Shown here piece by piece: positions 1 to 64,000 of a stretch of DNA of 64,000 nucleotides (positions are counted from its first letter, which is position 1; every line of letters starts with the position of its first letter). Under the pieces are notes generated by a model, which worked only from the letters and a program-made list of their open reading frames with translations, did not search any database and was not told where the DNA came from. Where the stretch lies: the IMG/VR virus record IMGVR_UViG_3300021142_001794, positions 3,958-67,957 of that record. One strand, written 5' to 3'. Source of the stretch: a virus. The translations under genes and the position numbers were made by a program.

Positions 1-1
1 T

Positions 2-322
2 TTATTTTCTGTCAAATCTGGTTACGTTGGAAATAGTATGATTAGGGATTTTTGCCACGTTGTAAATAAAGAAGATGCCGCAATAGGAATATTTATAACG
101 TTAGAAAAACCGACCGCACCAATGCTAAAAGAAGCAAAAGGTATGGGTAAATATATAAACCCTCTGACACATCAAGAATATTCAAAAGTAGAGATAGTAA
201 CTATTGAAGAAATAATAAATGGTAAATTATTGAATTTGCCTCACGCAATAGAAGTTGTAAAAAAAGCAGAAAAGAAAAAAGCGATTATTGATAACCCAAT
301 GGGATTAGACCTAGATATTTAA
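2..322 (+). CDS. C-terminus of DNA methyltransferase with Mrr-like endonuclease domain (5' part outside window)
   Basis: Frame is open from base 2 (LFSVKSG..MIRDF..AAIGIFITLEKPT..KVEIVTIEE), typical of MTase-Mrr C-termini. Confidence 0.65.
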   Translation, partial: LFSVKSGYVGNSMIRDFCHVVNKEDAAIGIFITLEKPTAPMLKEAKGMGKYINPLTHQEYSKVEIVTIEEIINGKLLNLPHAIEVVKKAEKKKAIIDNPMGLDLDI

Positions 323-329
323 CAACCTA

Positions 330-352
330 GTGTAAACAAGTATATCATTGCC
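330..352 (-). mobile_element. Probable IS1595-family (ISPna2-like) terminal inverted repeat
   Basis: Reads GGCAATGATATACTTGTTTACAC inward; fits the GGCnnTG end pattern; abuts the truncated mom-like gene. Confidence 0.45.
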
Positions 353-797
353 AAAGTTTTATAATGCTACTTATATTCATTTAGGTGTTTATATGAATGG
401 TGTATTAATAGGGATATTGCAGTATGGCTATGCTATGAATCCCGCAAGTTGTGGTTCCGTTGTAAAAGATACCGCTATGGATGAATATTTAGAATTAAGA
501 TGTGGCGGGTTTGGTATAGTGTATCAATCCGCAAATTTTGAATATTATGGGGAACACACATCGGACTTTTATGAGCTTGATGGGGAGGTATTTCATAAGA
601 TACAGTTTACGGTTACACCGAAGGATAAAAGATATAAAGCTGTAAAACATTTAATTGATAGAAAAAACGAAGCTATTATACATAAATTAAGGCAATTTAG
701 ATACATTTATTTTATCAATCAGAAAAGCAAAAAAAACGTATTACTTAAAAAAATGCCATATCCTAAGCATTATAATAATATACTTGCGGAAAGTTGA
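348..797 (+). pseudogene. Mom-like adenine-modification acyltransferase, 5'-truncated with internal deletion
   Basis: YNATYIHLGV..LQYGYAMNPAS..EYLEL and GIVYQSANF motifs; the segment normally between EYLEL and RCG appears absent; no native start. Confidence 0.6.
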
Positions 798-870
798 GTA
801 ATTGAAACCCATACTATTACATACGCACTATTTAGCAAATAGGCTTAGTCACCTGACTAATTAACTTTCC
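787..870 (-). tRNA. tRNA-Ser(GCT)
   Basis: Acceptor GGAAAGT/ACTTTCC, anticodon loop TT-GCT-AA, long variable arm, TTCAATT T-loop. Confidence 0.85.
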
Positions 871-874
871 GTAG

Positions 875-958
875 TGAAGGCAGAATGAATCGAACATTCG
901 CAGCCGAAGCAATTGATTTACAGTCAATCGTAACTAACCAACAGTTAACCTTACCACC
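875..958 (-). tRNA. tRNA-Tyr(GTA)
   Basis: ATTGA-CTGTAAA-TCAAT anticodon arm, long variable arm, GTTCGATTC T-arm; imperfect acceptor. Confidence 0.85.
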
Positions 959-963
959 TTATG

Positions 964-1034
964 CACGAACAATAGGACTCGAACCTATACCTTTGGTTTT
1001 GGAGACCAAAATACTACCATTATACTATGTAGGT
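964..1034 (-). tRNA. tRNA-Trp(CCA)
   Basis: TTGGT-CTCCAAA-ACCAA anticodon arm, ATAGG-TTCGAGT-CCTAT T-arm; two acceptor mismatches. Confidence 0.8.
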
Positions 1035-1039
1035 GTGTG

Positions 1040-1112
1040 CGTCAAAGATTGGGGTCGAACCAATATCTACCGATTTTCAGTCGGCTGCATAGACCAGCTT
1101 TGCTACTTTGAC
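1040..1112 (-). tRNA. tRNA-Phe(GAA)
   Basis: Perfect GTCAAAG/CTTTGAC acceptor, GCCGA-CTGAAAA-TCGGT anticodon arm. Confidence 0.9.
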
Positions 1113-1113
1113 T

Positions 1114-1152
1114 AAAACAAAAAACCCGATTAGAAATTAATCCAATCGGGCT
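1114..1152 (-). terminator. Attenuator intrinsic terminator immediately 5' of the tRNA cluster
   Basis: AGCCCGATTGGA-TTAATT-TCTAATCGGGTT hairpin followed by TTTTGTTTT. Confidence 0.85.
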
Positions 1153-1173
1153 ACAATATCTTTACTAAAGTTA

Positions 1174-1242
1174 TCACATGATAGTCCGATTGGTAATTTT
1201 ATACCAACTAAACGAACTGCAATATGACTTATTTAATTTCAT
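1174..1242 (-). CDS. Leader peptide MKLNKSYCSSFSWYKITNRTIM (attenuator control ORF)
   Basis: 22-codon ORF read by hand; TTT AGT TGG TAT are cognate to the four downstream tRNAs; overlaps the antiterminator strand. Confidence 0.8.
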   Translation of the reverse strand: MKLNKSYCSSFSWYKITNRTIM

Positions 1243-1246
1243 AATG

Positions 1247-1254
1247 CAAATATA
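1247..1254 (-). promoter_or_regulatory. Bacteroidota -7 promoter element for the leader/tRNA operon
   Basis: TATATTTG ending 4 nt before the leader ATG (near-leaderless mRNA). Confidence 0.75.
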
Positions 1255-1279
1255 TAGCAACAATATCAAACAGAAAAAT

Positions 1280-1684
1280 TTATTTCAACTGATTATCTAT
1301 ATCCCTATAATTAATAGGTGTGTATTCATAAACCTTCCAGCCTAATGAAGTTGCAAGGTTTACCTTCTCTCTATCTTTGGAATAGCCGCCGACTGTTGTA
1401 TGCCTACTCTTTGTACTAAAGATACCATTATATTCAAATACCAGCATTAATTCTTTAATAGCCCAATCGAATCTAAACTTACGGGCTTCATGGAAACGAT
1501 GTTCCCTAAGTAGCTTATAGCCGTTTTTATTGCAGTATTCAGTCAACACTTGCTCTATATAGGACTTGTATTTACATAGTTTTTTAGGCTGCTTAACCTT
1601 CTTTAAAGGCTTATCTAGTAAAGGCTGATTAATAGCCGCTACTGCGCTTGATTTTAGTAATATCTGGAGTTGGGTGGTGGTCAT
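1280..1684 (-). CDS. Vsr/DUF559-like PD-(D/E)XK endonuclease
   Basis: EHRFH..RKFRFDWA..FEYNG..SRH..KDREKVN..GWKV. Confidence 0.75.
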   Translation of the reverse strand: MTTTQLQILLKSSAVAAINQPLLDKPLKKVKQPKKLCKYKSYIEQVLTEYCNKNGYKLLREHRFHEARKFRFDWAIKELMLVFEYNGIFSTKSRHTTVGGYSKDREKVNLATSLGWKVYEYTPINYRDIDNQLK

Positions 1685-1700
1685 GTTAGAAAAGGGATTG

Positions 1701-2159
1701 TTAATTGATACTCACTTTAGCTTTCAACCTTTCAATTTTACTCTTTAGGTTTTTATTTTCTTCACGCAACTTTTTATTGGCTTTCTTCTGTTTTGCATAT
1801 TCTACCTTTAACCTATCAAGCTGCTGAATAACATCTTCCAAATCGAAACTATTTAAAGAATCCAACTCAAAATGTGATTTCAACGCCTCTAAATCATTGA
1901 TAATAACCGGGTCTTCAATATCAATTAATGAAGTAACTAAATCTTTACTATGTATAACGGTCGAGTGGTCTCTATTGCCTATTGTCTTACCTAAATCATT
2001 ACATGAAAAACGGTAATAAATTCGCCCTACATAGCAATAATACTGCCTAATTTTAACCAATTCCCTTTTTCTGCAATTCCCTTTTATTTCCGATAAATTA
2101 GCATCCATCAAGGTACAAATCTCTTTAAGTAGTTGTTCTGTCGTTGTGATAAATTTCAT
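1701..2159 (-). CDS. DnaA C-terminal-like HTH DNA-binding protein
   Basis: RKRELVKIRQ..GNRDHSTVIHS motif plus C-terminal coiled coil. Confidence 0.8.
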   Translation of the reverse strand: MKFITTTEQLLKEICTLMDANLSEIKGNCRKRELVKIRQYYCYVGRIYYRFSCNDLGKTIGNRDHSTVIHSKDLVTSLIDIEDPVIINDLEALKSHFELDSLNSFDLEDVIQQLDRLKVEYAKQKKANKKLREENKNLKSKIERLKAKVSIN

Positions 2160-2181
2160 AATACTATTTTTAAAGTGTCAA

Positions 2182-4140
2182 TTAAAATGGCGGAATTTCG
2201 TCCGATAAATCCTGTATAAAAAATTTACCTTGTTCTAAATCCTTATCTGGTACGCTATAATATTCTTTTGCTGTCATAGGTTTATTAGCTTCTGTTGTAG
2301 CGTATTGGCTAAGGTATTGCCTTGTTTGGGTATCGTAGTAAAATTGTCTGATACCTACTTTTCCCAACCAATAGAATTTTACTTTTTGAATATGTATTTC
2401 CGTGATACCCGTGTCAAAATGTCTGTAAATACTTAACCCATTATGCGCTTTGTTCGCAAAATGCACTGAACCGCTAATATTCTGCAATGTAGGCACTTCA
2501 TATAATCCGTTTGCATTTTTTGGCATCTTGGTCGGGTGGGCAACTAAAAATACATGAAGATTATATTTTTTAGCGAAAGAAGTAATCTTGCTAAGGAACA
2601 AACTTACATAATTTGTTTCTGGCATACCATTAGGAACATTGTGTTCAAAACAGTTATAAGGGGAAAGAACAACTACGTTTATTCCATATCTAAAAACCAT
2701 TTCTACACACTTTTGTAAAACAGATTCAATCTTGGTATCGATAGCATCTACATTTATAAACTTAAAATAATCTTTAACAAATACAAGACCTTCATCAAAT
2801 TGAGTTAAGTCCATCCTATTTTTAGGATTCTTTCTAAAATCAAATGCTTTACGGGTTCGCTTTTCTAAAATCTTACTTGCGGTAATTTCTGTGTTTTCTT
2901 CAAATTGGCATATAGCTGTTTTCCATCCATATTTTTCAGCTAAACCTACGCAAATATTATTTACTACTTCATCCTTGCCATGCCCATTTATCCCAGTTAC
3001 AACTGTTAATTGTTGCGGAATAAAGGTAAGATAACCTTCTTTGTCATCATTGGTATAATCTAGCATCCCAGATTCAGCACCTTTAGGATAACCATTTAGG
3101 TAATAATCGGTAAGCAATGGCTTAATATCATCCATCGTGCTTTCACCTTCCAAAGGATACAACTTAGCATTGTTCTTTAAGTCTAATACCGCCTGTTTGC
3201 CAAGATATACCAAAACCTCATTTGGGTCTTTACAAGGTTTATAACCAGTTACTTCACCTTCTTCATTACAGATAGGAACTATTAAATCAGTAGGATATTG
3301 CGCTATGTAGCATCGTTCCTTACCTAATCTCCTACTTAGTTCTTCGCACAATCTACGCCCTGCATCATCATTATCGGTACAAATGTAGATTCGTTTCTTG
3401 CACTCAAAGTATTCGTAGCAGTTATCTAAATACTCCAGCTTTACATTGCCTTTTACATTTGCACCATTTGGAACGGACACCGCCGTATATTCGCCACATT
3501 CGTAAAAAGTGTGCGCCTCCTCTTCGCCTTCGCAAATTAGGCACTCTTCTGTACCTTCAATGGCGTCTATATTATAGAATATTAGCTTTGCATCTTTAGC
3601 TAATTTAAAGTCTTTGTTTGCACCCCTAAACTTAATATTGACAAGTTCCCCGTTCTGATAGTAGTTATAATTAATAGTTGTAATTTCACGCTTCGCCTTT
3701 GGCATCCATTCGATAGACTGTGTCACGTTAAACCTAAGAAGTGTGTTATTGCTTATATGCCTTTTTTTCTCATAGCGTTCAATTATCTGTGGGCTTAATT
3801 TTTCAAGTCGTGGTACAGGTTTTTCATATTGCTTTTTACTTTCATTCATTATCTCGTCCACATTGATATTGTACTTTGCCGCCAACAACTTTACCGATTC
3901 TATAAATGTGATTTTTTTGTGTTCTTTAATAAAATCTATTGCATCCCCAGACACGCCGCACCCAAAACATTTGTAAAAATTTCCCGATGGATTAACTTTA
4001 AAACTAGGGGTTTTTTCGTTATGGAACGGACACAAACCAACATAATCAGCACCTTCTTTTTTAAGATTGATATATTCGCTTATTACATCGTAAACACTTG
4101 CCCTATCCTTAACCGCTTGAATCGTTCTTGCACTTATCAT
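2182..4140 (-). CDS. Bifunctional DNA primase-helicase (CHC2 Zn finger, TOPRIM, Twinkle-like SF4 helicase)
   Basis: CPFH..CFGC; CEGE..DNDDAG; GINGHGK; LVAHPTK; ISGS..F. Confidence 0.9.
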   Translation of the reverse strand: MISARTIQAVKDRASVYDVISEYINLKKEGADYVGLCPFHNEKTPSFKVNPSGNFYKCFGCGVSGDAIDFIKEHKKITFIESVKLLAAKYNINVDEIMNESKKQYEKPVPRLEKLSPQIIERYEKKRHISNNTLLRFNVTQSIEWMPKAKREITTINYNYYQNGELVNIKFRGANKDFKLAKDAKLIFYNIDAIEGTEECLICEGEEEAHTFYECGEYTAVSVPNGANVKGNVKLEYLDNCYEYFECKKRIYICTDNDDAGRRLCEELSRRLGKERCYIAQYPTDLIVPICNEEGEVTGYKPCKDPNEVLVYLGKQAVLDLKNNAKLYPLEGESTMDDIKPLLTDYYLNGYPKGAESGMLDYTNDDKEGYLTFIPQQLTVVTGINGHGKDEVVNNICVGLAEKYGWKTAICQFEENTEITASKILEKRTRKAFDFRKNPKNRMDLTQFDEGLVFVKDYFKFINVDAIDTKIESVLQKCVEMVFRYGINVVVLSPYNCFEHNVPNGMPETNYVSLFLSKITSFAKKYNLHVFLVAHPTKMPKNANGLYEVPTLQNISGSVHFANKAHNGLSIYRHFDTGITEIHIQKVKFYWLGKVGIRQFYYDTQTRQYLSQYATTEANKPMTAKEYYSVPDKDLEQGKFFIQDLSDEIPPF

Positions 4141-4385
4141 ATTACGAGCTTTCTTTCATTTGCCATTGTCGTCTTATTGTTCCATCCTGATATATACCTA
4201 CTTGCTAATGGAGTGAAGTTTACTATTGGAGAGCCTTTAAAAAACCATCCAGTTACTTCATTGTTTTCGTAAAATTTAATGGCTTGTTGTTCCGTTCCGC
4301 CTAATGACCTAAACACTTCTTTTACCTTGTCTAATGTTGGGATATTTGGTTTCCTAAATAAATTGCTGTGAGATAAGTCGTACAT
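4137..4385 (-). CDS. Small phage replication-associated protein
   Basis: PTLDKV..AIKFY..GW..PIVN pattern; coupled to the primase. Confidence 0.5.
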   Translation of the reverse strand: MYDLSHSNLFRKPNIPTLDKVKEVFRSLGGTEQQAIKFYENNEVTGWFFKGSPIVNFTPLASRYISGWNNKTTMANERKLVI

Positions 4386-4399
4386 AATAAAAGAGGTTA

Positions 4400-4431
4400 A
4401 AAAAGCCTACACTTATTATCGTATAGGCTTG
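4400..4431 (-). terminator. Intrinsic terminator
   Basis: AAAGCCTA..TAGGCTTT hairpin with T-run on minus. Confidence 0.55.
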
Positions 4432-4460
4432 TTATTATTAATGTAATTGGGCTTACAAAG

Positions 4461-4808
4461 TTAGGGTAAATCAATCTTACCTTTAAAAAGAAATACGAGC
4501 CTTTTGTAAAAAGATAGTTGACTTAAATTTGAAATAGTTTCTTGCAATTTAAAACTTCTTTCTTGTACTTGTTTTTTTTCTTTTTCTATAATTTTAATCA
4601 CCTCTTTGTTTTTATCTATTAATTGTTTGACTTTTTTAAACACCTCACTTTCCCAATCGCCAGATAATTCAATATAAAATGTTACAGGAGAATAAGGATT
4701 AGAATATGAATTTTGGGTAAGAACTTTTAAGCAAGGTGTTTTTAATTCTTTTTCTATATCTAATAATCTTTTATACTCAACATAATTGAGTGTTATTGTC
4801 GCTTCCAT
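4461..4808 (-). CDS. Hypothetical protein
   Basis: ORF in the minus-strand early operon. Confidence 0.6.
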   Translation of the reverse strand: MEATITLNYVEYKRLLDIEKELKTPCLKVLTQNSYSNPYSPVTFYIELSGDWESEVFKKVKQLIDKNKEVIKIIEKEKKQVQERSFKLQETISNLSQLSFYKRLVFLFKGKIDLP

Positions 4809-4846
4809 TATACTTTCGGTCGTGAAGTGACCTTACTTTTTACTTT

Positions 4847-5581
4847 TTAATCTGGCATAAATTCACCTACTTTTTTATAGATGCCATTATCTATTGGTAG
4901 GTTGCGCTTAAGTGTAGGTGTTTCGCTACCTTGCTCTAACCGTTCAAGCCTATCTTCCAATGCCTTAACCCTATCTTCAAGTGGGTTCGGCTTTTCAACG
5001 TGTATGGATGATGTTTCGGGGGGGAGTTCTATCCAAATGCCTTTTTCAAAAAATCTGTTAACGTTAAAATCTTCAACCTTGCAACTGCCAGTTCTACTAT
5101 AAGGATAATTAATAGTATAAATTCCGTTTTCAAGTTTTACAATAATCCCACCATCAAACGGCATTCCATCCTTATGCTCAAACCTCACCCCCGTATAGTC
5201 ACGTTGTTCCCATTGTTCTGTGGGTCTAGTAATTGATAGGTACTCGGATTTGGTGACTTCTTGTAAATCTTCAAAGGGAAGAGCCCACCCATTAAACCCG
5301 TTATTAATATTTGATTTGTCATAAGCTAAATATTTGGGCATAATATTACTCCAATGACAATATTTATCTAATTTTTTCCTTACGTCTTGCCAAACCTCCT
5401 CAAACGCCTCACAATACCATCCATTAGGATAACGCTCGTTTACAAGTTCGATAGGGTGTTTAGTAGGTGGGGCTTCTTTATTTTCATGCTCCTCAAAATC
5501 ATCTAATAATTCTTTCATTCTATCCTCACTAATTCCCCATAAGGACACACTTAAATACTTTGCTAACTTTTCGTTGTTCAT
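4847..5581 (-). CDS. Hypothetical protein (shares a module with 9038-9787)
   Basis: RDYTGVRF..FEKGIWIE resembles RNWTGIRF..FLKGTWIE. Confidence 0.6.
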   Translation of the reverse strand: MNNEKLAKYLSVSLWGISEDRMKELLDDFEEHENKEAPPTKHPIELVNERYPNGWYCEAFEEVWQDVRKKLDKYCHWSNIMPKYLAYDKSNINNGFNGWALPFEDLQEVTKSEYLSITRPTEQWEQRDYTGVRFEHKDGMPFDGGIIVKLENGIYTINYPYSRTGSCKVEDFNVNRFFEKGIWIELPPETSSIHVEKPNPLEDRVKALEDRLERLEQGSETPTLKRNLPIDNGIYKKVGEFMPD

Positions 5582-5609
5582 AATTTTACCCTTTACTTAT
5601 TATTGTCGC

Positions 5610-5777
5610 TCAAATTTCCGCATCATATTCGGCGACTAAAGTATGTGCTAGTTTATTCAATGGCTTTAGTAATTCTGCAGGAGTATCAATGTTGATTATT
5701 TCCCTTATCGTTTCTTTGAATAAGGGATGGTTAAAACCACATTGCAACTTTATAGCCCAATCGAAGTTAGTCCGCAT
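5610..5777 (-). CDS. Hypothetical protein
   Basis: ATG at 5777 avoids overlap with the upstream ORF. Confidence 0.45.
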   Translation of the reverse strand: MRTNFDWAIKLQCGFNHPLFKETIREIINIDTPAELLKPLNKLAHTLVAEYDAEI

Positions 5778-5787
5778 TACACGGGCT

Positions 5788-5982
5788 TTATCGTGGTAAA
5801 TCTGGTACAAATCGCTGCCTATTGTAGTATTCTGATTCACGTTTTTCAATTTCTTCTGGTGAATAAAGTTTGCTTAGTTCAATCTTAGCAGCCCACGAAC
5901 TTGTAGGCTGCTTTAATTTTCGTCCTGTTCCCGTTTCATCAATGTAACTACTGATAACTTCTTCTTGGCGTAATTGTTCCAT
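5788..5982 (-). CDS. Hypothetical protein
   Basis: Abuts the recombinase gene. Confidence 0.55.
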   Translation of the reverse strand: MEQLRQEEVISSYIDETGTGRKLKQPTSSWAAKIELSKLYSPEEIEKRESEYYNRQRFVPDLPR

Positions 5983-5984
5983 GA

Positions 5985-6740
5985 TTATACGGGTTGTGAT
6001 GCTGCCTCTACTTCTGCAAGTTGTGATTCAGTAAGTTCGCATTCAGTTGTAAGAAAAGTGTAAAAGCTAACTTCGCTATTTGGAAGATTTGCGCCTATTT
6101 TTACCCCTTCAAGTGCTTGTTGATACTTCGCTGCTGTGAGTTTCTTTTTGGTGGGTAATTGGGGTTGCTTTGCTGTTTCTAAGGGTGTATATGGTATATC
6201 TTCGGTGGTAGGAAGTTCTTCCGATGTGTAAGGCAAACCACCTAATTCATCATTGAAACACAACCTAAAACCTTGCGCCATTGCAACCTTTTTAATCATT
6301 GTTTCGGACTTTTGCCAAAACTTATTTAAGTTCCCATCTTTTAGTTGCATGTATTCCGTAAACTTAACCTCCCAAACAAATGGCTTTGAGCGGTCTTTTC
6401 TGTAAATGGTTATAATAGCCTTTAATGTGCTTTCACGCAAAATTGGCTTAATCTCACCTTCGGTTTTAACTTCCCAACCGTCCAACAAACCACTTCTTTC
6501 AGCACGTTTAATGTAAACCTCGTATCCGGTGATGATACTAGCAGGCTGCCCACCGTACTTACTAACATAAATTTCACGCTTGAAAGGGTTAAGGTTAAAA
6601 GCCTTTGCAATCGAAATGAAAGTCTTTTGTTCACCTTCGGTTAAATCTTTCATTAACCCTAAATTGTTAAGATGGCTTATTAATTCAGCATCCGTAACTG
6701 TTGCCACTTCATTTGTGTGCTTTGTAATTTCTTTACTCAT
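5985..6740 (-). CDS. bet: Phage single-strand annealing recombinase (Bet/RecT family)
   Basis: LNPFKREIY..ITGYEVY..W..TMIKKVA.AQ.FR..F..LGG.Y.SEEL. Confidence 0.85.
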   Translation of the reverse strand: MSKEITKHTNEVATVTDAELISHLNNLGLMKDLTEGEQKTFISIAKAFNLNPFKREIYVSKYGGQPASIITGYEVYIKRAERSGLLDGWEVKTEGEIKPILRESTLKAIITIYRKDRSKPFVWEVKFTEYMQLKDGNLNKFWQKSETMIKKVAMAQGFRLCFNDELGGLPYTSEELPTTEDIPYTPLETAKQPQLPTKKKLTAAKYQQALEGVKIGANLPNSEVSFYTFLTTECELTESQLAEVEAASQPV

Positions 6741-6884
6741 TTTTCTATTTTTTATGTGATTAAAAACTATTCCCTAATAGCAATATCGCTATACATAGTG
6801 CCACTATCAGTATCGTCTGTATTGCTGGTGGCGGTTTAAGCTGTGTGCGGGCTTCTGTGATGATTAAAGTAAGTTTCTGCTTCA

Positions 6885-7148
6885 TTATTTAAGCATTTGG
6901 ATTAATTCAAGTGTAGTAGTGGTTGGCATAAATTGAAAACAAAAACTATCGCCACTGTTAATCCATAGCTTAAATTTACGCTTAATTTTAGCAAGCCTAC
7001 CGCCTTTGCGAATATCTTTGAACTTAGCAAATTCGCCGCTACTGTGACTAATAATTGCAACGTCACTTGTAGAGTAAGTGCCAATGCTAACATCAAACCC
7101 TTTGCACCTAATTAATGTCTTAGGTTTAATTTCAATTGTATTTTTCAT
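6885..7148 (-). CDS. Hypothetical protein
   Basis: ORF with A-rich start context. Confidence 0.55.
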   Translation of the reverse strand: MKNTIEIKPKTLIRCKGFDVSIGTYSTSDVAIISHSSGEFAKFKDIRKGGRLAKIKRKFKLWINSGDSFCFQFMPTTTTLELIQMLK

Positions 7149-7194
7149 TTTTTCTAAATTTATGGGCGGTTGTTAGCCGCCCTGTGTGAATAAA

Positions 7195-7392
7195 TTAAGA
7201 ATTTTTTAATTGTTTAATCAATCTGCCATTAATAGCCATTAAATCACTTCTAAAATAATACCCGTGTAGAGATTTATCTCTTTTGCCATCGGTGTAACCA
7301 TAGCAATAAATTTCTACCAAAGTTCTGTCATTGGTTAGTAGTAAGTACTGATTGCTTTTTAGGGCTACTGTTGTGAATTTTACTTTTTTCAT
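7195..7392 (-). CDS. Hypothetical protein
   Basis: First ORF after the promoter at 7419-7426. Confidence 0.6.
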   Translation of the reverse strand: MKKVKFTTVALKSNQYLLLTNDRTLVEIYCYGYTDGKRDKSLHGYYFRSDLMAINGRLIKQLKNS

Positions 7393-7418
7393 TTTTTCTA
7401 TTTTTTAATTTGATACAG

Positions 7419-7426
7419 CAAAGATA
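7419..7426 (-). promoter_or_regulatory. -7 promoter element
   Basis: TATCTTTG in an intergenic gap. Confidence 0.65.
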
Positions 7427-7460
7427 TGTATTAAATGAATACAAATAATAGAAATAAATG

Positions 7461-7652
7461 TTAAAGTTTTGTTAAAACGTTTTCTACTGCATTATAACCC
7501 TGCTTCCATAGTGCTACCTTATCCTTTACCATAGCCACAATCTCGCTATGAATATTCTCCGGCACTCTTACGCCTACTGCTTTGGTCTTATACGGCAACT
7601 TCGGCTTATTTCCCCCGAACTTATGCCCCTTTGGGAATGTGTGTTTGCTCAT
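7461..7652 (-). CDS. Small basic protein, possible ribbon-helix-helix
   Basis: TKAVGVRVPE..HSEI pattern. Confidence 0.5.
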   Translation of the reverse strand: MSKHTFPKGHKFGGNKPKLPYKTKAVGVRVPENIHSEIVAMVKDKVALWKQGYNAVENVLTKL

Positions 7653-8177
7653 TTAAAATAATTTAGTTTGTATCTTTCTTTCTACTGTTACTATCGTGTC
7701 GTTTTTGCTGCCACCATGAGGTACTAATAATATTTCTACCATTTCAAATCCTCTTTTTAATCCGATACCATTACTATTCCAGCCACAAATAATACAGATA
7801 CCATTTGGCTTTAATATACGAGCGACTTCGCTTTTGCACCTCCTCCAATAAGTCATATTGGTAACGCTATGGGATAATTTGTCTTTTCCATAATCATTAT
7901 AACATTGCGCAGCTTGAGTAATAGAATAAGGTGGGTCATAAAGAACCGTGTCAGCACTATTTGTTTCCATTAGTTTTAAAAAAGATAAGCCATCCAAATG
8001 ATAATCAGTATTCATGTCTGGGTTTAAATCATTAGTTATTGTTCCATATTTGCTATTATTTGCAAATGGGTCAACTACAATATCCCCCTGTTTAATATAC
8101 CTAAGTAACAAAGACTTAATAGGCAGTATGCCAAAGGTTAACGAATTAGGCATAGCCCATATTCTATTGATTATCAT
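7653..8177 (-). CDS. DNA adenine methyltransferase
   Basis: VVDPFA and YDPPY motifs. Confidence 0.85.
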   Translation of the reverse strand: MIINRIWAMPNSLTFGILPIKSLLLRYIKQGDIVVDPFANNSKYGTITNDLNPDMNTDYHLDGLSFLKLMETNSADTVLYDPPYSITQAAQCYNDYGKDKLSHSVTNMTYWRRCKSEVARILKPNGICIICGWNSNGIGLKRGFEMVEILLVPHGGSKNDTIVTVERKIQTKLF

Positions 8178-8397
8178 AAAATAATTTTTTAATTTACTCC
8201 ATCCATAGACATTACCGCCGTGAGGGATTGCTGATGAAAAATATATGTGTAAAGTGGATACCGCAACATATAGAGTTAAGTCACTTCACACCTTACATAA
8301 TAAGTTTAAGAACTATTCCACCCTTTCAGCCGTTAAATAGCATTTAATGTCGTAAAATATTATTAGCAAGATAATCATTAGTATCATATTAGGGGGT

Positions 8398-8766
8398 TTA
8401 GTCGTGAATATTACCTATTACTTCACATTTAGCTGGGTCGGTAGATTCGCCAAACCAATGAGAAAAAGACCTTCCGTTCCTATCTAAACAGAATGATGCA
8501 AACTTTATATTCCAACTAACCACCATTGGCTTATCGGATTCTGTTTTAACAATATCCCCCTCAAATATTTTATTACCATTTTTATCAAGCAAGCCTGTGA
8601 ATTGTCCAATCGTAGGGCTAAAAACAGGATATTCTTTTTGTATATCAGTAAACATATCAAAAACAGATATGTAGCAACCTTGTGGGTAATTATGAATTAA
8701 ACTACCATAAATCCATTCTTTGTCTTTATTAAGCAAACTTTTACCTCTAAATAATATCTCTCTCAT
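8398..8766 (-). CDS. YopX-family phage protein
   Basis: MREILFRGK..GQFTGLLDKNG.KIFEGDIV..EVIGNIHD. Confidence 0.9.
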   Translation of the reverse strand: MREILFRGKSLLNKDKEWIYGSLIHNYPQGCYISVFDMFTDIQKEYPVFSPTIGQFTGLLDKNGNKIFEGDIVKTESDKPMVVSWNIKFASFCLDRNGRSFSHWFGESTDPAKCEVIGNIHD

Positions 8767-8789
8767 TTTATTTATTGTTTAGTTGTGAA

Positions 8790-9071
8790 TTAATCATGTG
8801 GGGGATTAGGTAGTGGCATCCAGTGGGTTACATATCTCATTCCCGAAAATTCGTTTTCATCTTGCATACGTTCTATTTGTCTTAAGGTAAATTTCCCGTC
8901 TAAATTTTGTCTTTTAGCTATTTGCACATAAGCTCCCCCCATTTGTGGATTCATTCCAATACTTTCGCCAACAACTAAAACTGCAATATCATAGTCAGGC
9001 AACCTATCACTACATTTTATCCATTCCATAACTTTCACTATTTTGCCATATCTTCTGCAAGTTCCACGCAA
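8790..9071 (-). CDS. DUF551 (Eaa-like) protein; true start probably at MEWIK
   Basis: WIKCSDRLP..VTHWMPLPNPP. Confidence 0.85.
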   Translation of the reverse strand: MRGTCRRYGKIVKVMEWIKCSDRLPDYDIAVLVVGESIGMNPQMGGAYVQIAKRQNLDGKFTLRQIERMQDENEFSGMRYVTHWMPLPNPPHD

Positions 9072-9787
9072 GAACGCATTTTAGGAGGGTTAAGAATAAA
9101 GTTTAGTTCTGCTACTGTTTTAGCTAGGTGCTTTTGAGCGTCTTTGATAAGTTGCAGCCTATAATTGTCATCAACCCCAGCAAACAAAGAAAACCCATTG
9201 CGGATATTATACTCTAGTGAGTGTAGCTTGTCTATGTATTGTTTGATAGAGGGTGTGGGATGTGGGATAAATCTACCGCCGTTGCTATTGTCGTTTTCGG
9301 GGGTTAGCATGGGAGTAAATGGTTCTTCTTTTACTTCTATCCAAGTGCCTTTTAGGAAGTAACTATCTACTTCTTTTTGTGTATTATTGTACCCATCCCC
9401 ATAATGATAAACCCCCCTTTTTTTCACTAGGGTATAAATAACCGATTCATCTTCCCACCTAAATCTAATCCCCGTCCAATTCCTTTCAGTTTCTTCCACC
9501 CACAACATACCTTGTTCTTCTGCTAGTCGCTCTATGGTGGATAGGGGGAAAACAAAGTGGTTTTCATCTTGAGTATCTTTAAAATTAGCTACAATATATT
9601 TCCTACCAAATCCCCCAAAAGAACACAAATTAATGATAGCCTCACGCCTAAAATCAAATCCGTATGTAATATCATCAACGTAAATGCAATCGCTATCTAT
9701 ACCTTTATATACTGTTTTATAACCCGTCCCCGTAGGTATAGCAGGCAACTTAGTGCCTTTAACTGTAAAATCTACTTTTCGTTTCAT
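9038..9787 (-). CDS. Hypothetical protein
   Basis: Long ORF; module shared with 4847-5581. Confidence 0.6.
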   Translation of the reverse strand: MKRKVDFTVKGTKLPAIPTGTGYKTVYKGIDSDCIYVDDITYGFDFRREAIINLCSFGGFGRKYIVANFKDTQDENHFVFPLSTIERLAEEQGMLWVEETERNWTGIRFRWEDESVIYTLVKKRGVYHYGDGYNNTQKEVDSYFLKGTWIEVKEEPFTPMLTPENDNSNGGRFIPHPTPSIKQYIDKLHSLEYNIRNGFSLFAGVDDNYRLQLIKDAQKHLAKTVAELNFILNPPKMRSCVELAEDMAK

Positions 9788-9799
9788 TTTCTGTAATTT

Positions 9800-9997
9800 T
9801 TAAAATGTGATTGTAATATGGTGAGATAAGAATATGATAAGCTTTAATAATACCCAACTCATCCAACCGATACTGCCAATAAATAAAATAAAATCAAGCA
9901 ACTCGGTATCTGCCTTAAATTGTATCAATACTAAATCAACAACGCCAAATATTATTAATATCACTAAAATTGCCCAAAATAAACTAATCGTTATCAT
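9800..9997 (-). CDS. Two-TM membrane protein
   Basis: Two hydrophobic helices. Confidence 0.6.
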   Translation of the reverse strand: MITISLFWAILVILIIFGVVDLVLIQFKADTELLDFILFIGSIGWMSWVLLKLIIFLSHHITITF

Positions 9998-10009
9998 TTG
10001 ATAGGGGGT

Positions 10010-10237
10010 TTAATCGTTAAGAACTATTTTTTTTAAAGCATTATATATATGCCTACCTAATACAGTGTTTTTAACTTCCCCCTTATCCATATAAGTATAA
10101 AGTGTAGAAGGGCTACATATTTCGTGTTTACCAAACTTATTTCGCTTGCATAATTGCTCACGGTGCTGTTGTGTTACTTGTGGCAATAGTTCTTTTAATT
10201 GCAATGCCACGCTGTCATTTTCTTGTCCTGCTATCAT
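10010..10237 (-). CDS. Possible HTH regulator
   Basis: CSPSTLYTYMDKG helix-turn-helix-like segment. Confidence 0.4.
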   Translation of the reverse strand: MIAGQENDSVALQLKELLPQVTQQHREQLCKRNKFGKHEICSPSTLYTYMDKGEVKNTVLGRHIYNALKKIVLND

Positions 10238-10261
10238 ATTTATTAGTTTTTGTTTAAAGTG

Positions 10262-10723
10262 TTATTTATCAAATTTATTATCATAATCCCAATAAGGCTT
10301 GTCTGTTATTTTATAAAATTTTTCTGTTTCTTTTTTAGCTTCACCCCAATAGGTATTACAAGAATATATATATACATCGTGAATAGTGCCATGTTGACTA
10401 GAATAGTACCATGTTGGTTCTGAAATATATACTTCAACTATAATTTTTTGGGTTTTTAATAATTCAACATATTTTAATAATTTTTTAGAAATATCATATA
10501 CCCATTGTGTCATAAAAACTATACAATCACAATTATTTATTTCATTACAAATATCTACTATGGGTATTTCGGAAACTTCAAATAATACCTTATAATCTAT
10601 TAAGTTATCTTTTAATATTTTTTCAAAAACATCAAGACCATTATCTAATGTATTATCGTTTTCTAAAAACAATACTTTCTTACCTTTTAATGTAAGAATA
10701 ACATTTTGTTCCGGAGTATTCAT
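10262..10723 (-). CDS. Hypothetical protein (Rossmann-like)
   Basis: First ORF of the leftward early unit. Confidence 0.6.
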   Translation of the reverse strand: MNTPEQNVILTLKGKKVLFLENDNTLDNGLDVFEKILKDNLIDYKVLFEVSEIPIVDICNEINNCDCIVFMTQWVYDISKKLLKYVELLKTQKIIVEVYISEPTWYYSSQHGTIHDVYIYSCNTYWGEAKKETEKFYKITDKPYWDYDNKFDK

Positions 10724-10746
10724 TTTCTTTCTTTTTTAATCTGATG

Positions 10747-10832
10747 CAAATATATAGAAAGTATTTGAATAATCAACAAAATATTTTTTTTTGAAGTTTT
10801 TATAAAATATCCAAACAATCCCCTTATCTTTG
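10747..10832. promoter_or_regulatory. Divergent early promoters
   Basis: TATATTTG on minus (10747-10754) and TATCTTTG on plus (10825-10832) at the strand switch. Confidence 0.7.
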
Positions 10833-10858
10833 CTGCATCACTAAAAAATAAATGAAAA

Positions 10859-11131
10859 ATGAAAAGTAATCACACACAAGGGGAATGGAAGAAACGCAAG
10901 GTAAATTCTTATGGCAAAGAATGGTATGAAATACATTGGAGTAAAGACGGCGAATGTGTTGCAGAAGTAGTACATAATGAAGCTGATGCTGATTTATTTG
11001 CTGCTGCACCAAGTATGCTAGAAGCGTTGAAAGGATTAATAAAGCGCATTGACGAAAGCGGAATCTATCAAGCAACGCAAGAATGTTTTGCAGCAAAAGA
11101 GGCAATCTCCAAAGCCGAAGGTAATATTTAA
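10859..11131 (+). CDS. Phage hypothetical protein (HTxGxW..ADA.L.AAAP family)
   Basis: Common phage motif ADADLFAAAPSMLEALK. Confidence 0.75.
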   Translation: MKSNHTQGEWKKRKVNSYGKEWYEIHWSKDGECVAEVVHNEADADLFAAAPSMLEALKGLIKRIDESGIYQATQECFAAKEAISKAEGNI

Positions 11132-11155
11132 TCACCCACTAAAACAATCTAATTT

Positions 11156-11341
11156 ATGACCCCACAATCAATCTACGCCTTTATAGCAGCCCGTGACAGG
11201 ATGCCAACGGATAGGGAACTTAAGCAGCAACAACTAGAACGCTACGAAAGAATGATGCAAAACCCCCGTGATGAAAAGCATAAGTCATATTTAAGACGGG
11301 AAATTTTTAATACTAAGAAAAGTTTGAAAGATGAAAATTGA
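11156..11341 (+). CDS. Hypothetical protein
   Basis: ORF in the plus-strand array. Confidence 0.55.
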   Translation: MTPQSIYAFIAARDRMPTDRELKQQQLERYERMMQNPRDEKHKSYLRREIFNTKKSLKDEN

Positions 11342-11621
11342 AGAAATAAAACAGGAATTACAAAAAGAATCGGTGAAATATGCCTCACAGTTTGATACTG
11401 ACTATCAAGAACACGCCGAAAATGACTTTGATTTTGGTGCAAACCACGTCCTAAATACCTACTACGCCCTACTAGAAGCTAAACATGAAGCATTGTAAGC
11501 TAGTCATAGGGAGTTGTTGAAAGCTATTAATATATACCTAGAAAATAGCAATTCAAATGGAAAAGCTATTTTGCAAACAGCATTATCTAACGCTAAAAAA
11601 TTAATCAATGAATCAGAATAA
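11331..11621 (+). pseudogene. Hypothetical gene with in-frame TAA at 11496-11498
   Basis: Frame continues after the stop (ASHRELLKA..ALSNAKK) to 11621. Confidence 0.5.
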
Positions 11622-11823
11622 CGAAGTAGATGAAATATTTATGTATCACATTGTTTCTTTAGATGGATTGCATAATATGAATTTTTTAACATCCGCCAGA
11701 AATAGTAAAGAAGCATTAGGACATTTACTAACAAATTCACACGACTTTTGGAATGCTAGAACAGATGGCGATTTGCAAATAACTATTAAGAAAATAATCA
11801 ATGAAACAGATAACAACGAGTAA
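11608..11823 (+). CDS. Hypothetical protein
   Basis: Overlapping cassette-style ORF. Confidence 0.55.
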   Translation: MNQNNEVDEIFMYHIVSLDGLHNMNFLTSARNSKEALGHLLTNSHDFWNARTDGDLQITIKKIINETDNNE

Positions 11824-12178
11824 GGGTATTTACTTATTTGTACCAATAGTAAAAGATAGCGAACATCTAATAGTAGATGATGGTCATTTATGCTACTTGC
11901 CGCCTGTACCTAAAGGGTATAGTGTAAGTACTATGAAATATGTAGAACTACCCTCTACCAAGTACACCTTCATCTGCACCACCGATACCATTACAGAGGA
12001 TATAGCGAAGGGGATTTGTGAACATTCTATTAGTCATTTTGATGGCAAACTACACGATATGTGGCAGTTTAATAATAGTGGTAGTTGCAATTCTTCCGCA
12101 GTAAGGGCAGTACAAATTGGTATTATAGATTTAATAGACACAAATAAAACGTATGCAATATGCAAGAAAATAAACTAA
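11801..12178 (+). CDS. Hypothetical protein
   Basis: ORF in array. Confidence 0.6.
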   Translation: MKQITTSKGIYLFVPIVKDSEHLIVDDGHLCYLPPVPKGYSVSTMKYVELPSTKYTFICTTDTITEDIAKGICEHSISHFDGKLHDMWQFNNSGSCNSSAVRAVQIGIIDLIDTNKTYAICKKIN

Positions 12179-12534
12179 CCCCCACCGAAATAGCAGCTAA
12201 GAGTGAGGTATTGGCTAAGTATATGGAAAAGACTATATATGGTATTCTTGAGACAGGTAGTAATCCACTTAAAGGATATTTTAAACCTAATGAATTTGAA
12301 TATGCAATAAAAGCTGGTTATAAATTACAATTTAACTATCACACTTCTTGGGATAGGCTTCACGAAGTATGGGAAAATGTGCAAAAAGATAAATCTTACC
12401 AACGAATACCTACTTCCCAGAAAATAGACTTAACAAATAGTATTGTGTATGACACTCCCGAACAATGCTTTATTGCTTTAGTGGAGTGTGTGGAGTTTTT
12501 AAACAATTTAAAACAAGAAAAAAATGCAAATTAA
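12160..12534 (+). CDS. Phage hypothetical protein
   Basis: YHTSWD.L..VWE motif common in Bacteroidota phages. Confidence 0.6.
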   Translation: MQENKLTPTEIAAKSEVLAKYMEKTIYGILETGSNPLKGYFKPNEFEYAIKAGYKLQFNYHTSWDRLHEVWENVQKDKSYQRIPTSQKIDLTNSIVYDTPEQCFIALVECVEFLNNLKQEKNAN

Positions 12535-12805
12535 ATTAACCTTAGAACAAAAATTAGCAGCATTGGCTAATAGATACTATCTAAAGGATAAAAACGATTG
12601 GATTCCAAAAAAAGGAGATTATTACACCACTTGCAGAAATGATTTAGAATTATATCAAATAGTTGATGTGAATGAGACAAAAATTGTTACTAAATATTGT
12701 AATCCTGAAAGAGGAGATAATACATCTGAATGGGATAAGGATAGTTTTCTATTGGACTTTGGATTAAATAGAGTAAATGTCCCAAATTATTTATTAATCA
12801 ATTAA
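12524..12805 (+). CDS. Hypothetical protein
   Basis: Starts within the junction repeat. Confidence 0.65.
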   Translation: MQIKLTLEQKLAALANRYYLKDKNDWIPKKGDYYTTCRNDLELYQIVDVNETKIVTKYCNPERGDNTSEWDKDSFLLDFGLNRVNVPNYLLIN

Positions 12806-12817
12806 AACAAGAAAACA

Positions 12818-13129
12818 ATGGAAATTACAACTAACGAAAAAGGGGAAACAATTCTTAAAGAAGTTTACAGTGGCGTAGGATTAGAAACAATATATGGTGA
12901 GTTTATGCGTATTTGTATGCGTGATAGTGGGTTTGAATTTAACTATCAAGGTAAATGCTATGAAGCTAAAAAAGGGAAAATTAGGCGAATGAAAACTTTT
13001 AAACAAGTAAAAATGACTAATAAAAACAAAGGTGCTTTGACTAGAATTTATGGTGATGCGGCTAATGATACAACTGCAACATTTCAACTTTATGATAACA
13101 ATTTAAAACAAGAAAAAAATGAACTGTAA
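12818..13129 (+). CDS. Hypothetical protein
   Basis: Starts within the junction repeat. Confidence 0.65.
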   Translation: MEITTNEKGETILKEVYSGVGLETIYGEFMRICMRDSGFEFNYQGKCYEAKKGKIRRMKTFKQVKMTNKNKGALTRIYGDAANDTTATFQLYDNNLKQEKNEL

Positions 13130-13289
13130 TGAAGATAAACATAAACCTCGTAATAATAGATTCGGAGTTACTTGGTGTGTAAATTGTGGTAGATTGTTTA
13201 CAAAGCCTTGTGATAAAGATTTGTTACAATTAGAAATTAAAAATATTAATTTATCTAAAAAACAAGAAAATGACAAAGAAAGTATTTAG
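13119..13289 (+). CDS. Small Cys/His (Zn-ribbon-like) protein, not in ORF track
   Basis: MNCNEDKH..WCVNCGR, 56 aa, starts in the junction repeat. Confidence 0.55.
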   Translation: MNCNEDKHKPRNNRFGVTWCVNCGRLFTKPCDKDLLQLEIKNINLSKKQENDKESI

Positions 13290-13725
13290 TGTAGCAAACA
13301 AAGGATTATTTGCAGAAGAGGGCGATATTTATTTATTCGACTTTGAAAAAGAGGGAGAAGAAAAAATAGTTGCATCAAACAAAGAATACGAAGGTAAACC
13401 TAATGACATTTACACACTCCCTTCCACCCTTATCCGCCAACCAAAGACTGATGAAGAATTGGCAGAGGAATATTTGAACAATAAGAAAGGCATTTTTGGC
13501 ATCAGAAATGAACTTAAATTAGCTTTCCTAGCAGGTCGCAAATCAGTGGGTGGTGAGTTTCATTTGACAAGGGAACAAGTGGAGTCTATTTACTTTGCAG
13601 CGATGGGCGGTAAAACATTTGAAGGAACTTTACAATCTTTAAAGCAGTCTATCTACCCGCATATAATCACAGTAGAAAACGATGGAGAAAAATATTATTG
13701 GGAAACTTTAAAAGCAGAATATTGA
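13270..13725 (+). CDS. Hypothetical protein
   Basis: ORF in array. Confidence 0.6.
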   Translation: MTKKVFSVANKGLFAEEGDIYLFDFEKEGEEKIVASNKEYEGKPNDIYTLPSTLIRQPKTDEELAEEYLNNKKGIFGIRNELKLAFLAGRKSVGGEFHLTREQVESIYFAAMGGKTFEGTLQSLKQSIYPHIITVENDGEKYYWETLKAEY

Positions 13726-13726
13726 T

Positions 13727-14074
13727 ATGGAGAATATCGAATGGGAATATGTAAAGGAAAATGGTATGACATTCATTGTTATTGGTCAAGGATTATTAGA
13801 AAGATGCCATGATGATAAATTTAATGGAATGAGATTTACATTTAGAAGATGTCCATTTTGTCAAAGAATAACAAGTATTGCACCGTTACATTGGTATAAC
13901 CATCTAAACAAATGCGCACCCAATAAGTATTCTAAATCAGATATTTTTAAGATGAGATACTCTGAATTAAAAGATATTAATTTTAATTTATTTATTGGCA
14001 GACAAACAGAAAATGATGGGGTTTCCTTTAAGTCGCCATCTGATGAAGATTATAAACAATGGAATAGTATTTAA
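13727..14074 (+). CDS. Zn-finger-containing hypothetical protein
   Basis: CPFC..H...C. Confidence 0.55.
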   Translation: MENIEWEYVKENGMTFIVIGQGLLERCHDDKFNGMRFTFRRCPFCQRITSIAPLHWYNHLNKCAPNKYSKSDIFKMRYSELKDINFNLFIGRQTENDGVSFKSPSDEDYKQWNSI

Positions 14075-14177
14075 AACAAAAGAAGAAGCTATTGATTATT
14101 TACTAGACAATTATTATATGGTATCTAATAAATTTGTAAATATAATAGAGTACCCTTCAATTAAAAAATATTAGATA

Positions 14178-14615
14178 ATGGAAAACAACACTAAAACACT
14201 CCCCTTAGAAGATAGTAACACGCTAAGGCTTACACTAAAAGGCAAATGGTTTGATATGATATTATCTGGCGAAAAATTAGAGGAGTATAGAGAGATAAAA
14301 GACTATTGGTTCAAAAGATTAGTATTTCAATACAAAAAGGTTTTTAGATATTCTGTCGGTGTAGGCTATGACGATGGGTTGTATATAGAAGAAGGTATTT
14401 TGCATTGTTGCTCTCCTGCAAGACGGTCTATGATGGGTTTTAATTATTTCGACACTATCACTTTCACTCACGGATATGCTAAAAACGCCCGTAAAATGAT
14501 TGTAGAGTTCAAGGGTATTGATATAGGTGTTGCACGTCCTGAATGGTCGGATAATTGGCAAGGGGATGTGTTTAGAATTAAATTAGGGAACATTATTAAA
14601 ACTGAAAATATATGA
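14178..14615 (+). CDS. ASCH/PUA-like domain protein
   Basis: L.L.LKGKWFDMILSGEK.EEYREIK.YW..F..GY. Confidence 0.85.
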   Translation: MENNTKTLPLEDSNTLRLTLKGKWFDMILSGEKLEEYREIKDYWFKRLVFQYKKVFRYSVGVGYDDGLYIEEGILHCCSPARRSMMGFNYFDTITFTHGYAKNARKMIVEFKGIDIGVARPEWSDNWQGDVFRIKLGNIIKTENI

Positions 14616-14896
14616 GCAACAAACTAAACTTAATGGTGGGGGATAGAGGAAAAGTAAGCAAACTTCGTTATCTTGAAAATGGATATGGAACTAATCCTAA
14701 ATTAAAACAATCTCATTGGGATAGGATAAAATATACTGAAATGTGCGATTTTTTTACACAAGTAAAATGCAGCTATCTTTACAAACATAGACATAAAGCT
14801 GAAATGGTTGTTTTACGCTTAAAACGAGTAGTTAAGGGTAGGCATTGGGTCGATTACCCGAATTTAGGATGGATAAGGGATAAATGGCTTTGTTGA
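14612..14896 (+). CDS. Hypothetical protein
   Basis: ATGA-coupled ORF. Confidence 0.55.
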   Translation: MSNKLNLMVGDRGKVSKLRYLENGYGTNPKLKQSHWDRIKYTEMCDFFTQVKCSYLYKHRHKAEMVVLRLKRVVKGRHWVDYPNLGWIRDKWLC

Positions 14897-14915
14897 CTTT
14901 TAAAAATAAAACATT

Positions 14916-15428
14916 ATGACAAACAGTAAATTAGTACACTATCTTAATAGTGGGGTGAAGGTGCAAGATAATAGAGACAACCGTATAATTGATTTAAAAT
15001 ACGAAGGTAATTTCGATACTATTATATCAATAGGGACTTACTTAAATTTGTCAGATAGGGGTTTTTTCATCCCCTACCTATACCCTCTATCCTGCATAAC
15101 AGAACCTATACCTATTGATGGTGAAATGAAAATACCATTAGTGGAATTGGCAAAGATTGAAGGAAGCTACAAGGGAGAAGATTATGTAATAAAAGAAGAT
15201 TGGTTATTATGGATAGGACATGATGGTATATCTTATGCGTTTAGGTATAACGAAAAGTCTTTTGATTTTGATTCAGATGAAGAAATGAAAGAAGGTGATT
15301 ATAATTCTGCTGGAAACCAATTCCTACTCTTTCAAAAAATGATAGAATGGAAGATAAACATTTTTCCAGAAGAAATTAAATCAATTGACCCTAGAAAGTT
15401 AGGGGATAATAACCCGTATAAAATTTAA
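14916..15428 (+). CDS. Phage hypothetical protein
   Basis: PYLYPLS.IT pattern seen in Bacteroidota phage proteins. Confidence 0.6.
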   Translation: MTNSKLVHYLNSGVKVQDNRDNRIIDLKYEGNFDTIISIGTYLNLSDRGFFIPYLYPLSCITEPIPIDGEMKIPLVELAKIEGSYKGEDYVIKEDWLLWIGHDGISYAFRYNEKSFDFDSDEEMKEGDYNSAGNQFLLFQKMIEWKINIFPEEIKSIDPRKLGDNNPYKI

Positions 15429-15634
15429 GAAGATGTAATTTAAAGACATAAATAAACAACAACCTATTGCATTTGAAAGTTGATGCTGGCATGGGTTAAG
15501 AAGTGGTAAGTTATTGGTGGCTATAAGAAGTCGAACTTATCATATTGCGTTTAAGTGTGTGACACATTGAAAAGCGCAAAGAAAGCCAAAACAAAAAGAA
15601 AGGATTGATTGAATTGTTTTAAAAAGTTAAGGAA

Positions 15635-15907
15635 ATGAAATTAGGATATAAACAGAAAGAGGTAATTAATACCTTATTGACAATACAAGGTAGCTTTATA
15701 TTGATGACAATAGATTACAGTGATAATTCTATTCAAGCGTCTATTAGTGACGATGATAATAATGATTATGAATTTATAAAGTTAAATATGCTTCACTCTT
15801 TAATAAATAAGCATATTTTCAAAGTAGAAAAAATACAAAAGTCATTAGATATTTACCAAGAAAAGTATAGGCTTAAAGACCATATTAAAACCCCACCTTT
15901 AACTTAG
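15635..15907 (+). CDS. Hypothetical protein
   Basis: Last ORF of the plus-strand array. Confidence 0.55.
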   Translation: MKLGYKQKEVINTLLTIQGSFILMTIDYSDNSIQASISDDDNNDYEFIKLNMLHSLINKHIFKVEKIQKSLDIYQEKYRLKDHIKTPPLT

Positions 15908-15989
15908 GGTAATACTGCAATATGATAGCCTTTAATTTGTCAATAGAAATAGCTGCATCACTTGGCTTGGTGCTAATGTAAAGCATATT

Positions 15990-16655
15990 TTAACTTTGCT
16001 TCACCCCTTCATTATGTTGTTTCTGCAATGTAGTAAGAAAGGCGTGAAGTATAACGGGGTTTGTAAACACTGTTAATGTATTATCTTGGGCTTTGTAGCC
16101 AACTCCACCTGCGCTACCATTGCCACTAGGAACAAATGTACCTTCTCCACCTGTACTCCAATTAGTACTTCCTTCAAATCCTACCTTACCATCTATTACA
16201 CCACCTTTAGTGTGTCTTATTTGATGTGTGGCGGATTGACCGATAGTAAAGTGGGTGTTGAATGCTGTTAAATCATCCGTCTTGTCTTTATCTAATATCT
16301 TTCGTTCCCCTACTCCAGCCGCTTGCGAAGAATCTAAACTTATCTGTACAAATATATTTGGGTCTTTTATTTTTTGCCAAATAATGTCATTAAGTTCTTC
16401 ATCTGCATATCCAAACATAGAAATACTTAATGAAATAGAAGCCCTTGAAATTAGGTGTTTTAATATGCCGTGTACATCATCTTGCCCCACTTGAAATAAC
16501 TTAAAATCTTGGCTATCATTTTGGTCGAAAGACTTTGCAGGGGTATAGATAGCTAAATCATCTAACTTAAAGTTATTAAGGTTAAATGTAGGGTCTTCTG
16601 AAATTTGTCTAAAATTTGATTGTGCTACATTTGTAGCTTGTGTTGTTGTATCCAT
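15990..16655 (-). CDS. Phospholipase D-superfamily (single HKD, Nuc-like) enzyme
   Basis: HTKGGVID...GSTNWS = HxKxxxxD..GSxN. Confidence 0.8.
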   Translation of the reverse strand: MDTTTQATNVAQSNFRQISEDPTFNLNNFKLDDLAIYTPAKSFDQNDSQDFKLFQVGQDDVHGILKHLISRASISLSISMFGYADEELNDIIWQKIKDPNIFVQISLDSSQAAGVGERKILDKDKTDDLTAFNTHFTIGQSATHQIRHTKGGVIDGKVGFEGSTNWSTGGEGTFVPSGNGSAGGVGYKAQDNTLTVFTNPVILHAFLTTLQKQHNEGVKQS

Positions 16656-16769
16656 TTTGTTTATTTATGTTTTAAAGTGATTAAATTTGTTTATATGCTT
16701 CACAGTTAGTTACAATCACTAACCAACTGAAAAAAAATAGTAAGTGTTTCATAATTCACAAATATAGTT

Positions 16770-16862
16770 TATTTTTGCAACACATCGGACTACCTCTGTG
16801 TATATCCTTTGTTACTTTTGGTAACATTTTATCTAAGCCGTACCACTGGGTGCGGCTTTTTT
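16770..16862 (+). ncRNA. Candidate small RNA (promoter, ~80 nt, terminator)
   Basis: TATTTTTG at 16770-16777, no ATG, AAGCCGTACC-ACTG-GGTGCGGCTT-TTTT terminator at 16835-16862. Confidence 0.5.
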
Positions 16863-16906
16863 ATCCTCACTTAACCCGTTTACTGATAATAAGGGGATTT
16901 ATATTA

Positions 16907-17074
16907 TCAGTTATCAAACCACTGTTTCAGTAAATCTTCTTTACTAATCCCCTTACTATCGTAGCCTATTTCCATAGCTTTTTTCATTACTGCTAAAAAC
17001 ATTTCTTCGTAACCGCCATCGTTAAATGAATCGTAGTTTACGCTGTCTAGTATTTCCTTTGCTTTGTCTGTCAT
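16907..17074 (-). CDS. Small hypothetical protein (55 aa), not in ORF track
   Basis: ATGA overlap with the upstream gene; MTDKAKEILDSVNY.. Confidence 0.55.
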   Translation of the reverse strand: MTDKAKEILDSVNYDSFNDGGYEEMFLAVMKKAMEIGYDSKGISKEDLLKQWFDN

Positions 17075-17889
17075 AATAAATCTTTTAGTGAATAAATTCG
17101 TTTTGCACCAACATCGTACCTTTTGTTATGAGATGTATCATACAAATATGTAAATATACCAGCTTTGTTTAATTCTAAAAAGTTATCGTATCTATCGTCA
17201 ATAAAAATATCTAACCTTTCTTTTACTGCTATTTCAACCTTGCTACCATCGTGACCTATTGTATGGATAGGTACACACGGGAATCCATTTTCTTCTATCC
17301 ATCTTTCTGTAATCCATTGTGGCACGTTTCTGCTTGTTATATAACAAACAGGCTCAAAGGGTATATGTAAAGGGGATATTTTTGGCTTTAATCCCAAATA
17401 AAACTTCTCTAGTTCTTTTGGATTATCTTTCAAGAATTTAAAGTGTTCTTTTGTTTTGTAACTCCATGCCCAATTATTTGGATTGGGTAAATCAAATCTT
17501 TCTGCGAATCCCCCAACAAAATCGCAAATAACATCGTCTATATCTAACCCTACCCGCTTACTTTTAAAATATCCAACAGGTCTATCATCCCCTTGAGGGT
17601 AAATCTTATAATATTCTGTAATAAAAGCGGCGTTACACATTATATGTGCAGAATGCAATAATCCTGTTTCACTATCATAATCTTCGCCCCTTTTAATTGC
17701 TGCTAAATGTCTCTCTAATGATGCCATTACCTTACTCCATGCCATGCCTTTCTCCCAATTCCTTTCGGCATACTTTTCAGCTCCCTTTGTAAGAACTTTA
17801 GCATATTGCTCTTGGGCAAATGTAGGTACTAAATCATACCTTGTCTTTCCTGCGTTGTAGCGTAATCCTTGTTCTTTATTGTCGGTCAT
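17071..17889 (-). CDS. dATP/dGTP diphosphohydrolase (DUF5664) fused to HAD 5'(3')-deoxyribonucleotidase
   Basis: KTRYDLVP..GAEKY..NWEKG..RH..D.ETGL.H.AH..CN; C-domain DIDDV..ITSR..FIDD. Confidence 0.85.
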   Translation of the reverse strand: MTDNKEQGLRYNAGKTRYDLVPTFAQEQYAKVLTKGAEKYAERNWEKGMAWSKVMASLERHLAAIKRGEDYDSETGLLHSAHIMCNAAFITEYYKIYPQGDDRPVGYFKSKRVGLDIDDVICDFVGGFAERFDLPNPNNWAWSYKTKEHFKFLKDNPKELEKFYLGLKPKISPLHIPFEPVCYITSRNVPQWITERWIEENGFPCVPIHTIGHDGSKVEIAVKERLDIFIDDRYDNFLELNKAGIFTYLYDTSHNKRYDVGAKRIYSLKDLL

Positions 17890-17931
17890 AATTGTTGTGT
17901 TTAAATGTTAGAAAAGATGTGTGAACCGTAT

Positions 17932-18570
17932 TTAATTATTCTTTCTTTCAAAATAAAAACCACCAGTATGTGGTCTTTTTCCTAAGATAACTTTAGATAT
18001 ATTTGGATGATGTAATTTTAATTTATTAGCAGCATCATATATTCCTTCATACCTACCTATTAATATACCGTCTTTATAAGCAAAAACATACCCACTAAAA
18101 AATGGGTTATCTTTCCCTTTCATTTTACCAATGTGAGATGCTCTTAATTTTTGCAGTGTTTCATTTGTGGCTTTTTGACCTGTTCTATGATTAAACTCCC
18201 CCTTAATTCCATACATAGGGTTAAGTTCTCCCCTTTTTGAATTTGATATTTTATTTTTTGCTTCTTTCGATAGACTATAACCTTCGCCTCCCGTAGTTAA
18301 ATTCATTCCATTATGAAAAGTATTATAAAAGATTATCCAATATTTTTCTCTTTCGGCTAATATATTTTCATTGCATTCTTCTAATATTTCTTCTTTGTGA
18401 TTTTCAAAACCATATTTTAATAATGAATGGTAAAAGTGTACTTGTGACTTACAAGCAGCCTTCTTATAATGACACCTCCTTTGATACATATTTACGCTTT
18501 TACCTATATATGAACTTCCCACTGGATTAGTATATTTATAAATTACTCCTATTTTTTCTGGCATAAACAT
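17932..18570 (-). CDS. Free-standing GIY-YIG homing endonuclease with NUMOD repeats
   Basis: VIY..YIG, E.YWI..N, G.LNPMYG NUMOD3, C-terminal NUMOD1-like. Confidence 0.9.
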   Translation of the reverse strand: MFMPEKIGVIYKYTNPVGSSYIGKSVNMYQRRCHYKKAACKSQVHFYHSLLKYGFENHKEEILEECNENILAEREKYWIIFYNTFHNGMNLTTGGEGYSLSKEAKNKISNSKRGELNPMYGIKGEFNHRTGQKATNETLQKLRASHIGKMKGKDNPFFSGYVFAYKDGILIGRYEGIYDAANKLKLHHPNISKVILGKRPHTGGFYFERKNN

Positions 18571-18593
18571 ATTTTATATGTTGCTTAAAGATA

Positions 18594-19835
18594 CTACAAT
18601 TTAGTCAAATCAAAAAAATAATCTTCGTGGCTTACTGTTGCTGAATGTTTGTCTATCACTTGTATTGAGTAGCCACTATATGAACCGTTGTAGTTGTGGC
18701 TACTATGGAAAGAAGGTGGCGCAAATGACATATAATTGCGATAGTCAAACTTATTGCAACGTTTATATCCTAACTGGTGCAAATCGCCCTTTTCAACGTG
18801 AATAAACTTAGAACCAATATTGTGATAGTCAATGTAACTTCTAAAGAACTCTATAATAACGGGGGTAAGGTCTAAAGATAAATTCTTTACCCTTTGTTTT
18901 TCGTCTTTACCGTGAGTATAAATAAAACAATGGTCGCCATAATAAAAATGCTCTACAAAATTATTCAATACTTTAAACCCTATTTGACTTTCACCGTAAA
19001 TCCTATCCAACATCATCTTGATAGTTTCATTGGCTATACGGGCAAAATCCCCGCTATGGTTATCATTTGAAACATTATTACATTCGATACTATCCGACAC
19101 GTTGGCTGCTATAAGCCTTTCGATTAAATTCAGTTTACCTTTAACAAATGTTTTAAACGCATCAACGTTACTCATATTTTGCGGCAAATCGTGAACGCCC
19201 CGTGTTGTTTTTCCATTCCATCCGTCTAACCCATCCCCTAAGTCATCAATAAATAAAGTGTCGAATTTACCGTACTGATTGTATTTTGCTATAACAGAAT
19301 TGTAAACGCTATCTATGTTTTGCAGAAATATTTGAGCATTGTATTTGTAGTTGTAAATTCCGTATCCGTTGGGGTTTGGGTCTAGTCCAACGTGGGCATC
19401 TGATATGGTTACTTTGAGGGCTTTTTGGCAAGTTTCTGTTGGGGTTATAGGGGCAACTATTCTAGTGGTAAGTCTTTCGGATATTATCTCTTGTATTGCG
19501 TTTAAAATGTCGCTTTCTTGTGTTTGTTCGCACTTTACGAATATGGAGGCATCTTTTGTTTTCCACCAATAATGCGTAACCCTTTCTTTTGGAATCCCCA
19601 CATCTTCGCACTCCTCTGATAATGCCGTATGTTTGTTTTGTAGTGATGGCTTTTGCCTATATCCTTTTTCTAATTTTGGCAATTTCCCCTCTTTCCTTAG
19701 TTCGTATACCTTATTGACAATAAAGTTTTTAGTCGTTGCGAATTTAGCAGCTATGTTATCATAACTTTCCGATGGATTGGATAGATAATATTCCTTTATC
19801 TGTTGACCTTTACTTTTTTCTTCGGCGTTAGGCAT
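18594..19835 (-). CDS. Calcineurin-like metallophosphoesterase with N-terminal HTH
   Basis: SDAHVG, LGDGLDG, NDNH, THG, GDLH motifs. Confidence 0.8.
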   Translation of the reverse strand: MPNAEEKSKGQQIKEYYLSNPSESYDNIAAKFATTKNFIVNKVYELRKEGKLPKLEKGYRQKPSLQNKHTALSEECEDVGIPKERVTHYWWKTKDASIFVKCEQTQESDILNAIQEIISERLTTRIVAPITPTETCQKALKVTISDAHVGLDPNPNGYGIYNYKYNAQIFLQNIDSVYNSVIAKYNQYGKFDTLFIDDLGDGLDGWNGKTTRGVHDLPQNMSNVDAFKTFVKGKLNLIERLIAANVSDSIECNNVSNDNHSGDFARIANETIKMMLDRIYGESQIGFKVLNNFVEHFYYGDHCFIYTHGKDEKQRVKNLSLDLTPVIIEFFRSYIDYHNIGSKFIHVEKGDLHQLGYKRCNKFDYRNYMSFAPPSFHSSHNYNGSYSGYSIQVIDKHSATVSHEDYFFDLTKL

Positions 19836-19934
19836 AATTTCCTTTTAGGTAACGTATTAACAATCCTTATCGGTTCTAGTCCGTGAGGGTTGTATATTGT
19901 AGAAAAATGGTTGATGATTGAGAGGGTTGGCATA

Positions 19935-20471
19935 TTATATGAATAGTAACTTTGATTGATTGTACATTGAAACGAAGTCGGAAACAAATTTAGGCGTGGG
20001 GGTTGCGTCCTTATCCCCTATTACCCAACTATCCCAATAAGCCCGTGCCAAATCTTCGACTGTGTTAACCAAGAATGAGTGATAAGTGTCGGGGGTTTTT
20101 TCGCCTATAAATAACCCTTTGTGTTCAATCCTATCAATTAAAAATGCAATCCCCGTATCCAATTTATCGAACACTACAAAACGCCGTGCATTACCTGTCA
20201 TATTCTCATTTTGAACACAAGTAGCAACTATTTTGTTATCCCATATAGAAGCCCACCTGCCACTATCCGCTTGCGTTCCTGATGGATTTACACCGTTGAT
20301 TACACTATGGTAGTTTCCTGTTTCATTCCTTATGATTACCAATGCTGCAATCTTTACTTCTGTCGGGGCGGTTGATAGTTTCAAAGTGTCAACTATCTTT
20401 TGTTGTGGTATTGGTACTGCAACAAAGGCAACTTCTTTTTTTTCTGGGTAACTGTTTTTAACTGTTGTCAT
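19935..20471 (-). CDS. Probable endolysin (lysozyme-fold, GH73-like)
   Basis: IRNETG..NPSG.QAD..RFVVF; position next to spanin and holins. Confidence 0.5.
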   Translation of the reverse strand: MTTVKNSYPEKKEVAFVAVPIPQQKIVDTLKLSTAPTEVKIAALVIIRNETGNYHSVINGVNPSGTQADSGRWASIWDNKIVATCVQNENMTGNARRFVVFDKLDTGIAFLIDRIEHKGLFIGEKTPDTYHSFLVNTVEDLARAYWDSWVIGDKDATPTPKFVSDFVSMYNQSKLLFI

Positions 20472-20757
20472 ATTCCAAACATATTTTTAATAAAATTATA
20501 AGAAGCATCATTGCTTTTGGGGTTAACCTTATCTTTCTTTTTCAAAACCTTATCAACGTAAACATCTTTGCTAGATAGTTCTTCTTCACTTTCAATAGTA
20601 AACATTTGTTTCTTTGAGCCTACTTGAACGATTATTTTGTAAGTCATTTTCTCCCAATTTTATCTTTACCATTATAACTCCAAACCGCCCCTAAGAATGT
20701 CAAGCCAAATAATATATAAAAGGCTGTAACAAAGTCGGATAGGTTAGTGGGTTGCAT

Positions 20758-21303
20758 TTATAATTTAATATTTGTCGGCAACTTAGGTTTAAATAATTCG
20801 TACAATAAGAAGGCACATAATAGCAGCCATAAGGCATTAGTAAATATCGCTATCGTTAGCCTTTTATCCGATTGCGCTTGAACCTTATTTATTTCTACTT
20901 GCCCGTCCGTAATGCCTTTATTTAATACTGCATTGCTTAACCGTTCGTTTGCAATTTGCGAATTGAGTATTGCGATTTGTTGACCGTCAACTATTGTAGT
21001 GGTATCGTGTATAGTGGCGATTGTTCGTATCTTCTTAATGATTGTATCGTGAACGTAAAGCCCAACTGTATCCAAATAGGAAACAGTTGTAGTATCGTGC
21101 TGATAGGTAGTATCCGCCTTACTCGATATTACTATTGGGTTGCAGGGGTGCAGCCCAAGATAAATATTCCCCACCTTAGTAAAGGCTGTTGAATCGGTAA
21201 GCACTTGTTGCGTTGCTTTACCAATGGATTTACACCCATGGCAGAAGCTAATCGCCACCGCCAATGCCAGTATCAATCCCCACTTAGTTACACTTATTTT
21301 CAT
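20758..21303 (-). CDS. Lipoprotein with C-terminal TM, unimolecular spanin-like
   Basis: Lipobox-like CHGC after hydrophobic N-terminus; C-terminal TM IAIFTNALWLLLCAFLLY. Confidence 0.6.
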   Translation of the reverse strand: MKISVTKWGLILALAVAISFCHGCKSIGKATQQVLTDSTAFTKVGNIYLGLHPCNPIVISSKADTTYQHDTTTVSYLDTVGLYVHDTIIKKIRTIATIHDTTTIVDGQQIAILNSQIANERLSNAVLNKGITDGQVEINKVQAQSDKRLTIAIFTNALWLLLCAFLLYELFKPKLPTNIKL

Positions 21304-21321
21304 TTCAATAATTTTAAAAGT

Positions 21322-21653
21322 ACCCCCTTATCGTTCTTATGGTGGATAGGGGGCGTTAAATGTGTCTCGGACACTAGCCCCGTATGATTTAAGGGCGAAC
21401 TTGGGGCAATGTAGCCGCAATGAATTAAAGGCTGTCCAGAGAATCATCCTGCCTTTAAGAACTTTAAAAAGACGGGGAAAGTGTGCTTCTAAATAATCGG
21501 AATGCTATTCGTCATCAATTTGAGAGGCAATCCCCGTGTATTACACTTAGGCTCAAACGGGTATTAAGATGTAGCGTCACCGTTTTCATAGCCTTAATAC
21601 ACTTAGTCAGGATTGAACAACTCCTTAAAGGTGATGCCCAACCCCATAACGCC
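21322..21653. ncRNA. Candidate structured RNA (~300-330 nt)
   Basis: GC-enriched intergenic region with closing helix and at least five nested stems. Confidence 0.5.
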
Positions 21654-21657
21654 AAAT

Positions 21658-21912
21658 TTATTTTTGTCCAGTAAGCAATTTAAGCCAACCAAATACCAAC
21701 TGAAACACTCCATTAGCTTTGACCGATGGTATCAAACTTAATGCTTCACTTGTAGCAAACAAAGCCCCCAATACATAAGGAAGCCATGTTATTTTCGTTT
21801 CAACTGCTGGCAATAAATCCCCTACTACTTTAGCAGTTGTACTATCTTGCGCTATCGCTAAACCACATCCTGCTACTAATAGCATAAATAAAAACACTAA
21901 TACTTTTTTCAT
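21658..21912 (-). CDS. Holin-like membrane protein
   Basis: Signal/TM plus SEALSLIPSVKANGVFQLV. Confidence 0.55.
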   Translation of the reverse strand: MKKVLVFLFMLLVAGCGLAIAQDSTTAKVVGDLLPAVETKITWLPYVLGALFATSEALSLIPSVKANGVFQLVFGWLKLLTGQK

Positions 21913-22002
21913 TTCTTTTGTTTTAAACTGTTATCAAAATATTTAACCCACCCCCACATAACTATCGCCGATAGCAATATGGATAGGGATTGTTTCATTT
22001 AG

Positions 22003-22212
22003 TTATAACTTTTCAAGTTTCCCCTTACTTTTACTATCCTTTTTTATAGCCTTATAATAATAAATCCCAGCCAATACGGAAACGGTACTACCCAATATGA
22101 ATGATATTATCTTCATAGTCCAATCCGCTGTGTTTGCGGAAATTGTAAAGAACCCTATTGCCCCCAATAGTGTTATAAACCCGTCTGCTGTTTCTTTGAT
22201 ATGGTGTATCAT
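22003..22212 (-). CDS. Holin-like two-TM protein
   Basis: Two TM helices, basic C-terminus. Confidence 0.55.
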   Translation of the reverse strand: MIHHIKETADGFITLLGAIGFFTISANTADWTMKIISFILGSTVSVLAGIYYYKAIKKDSKSKGKLEKL

Positions 22213-22237
22213 TTCCTTTTAGATATTGTTTAATTGA

Positions 22238-22585
22238 TTATAAAAAAGTTAGCCGTAAGAAGTTTCCTATAAGGGCTATAAGTGCCGAATCCGTTCCATC
22301 CCAAGCCCTGTATTGTTCCGCTGTGATTACCAACGTATTACGAATGACATTGCGCCCGTCTGTTGCCCTAAGAACGTAATTAACGGTGCAACTACTATCT
22401 ATTGAGTGATAGGTATAACTTGTGAATCCTACCCATTGCAAAGTGTCTGTATTAACTGGGAAATCGTGCTGATAAACTACTTTGGCTATCTTAGCCGCAC
22501 TATACTCGTGTATGCTGGTATCTATCGTTTGAGCCTTCAAACCCAAACTAACCAAAACAAACAACCCTAATAAAATCTTCTTCAT
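22238..22585 (-). CDS. Signal-peptide-bearing beta protein
   Basis: MKK-hydrophobic-LKA|Q. Confidence 0.65.
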   Translation of the reverse strand: MKKILLGLFVLVSLGLKAQTIDTSIHEYSAAKIAKVVYQHDFPVNTDTLQWVGFTSYTYHSIDSSCTVNYVLRATDGRNVIRNTLVITAEQYRAWDGTDSALIALIGNFLRLTFL

Positions 22586-22595
22586 AGTTGTATTT

Positions 22596-23360
22596 TTAAT
22601 GTGAATATTGATAATGAAATGCGTTGTAATTCTGTGCTACCTCTGTTGCGGATAAAGCCCTATTATAAATTTGAACATTAGCACAACTCCAATCCCAAGT
22701 ATCCCCATTTATAGGATAGTAACCTATGTAAATATTTGAATCTGTTGACGCAATTGTACCAGTAAATGTCTTAGTGCTAACTGCTACTCCGTCAAGATAA
22801 AATACCAGTGTATTCGTTGACTCGTTTACTGTCCATGCTATATAATGCCATCCACTAGCGTAAGTTCCACCTTGATAATATACATTATTCGTAGTGCTGA
22901 AAAATATGGATTGCAGATAAGAAGCAGTAGCATCCAATACCGCAACACGTCCGTAATTGGGAGAAACTGCCCCAACGGTATTATATATCCCCATTATGTC
23001 ATTATCTGAATAAAGTGTCCCCACCTTTACTTCTGCACAAAAGGTAAAACTACCCGATAGTGTAGAACTAAAAGAAGAATTGGTATTGGCATAACTTGTT
23101 GCACTATTTGTAAAACTAAAATATGCACCATTACTGGCACTATGAGTAAATGTTGGGGAATTGACTAGACTTGTATTAGTACCTCCCGTTAGATTATTCC
23201 AATTTCCGCTACCATTATAACTAGCTGTTTTATTTGCATCTAAATAAAGCACTAACCCTGCCGTAACAATCTGGTCTTGTGATAGGTTGTTATAAAAAGC
23301 GGACGGTTGAGCCTTAGCCGAAAAAGAAACAAGTAACAATATGTAAACAAATAACCTCAT
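22596..23360 (-). CDS. LamG/ConA-like lectin domain protein with signal peptide
   Basis: GLVLYLDA..W.NL..WHYIA..FYLDG..IYNRALSATEV.QNYNA. Confidence 0.85.
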   Translation of the reverse strand: MRLFVYILLLVSFSAKAQPSAFYNNLSQDQIVTAGLVLYLDANKTASYNGSGNWNNLTGGTNTSLVNSPTFTHSASNGAYFSFTNSATSYANTNSSFSSTLSGSFTFCAEVKVGTLYSDNDIMGIYNTVGAVSPNYGRVAVLDATASYLQSIFFSTTNNVYYQGGTYASGWHYIAWTVNESTNTLVFYLDGVAVSTKTFTGTIASTDSNIYIGYYPINGDTWDWSCANVQIYNRALSATEVAQNYNAFHYQYSH

Positions 23361-23362
23361 GC

Positions 23363-24979
23363 TTATTTAAAGTTTATATGGAACGTGCCATAATAAGTTG
23401 AACTCCCCGTGTACCAAAAACAGATAATATCCACTTGGTTAGCCGCTTCGCCTGTCAATGTAACGGGTGGTGCGCTTCCATAACTCCAATATGTAGTAGA
23501 AGGAAATGTTGTTATAGTTCTGTTTCCTGTACCGTCTTGCTTTACTTTTAGTGTATAAAAACCATTGGTAACAGGGTTTGTAATAGTCAATGTCCTGCCC
23601 GTTCCTGCAAGTGTTACCGTTGCTGACCTAAATTGATTGCTAGCAACATTCCAAGTAATAGTAGAGCTATCCGTTAGGATATCGTATCCGATATTTAATG
23701 ATTTAGCCGCAATTGCAGCAGCCAATGTCAAACTATCATTATAAGTCTTACCCAATGTCGCCAATCCTGTAAATCTTGTAGTGGTATCTGCCTTAATAAC
23801 ATTGCTTACTATACTTAGTGGAGCGTTAGCTGTCAATGTAGGTGCAAGTTTAGTTGTATCAAAGTTATAAGCCCCTGTTGATGAATTATAGGTAAATATA
23901 CTACCACTACTAACGTTTCTAGTAGCGGATAATGATGTTAATCCTATAAAATTCTTAGGATTACTCGAATAAGGGTAGAAGTAAGTAGTAGTATCCCCCC
24001 TTAATGCCACCGTACCACTTGCCCCCGTTGGAAATGACAAAATCCCACCCGAAACATTTACCGCCGCTATATTAGGTAAGGTTAAAGTAGGACTACCGCT
24101 TAATACTATTGTGCTTCCACTTCCTGTTGTCGTATTTCCCAATAGTGTTGCATTCCTTCCATTAAGGCTGTCTATAAAGTTGGATTTGTTTAGTTTTAGG
24201 GATAGTTGGGTGGGGGTAACAACACCATTAGCCGCCGTTGTATCTAGTAACCCTTTTGCGCTTGTTATTGCAGTAGCAGTTAAATTATAAGCCCCTAAGT
24301 TCACATTTGAAGTAGCCCCCGTATAGGGAACAAACCCCGTCACAGAAGGTATATCACTATATAAAGCCATTCTTAGCCAAATTGGTTCAGAATTCGTATA
24401 ATAAGGCAACCCGCCGATTGAAGATATTGCTGAACATCCTATACAAGAATAATTGCCATGCGCAGTATCATTGGGTATATATAATCTATGTTGTGCGGAA
24501 ATTGCGTCTGACGAAATATTATATCCCCCTGCCGTCCACCCTTGCCCCGTAACTAAATCCGTTGTAGGATTTAGATAAAAGAAATTGAAATTATGGTCTT
24601 TAAATGTAAGAGGGAAACTATCATTTAATCCTATTGTTGCTGCCGAACCGAAACTATTGCCACCATTGACATAAGCATTTAAAGCAGAACCCAATATTTT
24701 CCATTTAGAACTTGTACTATCATAGTAGTATATATATTGGTCTTGAGGTCGCCTAGTTATTGCGGCATATTTATTTTTAGGAGTAAAAATAGTATCACGG
24801 GATGGAATAAATAACCCACTATCGACACCAACATAACCTAAGTAATTATAATATTTGGATGTCATATTGGTTTGCGTTGCAGTAGGTTGTACAGAGCCGG
24901 CTTGACCGTAAGAAACGCCAAGCATTGATATTACTAATAATATTGCAAAAAGTATTCTTATGTTTAAATTATTTCGCAT
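23363..24979 (-). CDS. Fibre/spike-like receptor-binding protein with signal peptide
   Basis: SYG|Q signal; VPYTGATSNVNLG and VKQDGTG.RTIT fibre motifs; T/S/G-rich. Confidence 0.65.
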   Translation of the reverse strand: MRNNLNIRILFAILLVISMLGVSYGQAGSVQPTATQTNMTSKYYNYLGYVGVDSGLFIPSRDTIFTPKNKYAAITRRPQDQYIYYYDSTSSKWKILGSALNAYVNGGNSFGSAATIGLNDSFPLTFKDHNFNFFYLNPTTDLVTGQGWTAGGYNISSDAISAQHRLYIPNDTAHGNYSCIGCSAISSIGGLPYYTNSEPIWLRMALYSDIPSVTGFVPYTGATSNVNLGAYNLTATAITSAKGLLDTTAANGVVTPTQLSLKLNKSNFIDSLNGRNATLLGNTTTGSGSTIVLSGSPTLTLPNIAAVNVSGGILSFPTGASGTVALRGDTTTYFYPYSSNPKNFIGLTSLSATRNVSSGSIFTYNSSTGAYNFDTTKLAPTLTANAPLSIVSNVIKADTTTRFTGLATLGKTYNDSLTLAAAIAAKSLNIGYDILTDSSTITWNVASNQFRSATVTLAGTGRTLTITNPVTNGFYTLKVKQDGTGNRTITTFPSTTYWSYGSAPPVTLTGEAANQVDIICFWYTGSSTYYGTFHINFK

Positions 24980-25286
24980 AGTCTATAATGATATATTCTT
25001 GATTGTTAACACCGCCATATATTGTAAGGTTATTTTGCCCTGCCGTATAAATAACATATCTACCACCCGTACTTAATGCAAAGTTTGGCAATACTATACC
25101 ACTTACATATACCCTTACATTTGTTGCGCTTGTTAAAGAACTGTTTGTATAAACACTTTGCCCGTCAACCATTGGGCTACCAGCTTGACCTACCTCAAAT
25201 TCTTGCAGCTGCTGCCAACAACTTGAACTACCGGCACTTCCACCCCCCGAACCGCTAAAGCCAATACCGTATTTTCCTGCTGCCAT
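24969..25286 (-). CDS. Small beta-rich virion protein
   Basis: G/S-rich, in structural operon. Confidence 0.5.
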   Translation of the reverse strand: MAAGKYGIGFSGSGGGSAGSSSCWQQLQEFEVGQAGSPMVDGQSVYTNSSLTSATNVRVYVSGIVLPNFALSTGGRYVIYTAGQNNLTIYGGVNNQEYIIIDYAK

Positions 25287-25296
25287 TTCATAGAAT

Positions 25297-25566
25297 TTAT
25301 CTTGTTATGACAATAGAAGCCGAAGCACCACTAGCGGCAGGAGTTATTTTCAATCCCTCTAGTGGTGAAGCAGCCGAGTTAACGAATGTTTGACTAGCAC
25401 CTGTTGGAATAGAAGCAGTTGTAGAATTATTGCCTTGAAATGCACCACCACCCAATAGATTAACACTACCACTAAGAACAAAAATACTTAACTCAAGCAC
25501 ATTATCAGTTGCCTGTATTGTGATGAAATCAGGATATGTTAGTGTAGTGGTATATGCTGCCGCCAT
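25297..25566 (-). CDS. Small beta-rich virion protein
   Basis: A/S/T-rich, in structural operon. Confidence 0.5.
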   Translation of the reverse strand: MAAAYTTTLTYPDFITIQATDNVLELSIFVLSGSVNLLGGGAFQGNNSTTASIPTGASQTFVNSAASPLEGLKITPAASGASASIVITR

Positions 25567-25567
25567 T

Positions 25568-26050
25568 TTATTTGTTTTGTTGTAGTGCCATTACTTTTTG
25601 TATATTCTCTTCCGAAAACATATCTTTTAGTGGCACTTCTTTTAAATACTCTTTTTGTTTATATAATGCTATCCTTACACCCTCTTTATCGCCTTCTTTT
25701 TTGTTATGACAAACCATTGCATTTAATTCTATCGGCGGTATGCTTAACTCGTTACCTTGCACAATTAGCGAACAAGCTATATGTGTTGGAACTACTTGCC
25801 TTAAATTAAAAACATCCATGTAGTTACCCAGTATTTTTTTAATACCCAATATTTCTTCTACACTTTGTTCTTCTATTTCGCAATAATCTTTATGAACATT
25901 AAATTCAACTTGAACGTCTTTTTTGAGATGTAGAAGAACTTGTATATTTTCTTTATTGGTATTGTACTTGGTAGCGTATCTTTTTAATATACCAACCATT
26001 GTACTAGATATTTGACTTGTATCCATTCGATTGTTTTTAATTCGCCACAA
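25568..26050 (-). CDS. Hypothetical protein
   Basis: ORF; start probably at MDTSQ. Confidence 0.6.
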   Translation of the reverse strand: MWRIKNNRMDTSQISSTMVGILKRYATKYNTNKENIQVLLHLKKDVQVEFNVHKDYCEIEEQSVEEILGIKKILGNYMDVFNLRQVVPTHIACSLIVQGNELSIPPIELNAMVCHNKKEGDKEGVRIALYKQKEYLKEVPLKDMFSEENIQKVMALQQNK

Positions 26051-26073
26051 ATATAACTAAATATTTGTTAAAA

Positions 26074-26556
26074 CTATATATTTAGCGTTTTTTCTATTGA
26101 AACGGGCACGGTTATATTGATAAATCCACTATTAACCGATACTGTTCCAACTGCTTTAATGTCAATGCGAGCATTGCCTCCTAATATACTTCCTAATTGA
26201 CTTGTCAAAATATTTAAAGAACTAGATAAATTTACCGTTGCCGTTAATGGTATTGTAACCGTTCCCAATGGTGCAATATTGGTCTGCATCGTTTGCATCA
26301 CATAACCAACGTCTGTACCATTGACATAAATATCAAGGTATAGACTTTGTATATTAACGTTTATAGCCGAACTGTTTTGAAGTTGCAGATTTACGTTTAA
26401 TGATAATGCAGTTGTTGTTATTGACTGAATTGAAATATCCGTAATTGTATAATTAGAATTTTCCAATAAATCAGTCTCTATCTTGGTGTAATTATATATT
26501 GCATACGCAACAGCACCAACAGCCCCTACAATCAATATCGGTTTTAGTAAAGACAT
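26074..26556 (-). CDS. LEA_2/WHy-domain membrane protein
   Basis: N-terminal TM; L.LQN.S...I....DIYVNG..VG...IAP. Confidence 0.7.
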   Translation of the reverse strand: MSLLKPILIVGAVGAVAYAIYNYTKIETDLLENSNYTITDISIQSITTTALSLNVNLQLQNSSAINVNIQSLYLDIYVNGTDVGYVMQTMQTNIAPLGTVTIPLTATVNLSSSLNILTSQLGSILGGNARIDIKAVGTVSVNSGFINITVPVSIEKTLNI

Positions 26557-26558
26557 TT

Positions 26559-27101
26559 TTATAATTGATAAGTTATACCTTTAGATTGCCAATCGCTATT
26601 AACATCATTTTTATCTTGATTCCACAAACCAAACCACCTAGCATCGAATGCACTATTCACAAATGAGAATAAGTCCATCGGGCTTTCCCATATTGTTTGT
26701 ACTTTGGTATGTGCTGGTCTTGTGCCAAATGATTTTTTTAATAATTCTACGTCAAGATTAGTTTGCATTTGCTTTAAAATTGTTGTAGCGTTACTATATT
26801 GGTCGCCCGTTATTACATTCAATGAATTATAAATAGTATTTGCAAAATCATCATAATTACTTGTAGGAAATGTTTGAGTAACATTGTTAGCTTTATCAGT
26901 AGCTATTTCACTATCCAAGTTAGCTTGTGCAGCAGCCGCAGCTTGTGCAGCAGCAGAAGGAAATATTTTATTGTAAGCAAATTTACCCAATGAATAAACA
27001 ACTATGCCAGTACCTACAAACATAAATCCTCTAACCCATCCATTGATTGATTTATCGGTGTACAAAGATGTAAACTTTTGAAAAAAATTATTTTGTTCCA
27101 T
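26559..27101 (-). CDS. Single-TM virion membrane protein
   Basis: N-terminal TM, helical domain. Confidence 0.6.
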   Translation of the reverse strand: MEQNNFFQKFTSLYTDKSINGWVRGFMFVGTGIVVYSLGKFAYNKIFPSAAAQAAAAAQANLDSEIATDKANNVTQTFPTSNYDDFANTIYNSLNVITGDQYSNATTILKQMQTNLDVELLKKSFGTRPAHTKVQTIWESPMDLFSFVNSAFDARWFGLWNQDKNDVNSDWQSKGITYQL

Positions 27102-27111
27102 ATGTTTAATT

Positions 27112-27270
27112 TTATGAGAAAATATCCGTGAACCAATTATATGTTTTTACCGCAGGATTATTGTTTACATTATCATCATACCACTTCTTAATAAGGATAT
27201 AGCCACCAATGCCAACAACGCTAATGCCTATAAACCAATAAACGCCGTTATTACTATTTTTATCAGCCAT
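27112..27270 (-). CDS. Small single-TM protein (52 aa), not in ORF track
   Basis: YWFIGISVVGIGGYILIKK. Confidence 0.6.
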   Translation of the reverse strand: MADKNSNNGVYWFIGISVVGIGGYILIKKWYDDNVNNNPAVKTYNWFTDIFS

Positions 27271-27749
27271 TAGAAAATATTTTTTAGTGAACCCTTAAAA
27301 CTATCCCACCAATTTTTGCTATTAGTAGAAGGTGTGTTTACGCTACCATCAATATTGTAAACAGTTCCATCTGGTTCTGTGTATGTATTATTGCTTATGT
27401 TAAATACAACAGGCGTTCCATCACTTGCCGCAATGATATTCCCTTGACTATCAACAAACATTCCATAAGCAGGATTGATATTCCCCCTTACATTCCCATT
27501 CGCATCATATAAAGTACTATTATCGCTTATTTCTATATAATCCCCAGCAGCATCAACAATATTAGACGGAACACCGTCATTGTTTATTATCTGCTTTTTT
27601 GGTGAACCATCTTTATTTACAGTTGATTTAGGATTAGCAAAAGAAGTTCCTAAAGTGCTAGTAGGCTTTTTCTTGCTATTTATATAAATACCAAGAACAA
27701 TCAATGCCAATGAAGCCCCAATTAATATTTTATGTTCTTTACTTGTCAT
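27270..27749 (-). CDS. Single-TM protein with DxNG beta-hairpin repeats (paralog of 32653-33348)
   Basis: Shared STLYDANGNV.GN..P..GMFV..IAA.DG.PV. Confidence 0.7.
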   Translation of the reverse strand: MTSKEHKILIGASLALIVLGIYINSKKKPTSTLGTSFANPKSTVNKDGSPKKQIINNDGVPSNIVDAAGDYIEISDNSTLYDANGNVRGNINPAYGMFVDSQGNIIAASDGTPVVFNISNNTYTEPDGTVYNIDGSVNTPSTNSKNWWDSFKGSLKNIF

Positions 27750-27779
27750 TTAGTCTTTATATTAATGCAAATTAAAGTA

Positions 27780-28592
27780 TTAATCCTTATAGTTGCTGTA
27801 TTCTTCAAAATAGTTGTCTATATATTTGTTGCATTGCTCCCATCTTTCCGCATTTTCGTCTGTTTGGTTTCTTTGAAAAGTAATAGCCAACGCCCAAATA
27901 GCATCTATGTAAGGATAACCCATACTCAAATAAACATTCAAAGCGTTCAAGTCAGCCTCTAACTCGTTATCAACATCATTGTTTAAGTGGTAGTGGCTAT
28001 ATTCGTGCATCAGTAAAAAGAATATGATAGGAACGGTATAGTTCTTTATCATATTCTTAGATGCTTGTATCTTGCCGCCTTTAACAAAGTTGCCCCCTTC
28101 ATCAACACCATCTATCAGAATCCTAAAAGAAGTGGGTATTATTTGGTTTTTTTCATCAACAATATTATCCAATAATTCAATTGTAAATTTACCATCATCG
28201 CTTTTGTAAACACCAGTATTTGAAACACTAGCATTATAAGCGAATCTTTGAGCGAACCTAACAAAAGACCGTTCATCTATTGTCATATCCGAAAGTGTGA
28301 CAATATTACTTTCGAATGGTACTTTTTGTTGCTTGGTTATCTTGAAAGTATTATCAACGGTAACAACGCCAACGTTTTCATTATAAACAATTATTTGCGT
28401 TTTTGAGCCACATTGCGGCATCCTTACATAAAATGAATAGTCACCGTTTACATTCTTTTGCCTATCGGTAAATACAGTAGTCGTTTGCTTCGCATCGTAA
28501 GCAATTACCCTTATTGGTTGCATCGAGGTAGTTGTTACACTAACTTGATATATTAATGGGTCGTAATTTGTATTTAGTTCGATTAATGCCAT
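27780..28592 (-). CDS. Zincin metallopeptidase
   Basis: HEYSH..ELEAD. Confidence 0.75.
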   Translation of the reverse strand: MALIELNTNYDPLIYQVSVTTTSMQPIRVIAYDAKQTTTVFTDRQKNVNGDYSFYVRMPQCGSKTQIIVYNENVGVVTVDNTFKITKQQKVPFESNIVTLSDMTIDERSFVRFAQRFAYNASVSNTGVYKSDDGKFTIELLDNIVDEKNQIIPTSFRILIDGVDEGGNFVKGGKIQASKNMIKNYTVPIIFFLLMHEYSHYHLNNDVDNELEADLNALNVYLSMGYPYIDAIWALAITFQRNQTDENAERWEQCNKYIDNYFEEYSNYKD

Positions 28593-29011
28593 TATGCCCT
28601 TGTTGGTTGATTTCCTGTGATATTGTTTATAGCTTGTTGGTTCATTTGAGTTACTTCAATATCGTAATGCTGAATAACATCAATGCCTAATTGCTGTGGC
28701 AAATCGTTCCAAGTGTCTTCTTGCACGAATATGTCAATCTCTTGTGGTTCACCCGTACACATTGGGCAGTTACAATTTTCTTCGTGAGAATCGCTACTGT
28801 TAGCCGCTTGTGCAGTAGTGGCATCGGTTGTTGTAGTATTGGTACTATCTGTATTAGGTTGTTTCTTTTTGAACAATCCCTTTACTTTATTCTTTATGTT
28901 TTCAGCATTAGCCGTTATCTCATTAGGGTATGTTTGATAAATGACATACCCTAATCCTACTATTGCAGCACCTAAAAGTATATTCGTTATTTTGTTGTTA
29001 CCCTCTGCCAT
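28592..29011 (-). CDS. Single-TM protein
   Basis: N-terminal TM; HEENCNCPMC. Confidence 0.6.
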   Translation of the reverse strand: MAEGNNKITNILLGAAIVGLGYVIYQTYPNEITANAENIKNKVKGLFKKKQPNTDSTNTTTTDATTAQAANSSDSHEENCNCPMCTGEPQEIDIFVQEDTWNDLPQQLGIDVIQHYDIEVTQMNQQAINNITGNQPTRA

Positions 29012-29039
29012 TGTTTTGTTTTTTATTAGTTACTTAACT

Positions 29040-29219
29040 TTATTTTATTTGAGATAATGCTATTCCACCCAATATTAATAATGTTCCCCCAACAAATAAA
29101 GCGTTTCTTAATTTATTTTCTTTCGAAACAAAATAAGTTATAAATGGTATTGATGCAATTCCAATATAAAACCCGTAAAACTCAATACTGCTAATGTTTT
29201 CTTGTTGAATACTAGGCAT
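29040..29219 (-). CDS. Small two-TM protein (59 aa), not in ORF track
   Basis: Two hydrophobic segments; fills the operon gap. Confidence 0.55.
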   Translation of the reverse strand: MPSIQQENISSIEFYGFYIGIASIPFITYFVSKENKLRNALFVGGTLLILGGIALSQIK

Positions 29220-29224
29220 ATATC

Positions 29225-29602
29225 TTATTTTTTATTTTTTAAATAATAATTCAATGCTATTGCGCCAGCGATTACAACAACAGTTCCTATAATGACATAG
29301 TTATTTATTCCCAATGTCATATTGGAATCATCCACGCCTGTTGATGTGCCGCCCATATCATTTTTAAACTTACCTACTTTTTTCTTTTCCATTGGCTTAA
29401 CCTCTGGTATCTTTACTATTGGTGCTTGACCGAACATATCCATAGCATTTTCTCCAATAGCGTTTTTAAACATATCTTCCATTTCGCTGTTTCCAATAGC
29501 ATTTTTCTTTCTATTGTACTTATCAACGAACTCCTTGAAACTCATAGTGCCACCACTATTTTTATACTCCTTAAATTGCTTGTTTACGCTAACATTTTCC
29601 AT
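29225..29602 (-). CDS. C-terminal TM virion protein with NAIG motifs
   Basis: TM followed by KNKK. Confidence 0.65.
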   Translation of the reverse strand: MENVSVNKQFKEYKNSGGTMSFKEFVDKYNRKKNAIGNSEMEDMFKNAIGENAMDMFGQAPIVKIPEVKPMEKKKVGKFKNDMGGTSTGVDDSNMTLGINNYVIIGTVVVIAGAIALNYYLKNKK

Positions 29603-29603
29603 A

Positions 29604-29993
29604 TTAATCCTTTTTCTTTATAATTATGAATGCAATTATTGCTAATGCTATTCCACCGCCTATATAATACATCGTATAATCAGTAGTAGTTGGCACAGGT
29701 GTATTACTTGAGGGAGTAGTACTAACGGCTTGCGTAGTAGCAATGTTACTTGTAGAAGTAGTGCTTACAGGCGTATTAACAACAACAATTGGTTGTGTTG
29801 ACACTAATTTGTTAATATCAACCATGCCATTTGCAACACTCTGTACATTAACTGGGCTTTGTATTACAGAAGCAGGATTTTCTATAGTAGGAATAGTAGG
29901 AATAGTAGGAATAGTATTTATAATTTTCGGGAATATAGTTTCTATACCATTATTATAACCTATCTCATCATTATTTACCGCACGGTACTTCAT
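29604..29993 (-). CDS. T/P/V-rich C-terminal TM protein
   Basis: DYTMYYIGGG anchor shared with 31057-31752. Confidence 0.65.
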   Translation of the reverse strand: MKYRAVNNDEIGYNNGIETIFPKIINTIPTIPTIPTIENPASVIQSPVNVQSVANGMVDINKLVSTQPIVVVNTPVSTTSTSNIATTQAVSTTPSSNTPVPTTTDYTMYYIGGGIALAIIAFIIIKKKD

Positions 29994-29998
29994 GTCTT

Positions 29999-30178
29999 TT
30001 ATTTAATATTGAATAAATTATTTATAACTAAACCACCCAACCCAAATCCTGCACCATATAAAGCTGTCATTAATAATCCTTGCCTTCTCCAAACGCCAAA
30101 CATAACCCCCGCAAATACGCTAGTTGATAGTATTATACTTGCCTTATCCTTACTTTCTATGCCTTGTATGATATTCAT
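29999..30178 (-). CDS. Small two-TM protein (59 aa), not in ORF track
   Basis: Gly-rich TM pair. Confidence 0.55.
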   Translation of the reverse strand: MNIIQGIESKDKASIILSTSVFAGVMFGVWRRQGLLMTALYGAGFGLGGLVINNLFNIK

Positions 30179-30180
30179 AA

Positions 30181-30393
30181 CTAACTATTTGAAGTGTAAG
30201 AAATAGCTACCCTAGTAATGAAAGAACCGACTACAAAACCAGCCAATGTGGTAAACCATAAAGTACCACCGTATTTTCTGCCTAATACCAATCCTGTTAC
30301 AGCACCTATACCACCACCTATCAACGTACCCTCGTTTAAGGTAGAGTTCATATCAAATATTCCCGTAGATGTTGTAGCCGTTATTGTTGTCAT
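30181..30393 (-). CDS. Glycine-zipper two-TM protein
   Basis: GTLIGGGIGAVTGLVLG. Confidence 0.6.
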   Translation of the reverse strand: MTTITATTSTGIFDMNSTLNEGTLIGGGIGAVTGLVLGRKYGGTLWFTTLAGFVVGSFITRVAISYTSNS

Positions 30394-30395
30394 AA

Positions 30396-31055
30396 CTAAT
30401 CTTTTTTAAGTGTTTTTATTACAACAAGCACTACTATTACCAACGCAACCGCTCCCATAATACCATAAATTAAAGTATTATTAGAAGTCGATGCTGGTGT
30501 AGTATCTTGTATAACCATAGCAGCATTTTGTTGTGTACTTTTATTTGATAGGTTCTGTGTAAATTCGCTTGCTTGTTGACTTATAACAAGGTCGCAATTA
30601 TTAGTCGAATACCAACCATCGTAATATTGCTTGATAGTATTTACCGCTTGCGTATAAGCCCTATTATAATTATCATCAGTACCACCAATAGCCCTATTTT
30701 TATCTATACTTGTCAATTCTGCATCTAATGCTAAAGATGCGGTTTTAGCTTGCGTACAGTTAGTTGAATTTGTAGGCAATGGATATGTCTTTAGGTATTT
30801 AACCAATCCGTAAAAATTAAGCATCCCATTAGCCCAATCCCTACCCCCATTTGTACTGTAAGGAGGCAAGCCCATTATTGAAACGGCATCATCTATTGCT
30901 TGCTTAGAATTGGGCAAAGAAAACAATGCAAGTTGCATAGGTTGTTGACCCATCCCGCCAGCGTAAGATTGTACTATTGATATAATCTGTTGCTGATTGG
31001 TAGATTGGCTAGATGCAACGCCAATTAAATTATCTAGTTGGTTATTGGCACTCAT
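30396..31055 (-). CDS. C-terminal TM virion protein
   Basis: TM followed by KTLKKD. Confidence 0.65.
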   Translation of the reverse strand: MSANNQLDNLIGVASSQSTNQQQIISIVQSYAGGMGQQPMQLALFSLPNSKQAIDDAVSIMGLPPYSTNGGRDWANGMLNFYGLVKYLKTYPLPTNSTNCTQAKTASLALDAELTSIDKNRAIGGTDDNYNRAYTQAVNTIKQYYDGWYSTNNCDLVISQQASEFTQNLSNKSTQQNAAMVIQDTTPASTSNNTLIYGIMGAVALVIVVLVVIKTLKKD

Positions 31056-31056
31056 A

Positions 31057-31752
31057 CTAATTTTTTTTATGGGTTAAAAATAATGTTCCAATTACTATTA
31101 ACACTAATACTCCACCGCCTATATAATACATCGTATAATCTTTAGTAGTAGATGTAGTAGGAACATTTGGCGTAGTAGCACTTTGCGTTGGTGGCGTAAA
31201 TGTAAAACTGCCAAAAGGATTGCTGCTAGTACTCGATGCTGGTGTAGGGTTACTTGTAGCAGTATTTCCCGTGCTTGTATTAATAGGATTATTGACAACC
31301 GGTTGCGACTGTGTAGTAATAGGCGTAGTGCTAACAACTTGCTGTATAGTAGGATTATTGACAACAACGGGTTGTGTTTTTATAACACCCTCGCCTATCA
31401 ATATCTTATTTAAAGCATCCGTTACATTAGTATTTAACGAAGGAAATAAATATTGCTTAACGTTATTTAATGTAGCAAAATAACTACCAATATCGATAGT
31501 AAAATAATCCTTTGCTGGTATTACACCATTGCGTGTACTTTGTGCTGCCTTAGAAATAATACTTACATTGAAATATTTTTGAAGCATACTTTTAAGGTCA
31601 ATGCCTACTATATTAAATTTAGCCAATAATATTTTTTCATCCGTAGTCCACAATGTCGCAGTCATAGGGTCTTGCGACCATGTTATTTGTTCTCCATCGG
31701 GTTTAGAGTTATAGCTTCCGTATTGCAATATATTAAATAAACTAATATCCAT
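31057..31752 (-). CDS. C-terminal TM protein with T/S/P linker
   Basis: DYTMYYIGGG anchor. Confidence 0.65.
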   Translation of the reverse strand: MDISLFNILQYGSYNSKPDGEQITWSQDPMTATLWTTDEKILLAKFNIVGIDLKSMLQKYFNVSIISKAAQSTRNGVIPAKDYFTIDIGSYFATLNNVKQYLFPSLNTNVTDALNKILIGEGVIKTQPVVVNNPTIQQVVSTTPITTQSQPVVNNPINTSTGNTATSNPTPASSTSSNPFGSFTFTPPTQSATTPNVPTTSTTKDYTMYYIGGGVLVLIVIGTLFLTHKKN

Positions 31753-31753
31753 A

Positions 31754-32155
31754 CTAATCTTTTTGTTTTAATAAAAATACGACACCAATAATAGCAATTA
31801 TAGTAAAACCACCAATTATGAATAATGTAGTCTGTGAACCACTTTGCGCTTTCGCAGCCTCTATCGTTGCAATTGCATTTATAGAAGCCACTTGCGATGC
31901 CGAAATAGCATCCTCGATTAACTTTTCCCTATCAGCATCAGTTTGGGCTTGCGCCATTTGCTCGGCTAATTGTTGCTTTTGGTCGTTGCTTAATAAATCA
32001 AGCCTAGTATCCTGATTTATCTTGTCCTTTTGAGCATTGATTAGGTTCTTCTGTGCATTAGTGACACCAGACTGAAATAAACCGCTTATGGTTGTATCTA
32101 ATACACTAGCACCCGCCTGTATTCCCGAACTTACCGCCGTAGCTGTTACTGGCAT
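31754..32155 (-). CDS. A/Q-rich coiled-coil C-terminal TM protein
   Basis: Helical, TM followed by KQKD. Confidence 0.65.
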   Translation of the reverse strand: MPVTATAVSSGIQAGASVLDTTISGLFQSGVTNAQKNLINAQKDKINQDTRLDLLSNDQKQQLAEQMAQAQTDADREKLIEDAISASQVASINAIATIEAAKAQSGSQTTLFIIGGFTIIAIIGVVFLLKQKD

Positions 32156-32160
32156 AATCT

Positions 32161-32631
32161 TTAAATTAAAAATTTACTCTTATATCTTAATATCGTGTAT
32201 GGGTGTCCATCAAACTCAAAATTATCTTTTTCAATAACCATCCCACTTTTTACTAACCATTTAACCGCCCTTTGATTTACTTGGTGCAGCATACAAGAAA
32301 ACTCGCCACCTAACAACTTTCTTATATGGCTAAAGAAAGAATCCTTTGTTTTGCTATCCCTTACTCTTAGTCCAAAACTTACCAACAACTTTCTTTCTTC
32401 ATTGATAGCCACATAACCACAAAACTTATCATCCAATATAAAATCAAAATACTTTAATTTCATACTTGGTATTTTGTCATATCCTTGCAACTTTCGCACA
32501 ATATCAGCAGGAATTTCTTCCTTCTTTATATCTACTGCACTTGGGTCGTAAAAATTGACTATTTCGTTATCTAACTCAAAAGACCTAATAATACTTTCTT
32601 CAATCCGTTGCTGGGTAGTTTCTTTTAACAT
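32161..32631 (-). CDS. GNAT-like acetyltransferase
   Basis: CGYV..; NQRAVKWLVKSG motif B. Confidence 0.5.
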   Translation of the reverse strand: MLKETTQQRIEESIIRSFELDNEIVNFYDPSAVDIKKEEIPADIVRKLQGYDKIPSMKLKYFDFILDDKFCGYVAINEERKLLVSFGLRVRDSKTKDSFFSHIRKLLGGEFSCMLHQVNQRAVKWLVKSGMVIEKDNFEFDGHPYTILRYKSKFLI

Positions 32632-32652
32632 TATTTATTTTTTTTGATTCAC

Positions 32653-33348
32653 TTATTTATACCTTATGCCAATCGCAGAAGCGTAATCGCCCGAATTATC
32701 TATATTGCTATAATCGGTATTGTCAGAAGTTGCAGTTGTATCAACAGCATTCCCATTAACATCGTAAACCGTGCTATCTCCTACTTCTGTATAACTACCA
32801 TCTGAATTTAAGTTGATAGCCGTTCCATCCATAGTGTATGCTTGCCCAGTATTATCGGTATAGGTTCCGTTCGCATCGTTATAGTTGGTAACAGGGCTAC
32901 CATCTTGAGCCGCTATTACTACACCATTAGGACTAACAAACATACCATCATTGGGGTCAAGGTTTCCTATAACGTTACCATTGGCATCGTACAAAGTTGA
33001 AGGGTCGCTATTTTCTATATAACTACCATTCGAATCAACTGTTGTAATAGGCGTTCCATCAGGTTTTATTGCAGGTGCTGCTACTTTATTGGTAGTAATT
33101 AATGCGCTTACCAAAGACTTGCCTAAATCCAAGTATGCTTTTTGTGAAACTGCATCATTTGGGTTTTGCTGTGCCGCAATCTTAGCTTGTGCAACTTGTT
33201 TAGCCGTTGCCGCAACTTGTGTTTTATGTGGCGAATTTGCACTTGCAGATGTTCCGCCTTTCAATACCGTGTAAGCAATATAAGAAGCTACTATAATAGC
33301 TGCCAAAACGCCGACTGTAATAATTAATTGTTTATTCTTCATCTTCAT
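32653..33348 (-). CDS. Single-TM protein with DxNG repeats
   Basis: Paralog of 27270-27749. Confidence 0.7.
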   Translation of the reverse strand: MKMKNKQLIITVGVLAAIIVASYIAYTVLKGGTSASANSPHKTQVAATAKQVAQAKIAAQQNPNDAVSQKAYLDLGKSLVSALITTNKVAAPAIKPDGTPITTVDSNGSYIENSDPSTLYDANGNVIGNLDPNDGMFVSPNGVVIAAQDGSPVTNYNDANGTYTDNTGQAYTMDGTAINLNSDGSYTEVGDSTVYDVNGNAVDTTATSDNTDYSNIDNSGDYASAIGIRYK

Positions 33349-33368
33349 CTTTATTTATGTTTTAAATT

Positions 33369-33749
33369 TTAAGCATTTGGATTGTCATTCTCGCCAGAAT
33401 CATTTGGGTCGTAAACCGTTCCTTTCGGGTCAATGTAGTGCAATTTACCATCAATAGTTTGATAGTTCCTGCCATCTGTTTCTAACCTATTCCCGTTTGC
33501 ATCGGCGAAAAATATTCCATCTTTAGTAACAAACATATCTACTTTCTTTCCCGTAGAATCCAATCCTACACCATTTTTTAAAGTTGCAGTGGCAATACCA
33601 TTGATGCTATATAAAGTAGTTCCATTAATGCCTATCTTATAATCCTTTTGGGCATTCAAAGTATGCTTCATTTGATAAATAACATAGTAAGCAGCAACGC
33701 CACCAATAAGAACAACGCTACCAATAATAATCAAGTTTTTGTTTTTCAT
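33369..33749 (-). CDS. Single-TM protein
   Basis: Start MKNKN avoids overlap; N-terminal TM. Confidence 0.6.
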   Translation of the reverse strand: MKNKNLIIIGSVVLIGGVAAYYVIYQMKHTLNAQKDYKIGINGTTLYSINGIATATLKNGVGLDSTGKKVDMFVTKDGIFFADANGNRLETDGRNYQTIDGKLHYIDPKGTVYDPNDSGENDNPNA

Positions 33750-33750
33750 T

Positions 33751-34377
33751 TTATTTATGTTTTGATACGAAATAATGATATGCAACACCAGCAGCTATCA
33801 AACTACCTATAATAGTAACAGGCATTACCCAATTGTTAGCTATCGCCTTTTGATTGTTCGATTGCGTTATTTTAGCTTGTGTAGTAGTATTTGTTGATGT
33901 TGTTTGTTGGTTGATTAAGCTAGGTGCTATCTTTTCGGCAAAACCAAATATATTAGAAAGTACGCTACTTGAACTGCCACTAGCTAAAGTTCCATCGGCA
34001 TTAAAGTTTGTTCCAGAACCATCATCATAAGTATTATCCCCGTTTGAAGTGTAAACGTGACCACTTTTATCTTCATAAGCCCCTGTGCCGCTATCACCTC
34101 CCGTAGGATTCCATGCTATTGCACCTACGCCGCTTGCATTAGTCCATCCACTTGATTTTGTTGGCATAGAGCCGCTTGCATTAGTGAACTTTCCTTTTAC
34201 TGTTTTCTTGGTTTCACCACTAGCGTTTTTATTTACTCCGCCACCATGAGACCATCCACTTTTTTCTAATGTAGGTGCGGTTAGTGCAGTTCCCGTTGCA
34301 TTAAGATGAGAAGCCATTTTTCTTTGTATAGCAAGGCTTCCATTCACGTTGCCCGTTCTTTTGTGTGCTGTATCCAT
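33751..34377 (-). CDS. C-terminal TM virion protein with repeated NAxG motifs
   Basis: NATG once and NASG three times in the N-terminal half; TM followed by SKHK. Confidence 0.65.
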   Translation of the reverse strand: MDTAHKRTGNVNGSLAIQRKMASHLNATGTALTAPTLEKSGWSHGGGVNKNASGETKKTVKGKFTNASGSMPTKSSGWTNASGVGAIAWNPTGGDSGTGAYEDKSGHVYTSNGDNTYDDGSGTNFNADGTLASGSSSSVLSNIFGFAEKIAPSLINQQTTSTNTTTQAKITQSNNQKAIANNWVMPVTIIGSLIAAGVAYHYFVSKHK

Positions 34378-34388
34378 TTTTTTGGTTT

Positions 34389-34775
34389 TTATTTTTTACT
34401 TAATGATATGATTGCAAAGCCTATCAATACCGCTGATGCAAAGATAATTATATTTGTCTGCAATGCAACGTTTCCCCCCGTATTATCTTGGGTAGAAGTA
34501 GTTGTATCGCCATTAACACCTTTGTACACCAACATATTTGCAACCCTTTGGCTATCTTCACTTGGGGGAATCGAATAGTAATTTACCAATATATCCCTAT
34601 CAGGGTGTATCTTCATAACTTCCTTTAACCCATCTTCGCCGCAATTTTGAACTATACTTGAAAGCCCGTCTGCTAATTCACTTTCGTCTTGCGGTTCTAA
34701 ACCGTAATCTTGACAAAGATTTATAGCTTGTTGTTGGCTTTTTGGATGTTCGGCTACATATTGAAAAACGTCCAT
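34389..34775 (-). CDS. C-terminal TM protein
   Basis: IHPDRD helical domain, TM followed by SKK. Confidence 0.65.
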   Translation of the reverse strand: MDVFQYVAEHPKSQQQAINLCQDYGLEPQDESELADGLSSIVQNCGEDGLKEVMKIHPDRDILVNYYSIPPSEDSQRVANMLVYKGVNGDTTTSTQDNTGGNVALQTNIIIFASAVLIGFAIISLSKK

Positions 34776-34796
34776 TTTTTTTTGATTTTTATCCTT

Positions 34797-34838
34797 AAAA
34801 GAAAAGGGAGCAAGGTCATACTTGCCTTACTCCCTTTT
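34797..34838 (-). terminator. Intrinsic terminator after capsid candidate
   Basis: AAAAGGGAGTAAGG..CCTTGCTCCCTTTTCTTTT. Confidence 0.75.
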
Positions 34839-34862
34839 AGGTTTTTATAGAACAACTATTGC

Positions 34863-35609
34863 TTAGTGATAAGCAGGTGCGCTCTGATTTTGTACAACAG
34901 CACTACCGTTCAATGCGCCAGTAATACTCACTTGCGTCTTAGGGAACAAGTAGATGTTGGTTACAGCAGCAGTAGCTTGTGGGTTTGTTTGTTGTGTAAA
35001 TAATATACCACCGTTACCATCAATTGTGTACTCTAAAGTACTTGTGGTGATAGTAGTTTGGTATTGGTATTGGTCGTAGATGAATATCAACGGCTTTTGC
35101 GCTTGACTACCGTCAGCATAAAGTTCACTAAATGTCATTGGAGACGTTACTTGCAACGTGTTGTTTGCGCCAGATGGAGCAATCAATTGTGTACAACCAA
35201 TAGTGAAAGGTTTCAATTGTGATTGAATCAACAATTGTTGGTAAGTTACGTTACTTAAACCACTTGTTACAGTGATTGCACCAAGAGCAGTAGCAGCAGT
35301 AGCCAAAGGATACCATGCACCAGCAACGAACAAACCACTTGCACCGTTCAATACACCATTAGCGAAGAACAACTGAATAGTTGTAGCAGCAGCCAAAGAA
35401 GATGTAGCGGTTACTGTGATTATAAAAGGTGAACTTGTTGGAGCAGAGCCTACTTGTGCAGTACCGCCAGCATTTGACCAACCACTTCTTTGAACAGGCA
35501 AAGAAGCACCAGCAGCGTTTCTTCCCATAGAGTTCCTGTAATTTCCAGCAGAATTGCTGAAAGATTGCCCCCTGTTAGCGGCGGCTTGTAAATAATTAGA
35601 TGGTTTCAT
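34863..35609 (-). CDS. Putative major capsid protein (jelly-roll candidate) with NAxG-rich N-terminal extension
   Basis: Beta-rich, nearly devoid of acidic residues, own promoter and terminator, next to the packaging ATPase; paralog at 57694-58089. Confidence 0.55.
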   Translation of the reverse strand: MKPSNYLQAAANRGQSFSNSAGNYRNSMGRNAAGASLPVQRSGWSNAGGTAQVGSAPTSSPFIITVTATSSLAAATTIQLFFANGVLNGASGLFVAGAWYPLATAATALGAITVTSGLSNVTYQQLLIQSQLKPFTIGCTQLIAPSGANNTLQVTSPMTFSELYADGSQAQKPLIFIYDQYQYQTTITTSTLEYTIDGNGGILFTQQTNPQATAAVTNIYLFPKTQVSITGALNGSAVVQNQSAPAYH

Positions 35610-35665
35610 CTTGTTTTAGTTTTTTTGTTTTTAATTAATTGCGTTTGTTTTCGTTGCGGATTAGA

Positions 35666-35785
35666 TTAATAGCCACTGATGAATTTCTGCAAAATCATTG
35701 GCTTAACAACTTTGTCGTAAGCAATAGAAACTACTAATGCTACCAATGCGATTTTACCGATTTCCTTTAAATGTTCGTGTTTCAT
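35666..35785 (-). CDS. Small membrane protein (39 aa) co-transcribed with capsid candidate, not in ORF track
   Basis: MKHEHLKEIGKIALVALVVSIAYDKVVKP.. Confidence 0.6.
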   Translation of the reverse strand: MKHEHLKEIGKIALVALVVSIAYDKVVKPMILQKFISGY

Positions 35786-35890
35786 TTTAATTTTGTTTTT
35801 TTTTAGTTTTTAAAAAATTCACTCAACTACACAAGTACGTTAAGGCTTACCTTATTACCGCATCCAAACGCAAATAACATTTCAGCGATA

Positions 35891-35898
35891 CAAAGATA
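35891..35898 (-). promoter_or_regulatory. -7 promoter element for the capsid unit
   Basis: TATCTTTG. Confidence 0.6.
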
Positions 35899-36064
35899 AA
35901 TAGGGTTTATTTAACAAGTATTATTTGATTGGTTTACTTATATAGGCAATATTTTACTAATAAAAGTAAAATAAAAAACCCAACTAACATACAAATGCTA
36001 ATTGGGTAAAATGAAAAAATGAAAAAAATCTTTCCTACAACTTTCGATTGCAAATATAATGCAA

Positions 36065-36952
36065 TTATTCAAAATAGAAATAATCCTTTAAGAATTTTTT
36101 GTTAGCAGTTATATAGGCTTGTTCCATGGACATTGTTTTCTTGCCAGATAAGTCTCTTTTTTCGGCAAAATACCTTACAATAGGCTTTCCATCGTCAGAT
36201 GATAAATAGTCCATTACCGCCATTTCAGCCTCTTGCTTAGTGAAGTCGCCTGTAATCTTGCTATCATCGTTATTAACTATAAGGCTGAAATATCTATTGT
36301 CGTTATGATTCGTAACGCCGTCCTCGTATCTTGCATTTACTATTTTTTCAGCAATGCTTAATATATGTACCTTATCTTCCGCCCGTTCCTTATATCTTGA
36401 AACTTCGTCATTGGTTTTATGTAGCCTAATAAGATTAGTGTTTGACAATATCTTGGGCGTAAGAACCCTACCAACGCCTTGAAAGTGTAGTACAATATCC
36501 AAGCCAATGTGCCTATTAGATATGATACGACCTATCAAATCGGCTTTCATGTTTTCGGACGTGTATTTGTTTATATCTTCTAGTAGCAGTAATCCATTCC
36601 TGTAATAAGATAGTATCTTTTCTAGTGCAACTGAATATTCCGTATTAGTCATTGCAACGTTGTTATCCCAATACGGGGCAACACGCCTAACCTCACTAAT
36701 ATTGCTATTGCTGAATTTGGGAATATCCTTTATTGCGATGCGTTTGATAGAATGTGTTATCATTCCAGCTTTAGGGTCGGGAAACTTAAAACTACTAAAT
36801 TCATTGTTAACATCGAATATCAATGCTTTTCTAGGCTTCATTGTGCTAGTGCCTTGTATGTATTGATAGATGAATTTAATGGTCTCTATTGTCTTACCTA
36901 CGCCTTTCCTGCCCACTGCGGCAAGCATCATTGGTTGTCTGGTTTCTGCCAT
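36065..36952 (-). CDS. FtsK-HerA superfamily genome packaging ATPase (P9/A32-like)
   Basis: Walker A GRKGVGKT, Walker B LLLLED, SNRHIGLDIVLHFQ Arg-finger/Q motif. Confidence 0.75.
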   Translation of the reverse strand: MAETRQPMMLAAVGRKGVGKTIETIKFIYQYIQGTSTMKPRKALIFDVNNEFSSFKFPDPKAGMITHSIKRIAIKDIPKFSNSNISEVRRVAPYWDNNVAMTNTEYSVALEKILSYYRNGLLLLEDINKYTSENMKADLIGRIISNRHIGLDIVLHFQGVGRVLTPKILSNTNLIRLHKTNDEVSRYKERAEDKVHILSIAEKIVNARYEDGVTNHNDNRYFSLIVNNDDSKITGDFTKQEAEMAVMDYLSSDDGKPIVRYFAEKRDLSGKKTMSMEQAYITANKKFLKDYFYFE

Positions 36953-36953
36953 A

Positions 36954-37160
36954 TTATTCTACTTTTACTTTTCTACGCACAGAATATTGTGGAAATATCG
37001 CAAACCTTCTTGGTAATCCCTTAGATGTTGTATATTCATCGGATATTTTCTGTGCTTTTGCTATTGCTTCCTTCCAATTATCTTCATTGGTTTTAACGAC
37101 TATCTTTTTTCCTTCTAATATTTCAATATCCCATTCGTAAATATACTTTTCATCTACCAT
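36954..37160 (-). CDS. Hypothetical protein
   Basis: Coupled to the ATPase. Confidence 0.55.
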   Translation of the reverse strand: MVDEKYIYEWDIEILEGKKIVVKTNEDNWKEAIAKAQKISDEYTTSKGLPRRFAIFPQYSVRRKVKVE

Positions 37161-37163
37161 AAT

Positions 37164-38024
37164 CTATTCTTTTGATTTAGGTCTTCTACCCCTTCTTTTT
37201 GGCTCATCCTCTTCCTCTATCTGTATCGTTTCGACAGTTCCGTCATTTTTAACATTGACCGTTTCGTTTTCAGCTAAAGGAGAAGGTGCAGGATTAACTG
37301 ATTGTTGTTGCTGTGGCTGTTCCGTTGTTGCTTGTTGTGTTGGTGGTGGTGGCATCGTAGCCCCTACCGGTCTTTTACTTATCTCTACCAACTTTTCATA
37401 CATATTTTTTTTCTGCTTGGCAAGTTGAATAACGATAGGCACTTTTTGTACCAAATCCATAACAACGTAATAAGCCAACATTTCTTCGTCAGTAAGCCCT
37501 ATTCCTTTCTTTAGTAGTATCCTTGTCAATAAAGGTCTTACATTGTCTTTAAACTCTTGGCTTACAGTAAGGACATCGCTAGTTCCACTATTATACTCTA
37601 CTATTACTTGCTCGACCGTCCTAATAGTACCATCATCATAGGTTATCTTGGCATTAAGGTTAATGTCACCTTTCAAGTGTGATTCCCTTGCTTTGTCTTC
37701 ATTAATCTTACAAAGCCCCTCTGCTGCTTTATGTAGATAAGAATAAACTCCGATAGCCATATCTGCCATTGCGTCTGCTTGTCTTTTCTTTTCGCCAGCA
37801 GACATATCTTCCAACTCTTCATTAAAAGGCTGTTGTTGTTTCTTTTCCTTAGTTTGTTGCGGTTCGGCTACATCTTCGTCCTCATCCATTTGAAAAGGTG
37901 GGGGTGTAAATGCTGGCTCTGGAATAGGACTATTCTTTTCTTGCTCACTCATTTCGATATTGATTCCGCCGTAATTCTTTACATCAACATCTTTACTTAA
38001 CATTGGGTGTTTACTTGATTCCAT
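37164..38024 (-). CDS. Hypothetical protein, possible packaging accessory
   Basis: Acidic N-terminus, hydrophobic helix, P/Q-rich tail. Confidence 0.55.
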   Translation of the reverse strand: MESSKHPMLSKDVDVKNYGGINIEMSEQEKNSPIPEPAFTPPPFQMDEDEDVAEPQQTKEKKQQQPFNEELEDMSAGEKKRQADAMADMAIGVYSYLHKAAEGLCKINEDKARESHLKGDINLNAKITYDDGTIRTVEQVIVEYNSGTSDVLTVSQEFKDNVRPLLTRILLKKGIGLTDEEMLAYYVVMDLVQKVPIVIQLAKQKKNMYEKLVEISKRPVGATMPPPPTQQATTEQPQQQQSVNPAPSPLAENETVNVKNDGTVETIQIEEEDEPKRRGRRPKSKE

Positions 38025-38445
38025 AATTTTTATCGTTTAATTTTTGTTTTGCTTTTTCGTAGCCCTCTTTTAATATTATATCACTAGGCACTTTAGGATT
38101 GAAAAGGTTCGCATTTTTAAAATATTTAACCATATTGTAAACACTTTGCTTAGTCGTTACATTTAGCGACATAGCTATTGTATTGTATGGCACATTTTCA
38201 AACCTTAGCATATAAGCCATTATAGCCCTTGCAGCCATATTTACATCATTACTTTTTGATACCAAACATTCTTTATCATTGAAAGCATATATTATAGCAT
38301 CCTTAATGGTTTTTATCTTTTCATCAGTAGCCGTTGATACCCTTTGCTTCTTTAAATCCTTTATAGTTTCCCTTATGCCTTTAAGCGTAACGGTCTTACT
38401 CATTTCAATCAACAAATCACTAAAGTGTTTATCTTCTTTTGCCAT
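38011..38445 (-). CDS. HTH protein (DnaA-C-like)
   Basis: ARAIMAYML..YNTIAMSLN..QSVYNM. Confidence 0.5.
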   Translation of the reverse strand: MAKEDKHFSDLLIEMSKTVTLKGIRETIKDLKKQRVSTATDEKIKTIKDAIIYAFNDKECLVSKSNDVNMAARAIMAYMLRFENVPYNTIAMSLNVTTKQSVYNMVKYFKNANLFNPKVPSDIILKEGYEKAKQKLNDKNYGIK

Positions 38446-39131
38446 TATAGCTTATGTTTTTTCTTGAAAGGTGGATAATTCAAAACCATTTCCGCTACTT
38501 CTACGCCCTTATCTACGTCCGACAAATAATGTACACCCATGAATAACCTCGAATAGTTAAAATCCCTACTCGCCTTGCCCATCCAATCAAATAACTCTGG
38601 ATGATAGATACCAACTACGCCACTTAGTATTGCACCCATATAAGCATGACCGCTAGGATAACTAGGGCTATCAATCGTTATGCTTTGGTGGTGATGGAAG
38701 TCGCTCATTTCGTAGTAAACTGCCATTTGATATGGTCTAGGTCTTTGATAGTGGTATTTAAGTTTAGTTATCAATCCTAGCGTATCAAAAAGCACATCAT
38801 CCAAAACCTGATTCAGCCTATTGGCATCTATACCAAATTTGCCATCCTGTGTTGCGATTCCCTGTTTTAAGAACTCCACCAATCCTACATCGTGGCTTCT
38901 ATACCTATCCAATGCCGTATGGTTCTGCAAGATTGTTTTAGTATTGTTAACCAATGTTTGCAGTTCAGCCCTTGTTATACGACTACTATTGGTAGGTGGT
39001 TTATTTGCAGGGTCGCTTATTATTTGGGTAAATAGTTTGTCAAGGTAACTAGGTAGCTTTAGCCATTCATCTTGCTCCAATGTTGCGTTGCCGTACTTAA
39101 TCAAATCTAGTTCCTTTGGGAATAAACCCAT
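38445..39131 (-). CDS. PAP2/vanadium-haloperoxidase-superfamily phosphatase
   Basis: KYHYQRPRP, PSYPSGH, SRLFMGVHYLSD. Confidence 0.85.
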   Translation of the reverse strand: MGLFPKELDLIKYGNATLEQDEWLKLPSYLDKLFTQIISDPANKPPTNSSRITRAELQTLVNNTKTILQNHTALDRYRSHDVGLVEFLKQGIATQDGKFGIDANRLNQVLDDVLFDTLGLITKLKYHYQRPRPYQMAVYYEMSDFHHHQSITIDSPSYPSGHAYMGAILSGVVGIYHPELFDWMGKASRDFNYSRLFMGVHYLSDVDKGVEVAEMVLNYPPFKKKHKL

Positions 39132-39244
39132 AATGCTTCGTTTTTAATTCACATCGCAAATTTAGTGCATTTTATTAAGGAAATGTTAAAATAAGTAAAT
39201 TATGGCTCTATTTTGTATATATAATATATATTTGCAAGGAATTA

Positions 39245-39273
39245 AAAAAGGGCAGCCATAGATATAGCCGCCC
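39245..39273 (-). terminator. Terminator after tRNA-Met
   Basis: GGGCGGCTA..TGGCTGCCC followed by TTTTTT. Confidence 0.6.
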
Positions 39274-39314
39274 GTAGAATCAAAAACCCTCCCCATGAAA
39301 GAAAAAAATATTAG

Positions 39315-39387
39315 TAGCGGCGGCAAGGTTCGAACTTGCGGTATCTAGCTTATGAGGCTAACGAGATGACCACTTCTCCACGCCGCA
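39315..39387 (-). tRNA. tRNA-Met(CAT), initiator-like
   Basis: TTAGC-CTCATAA-GCTAG; unpaired 1:72 (T:T); GCAAG-TTCGAAC-CTTGC T-arm. Confidence 0.85.
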
Positions 39388-39392
39388 ATTTA

Positions 39393-39779
39393 TTAGAACA
39401 ATCCCTTTATGTTTCCGCTTGAATTTACACTAGTGGTACTTTCACTAGTCTGTTTCTTTTGTAAGTCCTGCACCGTTGTTTGTAGGTTTGCTATATCATT
39501 GGTTAAAGTAGCAATTACGCCGTTCTGTGTCTTTATCTGTGTAGAATAGTAATGTACAGCGTAAACGATACCCGTAATGGCTGCAACTACTACAATAGCT
39601 TCTACCCAATCAATGTTTTTTAAGAACTCGAAATGGTTTTTTTGTGGTGTTTCTGCTACAACTGTCGTAGGGTTATATTGTGGTGTCACACCTTCAACCG
39701 TTACCCCAGCAGGTTGAATAGCAGGTGTCGTAGGTATTTGTGGTGCGCCCATATCAGGCTGCATTATTGGCTCTGGCAT
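39393..39779 (-). CDS. TM plus coiled-coil protein
   Basis: Central TM, heptad region. Confidence 0.65.
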   Translation of the reverse strand: MPEPIMQPDMGAPQIPTTPAIQPAGVTVEGVTPQYNPTTVVAETPQKNHFEFLKNIDWVEAIVVVAAITGIVYAVHYYSTQIKTQNGVIATLTNDIANLQTTVQDLQKKQTSESTTSVNSSGNIKGLF

Positions 39780-39803
39780 TTTATTTTAGTTTTTATAGTG
39801 TTA

Positions 39804-39911
39804 TCATTTTCCTGCGTTCCATCCTTTACTAGCTACCCAAAAGATGCCATATATAAATGCACCCGTGATAGCTAATCCAACAGCCGTTCCTATTAGTGTT
39901 TTCTTTTGCAT
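39804..39911 (-). CDS. Small single-TM protein (35 aa), not in ORF track
   Basis: MQKKTLIGTAVGLAITGAFIYGIFWVASKGWNAGK. Confidence 0.55.
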   Translation of the reverse strand: MQKKTLIGTAVGLAITGAFIYGIFWVASKGWNAGK

Positions 39912-39944
39912 TTTGATTTTATTTTTAATTTACAAAGATAGTGA

Positions 39945-40343
39945 TTAGTTTGTTTTGGCAGATGTCGAAGCTAAATCTTGTTGCAATTTCTCGTCTTTTT
40001 CTATATTCTTAGCAATTACACCTACAATTAAACCAGCACTTAATAATCCTATACCTATTCTAGCTTTATTCTTATAATCACCCCCTACTGAACAAAGAAT
40101 ACCTAAAACCAATAAATACCAGCCAGCAGTATAACCGTAATACCCCAAGCTGTTACGTATCCAATATTGCTTAGGGGTAATTTTACCCTCTTCCAATTCT
40201 TGCTTATCTATTTGTTCTCTCCAAAAAAAAATTGCATCTGCGGGTGTTGGGATACAGTTACTTAAAATCGAAGCAATAACTGCGGTAAATATTATTGCAT
40301 CCCCATTACCATTACTCCATGCTTTTTTTATTCCTAAATCCAT
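39945..40343 (-). CDS. Multi-TM membrane protein
   Basis: Three hydrophobic segments. Confidence 0.65.
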   Translation of the reverse strand: MDLGIKKAWSNGNGDAIIFTAVIASILSNCIPTPADAIFFWREQIDKQELEEGKITPKQYWIRNSLGYYGYTAGWYLLVLGILCSVGGDYKNKARIGIGLLSAGLIVGVIAKNIEKDEKLQQDLASTSAKTN

Positions 40344-40460
40344 AATTTTTTTATTTTAAAATTACCCCGTTGCAAGTGTTTCGTTACAACGGGGATGTTT
40401 GTCCTTTTACAGAATCCAATAGGTTTTCGTGGCAAGGACTAATCGTGATTGAACCAAATA

Positions 40461-40814
40461 TCAACTCCTTTTTTGTACGGTCGTATAAACCATGTTGTTT
40501 TTAACCAAATCAATACTATCATAACTTGTACCGCCTTCGGGCTTTATTGTAGTTCCAAATTTTATACCCCAAGAACCATCAAGTATAAACGTATCGCTAC
40601 CATAAATACCCAATGTTACTTTCTGCCAAATAGCATTTTTGTAGGTCATCGTAGCCGTTCCTTTATCGTAATCTACGTTTTGAATGTTTATAGAAGGAAT
40701 CCAAATATTGTTAAGAAAGAATGAGTACCCTGCACCTATGGCACATATACCAGCCACAACTGCGCCTACTTTGATGATTATATCAGTAGCTTTGCTGAAT
40801 TTTGCTAATTCCAT
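40461..40814 (-). CDS. Single-TM protein
   Basis: N-terminal TM, beta domain; TACCTTTG promoter at 40832-40839. Confidence 0.65.
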   Translation of the reverse strand: MELAKFSKATDIIIKVGAVVAGICAIGAGYSFFLNNIWIPSINIQNVDYDKGTATMTYKNAIWQKVTLGIYGSDTFILDGSWGIKFGTTIKPEGGTSYDSIDLVKNNMVYTTVQKRS

Positions 40815-41103
40815 TTTTATAGTTTACCTTGCAAAGGTAGTTAAAATGTTAAGAAAACTAAAAAATTCTGTAAATTGTGTTCGAAATTGCATTTTATCCC
40901 TTATAGTGTATATATTTGTTCTAACAAAATGATAACGATATGTGCAACATTCAGAAAAAAGAAGCACAAATTAAGGTGCTAAGAAACAGTATTGCCAATG
41001 GCAAATGCAAGAATATCTTTTCCGTTACTAATAAGATTAAGAAGCTTCAAAAAGAGGTAATAGTAGCATACAAAGGAAAGTCTTACGAACAATTCTTAGC
41101 AAG

Positions 41104-41286
41104 ATGAAAAATATAGAAATGATTAAGAGAAAAATAATAGAGTGGTTTTACGGTAAACCAATTATCGGCGAAAAAGTAGAATACAATAGTACCCTATTGA
41201 TTAAAGAAACGGTTGTCAGCAAGTCATTTATGGATAACTTTAAATGGGATTCACACCTATTTAGCAACATCAAAATAATTGACTAA
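41104..41286 (+). CDS. Hypothetical protein
   Basis: Small plus-strand island after TATATTTG at 40911-40918. Confidence 0.5.
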   Translation: MKNIEMIKRKIIEWFYGKPIIGEKVEYNSTLLIKETVVSKSFMDNFKWDSHLFSNIKIID

Positions 41287-41480
41287 TGGGAGTAATATTT
41301 ATTTGCCTTTACTTATTTATAGGCAGCTTATCCGTGTTGGTTAAGTCTAAAGAAATAGATGCTTTAGTTGATATTGTGTGTGCTTGTAAAGGTATTAGTG
41401 GCATTGATTATTGTATATACCTATTCTTTGTGAGAATCTTATTTGTTCTATTATTCCCTTTCTTGGTATTCTTAAAATAA
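41286..41480 (+). CDS. Small membrane protein
   Basis: Hydrophobic, coupled ORF. Confidence 0.5.
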   Translation: MGVIFICLYLFIGSLSVLVKSKEIDALVDIVCACKGISGIDYCIYLFFVRILFVLLFPFLVFLK

Positions 41481-41484
41481 ATCT

Positions 41485-41685
41485 ATGGCTGGTGTAATTG
41501 ACTGGTATTATAACAATGAATTTAGGGCAAGAAGATATTATCACGATAGGATAGATAGAAAAGAAACAATGAGGCGAATAGTAGATAGTGTTGGAGTGAA
41601 TAACAGGCACAAGATGTACTTCGTATTACGACCTAGTGTCACACTAAAAAAGTTAATGGAAGAAGAAAGCCAACTAAGAAAGTAG
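41485..41685 (+). CDS. Hypothetical protein
   Basis: ORF in island. Confidence 0.5.
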   Translation: MAGVIDWYYNNEFRARRYYHDRIDRKETMRRIVDSVGVNNRHKMYFVLRPSVTLKKLMEEESQLRK

Positions 41686-41699
41686 TTGTCTTTTTAATT

Positions 41700-42008
41700 C
41701 TACCACAATAATCTATCTGCATAATACCCAGCACTACCTTTTACGTTCCTATCGTTCTTATGCCTTATCTTGTATAACTTACGCCTATCGTCTGCATAGT
41801 CTTTGCCGTGCTGCCTAATGTAGTATGGGTAATCTAAATATCCCATAGCACCTACCGAGCATATCTTTTTACCTTCCTTATCGAATACATCAATCTTCTT
41901 TAATGGATTAGCGGATGGCTTAACAGTAACGCCTAATTTAGATGCAGCACGGAAAGTGTATGGAAGGATAACGTAAGCCATATTAGAACCACTTTTGCCA
42001 CTTGCCAA
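41700..42008 (-). CDS. Basic protein resembling DUF5754 family of large DNA viruses
   Basis: KKIDVF..SVGA.GY.DYP.Y..RRKLYKIRH..GYYADRLLW. Confidence 0.6.
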   Translation of the reverse strand: MASGKSGSNMAYVILPYTFRAASKLGVTVKPSANPLKKIDVFDKEGKKICSVGAMGYLDYPYYIRQHGKDYADDRRKLYKIRHKNDRNVKGSAGYYADRLLW

Positions 42009-42423
42009 TAAATAATAACCCCATTGCAGAAATACCTAACCCGGCAATCCATCCTATTGCACTAGATTCTTTTTCTTCAACCTTGCCACCATCTTCTTTT
42101 TTTTTGGGTTCTTCAACTATTTGAGGAGTTGGCTTTACTTCTTCTACAACAGGCTCTGGAGTAATAACTACTACCTCTTTTTTTTTCCTAGCGGCTTGCA
42201 TCTTAGCAGCATTGGCTTTATAGGATTCATTACGGGCTATTTTCTTGCATAGGTCGCTATCCAATGCTTCTAGTGCAGCCCAAGCATCTTCGTTATTCTC
42301 GCTTTCGGCTACTGCTTGTAGTTGTAGCAAGTCTTTAATCGCTTGCTTAGATTTTGGCAGCAAGTCATCTTCTGTGATACCTGCTACTTTTAATGCTTCT
42401 TTGTACTTTAATTTGTAACTCAT
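41983..42423 (-). CDS. C-terminal TM protein
   Basis: Charged helical body, TM followed by KWQKWF. Confidence 0.65.
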   Translation of the reverse strand: MSYKLKYKEALKVAGITEDDLLPKSKQAIKDLLQLQAVAESENNEDAWAALEALDSDLCKKIARNESYKANAAKMQAARKKKEVVVITPEPVVEEVKPTPQIVEEPKKKEDGGKVEEKESSAIGWIAGLGISAMGLLFIGKWQKWF

Positions 42424-42443
42424 ATTCGTGGGTTCTTAATTGA

Positions 42444-44564
42444 TTATTTTAGTTTGCTTAATTTATCGTAATTAAATATTTCATCTAATTTAGTTTTATA
42501 AAAAGCATCTGATATTTTTTTAAACAAATTTTTTCTATTTGAAGGCTCTGGCGAATTTTCAGACATTTCCCATAATATATTATCTGAATTTTTACGCATA
42601 TTCTTTTTTTCTAGCAAGTATTTTATTGCTTTTTTTGTTTTTAAAGAAGATGCTTGCTTTATGTTACTTATTTCAATATAATAAAATCCATCTTTATGTC
42701 TTATATTATCAAGCATTTCTCCCCCCTTACCCATCTTACTTTTAGCTACTTGCGCCCCGATAATCCTTTGTGCTGCTTCTCTAGCTTCTTTAGGGCTGTA
42801 TTTCTTACCGTAAGCACCTTGATACTCACTAGGCACATATTCACCCTCTAACCTTTGCTCAACTGCTTTGGTTTTGGAAGCAAAAGTTTGATCGCCTTTA
42901 GCCTTTTTATCTGATTGCTCTTTTATAAGTTCGATTGCAAGTTCTCTATGGTGTTTTGCAGAATCTAAGTACGATTGTTTTTGTGCAGGGTCTGCTCCAT
43001 CATAAGCATAACGCTCTCTAGCATCAGCAGCCCTTTCTAGTTCATCAACCGTCATGCCATAATACTTTTCATCTTTATAAACCGTCTTACCCCCCTTTCC
43101 AAACTCCTTTTCTTCCCCTTCCAAGTAGTGCGCTACATCGGCTATATCAGTTGCGCTACGTTCAATCTTAGCAACTACCCAAGCAGGAACATCTTCGCTA
43201 CCTTCCAATGTTTCTTGCAGTTCCTTAGCGTGGTGTGCAATTTCAGTAGCCTTATTCGCAACAAGTTCTTTATTGTCAAGTTCGCCACCATGTTCGTACA
43301 TACCTTCATTAACCAACTTTGCACCGAAATTATTTAAGAATCCTTTAAGTTGTTTTACACTATTCTCGTTCGATTTTCCATTTCTTTTATATTCGACCCA
43401 ATCTTCGTCTATATTATCAATAAATAATCTTTCAATTTCTATTTTCTCCCCATTCGGTAAATAAAATATTTGACCAACCTCTATCTCTTTAACCCTTCCG
43501 CTTTTATAAAGCGAACCACCCTCTTTATATTCCTTAAACTCCTTTAAATGACTATCCGCAATATCTAAAGAAATATGCAAGTCGCTACGATAGTTGTTGA
43601 TAGCGAACATTTCAATATCGTAAACCAAATCCTTTTTACTATCCCCAGCGAATATTTTATCTAAGTAAAAAGCACATTTGCGTAGTGCCTCTTTCTTATT
43701 TTCAAAATGAGCGTGTAGATGTTGTTCTTCTATCTTAGCAATAGCCTCTTTAAACTCATTGTGAGCCTTTTCGGTGAAGTGCTTAGTTTCATATCCAAAG
43801 ACGTTTAAGTTGTGGTGTAATTCGCCACCATGTTCGTGTTCGTCAACTACCTTAATATCTTCTAATCTATAATTAACCATTTCTTCAAAACCTAATTCGG
43901 GATAGTATATTTTAACAAAATCCCCATCAGTTCCTTTATATATACCTATTTGTTTTCTAAATGGCACTTTTAATCTAGTTTCATTAATTACAAGTTCACC
44001 ACCCTTTGCATACATTTCGCCTCCTTTCTCTAAGTACTCTCTACCAACAACGTGTTTGTGTTCTTTAGCTTCTTTAGAAGTAACCACCTTAGCAACTTCG
44101 CCGTCTATAACAAAGGATTCAGATTTGATTATTTCAGCCTTTTCTTTTGTTGTAGGTTTAGAAATTATAGTCCAATATGAAACACCGTTATCATAAGTCT
44201 TTTCTGCAACTACTACATAGTCTTTTATCTCACCGCCTTTTTCATATTCACCTTCATGCACGTGTTCATCAAGCCTATTCTTAATCCAATCGTAAAGGTC
44301 GCTATACTTGTAGTCTTTAAACTTTAGTTGTTCTGGATGCTTGTTAGTATGGTCTTTTAAGAAGTGTTCCCTTTGCTCAACCGTCCACATATCCCAAATC
44401 TCTTCGGCTATTTTGCCTTTGTATTGGTTTTCGATTTCTTTTTTTTGTTCAAACAAGTGTTCTGCACCTTTTGACTTTTCTATTTTCTTTTTTGCGTTCT
44501 CTAGTATTTTACTTACGCTATCCTTTAGTTGAGCGGCTTTAGTTACTCTTTTTGATGTTGCCAT
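42444..44564 (-). CDS. Modular polyprotein-like protein punctuated by xxGG motifs
   Basis: Eight (Y/F/M/L/H)x(K/E/H)GG motifs separate unrelated-looking segments. Confidence 0.7.
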   Translation of the reverse strand: MATSKRVTKAAQLKDSVSKILENAKKKIEKSKGAEHLFEQKKEIENQYKGKIAEEIWDMWTVEQREHFLKDHTNKHPEQLKFKDYKYSDLYDWIKNRLDEHVHEGEYEKGGEIKDYVVVAEKTYDNGVSYWTIISKPTTKEKAEIIKSESFVIDGEVAKVVTSKEAKEHKHVVGREYLEKGGEMYAKGGELVINETRLKVPFRKQIGIYKGTDGDFVKIYYPELGFEEMVNYRLEDIKVVDEHEHGGELHHNLNVFGYETKHFTEKAHNEFKEAIAKIEEQHLHAHFENKKEALRKCAFYLDKIFAGDSKKDLVYDIEMFAINNYRSDLHISLDIADSHLKEFKEYKEGGSLYKSGRVKEIEVGQIFYLPNGEKIEIERLFIDNIDEDWVEYKRNGKSNENSVKQLKGFLNNFGAKLVNEGMYEHGGELDNKELVANKATEIAHHAKELQETLEGSEDVPAWVVAKIERSATDIADVAHYLEGEEKEFGKGGKTVYKDEKYYGMTVDELERAADARERYAYDGADPAQKQSYLDSAKHHRELAIELIKEQSDKKAKGDQTFASKTKAVEQRLEGEYVPSEYQGAYGKKYSPKEAREAAQRIIGAQVAKSKMGKGGEMLDNIRHKDGFYYIEISNIKQASSLKTKKAIKYLLEKKNMRKNSDNILWEMSENSPEPSNRKNLFKKISDAFYKTKLDEIFNYDKLSKLK

Positions 44565-44620
44565 TTTGTTTTTTGTATTTTGGTTGTAAAATTAGTTAAT
44601 TATTATGATACTTTATTTAT

Positions 44621-47600
44621 TTAGATTTGTCCACCTTTCTTTAATCTTGTTTTAGGATTTGCATCGGCTCTATTTGGTCTATTTTCATAGTAAGTATTAC
44701 CACTAGAAGAAACTCTTTTTCCAGCAGGTAAAGCAGTTCTTTTACTATCAGACTTTAAAGACTTTTCACTACGACCCTTATTGAAATTATCCACTTCTTT
44801 TACTTTAGCAACCCTTTTAGTTGTAGCCTTTTTAATTACAGGCTTCTTAACTTCATAGTGTTTTAATAAAGCATTGCTAATAGCCTTTGCTTTAAAGTAC
44901 TTATCAAGCCTTTCATCTTTTGGAACTTTATTTAGTTCGGAAAGTTCGCTGTTTATTTTTTTAAGTAAGTTATCTTTAGTTATTTTGCCGCTTTTTAATT
45001 CCTTATCGTAATGATTAATCCAATAATTAATAGATACTGTGTAATCCTCTTTAGGCGTTTCAAATTTAGGCTTCTCTTTTTCAATTTCTTTCAAGAACTC
45101 TTTGCCTGTTTCATAGCTAGTTTTCAATCTTACATAACTACCCTCTTCCGCCCAATTTTTATTTTCTATTGCTTCATAACGCTTTATTTGCTCTGGATAC
45201 ATTGCCATGCTTTCCTTTAGCTGTTTTAATAGTTTAGCCTTTTCTGCTTCACTAGCACTATTATATGTTTTAAAGGTGTTTTCAAGCATCTCTTTATTTA
45301 TGTAGCTATGCGGTTCTTCTTTATTATCATTGGGTAACTGAAACTTGGGGGCCGATCCGTACTCTATTATCTTACCATTGCTATTATCCCTACGCCACAA
45401 CATATTACCCTTTAGTTTCAAGAAGGTAAAATTAGTGTCAGTTGGTTTGTCTTTAAACTTTTCTTTTACATAGTCGGGGATGTCGCTATTAATATCTTCG
45501 ACAACCTCTATCTTATTTTCAGCCAAGTCTAATTTAGCATCCGATTGTTCGTTGATGTTTTCTTCTTTTACTTGCTCTGGTTCAACTACTTCAATCTTCT
45601 TTTCTTCTACATAAGCACCAAAACCCGTTTGAGATAAGAACTCTTCCACTAAAGGTTTAATCGTTTCTTCAAAGTTCTTTTTGCTTACATAATTATCATC
45701 CAAGAAATAAGGCTTATTAACATTTTTGGCATCATCACTAAATGTAGTAACAGAAAAGTATTGTTCCATACACCTAGCAAAGCACTCTTTAGTAGAATTA
45801 TAGTAATCACTACTAGATTTTACATTCATCAACTTTCTAAATGTAAATGCCAATACGCCAGCTTTACCCTCATAATCATCAGTAGCCCAACGCTTACCAC
45901 TTAATCTACCTAAGTGATTATCTATATAGTGGGCTGTCTCGTGTGAAAATATACTTTCAAACATTTCATTGCCGTGTTTAGCAGAAACGGCTATCGTTTT
46001 CATCTTAGGCACAAATACGCCTACTGCCTTACTTGCAAACACATTGGTATTAGAGGTGTGGGATATTTTCATTCCATCGGCTCTAGCTATATTGCTAAGG
46101 TTTCCATATACTTTCTGTAACGCTATCCATCCGTTTTCTATTTGATTGACTTGTATAGCATCAATCATTTTGCCGTCTTGCCTTTTAACCAATATACCAT
46201 ATTTAGCAAATAGAATATCATTTGTATTTATATCCCCAAAAGATGTTTCAAGGGCTTTTTTATATTGCTCGTTATCTACTTCACGCTGAATTTTAATGTC
46301 CTTTATTTTAAAGTCCATCATTTCACGGAACTTTACCCAGTACTCCCAAACTACACTATTTGCAAATTGACCCCTTTCATTAACTGTTCTAACCTTCGTT
46401 GGGTCTAAAAATCTTTCGTACATAAAGTGAAAAGAAGTCCACATACTATGACTATCTAGTTGTGATTTTAACCTTTCGGGATTATATCTTTTATATGGCT
46501 TGTACAATGCTTCCTTGCCCGCCAAGTCTAGTGCCTCAAATTGTTCTCTAGTTACCTTCTTTTGAACTTCTTTAGGCAAATAGTTGTAATAGCCCTTTTG
46601 GTTTAATATTCTTTCTCTAGCAGATTCGGGAGTTTGGTTATAATAAGCCAAAGAACGCTCGTTTCTTTCATCAGCTTCTTTTACCTTGATAGCCTTAGCT
46701 TTAGTAAAATAGTAATCTTGCAGCAATACAAGTTGGTCTAATGTTACTAACACATAACCGTGTTCATAAGTGTAGGCATCACGACCCCCAATTAAATTAA
46801 CCGACCTACCTATAAATTCTTTTTTTGCCCCAATCTTTTCTTGATAACCATTTACCGCTACTATGTAGGTATCTTTAGCTATCCTTATCGCATCAAATAA
46901 ATAACCCTTTTGCCTAAATACATCTTCGTTAATATAGGGGATATAAGCTGGCATTTCATCTGTTAATATGGTTTCTTCGTCAAATGATATTACGCTTGTA
47001 TCAACATTTAATAAAGAAGGGATATTATCATTAATAGTTCCTTTTTGGTCGGTAAATTCTGAAATAGTACCACCTTTTAAAACAGCTTTCTCAACATTCT
47101 TAGCGTGTATTATTTTTACCTCTAAGTTTTTAATATCCGCATACAGCTCTTGCTTTTCTTCGCCTAATTGCTTATATTTTGGTATAGCCAACTTACCCTC
47201 TTCGGTTTTAAAATCCCATGCTAACCCTTTTTCTTCCTTATTGATTTCGTTAATCCTATCTTTGATATTAGACTTTTCAGTTTCTAACTTTTCTACTTCT
47301 TGCTTGTAAGTATTTTTCAAGTTTTCTAATGCCGCCCCAAAGTCCTTTAGTAGATTTTCCCTTTCTTCTTCACTCAAAGATTCCATAAACTTTTTAGCTG
47401 CCTCTTTTGCATCAACTTCGCCACCCTCTTTAAACTTCGAAATTTTGTGATGATGTGATTCACCTTTAATGTGAGCCTTTAATAATGACAATGCAAGTGC
47501 TAATTCCCTATCGTTTGTTATATTGTGTATTTGAATAAGCCTTTCGTCAAACAGTTGTTTTATTTGCTCAAAAGTTAATTCCTTGCTTTCTTTCTGTGTA

Positions 47601-49945
47601 TCTAGGGGGCTTTTAATTAAATGTTTCAACCCAGCAGAATCATCGGTTATATATTCCACCTCCCACTTTTCTAGTCCGCTATCAGAATAAAATATAGTGC
47701 CTATTGTAATTGCTGGAGTACTTTCGCTTACTCCTAATTCTGCTGCTGTAAAGTAATGCTTATTTTCTTTTTTGGTAGATGAAACAGGTTTTATTTCTAC
47801 TTCTAATTCATTGTAGTAGTTAGGGTTTTCTTTCAAGTGTTCCTCTATCATTTCTACGATAGCCTCTCCCTCGATATTTTCATCTATAATTTCGTGTAAA
47901 GTAGTTTCGTTTTCTTTGGTTTCTATTACTTTTTCTAATTCCCCTAACTTACTATCGGCTATTTCGTTTGGTTGTATTTCCATAGTTTCAATTTCATTTA
48001 TTGATAATTCACCCCCCTCTTTATACCTCTCATCAGGCTTATTACTATCATACACAACCTCATTTTGATTCATTATTATAAGGTGGTTGGCTTTCCTATA
48101 TTCATCCATCTTATTAATATCAAAATTTGATTTATGTCGTGGCATAGGATTATCCAAAACCGTTATTATTTGGTTCGCTAAATCTGCATAAGCTGCTGGT
48201 CTATACTTTTTGCCATCGACTTCGTAATCACCCGAATGACAGATATAATCCATGATTAGATTAATGTTGTATAAGCCCTTATACAACCCCTTACCTATTT
48301 CCTGCCCACCACTATTATATACAATAACTATAAGGCTTTTTTCATCATAGCTTTTAAGCACCAAACCATTTTTCTGTAAGTTATCAAAAGATAGGTCTAT
48401 TGCATGAAGTAAACCTCCGTCTTTATACTTTATCGGATACGCTTCCACACTTGCATCGGTCAAGCCCTTACCAAATATCTTGCAAGTAGCATTATACAAA
48501 TCTTGTTTATCATTTGAGTGTAAGCCTTGACCTTGTTCGGCAATGTATTTAATTAATTCATCGGGAGTGTTTTCCTTAGCAGATTGAAACAAGAAAGGAA
48601 CGTTTGTTTCTTTTAGTAGCGATAGGGATTTCTTAATTTGCGAATCGTGTATAGTGCCGCCCTCTTTAAACTCAACCCCACCACCCTCTTTATTAATCTT
48701 GCTCAAAACCTCTGTATTAGTCATTTTTTTGCCGTCAAAATTATGCTTAGTGATATTGTCAAGTGAAGCATCACGAGTAATAATTACGCTGCCTGATTTA
48801 ACGGGGATAGGTTCATTTAAGAGTGTACCGCCGTGTTCAAATTCTGTCATTTTACCTTTTAATTTTTCAATTTTCTTCTTAATATCGGAAATATATTTAA
48901 TCTTAATGGAAATATCCCTACTTAGTTTATCAGTTCCTTTTTGCTCTTCTATCAACTCTTTTTTAAAATTATCAACGTATTCTCTATATTCGCTTTCAGA
49001 TAGTCTTTTAGCAACGGGCATACCCTCTTTTTTGTTATCCTCATAGCTACTATCAAAAACGTGGGTGAATTGCGAATTTTCTTTTCTTGCCAACTTAAAA
49101 GCATCCGCATCGGATATTAACTTTCTCCTTTCAACTTCTTTTTTGTTTGCAGCTATTTCTTTATCATACCTTTCGATTACTTTCTCATTATACAAGATTT
49201 CCTCTAAAACCTTTTCGTTTTTCTTTTTTGTCTTTATTTTTTCTTCAATATTCTTTACTGCTAAATTAGTTTTGTTGTATGGCAAATTGGTATCAACCAA
49301 ATATCTGTAATGTCTTACTTGTATATTGTGTCCTCCAGCAATAATCATTTGAGTAGTAAGATAATATTTTTTATCCCCCCTTTTTATATTGGCGTATAAA
49401 ACAACTACACCCTTTTCTGTTTTAAAATAAGGCTCAATTATTTCATCTTCTCTTTCGAGATAATTACCCAATGCTTTAGTCAAATCATAGGTTAAATCAA
49501 GCCTTATAAATTGTTCTTCATTTTCGGATATTCTTTCTCCTTTCTTTTTTTTGGCTTCAATCCTTTCTTTTACTATTTTTTCAATTAAGGGTTCTGCTAA
49601 TTCTAATATTTCGTCAATCGAATTATAACCGCTTTTTGTTAGTTTGCCGCCTTTATCTAATACACCCCCTTCCTTCTTGATGCTTACACCCCCATATTTG
49701 CGATTAATCTTGTCTAGTATTTGTTTTGCCGTAAGTTGCTCACCATTGAATAAATGTTTCTTAGGATTATTAACGGCTTCGGGTACGACAATAGGTTCAG
49801 CATCTTCTACAAGGATATTAGTTTTGCCATCAACAGTTACGGGAATACCACCGCTAGGTGCGCTATGCCTATCTCCAATAAATATTCCGCCTTTACTGCC
49901 ATCAGTAGTAATACCCTCTTTAGTTTTTATATAGTTTTTTGGCAT
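44621..49945 (-). CDS. Large polyvalent protein with LPD1/zincin-like domain and xxGG motifs
   Basis: HETAHYID..YY.STKECFARCMEQY; duplicated N-terminal module; about 10 GG motifs. Confidence 0.75.
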   Translation of the reverse strand: MPKNYIKTKEGITTDGSKGGIFIGDRHSAPSGGIPVTVDGKTNILVEDAEPIVVPEAVNNPKKHLFNGEQLTAKQILDKINRKYGGVSIKKEGGVLDKGGKLTKSGYNSIDEILELAEPLIEKIVKERIEAKKKKGERISENEEQFIRLDLTYDLTKALGNYLEREDEIIEPYFKTEKGVVVLYANIKRGDKKYYLTTQMIIAGGHNIQVRHYRYLVDTNLPYNKTNLAVKNIEEKIKTKKKNEKVLEEILYNEKVIERYDKEIAANKKEVERRKLISDADAFKLARKENSQFTHVFDSSYEDNKKEGMPVAKRLSESEYREYVDNFKKELIEEQKGTDKLSRDISIKIKYISDIKKKIEKLKGKMTEFEHGGTLLNEPIPVKSGSVIITRDASLDNITKHNFDGKKMTNTEVLSKINKEGGGVEFKEGGTIHDSQIKKSLSLLKETNVPFLFQSAKENTPDELIKYIAEQGQGLHSNDKQDLYNATCKIFGKGLTDASVEAYPIKYKDGGLLHAIDLSFDNLQKNGLVLKSYDEKSLIVIVYNSGGQEIGKGLYKGLYNINLIMDYICHSGDYEVDGKKYRPAAYADLANQIITVLDNPMPRHKSNFDINKMDEYRKANHLIIMNQNEVVYDSNKPDERYKEGGELSINEIETMEIQPNEIADSKLGELEKVIETKENETTLHEIIDENIEGEAIVEMIEEHLKENPNYYNELEVEIKPVSSTKKENKHYFTAAELGVSESTPAITIGTIFYSDSGLEKWEVEYITDDSAGLKHLIKSPLDTQKESKELTFEQIKQLFDERLIQIHNITNDRELALALSLLKAHIKGESHHHKISKFKEGGEVDAKEAAKKFMESLSEEERENLLKDFGAALENLKNTYKQEVEKLETEKSNIKDRINEINKEEKGLAWDFKTEEGKLAIPKYKQLGEEKQELYADIKNLEVKIIHAKNVEKAVLKGGTISEFTDQKGTINDNIPSLLNVDTSVISFDEETILTDEMPAYIPYINEDVFRQKGYLFDAIRIAKDTYIVAVNGYQEKIGAKKEFIGRSVNLIGGRDAYTYEHGYVLVTLDQLVLLQDYYFTKAKAIKVKEADERNERSLAYYNQTPESARERILNQKGYYNYLPKEVQKKVTREQFEALDLAGKEALYKPYKRYNPERLKSQLDSHSMWTSFHFMYERFLDPTKVRTVNERGQFANSVVWEYWVKFREMMDFKIKDIKIQREVDNEQYKKALETSFGDINTNDILFAKYGILVKRQDGKMIDAIQVNQIENGWIALQKVYGNLSNIARADGMKISHTSNTNVFASKAVGVFVPKMKTIAVSAKHGNEMFESIFSHETAHYIDNHLGRLSGKRWATDDYEGKAGVLAFTFRKLMNVKSSSDYYNSTKECFARCMEQYFSVTTFSDDAKNVNKPYFLDDNYVSKKNFEETIKPLVEEFLSQTGFGAYVEEKKIEVVEPEQVKEENINEQSDAKLDLAENKIEVVEDINSDIPDYVKEKFKDKPTDTNFTFLKLKGNMLWRRDNSNGKIIEYGSAPKFQLPNDNKEEPHSYINKEMLENTFKTYNSASEAEKAKLLKQLKESMAMYPEQIKRYEAIENKNWAEEGSYVRLKTSYETGKEFLKEIEKEKPKFETPKEDYTVSINYWINHYDKELKSGKITKDNLLKKINSELSELNKVPKDERLDKYFKAKAISNALLKHYEVKKPVIKKATTKRVAKVKEVDNFNKGRSEKSLKSDSKRTALPAGKRVSSSGNTYYENRPNRADANPKTRLKKGGQI

Positions 49946-49952
49946 CTGTTTT

Positions 49953-50177
49953 TTATTTTGTTATTTGCTCTTCAATGAAGCAATATGTTACATGAATTAT
50001 AATCAATGTGTTTAATATAGGAATGTAAGGAAATATTTGCAACACGGTTATCATTGGGTCATAAATACCGTAGCCATATTTTTCTACCAATAACTCTAGT
50101 AATATTTCACGATTCTTTTCAATCCAAAAGAACGTAAATAATATACTTGCTAGATAAATCAATACAACGTAAATCAT
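49953..50177 (-). CDS. Small membrane protein
   Basis: YIPILN motif; paralog-like to 50174-50389. Confidence 0.55.
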   Translation of the reverse strand: MIYVVLIYLASILFTFFWIEKNREILLELLVEKYGYGIYDPMITVLQIFPYIPILNTLIIIHVTYCFIEEQITK

Positions 50178-50389
50178 TGCTTATTTTTTAATGTATCTTC
50201 AATAATGCAGACTAAATAAAATAGGTTCAATATTGGGATAAAAGAAACTATCTTTAATGTTTGAAACATTGATATTAAATGTGGTTGCTTTTTTATTATT
50301 GATTTCTTTAATCCATCGATAGTATAATAATTACAGCCTGTTGCAATTAAGCAATAACTTATTACAAATAGTATAATTATCTTTTCCAT
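50174..50389 (-). CDS. Small membrane protein
   Basis: FIPILN motif. Confidence 0.55.
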   Translation of the reverse strand: MEKIIILFVISYCLIATGCNYYTIDGLKKSIIKKQPHLISMFQTLKIVSFIPILNLFYLVCIIEDTLKNKQ

Positions 50390-50404
50390 ACAAAAAATAT
50401 TTCA

Positions 50405-50423
50405 CAAAAGTACATTAAATTTG
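50405..50423. promoter_or_regulatory. Back-to-back -7 elements
   Basis: TACTTTTG on minus (50405-50412) and TAAATTTG on plus (50416-50423) at the strand switch. Confidence 0.55.
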
Positions 50424-50672
50424 CTAATTATCAGAAATTCATTTATGAAGTGTAACAAACAAAAAATGACTAAGAAAGAAGCGGCTAGTTTCTTGAATTA
50501 TTTACAATCGCACAAAGGCAAAATACAGGACAAAAGAAAAGAAAAAAGATACTATCATTGTCCTATTTGTAATGCTTGGCACACTACGCAACTAGAAGAA
50601 CTGGAAACTAGAACTATTAGAGATGTAGAATTGACTTATAAACAGCAATGGGATAAGTTAATTAAAAAATAA
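50421..50672 (+). CDS. Zn-finger protein (start probably MKCNK)
   Basis: RYYHCPICNAWHTT. Confidence 0.65.
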   Translation: MLIIRNSFMKCNKQKMTKKEAASFLNYLQSHKGKIQDKRKEKRYYHCPICNAWHTTQLEELETRTIRDVELTYKQQWDKLIKK

Positions 50673-50673
50673 T

Positions 50674-50704
50674 TTTGATAATTGATGTATATAATATATA
50701 TTTG
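50674..50704 (+). promoter_or_regulatory. Bacteroidota -33/-7 promoter
   Basis: TTTG (50674-50677), 19 nt spacer, TATATTTG (50697-50704). Confidence 0.7.
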
Positions 50705-50717
50705 CATAATTATTAAT

Positions 50718-50789
50718 TGGGTTATGGTGTAATTGGTAACACGGGATGTTTTGGGCTTCTTATTAGTCGTTCAAGCCGACTTAACCCAA
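50718..50789 (+). tRNA. tRNA-Gln(TTG)
   Basis: TGGGTTA/TAACCCA acceptor, TT-TTG-GG loop, AGTCG-TTCAAGC-CGACT; weak anticodon stem. Confidence 0.75.
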
Positions 50790-50801
50790 CAAAGAAATAA
50801 T

Positions 50802-50978
50802 ATGAGTTTAACCCCCGAAGAAAAAAAGACTACACGGAAATTAATTGACATACCTAAGTGGGTAAAGCAAGAATTACAAATAGAAGCTATCAAAAGAAAT
50901 TATGATGGCTTAAAGCCTTATCTCGAATATATATTAAAAGAAAAAGCTAGGGAATTAAAAAACAGCAACAATGGCTAA
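50802..50978 (+). CDS. Ribbon-helix-helix-like regulator
   Basis: TRKLIDIP..VK.ELQ.EA....LK.YLE.IL. Confidence 0.55.
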   Translation: MSLTPEEKKTTRKLIDIPKWVKQELQIEAIKRNYDGLKPYLEYILKEKARELKNSNNG

Positions 50979-51975
50979 AATAATCTGCGAATATTGCAAG
51001 TATGGTATAATGGACAAGCAGGAGTGCGCTATTGGCGGATGGTCTGTTTGTGAAGGTGATTTATTCGTTGATAAAAGAATAGCCGAAGATGCTGCCAATT
51101 TTGCAAGGTTTGTAGATGAAAAGACGGGCAACGAAAATACCGCCTTACTTATCAACGAATCAACCACTATTACTTACGAACAACTATACGATATTTACGA
51201 TACTAAGCGTAATATATTGGAATCAACAATAGCTTTTCAAAAGAAGCCATTAAAGATAAATAGGAACAAATATTCGATAGTAATAAATGTAGGTCATGTT
51301 GACTATGCTCCTAAATCATTGGGGGACTTTTTGGCTTACAGTAAATTGCCTAGACTATTGAAAGAAAGTGGCTACAAGGCTGTTTATTTATCTTCATATA
51401 CGCCCTTTAGGAATAAAGGAATAGGCGAATTGATTATGCTTAATCCATATATTGATGGCATAGTGGATATTAAGCCAATGGATAATATCAATATTGATTT
51501 GCTGTTCAGAAACAACATAGAGAATCAGCGCAATATAATGGGATTAATACATGAGGCTTATGGTGTTGCAAATGATGAAATACTTGCACCAGATATTTAT
51601 TATAAGCCTCTTATGATAGACGAGTTTAGGAATTGTATTATTTACAACCCTAATTCAAATACTACTAATTGCGGCGTAAATTCAGTAAATGCTGCGCAAT
51701 GGTTTAAGGATAATAATATAAAAGTGGACTATCAAATAAAGCCCCGTGAAAGGCTTGCTGCAACGTTGCCAAATGTTCCTTTTATTGAAGTAAAAGATAT
51801 ATTCCATTGGATTGATGTAATGACAAGCGCAAAAGAAACTTATTCTTTGTTTACAGGTGATTTAGTATTGATGGCAGGATACGCTAGAAAACATAATTGT
51901 TTGTATTTAGAATCGGCAAAAGACCCTTGTTTTGATTTTTTTATATTTGATGATGTAAATTACATTGCAATATGA
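50971..51975 (+). CDS. Glycosyltransferase-like (GT-B/GT9-like) protein
   Basis: SLGDFL.YS.LPRLLK..NPYIDG. Confidence 0.5.
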   Translation: MAKIICEYCKYGIMDKQECAIGGWSVCEGDLFVDKRIAEDAANFARFVDEKTGNENTALLINESTTITYEQLYDIYDTKRNILESTIAFQKKPLKINRNKYSIVINVGHVDYAPKSLGDFLAYSKLPRLLKESGYKAVYLSSYTPFRNKGIGELIMLNPYIDGIVDIKPMDNINIDLLFRNNIENQRNIMGLIHEAYGVANDEILAPDIYYKPLMIDEFRNCIIYNPNSNTTNCGVNSVNAAQWFKDNNIKVDYQIKPRERLAATLPNVPFIEVKDIFHWIDVMTSAKETYSLFTGDLVLMAGYARKHNCLYLESAKDPCFDFFIFDDVNYIAI

Positions 51976-52090
51976 GTAAACTAAGTTGGTTTGATTGTAT
52001 TAAGTTGGCTGCAATAATTTTATTGTACGGTTATATTGAAACTAATAGTGTTGATACTATAATTAGCGATGTAAAAAAGTCTTTAAGATA

Positions 52091-52273
52091 ATGAAGGATA
52101 ATTTAATCATATTCTCGATAGTTTTACTTACGGTAATTATATCTACTGCAAATGAATTATACCAGCATTTTAAATATAATGATTTTGAGTGGCGTAATAT
52201 TGTAGGTCATGCTTTATTTGCACTATCGGTATCGACTTTAATTATTTACGGAATTATAGCACATATAAAATAG
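52091..52273 (+). CDS. Two-TM protein
   Basis: Hydrophobic. Confidence 0.5.
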   Translation: MKDNLIIFSIVLLTVIISTANELYQHFKYNDFEWRNIVGHALFALSVSTLIIYGIIAHIK

Positions 52274-52455
52274 GCATTTATGAGTAATAAAATAAGTAAA
52301 GAGTTTTACGATTATCTATTAAATGATTATTCGCAAGGTACGGTGGAACTAATTAAAGATGCAATTAGCGGATTTAATGGTGACATATTAGAAGTAGAGG
52401 AATGCTTTACAACTAAGAAGAACTTAGATATTGAAAACACAAAAAACAAACAATT

Positions 52456-52638
52456 ATGACACACACGCTACTTATTATCATTACAGTACTATTAGTATTG
52501 ATAGTCGTTTTCTTGTTCTTTGCAATAATGCAGAATAGTATATTTGAGCATAGGATTAAGGCACTAGAGGATGATAAAAACCCTCACAACTTTAGCCACC
52601 CAGCAACTAAAATTAATCCTAAATTCAATAAAGAATAA
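52456..52638 (+). CDS. Single-TM protein
   Basis: Hydrophobic N-terminus. Confidence 0.5.
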   Translation: MTHTLLIIITVLLVLIVVFLFFAIMQNSIFEHRIKALEDDKNPHNFSHPATKINPKFNKE

Positions 52639-52649
52639 AAGGCTTAATA

Positions 52650-53063
52650 ATGCGTTGCGATAGCTGCAAGTATTGGAATCGTAATGGTAAAAAGAATATT
52701 GGCAGTTGTGGGTTATTACAATCAAATAACGTTGGTATAAAGGCTTATCTATACAAAAACAGAAAAGATGTTTGCAAGGTATTTGATACTAAGGATGATT
52801 TCGGATGTGTAAACTATATATTTAAAAGCGGATATTTGATACCTTTCGAGGTGCATTATTTTAATGACATAATATCCAATAATAAATCTGACTATTGTAA
52901 AAGTAAAATAGTGATGGCTGTGGATGAATTGGAAGCGATAAAGAAAGTAGCATCGGAGTTATTAGGCGAAATAAGAATAATTGATTTAATGGGTGATAAG
53001 AAGTTTATAATAGCCACATTGAAGCAAATAGGATTTAATTACAGAAATATAAAACAAATATAA
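52650..53063 (+). CDS. Cys-rich hypothetical protein
   Basis: CDSCKYW..C..FGC. Confidence 0.6.
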   Translation: MRCDSCKYWNRNGKKNIGSCGLLQSNNVGIKAYLYKNRKDVCKVFDTKDDFGCVNYIFKSGYLIPFEVHYFNDIISNNKSDYCKSKIVMAVDELEAIKKVASELLGEIRIIDLMGDKKFIIATLKQIGFNYRNIKQI

Positions 53064-53064
53064 A

Positions 53065-53481
53065 ATGGCAACAGTAAAGCTACAAGGTAGAATCAAAAAG
53101 ATTAAAGAAACGGTAACTAGAACCGCAAATGACAAAGATTATAAGACAAGGGTATTCTGGTTGGAAGAAGTAAAAGACCAGTATCCGTCTGTATGGTCGC
53201 TAGAAACACAAGGAGAAAAGACATTGTTGTTGGATAGCCACAAAATAGGCGACTTGGTTGATTGCAACATTGACATAGTAGGACGTTCTTACACCAAAGA
53301 TGGCAAAGAGAATGTATTTAATTCGCTTAAATGCTTTAGTATATTCAAGGTTAACAGTCAACAACAATCAGCACCAGCACAACAGAAACAACAACCTATG
53401 CCACCTGCTGAAAAGGATTTGTCGCACTTGCCTGTAAGTAATATCTCATACGAAGATGCTAATTCGGACTTGCCATTTTGA
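53065..53481 (+). CDS. Single-stranded DNA-binding protein (DUF3127)
   Basis: OB-like core DQYP..GD.V..DI.GR..FNSL; acidic SDLPF tail. Confidence 0.85.
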   Translation: MATVKLQGRIKKIKETVTRTANDKDYKTRVFWLEEVKDQYPSVWSLETQGEKTLLLDSHKIGDLVDCNIDIVGRSYTKDGKENVFNSLKCFSIFKVNSQQQSAPAQQKQQPMPPAEKDLSHLPVSNISYEDANSDLPF

Positions 53482-53576
53482 TGTACGATTTCATTAAAAG
53501 CTTTATTATGAATACAGACTTTTTAAAAGGCATAGTAGTAGGAATGCTAATTATGGTAGTACTATCTATTCTATTA

Positions 53577-53632
53577 CGCACCTATCCCTTTTAGTACAGT
53601 GGTGAATAATTGTACTAAAATGGATAGGTGCG
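53577..53632. mobile_element. 56-bp MITE-like palindrome with the same IRs as 61322-62088
   Basis: CGCACCTATCCCTTTTAGTACA..TGTACTAAAATGGATAGGTGCG, 21 of 22 paired. Confidence 0.7.
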
Positions 53633-53671
53633 TTTAATATTACAAAACCCATTCTTTACATAACATTTAAT

Positions 53672-55054
53672 ATGAATAAAGTAAAACACATCCTTTGTAT
53701 GTTCGACTACGGTCATAAAGTCAATACGGGCTTTTCCAAACAGTCAACAGAAATAGTGAAAGCCATAAAGAGTGCTTACGGCAATAGTATAGAATTAGAT
53801 ATTGTGGCGGCTGGTTACGTTCCTGATGAGATATTCAAACTAATTGATGAAGGAATGACCGAGCAAGATTTGAACAATATAAAAGAACCTATCAAATCAA
53901 CTTCTATCTATACAGAACCCGATGGAACGAAGGTAATGAGTGCTGTATGGCATGAGGGCGCACCGAGAAGCATAAAGGACGAAAATGGAGAAGATAAGCC
54001 TTTTTTCTTGAAGTACAACGAAAGGGGTTTATATGGGCAACAGTTGTTTTGTGACTTATTGGAATACAACGCTGATTATAATTACGATGGCATATTCATT
54101 ATGCAAGATATGGGCGTTGTTCAGCCAATGATACCAGAGTTTAAGCGAATAAGGGAAAAGCTAAAGAAAGAAAACAAAAAGCAGTTCAAATCGGTTTTTT
54201 ATTTTCCCATTGATTGTGAACCACCAGTGAATGTTTGTACAGCCGATTTTCTTTTTTTTGACAAGCTAATCACTTTCACGGAATTTGGAAGAAACTCATT
54301 GTATAAAATACAGCCAGCCTTTAAAGGTAACGTCTCGATAATATCACACGGTATAAACACAAATATGTTTTATCGTGAAGAAGAATCGGTTGTGGCTGAA
54401 TTTAGGGAACACTATTTCAAAGAAAATGCCAATAAGTTTATTGTAGGCATTATCAACCGTAATCAATTTAGGAAGGATTTTCCTACTGCAATATTTTCTT
54501 TCCTTCGTGCTAGGGAATACGCCAAAGAGAAAGGATTGGATATACCAATGTTCCTTTATTTACATTGCTACCCCGTTGAAGCATTTGGATGGAACTTGCC
54601 TATGGTATTAGCGCAAGAGGGGTTAATAGAAGGCGTTGATTATGGCTTTCCGGATAAACCTATTAGGGAGATTGATAATAGCGTATTGAATATGATTTAC
54701 AATAGTATTGATTTGTATATCAGTACTTCATTGGGAGAGGGCTTTGGGTTGACTGCGATAGAATGTTTTGCGACTAAAACGCTAACTATTGTTCCTGATA
54801 ATACTGCTTATAGCGAACTTGTAGGCACTAGGAAAAACCCACGTTCTTTCTATTACGATATGGTTTACAAGGTTTGCGCTACACAAGATAATATCATTAG
54901 GTGGCAAGGTGATTATGAAGAGATAGGCGAATTGATAGTTGATATTAATGAGGCGGAAGCTAATAGGCGTATTAACAATGCTTATCAGTTTGTGAAAACA
55001 TTGTCTTGGGATAAGATAGGTAAATTATGGGCAGAAGTATTTAAGATATATTAA
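53672..55054 (+). CDS. GT4-family glycosyltransferase
   Basis: TGFS, HGIN, NRNQFRKD, YNSIDL..GEGFGL..EC. Confidence 0.85.
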   Translation: MNKVKHILCMFDYGHKVNTGFSKQSTEIVKAIKSAYGNSIELDIVAAGYVPDEIFKLIDEGMTEQDLNNIKEPIKSTSIYTEPDGTKVMSAVWHEGAPRSIKDENGEDKPFFLKYNERGLYGQQLFCDLLEYNADYNYDGIFIMQDMGVVQPMIPEFKRIREKLKKENKKQFKSVFYFPIDCEPPVNVCTADFLFFDKLITFTEFGRNSLYKIQPAFKGNVSIISHGINTNMFYREEESVVAEFREHYFKENANKFIVGIINRNQFRKDFPTAIFSFLRAREYAKEKGLDIPMFLYLHCYPVEAFGWNLPMVLAQEGLIEGVDYGFPDKPIREIDNSVLNMIYNSIDLYISTSLGEGFGLTAIECFATKTLTIVPDNTAYSELVGTRKNPRSFYYDMVYKVCATQDNIIRWQGDYEEIGELIVDINEAEANRRINNAYQFVKTLSWDKIGKLWAEVFKIY

Positions 55055-55056
55055 CT

Positions 55057-55689
55057 ATGATAGATAACTACGAAATATTACATAACGGCGTAATAAAGCA
55101 GATTGACACGACTAATAAAATAAAGTACGATGTTGATTATATCAGTACATATAACTCCGAAGGATACGCCGAAAAAGGGTTATATATGTCCGGGCTTAGG
55201 CTTGGTTATTTATTAGGGAATATTAAAAAGCCAATCAAAAGTATATTGGACGTTGGATATGGGAACGGCGACTTTTTGAAGTTGTGCAGTATGGGTATTA
55301 AAGATTGCAACGGTCACGATATTTCAAATTACCCATTGCCAGAGGGTGTTAAGTTCGTTGATAATATTACAGATAGGCATTACGATGTTATTTGCTTTTT
55401 TGATGTGCTGGAGCATTTTGATGATATTACTATCGTTAAAGACTTGGATTGCGACTACGTTTATATCAGCGTTCCTTTTTGCCATAACATTTCCGATGAA
55501 TGGTTTAAAAATTGGAAGCATCGCAAAGAAAACGAGCATTTATGGCATTTTAATAATGATTCATTAGAAAGGTTCTTTTGGGAAATGGGATATATGACTA
55601 TCTTTATGGGTAATATAGAGGATATAATTAGAAATCCAGCAGATGAATTGCCCAATATTTTAACAGCAATTTTTAAAAAGAGAAGATAA
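55057..55689 (+). CDS. Class I SAM-dependent methyltransferase
   Basis: ILDVGYGNG, FFDVLEH, EHLWHF. Confidence 0.85.
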   Translation: MIDNYEILHNGVIKQIDTTNKIKYDVDYISTYNSEGYAEKGLYMSGLRLGYLLGNIKKPIKSILDVGYGNGDFLKLCSMGIKDCNGHDISNYPLPEGVKFVDNITDRHYDVICFFDVLEHFDDITIVKDLDCDYVYISVPFCHNISDEWFKNWKHRKENEHLWHFNNDSLERFFWEMGYMTIFMGNIEDIIRNPADELPNILTAIFKKRR

Positions 55690-55728
55690 AGTATATATAA
55701 TATACATAAATACACTAACTTTGCTGTA

Positions 55729-55926
55729 ATGAATTTAGTAGAAATAACAGAAAGGTTTCCAACCGAGTTATCCTGCATTGAATATGCAGAAAAGATAAGA
55801 TTTGGAGATACTATTAAATGTGCCTACTGTGGTTCTACTAATTTATCCAAAAGAAATAAGGATTTAAGGCATCTATGCCTTAACTGTAAAGTATCTGCCA
55901 AATTATGTTTCAGAAGCTGTTTTTAA
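55729..55926 (+). pseudogene. IS1595-family transposase N-terminal Zn-ribbon remnant
   Basis: FPTE..C..Y....R....CAYCGS..CLNC; DDE domain absent. Confidence 0.75.
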
Positions 55927-56079
55927 ATACAACAATAGAAAAGATGATAATATGTTTGATATACTAATGACGAATGCTTTTAAGACGCTATAAAAATAGG
56001 GTAAATCCAATTAATGGATGATTCCGATTATTTGGCACATAATTAGCTACCATTACTGCATAACTAAAAAATTAATAAA

Positions 56080-56622
56080 ATGAAAAAGATTCTTTTCTCG
56101 ATTGCAACTATCGCAATCATCGGTTTAACAAGTTGTAGTAAACAAGTGGAAGTGTCATCACCTTATCATGTAGGCGAGTACTTGAACGGCGGTTTAGTAG
56201 CATACAATGACCCAACGGGGCAGCATGGTTTACTTAGTAGTGGTGTTGATTTAGCTTCTTATGCACCATTTTCGGTAAGTAAACTAAATGTACAAACAAG
56301 CACAATGTACGGTACGGGAGCGGATAACACGCTTGCGATACTTAACCAATCACGTTTTGATGGTGATTTCTATGCCGCCTATTGGACTACGCTTTACATA
56401 TCTGGCACTAATGAGTGGTATTTACCATCTAAAGATGAATTGAATATTATCTACCTTAATAAATCAAAATTGAATTGGCATCAAAATAAATGGACAAGTA
56501 TTTATCAAAGTTCAAGCGTAGATGAAAATGGTAATGTTTGGGTTCAAGATTTTAATACAGGAAAGCAGTTTACACAAGGTCAATTAGATAGTGCTGCCGT
56601 AAGGGCAGTAAAGCAGTTTTAG
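56080..56622 (+). CDS. Lipoprotein with DUF1566/Lcl-like domain
   Basis: LTSC lipobox; WYLPSKDEL..SS..VRAVKQF. Confidence 0.75.
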   Translation: MKKILFSIATIAIIGLTSCSKQVEVSSPYHVGEYLNGGLVAYNDPTGQHGLLSSGVDLASYAPFSVSKLNVQTSTMYGTGADNTLAILNQSRFDGDFYAAYWTTLYISGTNEWYLPSKDELNIIYLNKSKLNWHQNKWTSIYQSSSVDENGNVWVQDFNTGKQFTQGQLDSAAVRAVKQF

Positions 56623-56682
56623 ATATGGTGTAATTATATCTTTATTTGTGATTAATCCTTGCCAATCTTGGTAAGGATTTTT

Positions 56683-57690
56683 TTATACCATATTGTTTGT
56701 ATAATCCTTACTGCTGAATAAAAGATTCAATCCTGCATAAGATGTGGCAGCCGCTATTTGCGATGCTGTGTTATCATAAACCTCAAAAGAAAGTGCTGTT
56801 GTTGGTGCAGCTACGCCGACTGTATTTATCAGTATGTAGTTATTTCCGGCATTTAGGTTTATTGGATATATGTTCCAAAATTGATATAGCGGATTAGTTG
56901 CGGACGTTCCCAACTGTGCATTTATAGAAGCTACCCTTACTCCCTCATTATTAAATGTAATAATAGGCGAGTTATTCAAATATAATATAGTTGATGTGTT
57001 TGTGGATAATCCTATATAAACTTGTCTTGCGGTTGCTACATTTACATTTCTAAATATACCCAACCCATTAGCAACTAGAGTTGGCACATTGGCGGAAGAA
57101 ACACCAGCCCTATTAAAAGGTGATGATGTTGTATTTGGTACGTTGTTTATCCAAAAAGCATTTGATGTATTTATTCTTGTGACTGTACCTATACCACTAC
57201 TTGAATATCCTGTTTTATAAATTATACTTCCATCAATACCAAACGTGGTACTTCCCGTAAAACTATTTGTCACATAATTTGCATTCGTGCTTATAGATGA
57301 ATAATAATAGCTATTACCATTTGGCGCAACAGAGTAACATGATATAGATTCGTTGGGGCTAATGTTTGAACTTTGATAAAATACGGCTTGGTTTAGACTA
57401 TTCAATGCGGCAACTAAAGCACTAACACTATTTATGACACTACCATAGTTTACGGTAGCCATTTGATATGCACCACCGTTTACAGAATAAATAACGGTCA
57501 CATATTGAAAGTTATTTAATATCGCATCAGCTATCTCACTATGTACATTGTAAGTATAACTATTCTGTACGGAATTTCCGCTACCGCTACCACCTACCGC
57601 TTGCTGTGGCAATGGATTAAAAACAGATACAGGCTGTGGTATAGCCGTATTATTCTGCAATGTCAGCATTATAGTTGAAGGACTACCCAT
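56683..57690 (-). CDS. Beta-rich virion protein (vertex/spike candidate)
   Basis: N/S/T-rich; N-terminus resembles the first strands of the capsid candidate. Confidence 0.5.
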   Translation of the reverse strand: MGSPSTIMLTLQNNTAIPQPVSVFNPLPQQAVGGSGSGNSVQNSYTYNVHSEIADAILNNFQYVTVIYSVNGGAYQMATVNYGSVINSVSALVAALNSLNQAVFYQSSNISPNESISCYSVAPNGNSYYYSSISTNANYVTNSFTGSTTFGIDGSIIYKTGYSSSGIGTVTRINTSNAFWINNVPNTTSSPFNRAGVSSANVPTLVANGLGIFRNVNVATARQVYIGLSTNTSTILYLNNSPIITFNNEGVRVASINAQLGTSATNPLYQFWNIYPINLNAGNNYILINTVGVAAPTTALSFEVYDNTASQIAAATSYAGLNLLFSSKDYTNNMV

Positions 57691-57693
57691 AAA

Positions 57694-58089
57694 TTACATT
57701 AAATCGGTGTTTGAAAATTGCGTAGTATGTATGTAGATATTAATAGCTGCACTAGGAGGGATATAAGCATTTAGGAATGTCCTACTATTTAATACTATAT
57801 CTTTGTCGCCGTAATCCATATTTACTTGGTTTACTATCTGATATTGGCTCGGTAAAGTAAAACTGCTATCTTGGTCGAATGTGCCATCGGCATCGGTTAT
57901 TTGAAAAGCAAACGTGGTAAGCATACTGATTAGATTCGCAACGTTATTGGCAATAATATCAATCGAGTGTACTTTAAAATTATAAGTACCCAACTGATTA
58001 ACCACTTGGTTGTAAGTCACTCCCGTACTGGAGAAGCCCGATATTGTCACGGGTGACGTTCCTGTTACTATCGTAGGTACACTTGCCAA
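57694..58089 (-). CDS. Paralog of capsid candidate (minor capsid/penton-like)
   Basis: Collinear VTYxQ..ADG..QYQ..NIY..TQxS. Confidence 0.6.
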   Translation of the reverse strand: MASVPTIVTGTSPVTISGFSSTGVTYNQVVNQLGTYNFKVHSIDIIANNVANLISMLTTFAFQITDADGTFDQDSSFTLPSQYQIVNQVNMDYGDKDIVLNSRTFLNAYIPPSAAINIYIHTTQFSNTDLM

Positions 58090-58734
58090 TTATTTGTTTT
58101 TAAAGTATTTAACGTAAATGAATATAAAAGCACCAACGCCTATTAAAGCCAACCCTGTATTGTTGATAGTGTCGGCGTTACGAAGATACATAGAGTATAA
58201 ACTATCTTCGCTCCCATTCCATAATAACCCTTCATCTATTCTCCTATTGACAAGCCCACTAGAAACGCTTGAACCGTTATTGATAGTAATAGCGCAACTT
58301 TTTAAAGCAGTAGGAACATCGCCACCACTATTAATGGTATTGATTAATCCATTGTATTGTAAAGCACCTTCACCAGCATTATAAACATAGTCCAATATTG
58401 CTGCATACTGATAATCATTTAAGTTGGCTGTAATCTGACTTCTTATGTCCGATTCTTTAACTGTCATTTCTGCAAGCATTATAGCATCTGCTTGTGACTT
58501 GGTAATCGTAGTGCCAACTAAATCATTAGAACCATCGCTATTGTTAGCCGTGAAGCTACCCCAACCGATACTATAACCATTGGAAGTGTCCTTATAGGGA
58601 TATATTACAGTTGAAGGGTCTAAAGAAGATGTGTTGCTAAAATATTTTAAAGAATCTGTACTTTTGGAAGCCAGCCCCTCCCATTTTTTAGCAAATGCAC
58701 ACGCTATATTTATACTGTTTTGGTAGTCTGCCAT
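58090..58734 (-). CDS. GH24 lysozyme with C-terminal TM anchor
   Basis: WEG..Y.D...SIGWG..QYAAI.D..YN.G..GLVNRR.DE plus TM. Confidence 0.8.
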   Translation of the reverse strand: MADYQNSINIACAFAKKWEGLASKSTDSLKYFSNTSSLDPSTVIYPYKDTSNGYSIGWGSFTANNSDGSNDLVGTTITKSQADAIMLAEMTVKESDIRSQITANLNDYQYAAILDYVYNAGEGALQYNGLINTINSGGDVPTALKSCAITINNGSSVSSGLVNRRIDEGLLWNGSEDSLYSMYLRNADTINNTGLALIGVGAFIFIYVKYFKNK

Positions 58735-58736
58735 TA

Positions 58737-59009
58737 TTATTGTCCTCCACTTGTGTCTATGGTTAAATTAGGGTCGTCTGCACCCATTGTGCTGCCTGTT
58801 GATACATCAGCCGTGTTATCCGTTGATTGCACCGTTATTGGGGCTGCATCTTGAGTAGCAGTTGATAATGTATTGTCGGCTTGTTCTGCCGTCAATACTT
58901 GCTTGTAATTATGCCAAATAATTATAGAGCAAATGCCATAAGTCAACCCGGCTACTGCAACTATTCCCCCTATCGTATAAATCAATATCTTTTTTTGTTT
59001 GTCGGTCAT
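58737..59009 (-). CDS. Single-TM protein
   Basis: N-terminal TM. Confidence 0.6.
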   Translation of the reverse strand: MTDKQKKILIYTIGGIVAVAGLTYGICSIIIWHNYKQVLTAEQADNTLSTATQDAAPITVQSTDNTADVSTGSTMGADDPNLTIDTSGGQ

Positions 59010-59012
59010 AAA

Positions 59013-59540
59013 TTATCCATTTGTAGATGAAGCGATAAGGTTAGATGCCGTGGCTGCATTTTGTGAATTGATTAAACCAATAGGAAGCCTTAATAAAATA
59101 CCATCCAAAAAGCCTTTATTGATAGAATAATACCTAGCGGCTGATTGTGTAGGTGTCCATGTTTTATTTGGCGGCAATTGCGAAGGTGGTAAGTTTTCAT
59201 CTGTGTTGGCATCATAATAACCACTATTGGCAATAGCCTTTATTTGGTTGTACGGGTTTATTGCATTCGATACCCCGGCGTTAACATAATTAGGATACGT
59301 CTCCAATAGTTTCACATAATAGGCAAAGCAATCATAAGGTGTCTTGAATATTGCTTTACCCCCTGCAATACCAAAAAAGTTGTTCCTATGCGTTGCGGCA
59401 TAAGATGTACCGTAACCACTTTCATTGCAAGCTTGTACAAGCATAACGGCAAAATAGATATTGCTGCCATCCAATGCCTTAATCATATCATTGCCGTACA
59501 CCTTAGCAAAACTTAGCATCCTATTTACTGCTGCACTCAT
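59013..59540 (-). CDS. GH73 glucosaminidase-like muralytic enzyme
   Basis: QACNESGYG.S..NNFFGI..GYY. Confidence 0.8.
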   Translation of the reverse strand: MSAAVNRMLSFAKVYGNDMIKALDGSNIYFAVMLVQACNESGYGTSYAATHRNNFFGIAGGKAIFKTPYDCFAYYVKLLETYPNYVNAGVSNAINPYNQIKAIANSGYYDANTDENLPPSQLPPNKTWTPTQSAARYYSINKGFLDGILLRLPIGLINSQNAATASNLIASSTNG

Positions 59541-59917
59541 ATCTTGGCTATTAATATTTCTTTATCATTAAAATCGTAAACGGTAATATCTTTTTTTGTT
59601 TTTATCAGATATAATCCGTATGTGTTCTTTATTTCATTGTTCAAGTCGGTAAGTACCGCTTCGCTTTCATCAGCATTGTAAGCATCAATAAAAGCCCTTA
59701 TACAAGTCATTGCATTATCATATTGCGATTCATCGTAAATGGTAACGCCAGAACCAGTTGGTATAACCAAATGAACCCTGCCACTTGCATTTTTGGCAGC
59801 ACTTAATGGTATAGATGTAATTTGCTGCTCGCTTTGCTTTTTGGGCTTTAAAAGGATAAAAAAGGCGATACCCACTAAAACGTATATCAATGCTTTTTTT
59901 GCGCTATCGTTGTCCAT
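59537..59917 (-). CDS. Single-TM protein
   Basis: N-terminal TM. Confidence 0.6.
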   Translation of the reverse strand: MDNDSAKKALIYVLVGIAFFILLKPKKQSEQQITSIPLSAAKNASGRVHLVIPTGSGVTIYDESQYDNAMTCIRAFIDAYNADESEAVLTDLNNEIKNTYGLYLIKTKKDITVYDFNDKEILIAKI

Positions 59918-60252
59918 TAGTCGTTATTTTTGAAGTAATAAAATAATCCAACTATTGAAAATACACCAACTACGCCCAATATCAACCCATTATTGGCTTT
60001 ACTACTAGAAGGCTTTGCATCAAATAGTTTTGTTGATGATATTGCGATTAGCCTTGTAGTGTTCTTTTCATCTTCCTCATTCACTTCTTGTTTGTTATTC
60101 AAGTCGGAAATATGATTTGAAAGGATGGACTTTTGTTTGGTTAGTTCGTTTAAAGTACCAATACCGTACCTATTCATTTTTATGGAAGCATCAATATTTT
60201 TTATCGTGCTTTGTAGGCTATTGGTTAAGTCGTTTACGTTTATATCTGACAT
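59917..60252 (-). CDS. C-terminal TM protein
   Basis: Coiled coil plus TM. Confidence 0.6.
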   Translation of the reverse strand: MSDINVNDLTNSLQSTIKNIDASIKMNRYGIGTLNELTKQKSILSNHISDLNNKQEVNEEDEKNTTRLIAISSTKLFDAKPSSSKANNGLILGVVGVFSIVGLFYYFKNND

Positions 60253-60263
60253 TGGTTAATTAT

Positions 60264-61199
60264 TTAGAATCCAAATATGTTTGCGTTTGCCGCATCTGGT
60301 GTAACTAAGTTTTTAGGACTACCCGTTAGGCTACTGTAACTAGAACCATTAAAAGTAAAACTAGATTCTTGATTTGAAGCACTTTGATACCATGCTTGTA
60401 AAAATGGTATATCACTTACTGAATAAGCAGTAACGGGATTATCAGGGAAAGCTACTGTTTTAATTTGAGCATACAAATTATTTAAAGCATCCTGATTTAA
60501 AGAAGATGCGCCTTGTATGGTAATATTTGATGGGTCAACTATCCATGTGCCTTGATTATCACCATTATTGCAATATAAAACCAAATTATTATCTGAATCA
60601 ACCGATTGTGGGACATAGTTATTAAGATTTAGCGTTTTGCCTTTTTTAATATACATAACTGCGGGTTGACCTTGCAAGTGCAATGTAGTATCTTGTGAAA
60701 AATAAAGGTTTCCATTGACCACGGGTGTACCTCCCGAAAATACGGTTGGTGCTGCTTGTGATGCAAGTTGTTTGTAAGTAGATACAATATTTTGCGCTAC
60801 ATTACCCCTTTGAGGGTCTTGCTTATCTGCGGCTAATATACTTTGTATAGTTTTAATTAAATCGTCCTGACTATCAATTTGCGTTTTACCCGTTTGCTCT
60901 TTTAGTGCAGATAGTGTTATATCGCCGAAGTAACCAGATATAGGTGTAACACCTAGTATATCCTGTAGTTGCTTTATCGAATCATTTGTCATTCCTTTAA
61001 CTAGAGGGAATGTTGTTGCCGCCGATTGAACTTGTTGTTTTACGTTGTCGCTAGTGACTTTTTGCGGAGCGGGTTTTTGTGTTTCCGTTGGATTGATTTG
61101 AGATTTCTCTTTCAAATATCCGATTATTAAATAACCGCCATACCCTGCTGCTATTGCTAGTGGTATGTAAATAAACAAGTCATGTTTGTTAAATTTCAT
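60264..61199 (-). CDS. Membrane-anchored peptidoglycan-binding protein
   Basis: N-terminal TM; L.KG....IKQLQ..LG....GYFG..T..AL (PG_binding_1-like); TAACTTTG promoter at 61220-61227. Confidence 0.7.
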   Translation of the reverse strand: MKFNKHDLFIYIPLAIAAGYGGYLIIGYLKEKSQINPTETQKPAPQKVTSDNVKQQVQSAATTFPLVKGMTNDSIKQLQDILGVTPISGYFGDITLSALKEQTGKTQIDSQDDLIKTIQSILAADKQDPQRGNVAQNIVSTYKQLASQAAPTVFSGGTPVVNGNLYFSQDTTLHLQGQPAVMYIKKGKTLNLNNYVPQSVDSDNNLVLYCNNGDNQGTWIVDPSNITIQGASSLNQDALNNLYAQIKTVAFPDNPVTAYSVSDIPFLQAWYQSASNQESSFTFNGSSYSSLTGSPKNLVTPDAANANIFGF

Positions 61200-61321
61200 T
61201 TTTTTAGTTTTTATATTGGCAAAGTTAATTACAATTTTGCAATATAAGCTAAAATTATTAAATTAGGCGGTTTTTGTTTAGCCACCCTTACTGCATAGCT
61301 TTTTGTTTCATCAATATTTTT

Positions 61322-62088
61322 CGCACCTATCCCTCTAGGTACAGTGAGTTAAAATTGTTAAGTAATTTAGTAATTTTAATCTTTTGTTTCTTCATCTATA
61401 ATTTGTTCTTGCTGATTAAATTCGTTATAAAAAAATCCATTTTTGGTACTTGTACTAAATACTTCATATTTCTTTATGAAATCTTCCGGCATAGAATAAG
61501 TCCTTAAATTATCGGGTTTAATATTAATACTATATAGGTCTTTCATAAAAGAAATCTCCATTTGTTCATTCTCAAGAAAGTTTGGGATAATTATATCCCT
61601 AAATATTCTATTCCCTATAAGAGAAATTTCGGAATATTTTTTCAACATCTCATTTACGCTATTTATTTCATTTTTACTTTCTAATCTATATCCTTCTATA
61701 AGATTATTTGATAATTTTATCTTTTTTCCAAGTCGCCACATTGAAAATAAATAAGCCCCCCATATAAACATTAGGTACTTTATTGCCGTTGCTAACATTG
61801 ATAATAATACAATCATATTACTTTTAACTTTTAGGGAAAATGAACTATCAATCAAACATCTGCCAACCACATAATTTACAATTGGGTTTATAAAAATTGA
61901 TATGGCAATACAAATAATAGTTCCCAATATAAATTGATTTGTGCCATTTGAAATCCAATTCTTAAATTTTAATAACCATTTCATTCTTTACTTTTTTAGG
62001 TTTGCAATATACCTAAAAGAGTAATCAATCCATTTTACTAAACCCATTAGTACAATTATTCGTTACTGTACTTAAAGGGATAGGTGCG
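61322..62088. mobile_element. Non-autonomous IS1595-like cassette with passenger gene and 8-bp target duplication
   Basis: Inverted CGCACCTATCCCT ends; ATATTTTT at 61314-61321 and 62089-62096. Confidence 0.85.
61376..61984 (-). CDS. Passenger two-TM membrane protein
   Basis: Lies entirely between the IRs. Confidence 0.65.
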   Translation of the reverse strand: MKWLLKFKNWISNGTNQFILGTIICIAISIFINPIVNYVVGRCLIDSSFSLKVKSNMIVLLSMLATAIKYLMFIWGAYLFSMWRLGKKIKLSNNLIEGYRLESKNEINSVNEMLKKYSEISLIGNRIFRDIIIPNFLENEQMEISFMKDLYSINIKPDNLRTYSMPEDFIKKYEVFSTSTKNGFFYNEFNQQEQIIDEETKD

Positions 62089-62303
62089 ATATTTTTTGCA
62101 TAAGCATTTAATCTGTCGGCAAAGTGAGATATGTATTTAGTCGGTCTTTCTAAAAAATCAGCAGCATCGTATCCGTCTGGGAATGTTAATACCTTTAATC
62201 TTCTTTCTTTCAAATCGCCTATTCCCATATCATAAAGGATGTTGGGCTTAGATAGCTTCTTAGGTGGGCGATACTTGTTTCTTTTTCTAGTTGATTCTGT
62301 CAT
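62025..62303 (-). pseudogene. Gene interrupted by the cassette
   Basis: Removing 61322-62096 restores ..YAKNIDETKSYAVRVAK..; the current tail APIPLS.. is read from the IR. Confidence 0.65.
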
Positions 62304-62698
62304 ACTTTTTTATTTTTCAGGTGGGGGAATAATTTATAAAATCTTTTCCAAGCTGTTTTCCTGCATTTTTTTGGGTATCTGATTGTATTTGCGTTTCCAT
62401 TGCTAAAGCCACTGCCGCTTTTATGGTCTTTGTTGTCACTACGATTCCTTTTAGGCATGGAGTTATAAAATCTGCGTTCTATTCTCCTTTCGTGTTTAAA
62501 ATAAAGCCATTCAATCACCAATTCATCTTCTAAAAGATTCATCTTCCGGGCTAAAGCAAGTAGTTCGCCGAAATTCTTATCTTTTAAGGACAATTGCTCT
62601 AGTTTATTAAATAAACTGCCATTAGTGATATTACAAGTCTTTTCGTAATCACATATACTTAGTAAGTAATAAAAACGACTATTTTCTTTATTTTTCAT
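62300..62698 (-). CDS. Phage hypothetical protein
   Basis: IRYPKK.RKTAWKRFYKLFP. Confidence 0.6.
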   Translation of the reverse strand: MKNKENSRFYYLLSICDYEKTCNITNGSLFNKLEQLSLKDKNFGELLALARKMNLLEDELVIEWLYFKHERRIERRFYNSMPKRNRSDNKDHKSGSGFSNGNANTIRYPKKCRKTAWKRFYKLFPHLKNKKV

Positions 62699-62701
62699 AA
62701 C

Positions 62702-63511
62702 CTATTTTTTTATACTATCAAGAAAAAAGCAGTGTACTTTAAAAGCCCTTAATCTGGCTTCCGAGCCTTCGCTACCGTTGTTAGGAAATTCGGAAGGGTT
62801 ATTCCAGAAATCTTCTTCCCACTCTTTTCTTGTTCTCGTAAAAAATCCAAGTTGTATTTTTTCCACTCCATTTTTGTCTAAGAAAGAAGATGATGCGTAT
62901 TTATAAAGGGAGTTAGAAAACATCGCAGTATATCTAGTTACATTACACTCGTTGCCCAATTTGCACTCGTAGCCCAATTTGCAACCGTAGCCCAATTCGC
63001 AACCGTAGCCCAATTCGCAACCGTTGCCCAATTTGCAATAGTCGCCCAATTCGCAATAGTCGCCCAATTCGCAATAGTCGCCCAATTCGCAATAGTCGCC
63101 CAATTCGCAACCGTTGCCCAATTCGCAATAGTCGCCCAATTTGCAACCGTTGCCCAATTTGCACTCGTTGCCCAATTCGCAACCGTTGCCCAATTTGCAA
63201 TAGTCGCCCAATTCGCAATAGTCGCCCAATTCGCAATAGTCGCCCAATTCGCAACCGTTGCCCAATTCGCAATAGTAGCCCAATTCGCAATAGTCGCCCA
63301 ATTCGCAACCGTTGCCCAATTCGCAACCGTAGCCCAATTCGCAATAGTCGCCCAATTTGCAACCGTTGCCCAATTTGCAACCGTAGCCCAATTTGCAATA
63401 GTCGCCCAATTTTATTTTACTACTTGCTAATTCTTTTTCTAAATCTGATATGTTTTCATAATCAAATTCATTCCATTTAAAACTACTGTCTTGAAGATAA
63501 ATTTTTTTCAT
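62702..63511 (-). CDS. Hexapeptide-repeat (left-handed beta-helix-like) protein
   Basis: About 26 copies of (E/K)LGxxC; C-terminal IQLG..TRT..EW. Confidence 0.8.
   Translation of the reverse strand: MKKIYLQDSSFKWNEFDYENISDLEKELASSKIKLGDYCKLGYGCKLGNGCKLGDYCELGYGCELGNGCELGDYCELGYYCELGNGCELGDYCELGDYCELGDYCKLGNGCELGNECKLGNGCKLGDYCELGNGCELGDYCELGDYCELGDYCELGDYCKLGNGCELGYGCELGYGCKLGYECKLGNECNVTRYTAMFSNSLYKYASSSFLDKNGVEKIQLGFFTRTRKEWEEDFWNNPSEFPNNGSEGSEARLRAFKVHCFFLDSIKK
62946..63413. repeat. 18-bp tandem repeat, about 26 units
   Basis: gcccaatt(c/t)gca core with limited variants. Confidence 0.9.
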
Positions 63512-63537
63512 TTTTCTATTTTTTAATTAATAATAAC

Positions 63538-63771
63538 CTATTCATTTATCATTTCCATTAAAGGCAATATTTTTTCGTACTTTTCTTTTATTACCGTTCC
63601 GACAAAACTTTTTTCAGAGTTGAATACTTGTTTTATCTGCCTACCACCACGAAGATTATTACTTTCGATAAATAGTATATCGCCAGAGGTGAATAGCATT
63701 TCATTTATACTAAAATTGCCTATTGCTTTGTACTTAAAGATGTTTTGCTTCATACTTATTTTTTTTTCCAA
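63538..63771 (-). CDS. Hypothetical protein
   Basis: ORF upstream of the repeat gene. Confidence 0.5.
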   Translation of the reverse strand: MEKKISMKQNIFKYKAIGNFSINEMLFTSGDILFIESNNLRGGRQIKQVFNSEKSFVGTVIKEKYEKILPLMEMINE

Positions 63772-64000
63772 AATTACGGAAATGGATTAATGATATTTAA
63801 TAAAATCGACTAAATGGGGTATATTGACTACTAAAGTATATATAATATATATTAATCACCCCCCCCTCTTCCTTCCCTCTCTTGTTTTAATACTTATTAT
63901 TTCAATTGTTTCGAACTTGTAGGAAAATCCGCAGGACTGAATATATTTCACAACGGCTTTAATATCGGCGAGCGGGTGAAGTGTGATTGCATCGGTTTGG

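Follow-up and report, generated by a model that had tools for sequence, protein, structure and literature searches.

Bacterial tRNA genes are usually seen as under global control, through growth rate and the stringent response, rather than under a separate control for each tRNA. The state of specific tRNAs is sensed by the T-box riboswitches, which regulate synthetase and amino-acid genes, carry conserved specifier and T-box motifs, and also serve tRNA-related genes; they bind uncharged tRNA directly, with no translation needed, and an antiterminator helix links this to read-through of a terminator. To our knowledge, every described leader-peptide attenuator has as its output an operon for amino-acid biosynthesis or transport or for a synthetase. 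The trpL, pheL, hisL and ilvL leaders of E. coli and Salmonella have a short ORF directly behind the promoter, with its control codons lying in region 1 (a mixture for several amino acids in ilvL), competing helices 1:2, 2:3 and 3:4 with a U-tract terminator before the regulated genes, and a stop codon at which a finishing ribosome covers region 2; the leader-peptide attenuation model of amino-acid operons is set out in PMC3082878 and PMC1183508. Leader-peptide attenuation is also known from a flavobacterium, along with 5.5% leaderless mRNAs (PMC9723704), and leaderless leader peptides are described from Streptomyces, where alaL, thrL and trpL2 of S. lividans are leaderless leader ORFs controlling genes of the decoding apparatus; these are synthetase genes and, as far as that account goes, not tRNAs (PMC8079986).

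The locus described here is on the minus strand of a freshwater phage, in a stretch of 64,000 nucleotides that was analysed as a whole and is called the window. A first-pass annotation had read it as an attenuator of the trpL/hisL architecture placed before tRNA genes, and that architecture is all there, with an ORF, competing helices and a U-tract terminator ahead of the regulated genes. The phage leader comprises a promoter box, an ORF, a strong intrinsic terminator and three helices that exclude one another. The promoter is a −7 box of the Bacteroidota sigma-A type, TATATTTG, at 1254–1247, just where the annotation had put it. The extended box as at the leader, TATATTTGCAT, recurs in the same window at 50697–50704, 14 nt upstream of tRNA-Gln. 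The Bacteroidota box is placed at −12 to −5 in PMC9723704, and transcription is predicted to start at A1242, where the ATG begins. The ORF runs from 1242 to 1174 (TGA at 1176–1174) and has 22 sense codons, giving the peptide MKLNKSYCSSFSWYKITNRTIM; its coordinates, its frame and the codon run TCA TAT TGC AGT TCG TTT AGT TGG TAT are as first annotated. All but the leading TCA of that run, codons 7–14 at 1224–1201, are the control codons, and the phage leader has no more than one or two of each. The terminator U tract ends 1 nt upstream of tRNA-Phe. An independent promoter between the terminator and tRNA-Phe had been named as evidence that would count against attenuation, and no TAnnTTTG box occurs on the minus strand between 1247 and 1112.

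Region 1 (RNA nt 15–41, 1228–1202) is the 5′ arm of a protector hairpin, H1, as placed by the minimum free energy fold and by covariation. Region 2 (RNA nt 48–70, 1195–1173), likewise placed by folding and covariation, is the 3′ arm of H1; it doubles as the 5′ arm of the antiterminator (1193–1176) and contains the stop codon (nt 67–69). H1, helix 1:2, is present in the minimum free energy fold at −20.6 kcal/mol, with the UUU codon within a 4-nt bulge. Region 3 (RNA nt 84–101, 1159–1142), located by constrained folds and covariation, is the 3′ arm of the antiterminator, and its 1152–1142 part is also the 5′ arm of the intrinsic terminator. The terminator (1152–1114) has a hairpin at 1152–1123 of 12 pairs, 5 of them G-C, with a 6-nt loop, and a T-rich tail to 1114; the energy of helix 3:4 is −17.8 kcal/mol. 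Helix 2:3 is paired at 11 of 12 positions (duplex −14.3 kcal/mol) and can be extended to a 16-bp hairpin of −16.8 kcal/mol. The three competing helices first proposed, including the 12-bp 3:4 helix with its U tract, are all found. The leader as a whole has a minimum free energy of −41.2, against −20.3 ± 3.1 in shuffles, none of 200 being as low, and the energy of the antiterminator was matched in 0/3000, 5/3000 and 6/3000 randomisations. Co-transcriptional folding had been proposed as a check of the switch. In constrained folds with assumed ribosome footprint sizes, a ribosome on codons 11–12 gives the antiterminator at −16.8 to −17.4 kcal/mol, and across codons 11–13 the nascent RNA takes up the antiterminator at −14.5 to −17.4 kcal/mol; on codon 14 the antiterminator reaches only −9.0 kcal/mol. 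At equilibrium the terminator is still preferred even when region 1 is masked, so the model needs kinetic, co-transcriptional control, as in trpL.

Eight homologous leaders were recovered, the phage leader and seven copies in six Chitinophagaceae genomes, by way of a structural DNA pattern (L207/L209), BLAST against 401 genomes of the family (L210, L217, L211) and a covariance model run on 151 genomes (L241, L242, L269). The covariance model scores the eight at 62.9–134.6 bits. tRNA genes are the output in seven of the eight (the phage and six of the seven bacterial copies), the first tRNA beginning 1–11 nt past the U tract and varying in identity. The exception, G099b (L269), has a 171-aa ORF of no known family in that place. 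The bacterial leaders sit in unrelated neighbourhoods in the six genomes and always have the leader ORF. One copy lies directly downstream of a miaE gene. In all eight leaders the frame is open for 19–28 codons, while both other frames stop within 0–10 codons, and the start codon lies 4–7 nt past a TAnnTTTG-like −7 box, from which the mRNA is predicted to be leaderless. The family is found on Chitinophagaceae chromosomes and in one prophage-like region. The module is bacterial rather than specific to viruses, and this phage has one member of the family. Of 151 genomes searched as relatives of G168, itself included, G168 alone has a tRNA leader, and a sample of 150 further genomes from the order contained no match at E ≤ 1e-6. 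Several candidates were discarded. The new matches of a second BLAST round were ordinary terminators only; weak covariance-model matches, at 46 bits or below, were mostly gene-end terminators; matches in Rhizobium and Nitratireductor (two of the three in genome contigs) were attributed to chance; and a His-rich ORF at L266, upstream of ClpP genes, is not an attenuator.

The homologues bear out the helices by compensatory change, which had been one of the comparative tests suggested for the attenuator; it is positive for 1:2, 3:4 and 2:3 alike. For H1 and the terminator together, 89.3% of cells are paired and 12 pairs have changed on both sides, a result matched by 0/500 shuffles; for the terminator on its own the figures are 97.9% and five compensatory pairs. 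The antiterminator is paired in 79.5% of cells, against 23–49% when it is slid out of register, and it has compensatory changes in three pairs and six cells, with a covariation score reached by 0/500 shuffles. Column 63, which is unpaired in H1, covaries with column 124 (GC in four leaders, UA in two, AU in one). The antiterminator segment is at −12.8 kcal/mol or lower in 7/8 homologues and is weak in G168 (−6.9 kcal/mol).

Four tRNA genes had been annotated behind the phage leader. Three of them, all on the minus strand, are called by ARAGORN and matched by Rfam: tRNA-Phe(GAA) at 1112–1039 (63 bits), tRNA-Trp(CCA) at 1034–963 (57.8 bits) and tRNA-Tyr(GTA) at 958–874 (32.5 bits). Of these, tRNA-Phe is similar to the tRNA-Phe genes linked to leaders in G001 and G148. 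The fourth annotation, tRNA-Ser(GCT), is in doubt. The element at 870–787 on the same strand is tRNA-like and possibly a degenerate tRNA-Ser(GCT): ARAGORN at its defaults reports no gene there, and Rfam gives no match at E ≤ 10 over 775–885. With relaxed settings, ARAGORN returns a tRNA-like cloverleaf that has the same ends but no clear anticodon. Folding by hand yields an anticodon loop TTGCTAA, with GCT as the anticodon, together with a canonical T loop and discriminator G.

The first-pass annotation had matched the leader codons of the phage to its tRNAs and proposed that codons should track tRNA content in homologues, and they do. Wherever a tRNA for Phe, Trp, Tyr, Cys or Gln is present, its leader has at least one cognate codon (15/15 cases); the mean number of cognate codons is 2.13 with the tRNA and 0.55 without it. 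The observed total of 32 cognate codons was reached by 2/5040 permutations, and with Ser(AGY) included the figure is 5/5040; these are not strict probabilities, since the sample is small, eight leaders, and its members are related to one another. Read from the peptides, 29 of the 32 fall within codons 7–16. Phe codons occur solely in leaders preceding tRNA-Phe, and Gln codons peak at four (elsewhere 0–2) in the one leader preceding tRNA-Gln. The match does not extend to Ser(AGY), whose codons occur in 6/7 leaders regardless of a downstream tRNA-Ser and show no association with it, quite apart from the doubtful status of the phage tRNA-Ser. There are also eight cases of a leader with codons for a tRNA missing from its cluster, such as the Cys codon of the phage. 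In random 21-codon ORFs, an exact four-family codon run arises in 56/200000, and Phe, Trp and Tyr within four codons in 1318/200000.

What computation shows directly is the anatomy of the element, its homology, a conserved ORF in a conserved frame, and covariation both within all three helices and between codons and tRNA identity; together these results support the attenuator reading of the first-pass annotation. On this sequence evidence the element is probably a ribosome-mediated leader-peptide transcription attenuator with tRNA genes as its output. Since the codons match the downstream tRNAs, slower decoding by these tRNAs appears to be what turns their genes on. We infer that the ORF is translated, that ribosomes stall and the terminator is read through, and likewise the physiological signal, as follows. 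Host RNA polymerase, directed by the −7 box, would initiate on the A of the ATG or beside it, giving a leader mRNA without a 5′ UTR. When no ribosome is slowed, H1 would form, or the ribosome would run to the stop codon, which lies in region 2. That would leave region 3 free for region 4, and transcription would terminate in the U tract, just 1 nt short of tRNA-Phe. A ribosome stalled on codons 7–14 (Tyr, Cys, Ser, Phe, Ser, Trp, Tyr) would cover region 1 and let the 2:3 antiterminator form, and the polymerase would continue into tRNA-Phe, tRNA-Trp, tRNA-Tyr and the Ser-like element. The tRNAs made would be those whose shortage caused the stall, amounting to negative feedback on decoding capacity. 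In the trpL-type leaders the sensed molecule and the product differ; here, with tRNA genes as output, they would be the same species. The present leaders also differ from the trpL type in being predicted leaderless and in having each control codon only 1–4 times, and Rfam detects no sequence relation to those families. The S. lividans leaders, from another phylum, likewise have no sequence relation to ours. We found no description in the literature of an attenuator with tRNA output. The tRNA output is the point of novelty, a biosynthetic output being a habit of the known members and not a part of the mechanism. A supposed Phe-rich leader of the E. coli tRNA-Phe genes was not borne out by the sequence upstream of pheV.

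Several other readings of the same features need to be weighed. The ribosome-mediated attenuator may be real and yet report the supply of amino acids (aromatics, cysteine, glutamine) rather than the loss of tRNA, the tRNA output being a side arm of a starvation response. The mechanism itself cannot distinguish uncharged from missing tRNA, Phe, Trp, Tyr and Cys are costly amino acids, and the same layout stands before trpE in the same bacterial family. At that locus (L245, in the Chitinophagaceae genome G086), the box TATATTTG is followed 7 nt on by the ATG of an MKK… peptide with three consecutive Trp codons, then a G+C-rich hairpin with the tail TTTTTGTTTT and the gene for anthranilate synthase component I; the Trp codons and this gene make it a classical amino-acid attenuator. 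The tRNA-leader covariance model scores it at 40.6 bits, and it is possibly homologous with the tRNA leaders. As the same layout on a classical target, it also counts in favour of the attenuator reading of those leaders. Against a role in amino-acid supply, extra tRNA is no remedy for a missing amino acid, and 6/7 bacterial copies regulate tRNAs and not biosynthetic genes. In addition, the tRNA-Trp in leader-linked clusters, the tRNA for which copy number was examined, is a second copy in all three bacterial genomes that have it, which fits a reserve of tRNA. We consider amino-acid supply an unlikely signal. The switch might also be worked by a protein, a small RNA or a tRNA binding to H1, the ORF being incidental; anti-antiterminator designs occur in protein- and ligand-controlled leaders as well, and H1 is long and conserved, with the UUU codon in its bulge. 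A binding factor of this sort gives no account of one frame staying open in all eight leaders with the other two closed, of a start codon fixed beside the promoter in all eight, or of codon identity, and not structure alone, tracking the tRNAs. Rfam, moreover, finds neither a T-box nor any other family on the leaders, at E ≤ 1 for window positions 500–1700 and L269, and at E ≤ 0.1 for six bacterial leader loci and the trpE locus. A non-ribosomal switch is highly improbable.

Two further readings remain. With its promoter, structured RNA and strong terminator, the leader is built like a small RNA gene, and the main product might be the terminated leader of about 125 nt, the tRNAs being made through constant leaky read-through. 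There is a second such unit in the phage at about 36058–35970, the terminated trp attenuator RNA of Sinorhizobium is described as acting in trans, and other phages (L074, L091) have a tRNA-Met 6–8 nt past an ordinary gene-end terminator. The sequencing run X5 also contains a near-identical variant of the phage leader with a different 3′ neighbour: the 69 letters past its U tract are unlike the window, and the first 30 of them have no match in IMG/VR, in the window or among the loci retrieved. A small RNA leaves unexplained the codon–tRNA covariation, the covarying antiterminator and the constant position before tRNAs. We judge it very unlikely as an alternative, while it could be an added function of the attenuator. 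Finally, this might be just an ordinary terminator, belonging to the replication operon upstream and tandem-duplicated, with a codon match that arose by chance from many windows. Regions 1/3 and 2/4 are in fact direct repeats (D1, 16 nt at 75%; D2, 13 nt at 85%), so that H1 and the terminator look like tandem paralogues, and the 2:3 complementarity in a single sequence could be a relic of the duplication. The locus is one where leftward and rightward genes converge, and the finding was picked post hoc. The bacterial homologues, in unrelated neighbourhoods, nonetheless keep the leader ORF and in 6/7 cases precede tRNAs, and all helices and codons covary. A duplicated terminator has almost no probability left and is close to refuted.

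Returning to the attenuator with tRNA output, its use to the cell can be addressed tentatively. Possibly, though with no great confidence, some Bacteroidota hold single-copy tRNAs (Trp, Phe, Tyr, Cys, Gln) in reserve as further copies that fire only when the working pool fails, and the phage has captured the module. The triggers might be tRNA-cleaving toxins, defence nucleases or poor modification of the i6A37 type in tRNAs that read UNN codons. For tRNA-Trp, the bacterial module would control a second copy. A phage with such a captured module would make replacement tRNAs only when the infected cell destroys or loses them. Phage tRNAs are reported to offset tRNA-targeting defences such as PARIS and anticodon nucleases (PMC10264068, PMC11464382); those reports, in the parts consulted here, concern the tRNAs themselves, whereas we propose demand-controlled transcription, for which our literature search found no report in phages. 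In the present family, leader-linked and housekeeping tRNA-Trp genes have identical anticodon loops. A role of the module in answering tRNA cleavage by defence nucleases is speculative. If the attenuator is real, a codon-matched leader would give specific, self-correcting control of decoding capacity, and would explain why some genomes retain a second, diverged copy of an otherwise single-copy tRNA. Viral tRNA genes would be expressible on demand, which bears on the debate over whether phage tRNAs serve codon supply or escape from tRNA-targeting defences. On the reserve reading, tRNA gene transcription would here be under a closed feedback loop acting by way of translation itself, the first of its kind. 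At about 130 nt, the element might also serve as a tool, a natural probe of how fast chosen codons are decoded.

The comparative search that had been suggested for Bacteroidota phages succeeded in Chitinophagaceae genomes; the synteny searches from the phage yielded no orthologue of its leader. The 134-aa upstream gene is found in IMG/VR only on an identical fragment of 6902 nt, and an exact tRNA-Phe 29-mer and the structural pattern both return that fragment only there. An alignment of 12 homologues led to 80 viral and 80 metagenome loci that were retained, with no Phe/Trp/Tyr cluster among them; the 11 inspected have coding genes directly downstream. Among 40 loci with relatives of the primase, the 35 scanned gave no tRNA by ARAGORN, and the relative at 77% is truncated short of the region. 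A looser family pattern in IMG/VR gave eight other loci, none with a tRNA and none above 40.2 bits by the model, and a back-translated leader-peptide pattern gave one match, inside a long gene, which was set aside as chance. Among GenBank phages, the primase has at most about 37% identity to any other, and only part of tRNA-Phe is matched, in crAss-like phages. An RNA library (run X11) covers 784–955, in a contig with three differences, and a diverged tRNA-Trp; its coverage does not reach the leader.

The phage leader and its tRNA cluster lie on the minus strand, and the box, ORF, terminator and tRNAs that the first-pass annotation had placed there are all present. A -7 promoter box, TATATTTG (1254-1247), is followed by a leader ORF encoding the peptide MKLNKSYCSSFSWYKITNRTIM in 22 sense codons (ATG at 1242 to TGA at 1176-1174), and then by a terminator hairpin of 12 pairs (1152-1123) with a T-rich tail to 1114. 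Three tRNA genes found by both ARAGORN and Rfam come next: tRNA-Phe(GAA) at 1112-1039 (Rfam 63 bits), tRNA-Trp(CCA) at 1034-963 (57.8 bits) and tRNA-Tyr(GTA) at 958-874 (32.5 bits). The fourth gene of the annotation, tRNA-Ser(GCT), is a weaker case. The element at 870-787 is called neither by ARAGORN at defaults nor by Rfam. Relaxed ARAGORN gives a cloverleaf with the same ends, and a hand fold has a GCT anticodon, a canonical T loop and a discriminator G. The element is tRNA-like, possibly a degenerate tRNA-Ser. A contig from an RNA library spans 784-955 with 3 differences, two of them in this element and both in loops of the hand fold. Facing the tRNA cluster is a convergent gene of the Mom family (window 348-797, plus strand; Pfam PF25680, E 8.5e-31), which overlaps the Ser-like element at its 3' end by the final 11 nt of the gene.

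The -7 box and the ATG of the phage leader are separated by 4 nt. TAnnTTTG boxes before this phage's genes are 16-27 nt from the start codon; by the same measure, the leader box is at 5. In an excerpt of published work on Flavobacterium psychrophilum, the -7 box is placed at -12 to -5, 5.5% of mRNAs are leaderless, and there are signs of leader-peptide attenuation upstream of amino-acid operons (PMC9723704). A similar excerpt for Bacteroides thetaiotaomicron gives 3.7% of 5' UTRs as shorter than 10 nt (PMC7366714). From the box-ATG spacing and the published box position, transcription is therefore predicted to start at the A of the ATG, making the leader mRNA leaderless.

The 133-nt leader has a minimum free energy of -41.2 kcal/mol, compared with -20.3 +/- 3.1 in shuffles (0/200 as low). 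Folded as separate segments, the protector hairpin H1 (regions 1 and 2 of the leader RNA) gives -20.6 kcal/mol, the antiterminator (regions 2 and 3; nt 48-101) -16.8 and the terminator (regions 3 and 4) -17.8. The antiterminator is longer than originally annotated, with 16 pairs and two 1x1 loops. The chance tests concern a leader chosen post hoc out of a very large scan, and on that footing the antiterminator energy was matched in 0/3000 and 5/3000 hairpin-preserving randomisations and in 6/3000 plain shuffles, and among 200,000 random 21-codon ORFs with this phage's codon usage, the exact four-family codon run occurred in 56 and Phe, Trp and Tyr within four codons in 1318. The leader also contains direct repeats, with region 1 resembling region 3 and region 2 resembling region 4. 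Tandem duplication of one hairpin would yield complementarity between regions 2 and 3 for free. The post hoc choice and the repeats within a single sequence therefore make comparison with relatives necessary. The first codons of the leader (GAAATTAA, 1233-1240) have 8 nt of perfect complementarity to the terminator loop and 3' arm (TTAATTTC, 1133-1140); this match is A+T-rich and may be due to chance.

By synteny, the tRNA cluster was absent from the loci reached in IMG/VR, metagenomes and GenBank phages through the upstream 134-aa gene, the primase and their relatives. Searching one genome per prokaryote species with a gapped pattern built from the three helix cores gave a match in Segetibacter aerophilus (L207), where a homologous leader and terminator precede tRNA-Trp, Phe and Cys. 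BLAST over 401 genomes of its family gave leaders in G148, G168 and G171, and a covariance model over 151 of those 401 extended the set by G145 and by two copies from G099. No leader homologue appeared in 150 other sampled genomes of the order, the patterns used matched no other IMG/VR contig with a leader, and Rfam matched no family on any leader. The phage leader precedes tRNA-Phe, Trp and Tyr plus the Ser-like element. Among the bacterial copies, VKRNTSYCSSFSWFNKTNRSTMYDTDLG precedes tRNA-Trp, Phe and Cys (G001), VKRSMSFCCSFSCSQEASG Phe and Cys (G148), VKKITSYSSSYNWYKYRANVL Tyr and Ser(GCT) (G168), MKQQQSYYSSNSWSQYSDVRRAIV Trp, Gln and Tyr (G171), MKQIISYNSQSCWCLCDAGRAIV Trp and Cys (G145), and MKKQLLYCNPLCCVPQGHRRSIV Cys (G099a). 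All 13 of these tRNAs are confirmed by Rfam. The remaining leader, MKHQMSYSSSYSSFEEGTSRAM (G099b), precedes no tRNA. At that locus (L269:280-958), the leader is rich in Tyr and Ser codons, and a 171-aa ORF without a Pfam family occupies the place where a tRNA would stand.

The eight leaders are homologous, share one anatomy and display three kinds of covariation. In all eight, a TAnnTTTG-like box is followed after 4-7 nt by a start codon (ATG or GTG), whose frame is open for 19-28 codons, compared with stops within 0-10 codons in the other two frames. The ORF stop codon is inside region 2 or directly after it. The annotation had proposed looking in homologues for compensatory changes, and the model-fitted alignment of the eight leaders contains them both in H1 and terminator and in the antiterminator. 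For H1 and terminator, 89.3% of cells are paired, compared with 35-44% in slid controls, and 12 pairs have changed on both sides (0/500 shuffles as high). For the antiterminator (columns 59-69 with 118-128, specified by hand outside the model's fitted structure), the values are 79.5% and 23-49%. Compensatory change occurs there in 3 pairs and 6 cells, and the covariation score is 0.279 versus 0.166 (0/500 shuffles). Column 63, which is unpaired in H1, covaries with column 124 (GC 4, UA 2, AU 1), and this is not what a mere duplication relic would give. Most homologues have three structures of similar energy; G168 has a weak antiterminator.

The leader codons also covary with the tRNAs downstream, as the annotation had suggested they might, except for Ser(AGY). 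For Phe, Trp, Tyr, Cys and Gln in the seven tRNA-linked leaders, at least one cognate codon is present in 15/15 cases with the tRNA and in 8/20 without it, with means of 2.13 and 0.55 cognate codons. The 32 cognate codons observed were reached in 2/5040 permutations of the tRNA sets among leaders, a test made on related sequences; adding Ser(AGY) gives 5/5040. Positions read off the peptides put 29 of the 32 at codons 7-16, which lie along the 5' arm and in the apical loop of H1. Phe codons occur only in leaders before tRNA-Phe. In the leader of the Phe and Cys cluster, the Trp and Tyr codons are gone and there are 3 Cys codons, and Gln codons peak at 4 (0-2 elsewhere) in the sole leader before tRNA-Gln. 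Against the link, we count the lack of association of Ser(AGY) codons with tRNA-Ser among the tRNA-linked leaders, the orphan codons, the leader without a tRNA in G099b and the kinship of the eight sequences.

In constrained folds, placing a ribosome on codons 11-13 takes the nascent RNA into the antiterminator (-14.5 to -17.4 kcal/mol). Without a ribosome, H1 forms first and the terminator after it. At equilibrium, the terminator is favored even with region 1 masked, which means that control has to be kinetic, like that of trpL. We infer that the leader is translated and that ribosome stalling, under some natural signal, would allow read-through. The mechanism of attenuation is the known one; the tRNA output and feedback logic are new. 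In the openly searchable full-text literature, no account turned up of tRNA genes placed behind a leader-peptide attenuator, and Rfam 15 has no family of tRNA-linked leader attenuators. The same layout is shared by a leader in a Chitinophagaceae genome, G086 (L245, C2:10080-10204, minus strand), where a TATATTTG box, a leader MKKIINNIWWWHTNLNRGL with three Trp codons and a terminator precede anthranilate synthase component I. This is a classical trp attenuator, on which Rfam found no family at E<=0.1.

There are two tRNA-Trp genes in G171, G145 and G001, whose linked clusters include Trp, and one in G148 and G168. The leader-linked tRNA-Trp genes are therefore extra copies, and their anticodon loops are identical to those of the other copies. 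The neighboring genes vary: phage lysozyme and integrase in G001; peroxidase, exchanger and lipase genes in G171 and G145; RhuM/Fic by G099a. In G168, miaE (L217:1741-2496, minus strand) is directly upstream of the Tyr/Ser leader. Its product hydroxylates ms2i6A37 in tRNAs reading UNN codons, and the tRNAs under these leaders are mostly UNN readers (Phe, Tyr, Cys, Trp).

The window comes from a virus record of 67957 nt, and the runs in which it occurs are freshwater metagenomes. Among contigs from four runs aligned to the leader/tRNA region, a variant in run X5 (record 13, window 1114-1241; 197 nt at depth 7.3) preserves the leader over 1227-1114. Codon 21 is altered synonymously, and one other change falls outside the ORF. 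Further upstream, the frame is kept, with K-N-N-K for K-L-N-K. The 69 letters 3' of its U tract differ from the window, and the first 30 of them had no match in IMG/VR, the window or the other loci compared. Those 30 letters form an open plus-strand frame whose stop adjoins the hairpin.

Not every tRNA of this phage is attenuated: tRNA-Gln(TTG) (50718-50790, plus strand) has the same extended box as the leader 14 nt upstream (50697-50704), with neither leader nor terminator. The tRNA-Met(CAT) (39387-39314, minus strand) begins 5 nt after the stop of an ORF (39779-39393), has a strong terminator behind it (window 39260-39395 for the whole stretch) and is co-transcribed with that protein gene. 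No Pfam family matches the 134-aa protein upstream of the leader (window 1280-1684, minus strand). This protein resembles a small nuclease and has a conserved pattern (E..R..FD, EY.G, KS.HT..GG, GW.V) common to hundreds of phage proteins. Several relatives of its gene have tRNA-Met downstream. In two such phages (L074:1110-1232 and L091:3800-3914), the tRNA-Met is 6-8 nt behind an ordinary gene-end terminator, and in another (L185:3230-3359), a terminator is followed by a TAAGTTTG box and then tRNA-Met. Thus, tRNAs directly behind terminators recur in phages with this gene. A second unit in the window (35970-36058, minus strand) has the same promoter type (TATATTTGCA), with a hairpin and T tract about 50 nt on, and would yield a short RNA about 85 nt long. 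At 35898 there is another TATCTTTG box, with a long 5' region before the ORF starting at 35786. The unit may represent either an sRNA or a further leader.

What the first reader, a model, noticed from the sequence alone, without database searches (positions are those of the whole stretch)
24969..40814. Unusually large tailless, membrane-containing Bacteroidota virus
Seen: a P9/A32-type ATPase, an adjacent beta-rich capsid candidate with its own promoter and terminator and a small TM gene, and over 25 short proteins with one or two TM helices and basic flanks (including 56.7-61.2 kb). No terminase, portal, HK97 capsid, tape measure or baseplate is recognisable in 64 kb. Established: this toolkit typifies Varidnaviria-type phages with internal membranes (tectiviruses, corticoviruses, Halopanivirales), whose characterised genomes are well under this window length. 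Inference: a large-genome lineage combining jelly-roll morphogenesis with replication and lysis genes typical of tailed phages.
Basis: partly seen in the sequence, partly recalled or inferred. Interest (0 to 1): 0.85.

Follow-up and report, generated by a model that had tools for sequence, protein, structure and literature searches.

The report
Large tailless-type membrane phage genome
This stretch is the particle-building block of an uncultured bacterial virus of about 68 kb that has the DNA-packaging motor, a jelly-roll-like coat protein and dozens of small membrane proteins of tailless, membrane-lined viruses such as PRD1, no tailed-phage genes, and a genome well above the largest cultured phage of that build.

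Summary
ORF 36065-36952 is a Walker A/B ATPase. Its AlphaFold model (pLDDT 89.8) matches best the STIV/STIV2 packaging NTPase B204 (E 1.4e-6).

Downstream lie a 39-aa membrane ORF and the 248-aa beta-rich protein 34863-35609. That model (pLDDT 83.2) gives only weak matches, mostly viral single jelly rolls (best E 8.8e-3).

The ATPase-to-coat-candidate order recurs in 60 of 62 metagenome loci. A tiny membrane ORF lies between them in 56 of 60.

24 of 45 ORFs in the late block have a predicted membrane helix, against 4 of 42 in the early region.

No terminase, portal or HK97 capsid was found in this record or five relatives. One relative is a 74.1-kb genome bounded by perfect 653-bp inverted terminal repeats.

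A compact integrated version of the module sits in the cultured Fluviicola chungangensis MAH-3.

My reading: a new, large-genome lineage of tailless, internal-membrane viruses (confidence 0.7). Virion shape, membrane and this contig's own host are inferred.

The scan has noted this lineage on other DNA at least eight times.

The parts
36065..36952 (-). Genome-packaging ATPase candidate (295 aa), FtsK-HerA superfamily, A32/P9/B204-like
   Evidence: Walker A GRKGVGKT and Walker B LLLLED are conserved. AF2 pLDDT 89.8, pTM 0.86. Foldseek PDB best hits are STIV2/STIV B204, E 1.4e-6, TM (by target) 0.59-0.66. 395 homologues. No Pfam, PHROG or PDB sequence hit.
35666..35785 (-). 39-aa single-pass membrane protein between ATPase and coat candidate (candidate packaging-vertex anchor, by analogy with PRD1 P20/P22)
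   Evidence: Translation. A small hydrophobic ORF lies in the same gap in 56 of 60 related loci. PRD1 gene order is P9 - gpi - P20 - P3 - P22. The function is inferred.
34863..35609 (-). Major capsid protein candidate (248 aa): disordered N-terminal arm plus a single jelly-roll-like beta-sandwich of about 190 aa
   Evidence: AF2 pLDDT 83.2, pTM 0.75. Foldseek PDB gives only weak hits (best E 8.8e-3), dominated by picornavirus/comovirus capsid jelly rolls, Cry domain III, nucleoplasmin, cupins and PRD1 P5. The family has 279 representatives. It lies downstream of the ATPase on the same strand in 60 of 62 loci.
35978..36007 (-). Terminator-like hairpin (13-pair stem plus T run) after the ATPase gene
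   Evidence: The number of such sites in the region is not above chance.
37164..38024 (-). Conserved 286-aa protein upstream of the ATPase (acidic N-terminus, Pro/Gln-rich region, basic C-terminal tail); assembly or scaffold role is a guess
   Evidence: Homologues lie directly upstream of the ATPase in G2, G4, L006, L018, L023 and the Fluviicola element. No Pfam or PHROG hit.
38445..39131 (-). PAP2-family phosphatase-like protein, conserved in the module
   Evidence: PF01569 PAP2, E 9.2e-10. Homologues at the same place in L003-L006.
28592..34775 (-). Run of 17 ORFs; 10 are flagged with one TM helix at the scan threshold, mostly C-terminally anchored, and several carry Thr/Pro/Asn-rich ectodomains
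   Evidence: Translations; TM scan. 34389-34775 is conserved next to the coat candidate in L002-L006.
27780..28592 (-). Conserved 270-aa protein: N-terminal beta-sandwich plus HExxH (HEYSH) region; possible metallopeptidase
   Evidence: Homologues in L002-L006, L020 and the Fluviicola element. No Pfam, PHROG or PDB sequence hit. The Atlas leads to DUF4344 and M48 peptidases are below its bar.
26074..27749 (-). Four further ORFs, three flagged with a TM helix at the threshold (160, 52, 159 aa) and one with a hydrophobic segment below it (180 aa); the 160-aa one is conserved
22596..24979 (-). Candidate host-recognition or vertex proteins: 254 aa with a Laminin_G_3 domain, and 538 aa with an N-terminal signal/TM segment
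   Evidence: PF13385 E 4.1e-13. phrog_8510 and phrog_19200 'virion structural protein', E 4.7e-11 and 1.6e-3. TM scan.
39393..40814 (-). Three membrane proteins at the upstream end of the finding's interval (128, 132, 117 aa)
   Evidence: 40461-40814 has a homologue in G4.
42444..49945 (-). Two giant proteins (706 and 1774 aa) related to polyvalent proteins of relatives; they carry 7 and 8 copies of a [KEHQ]GG[EKSTQG][LIMVF] motif, and the larger has an HExxH region
   Evidence: phrog_22901, E 6.1e-39. The G2 homologues carry ART-PolyVal, DUF5661, GNAT and DUF2958. Motif counts against shuffles (mean 0.1-0.2, max 2).
57694..58089 (-). 131-aa paralogue of the coat-candidate domain (penton candidate, by size and position analogy with PRD1 P31)
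   Evidence: A3 profile E 1.1e-6, profile positions 94-202. Homologues G2_15181 and G4_97286. PRD1 P31 is 126 aa and precedes spike P5. The role is inferred.
56683..57690 (-). 335-aa Ser/Asn/Thr-rich, beta-type protein directly downstream of the paralogue (spike candidate)
   Evidence: Sequence. No Pfam or PHROG hit. The role is inferred.
58090..59540 (-). Lysis or entry enzymes: Phage_lysozyme with a C-terminal TM anchor (214 aa), a 90-aa TM protein, and a glucosaminidase (175 aa)
   Evidence: PF00959 E 3.6e-17; PF01832 E 1.3e-11. phrog_7 endolysin. TM scan.
59537..61984 (-). Second cluster of membrane proteins (126, 111, 311, 202 aa)
   Evidence: 59537-59917 has a homologue in G2.

Best explanation
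The window is most of the genome of an uncultured dsDNA virus that builds a tailless icosahedral particle with an internal lipid membrane, as PRD1, PM2, STIV and P23-77 do, but with a genome of about 68 kb or more.

Proposed mechanism; every step below is inferred from gene content.
- The late, minus-strand block (about 42.4 to 20.7 kb) makes dozens of single-pass membrane proteins that insert into the host cytoplasmic membrane.
- The 248-aa jelly-roll-like protein (34863-35609) assembles on this virus-specific membrane patch into capsomers and closes a procapsid.
- The 131-aa paralogue (57694-58089) and the neighbouring beta-rich protein would form the vertices and spikes.
- The Laminin_G and 538-aa proteins would form spikes.
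- The B204/A32-like ATPase (36065-36952) docks at a unique vertex through the tiny membrane protein (35666-35785) and pumps the linear genome in.
- The giant polyvalent proteins (42444-49945) are packaged and delivered with the DNA.
- The TM-anchored lysozyme and the glucosaminidase serve entry and/or lysis.

Replication uses a phage-type primase-helicase, RecT and an exonuclease.

Shown: the ATPase fold, the beta-sandwich fold, the conserved three-gene cassette, the membrane-protein enrichment, the absence of detectable tailed-phage hallmark genes, and the large genome of relatives with terminal repeats.

Inferred: virion shape, membrane, the role of each protein, and the host.
For: ATPase.
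- AF2 model pLDDT 89.8.
- In the Foldseek PDB search, listed ranks 1-4, 6-10 and 12 are chains of STIV2/STIV B204 (E 1.4e-6 to 8.6e-6, TM by target 0.59-0.66, about 245 columns). 37 hits have E <= 1e-3 and no terminase is among the rows listed.

Coat candidate.
- pLDDT 83.2, eight long strands.
- Best PDB hits are viral single jelly rolls and other jelly-roll sandwiches.

Conserved cassette.
- A coat-family ORF lies downstream of the ATPase on the same strand in 60 of 62 metagenome loci with at least 1300 nt of room. The median gap is 355 nt.
- A small hydrophobic ORF lies in the gap in 56 of 60.
- PRD1 has the same order, P9 - P20 - P3 - P22.
- Wider synteny (PAP2, 286 aa, ATPase, coat, 128-aa TM, 270 aa, 160-aa TM) holds in 5 of 5 IMG/VR loci, as far as each locus reaches.

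Membrane proteins: 24 of 45 late-block ORFs against 4 of 42 early ORFs have a TM helix, p = 1e-5.

No tailed-phage hallmarks.
- Terminase_6N: 0 of 5 (G001-G005) and 0 of 1 (own record).
- Terminase_6C, TerL_ATPase, Phage_capsid and Phage_portal: 0 of 5 each (G000, G002-G005).
- Controls gave hits in every one of these searches.
- PHROG scans of all window ORFs of at least 200 aa, of 20 of the 22 ORFs of at least 280 aa in G2 and of 10 large ORFs of G4 gave none, apart from an intein artefact.

Genome size.
- G2 is 74,101 nt with a perfect 653-bp ITR.
- 13 of the other 119 listed ATPase clusters have a longest contig of 60.8-72.0 kb and none is longer.

Autonomy of the module.
- A compact integrated element in Fluviicola chungangensis MAH-3 carries a serine recombinase, a lysin-like gene, a block of TM proteins, the 270-aa homologue, a coat-family gene, the 286-aa homologue and the ATPase.
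- No terminase was found by Pfam in its 10 scanned ORFs.

Not plasmid-borne: neither protein has a tblastn match in 72,556 plasmids or 50,697 phage records.
Against: - The jelly-roll assignment is weak. There are 0 PDB hits at E <= 1e-3 and TM-scores are 0.25-0.41. No solved capsid protein of a membrane-containing virus (PRD1 P3, PM2 P2, P23-77 VP16/VP17, STIV) appears among the listed rows; only PRD1 P5 does, at rank 31.
- Profile comparisons with PRD1 P3/P31, P23-77 VP16/VP17 and 15 SSIP-1 proteins gave probabilities of at most 1.3%.
- A1 against PRD1 P9 and the P23-77 ATPase gave only 7% and 12%.
- The Zot N-terminal domain (filamentous-phage assembly ATPase type) is nearly as good by E-value (2.8e-6), though with lower TM (0.45) and fewer columns.
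- The record has no terminal repeats and CheckV rates it 60% complete, so genes could be missing.
- A relative (G2) has a 1262-aa protein with a tail-fibre-type C-terminus (Peptidase_S74).
I saw none in the six records I searched.
- No lipid, particle or host data exist.
Confidence: 0.7

Rival explanations
1. A very divergent tailed phage (Caudoviricetes). Its terminase, portal and HK97 capsid genes either lie on the missing part of the record or are too divergent to detect. The ATPase and beta-sandwich protein would then have other roles.
For: - CheckV rates the record 60% complete and finds no end repeats.
- Automatic taxonomy files related protein clusters mostly under Uroviricota.
- G2 has a tail-fibre-like C-terminal domain.
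- Replication and lysis genes are of tailed-phage type.
- An earlier scan note mentions one relative with tailed-phage genes (unchecked).
Against: - Five hallmark Pfam families gave no match in any record searched, six records in all: five for each family, and for Terminase_6N also the own record.
- The searched records include the ITR-bounded 74.1-kb G2 and the 102-kb G4 that CheckV rates 100% complete.
- CheckV also rates the ITR-bounded G2 at only 57%, so its estimates are unreliable for this lineage.
- No PHROG terminase, portal or capsid hit in the large ORFs.
- The Fluviicola element carries the module without any such gene among the 10 ORFs scanned.
- The ATPase's best fold match is a packaging NTPase of a tailless virus.
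Confidence: 0.1
2. A membrane-rich virus of another architecture (enveloped, pleomorphic or extruded). The Zot/HerA-like ATPase would drive assembly or export at the membrane, and the beta-sandwich protein would be a nucleoprotein, matrix or spike protein rather than an icosahedral shell.
For: - The Zot N-terminal domain is the fifth-ranked fold hit at E 2.8e-6.
- About a third of the ORFs are membrane proteins.
- The jelly-roll match is not significant.
Against: - B204 matches cover more of the model (about 245 against 178 columns) with higher TM (0.64 against 0.45).
- The ATPase has no TM segment, unlike what I recall of pI/Zot proteins (the pI feature is recalled).
- The ATPase - tiny TM protein - coat order mirrors PRD1.
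- Coat-domain paralogues of penton size, and a tandem-duplicated form, exist in relatives.
- Genomes of 68-102 kb are far larger than the inovirus and plasmavirus genomes I recall (recalled, no call).
Confidence: 0.12
3. Not a virus. Instead a conjugative or integrative element, or a vesicle- or GTA-like export system, whose membrane proteins and FtsK-HerA-type ATPase move DNA between cells.
For: - Polyvalent proteins also occur in conjugative elements (recalled: Iyer et al. 2017, not read here).
- Integrated copies exist in bacterial chromosomes.
- FtsK-HerA ATPases include conjugation motors; the R388 T4SS and HerA appear among the weaker fold hits.
Against: - No match of the ATPase or coat candidate in 72,556 plasmids.
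- No relaxase or type IV secretion family appeared in any Pfam or PHROG scan.
- Endolysins, primase-helicase, RecT, tRNAs and a homing endonuclease are phage-like.
- Free contigs cluster at 60-82 kb, and one has ITRs.
Confidence: 0.05

Closest known systems
Turriviridae (STIV, STIV2): genome-packaging NTPase B204
   Same: It is the best structural match of the ATPase model (E 1.4e-6, TM by target 0.59-0.66). As I recall, it is a stand-alone ATPase of about 200-300 aa in a tailless virus with an internal membrane.
   Different: There is no sequence-level similarity: A1 profile against PDB, nothing at E <= 0.4. The hosts are archaea.
Tectiviridae (PRD1)
   Same: The gene order is packaging ATPase, tiny membrane protein(s), capsid protein, then a long run of small membrane proteins. 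PRD1 also has a penton-sized jelly-roll protein followed by a spike gene, a virion-type lysozyme, and (in relative G2) inverted terminal repeats.
   Different: - PRD1 is 14,927 bp.
- Its P3 capsid protein is 395 aa; that it is a double jelly roll is recalled.
- PRD1 has a protein-primed DNA polymerase and terminal protein. Here there is a primase-helicase, and no polymerase was detected.
- hhalign of the ATPase profile against P9 covers only Walker A (probability 7%).
- The coat profile against P3 and P31 gives probability 0.1-0.2%.
Halopanivirales / Matshushitaviridae (Thermus phage P23-77) and other viruses with single jelly-roll capsid proteins
   Same: The capsid candidate is a single beta-barrel downstream of the ATPase. 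The ATPase profile aligns collinearly over 137 columns from Walker A to beyond Walker B. Some relatives have two adjacent coat-family genes (L028).
   Different: - P23-77 has two different capsid proteins, VP16 and VP17, side by side. The window has one next to the ATPase and a short paralogue 22 kb away.
- hhalign probabilities are only 12% (ATPase) and at most 1.3% (coat).
- No VP16 or VP17 chain is among the listed fold hits.
- The P23-77 genome is 17 kb.
[quoted passage not shown]
   Same: It is a cultured, tailless, membrane-containing phage with PRD1-type architecture and a large genome for that build (passages of PMC6356626). Its genome is 43,788 bp and it encodes a 2319-aa structural protein. 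I recall that its host belongs to the Bacteroidota/Rhodothermota group.
   Different: - No detectable homologue of the ATPase or coat family.
- GC 57% against 34%.
- Circular genome.
- The window's record is 1.55 times larger and G2 is 1.7 times larger.

Membership tests
A32/P9/B204-like packaging ATPases (FtsK-HerA superfamily) | P-loop NTPase with Walker A and Walker B motifs | tested here: met
   G14-x4-GK20T and LLLLED are conserved in 26 homologues.
A32/P9/B204-like packaging ATPases (FtsK-HerA superfamily) | Fold closest to a solved member (B204) | tested here: met
   Foldseek ranks 1-4 and 6-12 are B204 chains, E 1.4e-6, TM by target up to 0.66. The Zot N-domain is close by E-value (2.8e-6).
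A32/P9/B204-like packaging ATPases (FtsK-HerA superfamily) | Sequence-profile membership (Pfam, PHROG or PDB sequence match to known members) | tested here: not met
   No Pfam, PHROG or PDB sequence hit. hhalign against PRD1 P9 gives 7% and against the P23-77 ATPase 12%.
A32/P9/B204-like packaging ATPases (FtsK-HerA superfamily) | Encoded next to the major capsid protein gene in a morphogenesis module | tested here: met
   60 of 62 loci. This holds only if the neighbour really is the capsid protein.
A32/P9/B204-like packaging ATPases (FtsK-HerA superfamily) | P9-specific motif of membrane-containing viruses (recalled from Stromsten et al. 2005) | not tested
Bamfordvirae-type viruses (double jelly-roll capsid protein) | Major capsid protein with two jelly-roll barrels in one chain | tested here: not met
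   The ordered part is about 190 aa with eight long strands. The family profile matches once in the window's protein. A tandem two-domain paralogue exists only in relative G4 (397 aa) and in some database members.
Halopanivirales-type viruses (two single jelly-roll capsid proteins) | Two different single jelly-roll capsid proteins encoded side by side downstream of the ATPase | tested here: not met
   Only one coat-family gene lies next to the ATPase. The 131-aa paralogue is at 57694-58089.
Halopanivirales-type viruses (two single jelly-roll capsid proteins) | Structural similarity of the capsid protein to VP16/VP17-type vertical single jelly rolls | tested here: inconclusive
   The fold hits are single jelly rolls but weak, and none of the listed rows is VP16 or VP17. 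The viral-structure library could not be searched.
Caudoviricetes (tailed phages) | Large terminase subunit | tested here: not met
   Terminase_6N, Terminase_6C and TerL_ATPase gave no match in any record searched, and controls rang. There were no PHROG terminase hits except on the intein part of a G2 AAA_5 protein; the same stretch also hits primase and DnaC PHROGs.
Caudoviricetes (tailed phages) | Portal protein and HK97-fold capsid protein | tested here: not met
   Phage_portal and Phage_capsid gave 0 of 5. PHROG scans found none. Other portal and capsid Pfam families were not searched in six frames.
Tectiviridae | Protein-primed family B DNA polymerase with terminal protein, and a genome of about 15 kb with ITRs | tested here: not met
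   No polymerase hit in the PHROG/Pfam scans of window ORFs of at least 200 aa; a primase-helicase is present instead. The record is 68 kb. An ITR was seen only in relative G2.
Internal-membrane icosahedral viruses in general | Lipid membrane under an icosahedral protein shell; no tail | not testable with these tools
   Only indirect evidence: 24 of 45 late-block ORFs have TM helices.

The most novel reading that the evidence does not exclude
This is one member of a widespread, undescribed, high-rank lineage of bacterial viruses. Its sizes run from a compact integrated element (roughly 22-34 kb) to 68-102 kb free genomes. It uses a B204-like motor and a single jelly-roll coat protein that in some members is tandemly duplicated into one chain. 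That would be a living series from single to double jelly-roll capsids.

Members also have linear genomes with inverted terminal repeats and giant virion polyproteins punctuated by Gly-Gly-X sites. As I recall, these traits are otherwise known from adenoviruses and the large eukaryotic DNA viruses. If so, large genome size in this virus build arose in bacteria too, and the databases have filed the lineage under tailed phages.
Probability: 0.25. Interest if true: 0.95.

Novelty: new variant of a known kind. Interest (0 to 1): 0.8.

Why it matters
In one metagenomic survey, the putative prokaryotic viruses with double jelly-roll capsid proteins had genomes of roughly 7-18 kb (PMC5894146, passages read). 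The largest cultured membrane-containing tailless phage I could check is 43.8 kb. Large genomes in this virus build have otherwise been a eukaryotic-virus trait.

A bacterial lineage at 68-102 kb, with about 400 ATPase homologues in public metagenomes, would have four consequences:
- It would show that the build scales up in bacteria.
- It would add a coat-protein family with both single and tandem-duplicated forms.
- It would show that a sizeable group of environmental 'tailed phage' contigs is misfiled.
- It offers a cultured strain, Fluviicola chungangensis MAH-3, with a compact integrated relative in which particle shape, lipids and protein composition can be tested directly.

I found no paper describing this lineage in five full-text searches. 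The additional files of PMC5894146, which list its contigs, were not open to me and could bear on this.

Tried and rejected
- Sequence searches of the ATPase and the coat candidate found nothing. This covers Pfam, PHROGs, PDB (single sequence and profile), 50,697 phage records and 72,556 plasmids.
- The ESM Atlas was uninformative for the coat candidate: its own model had pLDDT 0.29 and all rows were below the bar.
- hhalign of the coat and ATPase profiles against PRD1, P23-77 and 15 SSIP-1 proteins gave no probability above 12%.
- Trimer test of the coat candidate (residues 50-248, three copies): 'no answer', score 0.00, controls not run. This is neither for nor against.
- Foldseek of the coat model against the viral-structure library could not be run. 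It was busy or closed. This is the main gap.
- A Bacteroidota-type promoter pattern (TTTG ... TAnnTTTG) occurred 7 times against 2.7 +/- 1.6 in shuffles. The sites are not at the gene starts of interest, so I dropped it.
- Host assignment through the hexapeptide-transferase gene gave mostly unnamed metagenome proteins.
- A sample of 400 other Bacteroidota genomes held no ATPase homologue at E <= 1e-10, so integrated copies are rare.
- The single-protein metagenome scan found nothing; the alignment-based one worked.
- The metagenome records behind L052-L103 could not be searched whole.
- I looked for att repeats of the Fluviicola element. There is only a 15-nt repeat of the tRNA-Arg 3' part (118,328 and 151,963), with about 0.07 expected by chance. 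The right border is therefore undefined.
- The 'terminase' PHROG hits of a G2 823-aa protein were rejected. They cover residues 136-521, overlapping the LAGLIDADG/Hom_end homing-endonuclease hits at 367-439, and the same stretch also hits primase and DnaC PHROGs, so I read it as an intein. The host protein (extein) is an AAA_5 ATPase.

Full report
**What the window is.** The window is bases 3958-67957 of a 67,957-nt IMG/VR virus record. The record is classed 'linear' and CheckV rates it 60% complete. GC is 34.5%. The 4 kb outside the window hold a transposase-like ORF, a 364-aa ORF and a 556-aa ORF that looks by eye like a DNA methyltransferase. The contig starts with a poly-G run. Five tRNA genes are present.

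**Genes recognisable by PHROG and Pfam scans of all window ORFs of at least 200 aa.**
- Replication and recombination: primase-helicase 2182-4140; RecT 5985-6740; a methyltransferase 7653-8177; a PLD-like protein 15990-16655; a dATP/dGTP diphosphohydrolase 17071-17889; a GIY-YIG homing endonuclease 17932-18570; an exonuclease-like protein 18594-19835.
- Auxiliary: a glycosyltransferase and a methyltransferase at 53672-55689; a hexapeptide transferase 62702-63511.
- Lysis or entry: Phage_lysozyme with a C-terminal TM anchor 58090-58734; glucosaminidase 59013-59540.
- No ORF hit a terminase, portal, HK97 capsid or any 'tail' PHROG. The only structural labels are 'virion structural protein' for 22596-23360 (which also has Laminin_G_3) and, weakly, for 23363-24979.

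**The ATPase.**
- ORF 36065-36952 (295 aa) has conserved Walker A and B motifs.
- It has 395 homologues at E <= 1e-3 in the large protein collection.
- It has no Pfam, PHROG, PDB-sequence, phage-record or plasmid match.
- The AlphaFold2 model from a 26-sequence alignment is confident: pLDDT 89.8, pTM 0.86.
- Foldseek against the PDB gave 37 hits at E <= 1e-3. Listed ranks 1-4, 6-10 and 12 are chains of B204, the genome-packaging NTPase of STIV2 and STIV (E 1.4e-6 to 8.6e-6, TM by target 0.59-0.66, about 245 columns).
- Rank 5 is the N-terminal domain of a Zot protein (E 2.8e-6, TM by target 0.45, 178 columns). Then come HerA, PilB, DotB and F1-ATPase chains. No terminase is in the listed rows.
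- hhalign against single sequences is weak: PRD1 P9 probability 7% (Walker A only); P23-77 ATPase probability 12%, but collinear over 137 columns from Walker A past Walker B.
- I read this as an A32/P9/B204-type packaging ATPase by fold, not by sequence.

**The coat candidate.**
- ORF 34863-35609 (248 aa) has 10 close relatives and 279 representatives at E <= 1e-3 in a profile search of 1.84 billion proteins. Most are 220-260 aa. A few of 320-456 aa match the profile twice.
- There is no Pfam or PDB sequence relationship.
- The model from 82 diverse sequences has pLDDT 83.2 and pTM 0.75. It has a short N-terminal helix, a disordered stretch (15-47) and a beta-sandwich of about 190 aa with eight long strands and one 10-residue helix.
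- Foldseek against the PDB found nothing at E <= 1e-3.
- The best rows (E 8.8e-3 to 3e-2, TM 0.25-0.41) are picornavirus VP3/VP1 and comovirus capsid proteins, Cry-toxin domain III, nucleoplasmin-type cores, cupins, a CBM and PRD1 P5.
- So the fold is jelly-roll-like and single-domain, but the link to any capsid family is not statistically secure.
- The viral-structure library could not be searched.

**Context is the stronger argument.**
- Between the two genes lies a 39-aa single-pass membrane ORF at 35666-35785.
- Of 80 metagenome loci kept (156 found), 62 have at least 1300 nt downstream of the ATPase. In 60 of these a coat-family ORF follows on the same strand, with a median gap of 355 nt.
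- In 56 of those 60 the gap holds a small hydrophobic ORF.
- PRD1 has the same order: P9 ATPase, gpi, P20 (small membrane packaging protein), P3 capsid, P22, then many small membrane proteins.
- In five IMG/VR loci the wider order is kept as far as each locus reaches: PAP2-like protein, 286-aa protein, ATPase, coat candidate, 128-aa tail-anchored protein, 270-aa HExxH protein, 160-aa membrane protein.
- A 131-aa paralogue of the coat domain (57694-58089, E 1e-6) lies next to a 335-aa beta-type protein and the TM-anchored lysozyme.
- PRD1's penton P31 is 126 aa and precedes spike P5. This parallel is inference only.
- Relative G4 has a 397-aa protein with two tandem copies of the domain, plus three short paralogues.

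**Membrane proteins.** With a simple hydropathy scan, 39 of 122 ORFs of the record have a TM helix. The count is 24 of 45 in the late block 20.7-42.45 kb against 4 of 42 in 1-20.7 kb (Fisher p = 1e-5). It is 16 of 32 in the finding's interval and 6 of 9 in 56.65-62 kb. Relatives G2 and G4 show 30 of 119 and 40 of 144.

**Is it complete, and are tailed-phage genes elsewhere?**
- Relative G2 is 74,101 nt and has a perfect 653-bp inverted terminal repeat with purine-rich short repeats. It is thus probably a complete linear genome, yet CheckV gives it 57%. CheckV's 60% for the window's record therefore means little.
- G4 is 102,228 nt and rated 100% complete.
- Among the 119 other listed ATPase clusters, 13 have a longest contig of 60.8-72.0 kb and none is longer. 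Metagenome contigs reach 82 kb, apart from two of 211 kb and 1.74 Mb that are probably cellular.
- Six-frame searches for Terminase_6N, Terminase_6C, TerL_ATPase, Phage_capsid and Phage_portal found nothing in any record searched, and controls rang in every case.
- PHROG scans of 20 of the 22 G2 ORFs of at least 280 aa, and of 10 large G4 ORFs, found no such gene. The two G2 ORFs not scanned are homologues of window ORFs that were.
- The 'terminase' PHROG hits of a G2 protein fall on the stretch I read as its intein.
- G2 does have a 1262-aa protein with a tail-fibre-type Peptidase_S74 C-terminus. A receptor-binding fibre is compatible with a tailless virus but is also what a tailed phage would have.

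**Integrated relatives and host.**
- The species-genome collection holds 14 loci with an ATPase relative.
  - In long contigs or chromosomes: Fluviicola chungangensis MAH-3, a Parvicellaceae MAG, a Crocinitomicaceae MAG and Fibrella musci (26%), all Bacteroidota.
  - Also a record titled Glaciecola amylolytica. Its element is 67-75% identical over parts to the Fluviicola one.
  - On short contigs binned to Chlamydiales, Ignavibacteria, Saccharibacteria and Pacearchaeota.
- The coat-family profile finds a gene near the ATPase in most of these.
- The Fluviicola element starts at tRNA-Arg and a large serine recombinase (118.3 kb). It then carries a patatin-like protein, a DUF2272/CHAP protein, a block of small TM proteins, the 270-aa homologue, a coat-family gene, a PLD-like protein, a DUF6908 protein, the 286-aa homologue and the ATPase (to about 140 kb).
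- A 15-nt repeat of the tRNA's end at 151,963 would make it 33.6 kb, but this is not secure.
- None of its 10 scanned ORFs is a terminase. The same module thus also exists at a much smaller, integrated size.
- Integrated copies are rare: 0 of 400 other sampled Bacteroidota genomes.
- The host of this very contig is not shown.

**Comparison with what is known.**
- A metagenomic survey of prokaryotic viruses with double jelly-roll capsids reported genomes of roughly 7-18 kb (PMC5894146, passages).
- SSIP-1, described as membrane-containing with PRD1-type architecture and two capsid protein types (PMC6356626, passages), is 43,788 bp. It shares no detectable ATPase or coat homologue with this lineage.
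- Five literature searches found no description of this lineage. The other papers in those listings were seen as listings only.
- Earlier notes of this scan describe the same kind of module on at least eight other genomes, and also name B204 as the closest known. One of them warns of a relative with tailed-phage genes. I re-derived the B204 match, the SSIP-1 size and the absence tests myself.

**Verdict.** The best explanation is a large-genome lineage of tailless, internal-membrane viruses with a B204-like motor and a single jelly-roll-like coat protein (confidence 0.7).

The rivals are a divergent or incomplete tailed phage (0.1), a membrane-rich virus of another architecture (0.12) and a non-viral element (0.05).

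I rate it a new variant of a known kind. It fails the membership tests for Tectiviridae, for the double jelly-roll group and for the two-capsid-protein Halopanivirales, while working most like them.

Noticed in passing
window 42444-44564 and 44621-49945; G2 and G4 homologues (L009, L012, L013): The two giant proteins carry 7 and 8 copies of [KEHQ]GG[EKSTQG][LIMVF], often aromatic-x-K-G-G-E. Shuffles give a mean of 0.1-0.2 and a maximum of 2. Relatives have 'YAKGG[EKS]'. In G2's 1229-aa protein the four sites fall between its Pfam domains. They may be linkers or Gly-Gly-X protease sites of virion polyproteins. The 1774-aa protein has an HExxH region.
   Followed up: partly
G002 (L007-L010), both ends: A 74,101-nt relative has a perfect 653-bp inverted terminal repeat. 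The repeat is purine-rich on one strand and full of short GTGTA/GTACG-type repeats. No protein-primed polymerase was detected. A DUF1064 Holliday-junction-resolvase-like gene lies in the late block, so hairpin ends are an idea only.
   Followed up: partly
L011:17225-18418 (G004): A 397-aa protein with two tandem copies of the coat-family domain (residues 54-205 and 236-394, each E about 1e-42). The same genome also has the single-domain gene next to the ATPase and three short paralogues.
   Followed up: partly
L009:11986-14457 (G002): An AAA_5 (MoxR-type) ATPase with LAGLIDADG/Hom_end homing-endonuclease hits at 367-439, which I read as an intein. The stretch 136-521 hits 'terminase large subunit', primase and DnaC PHROGs, which could mislead automatic annotation.
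   Followed up: yes
G006 contig C18, about 118.3-140 (or 152) kb (L034-L036): Integrated element in the cultured Fluviicola chungangensis MAH-3. It carries tRNA-Arg, a serine recombinase, a patatin-like protein, a DUF2272/CHAP protein, a TM-protein block, a coat-family gene and the ATPase. The right border is not defined.
   Followed up: partly
L024 (record titled Glaciecola amylolytica THG-3.7, CP034120.1): A record named as a gammaproteobacterium carries an element 67-75% identical in parts to that of Fluviicola (Bacteroidota), with locus GC of 36%. This is either cross-phylum spread or a mislabelled genome.
   Followed up: no
L017, L027, L028, L029: The ATPase plus coat-family genes also sit on contigs binned to Chlamydiales, Ignavibacteria, Pacearchaeota and Saccharibacteria MAGs. 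L028 has two adjacent coat-family genes. These are probably mis-binned viral contigs, but a wider host range is not excluded.
   Followed up: no
window 17071-17889: A 272-aa protein with a dATP/dGTP diphosphohydrolase N-terminal domain (PF18909, E 9e-33) fused to a phrog_420 domain. This hints at nucleotide-pool manipulation or a modified base. No other genes of such a pathway were looked for.
   Followed up: no
window 15990-16655 and L035:2851-3741: A PLD-like (PLDc_2) protein is encoded both in the window and in the Fluviicola element.
   Followed up: no
G000:C1:1-4279 (outside the window): The contig starts with an 11-G run. It holds a 305-aa transposase-like ORF, a 364-aa ORF and a 556-aa ORF that looks by eye like a DNA methyltransferase. 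These ORFs were not scanned against PHROGs, only by the six-frame Pfam searches.
   Followed up: partly
window 39314-39387: A tRNA-Met gene sits inside the late morphogenesis block, between the PAP2-like gene and the upstream membrane-protein genes.
   Followed up: no
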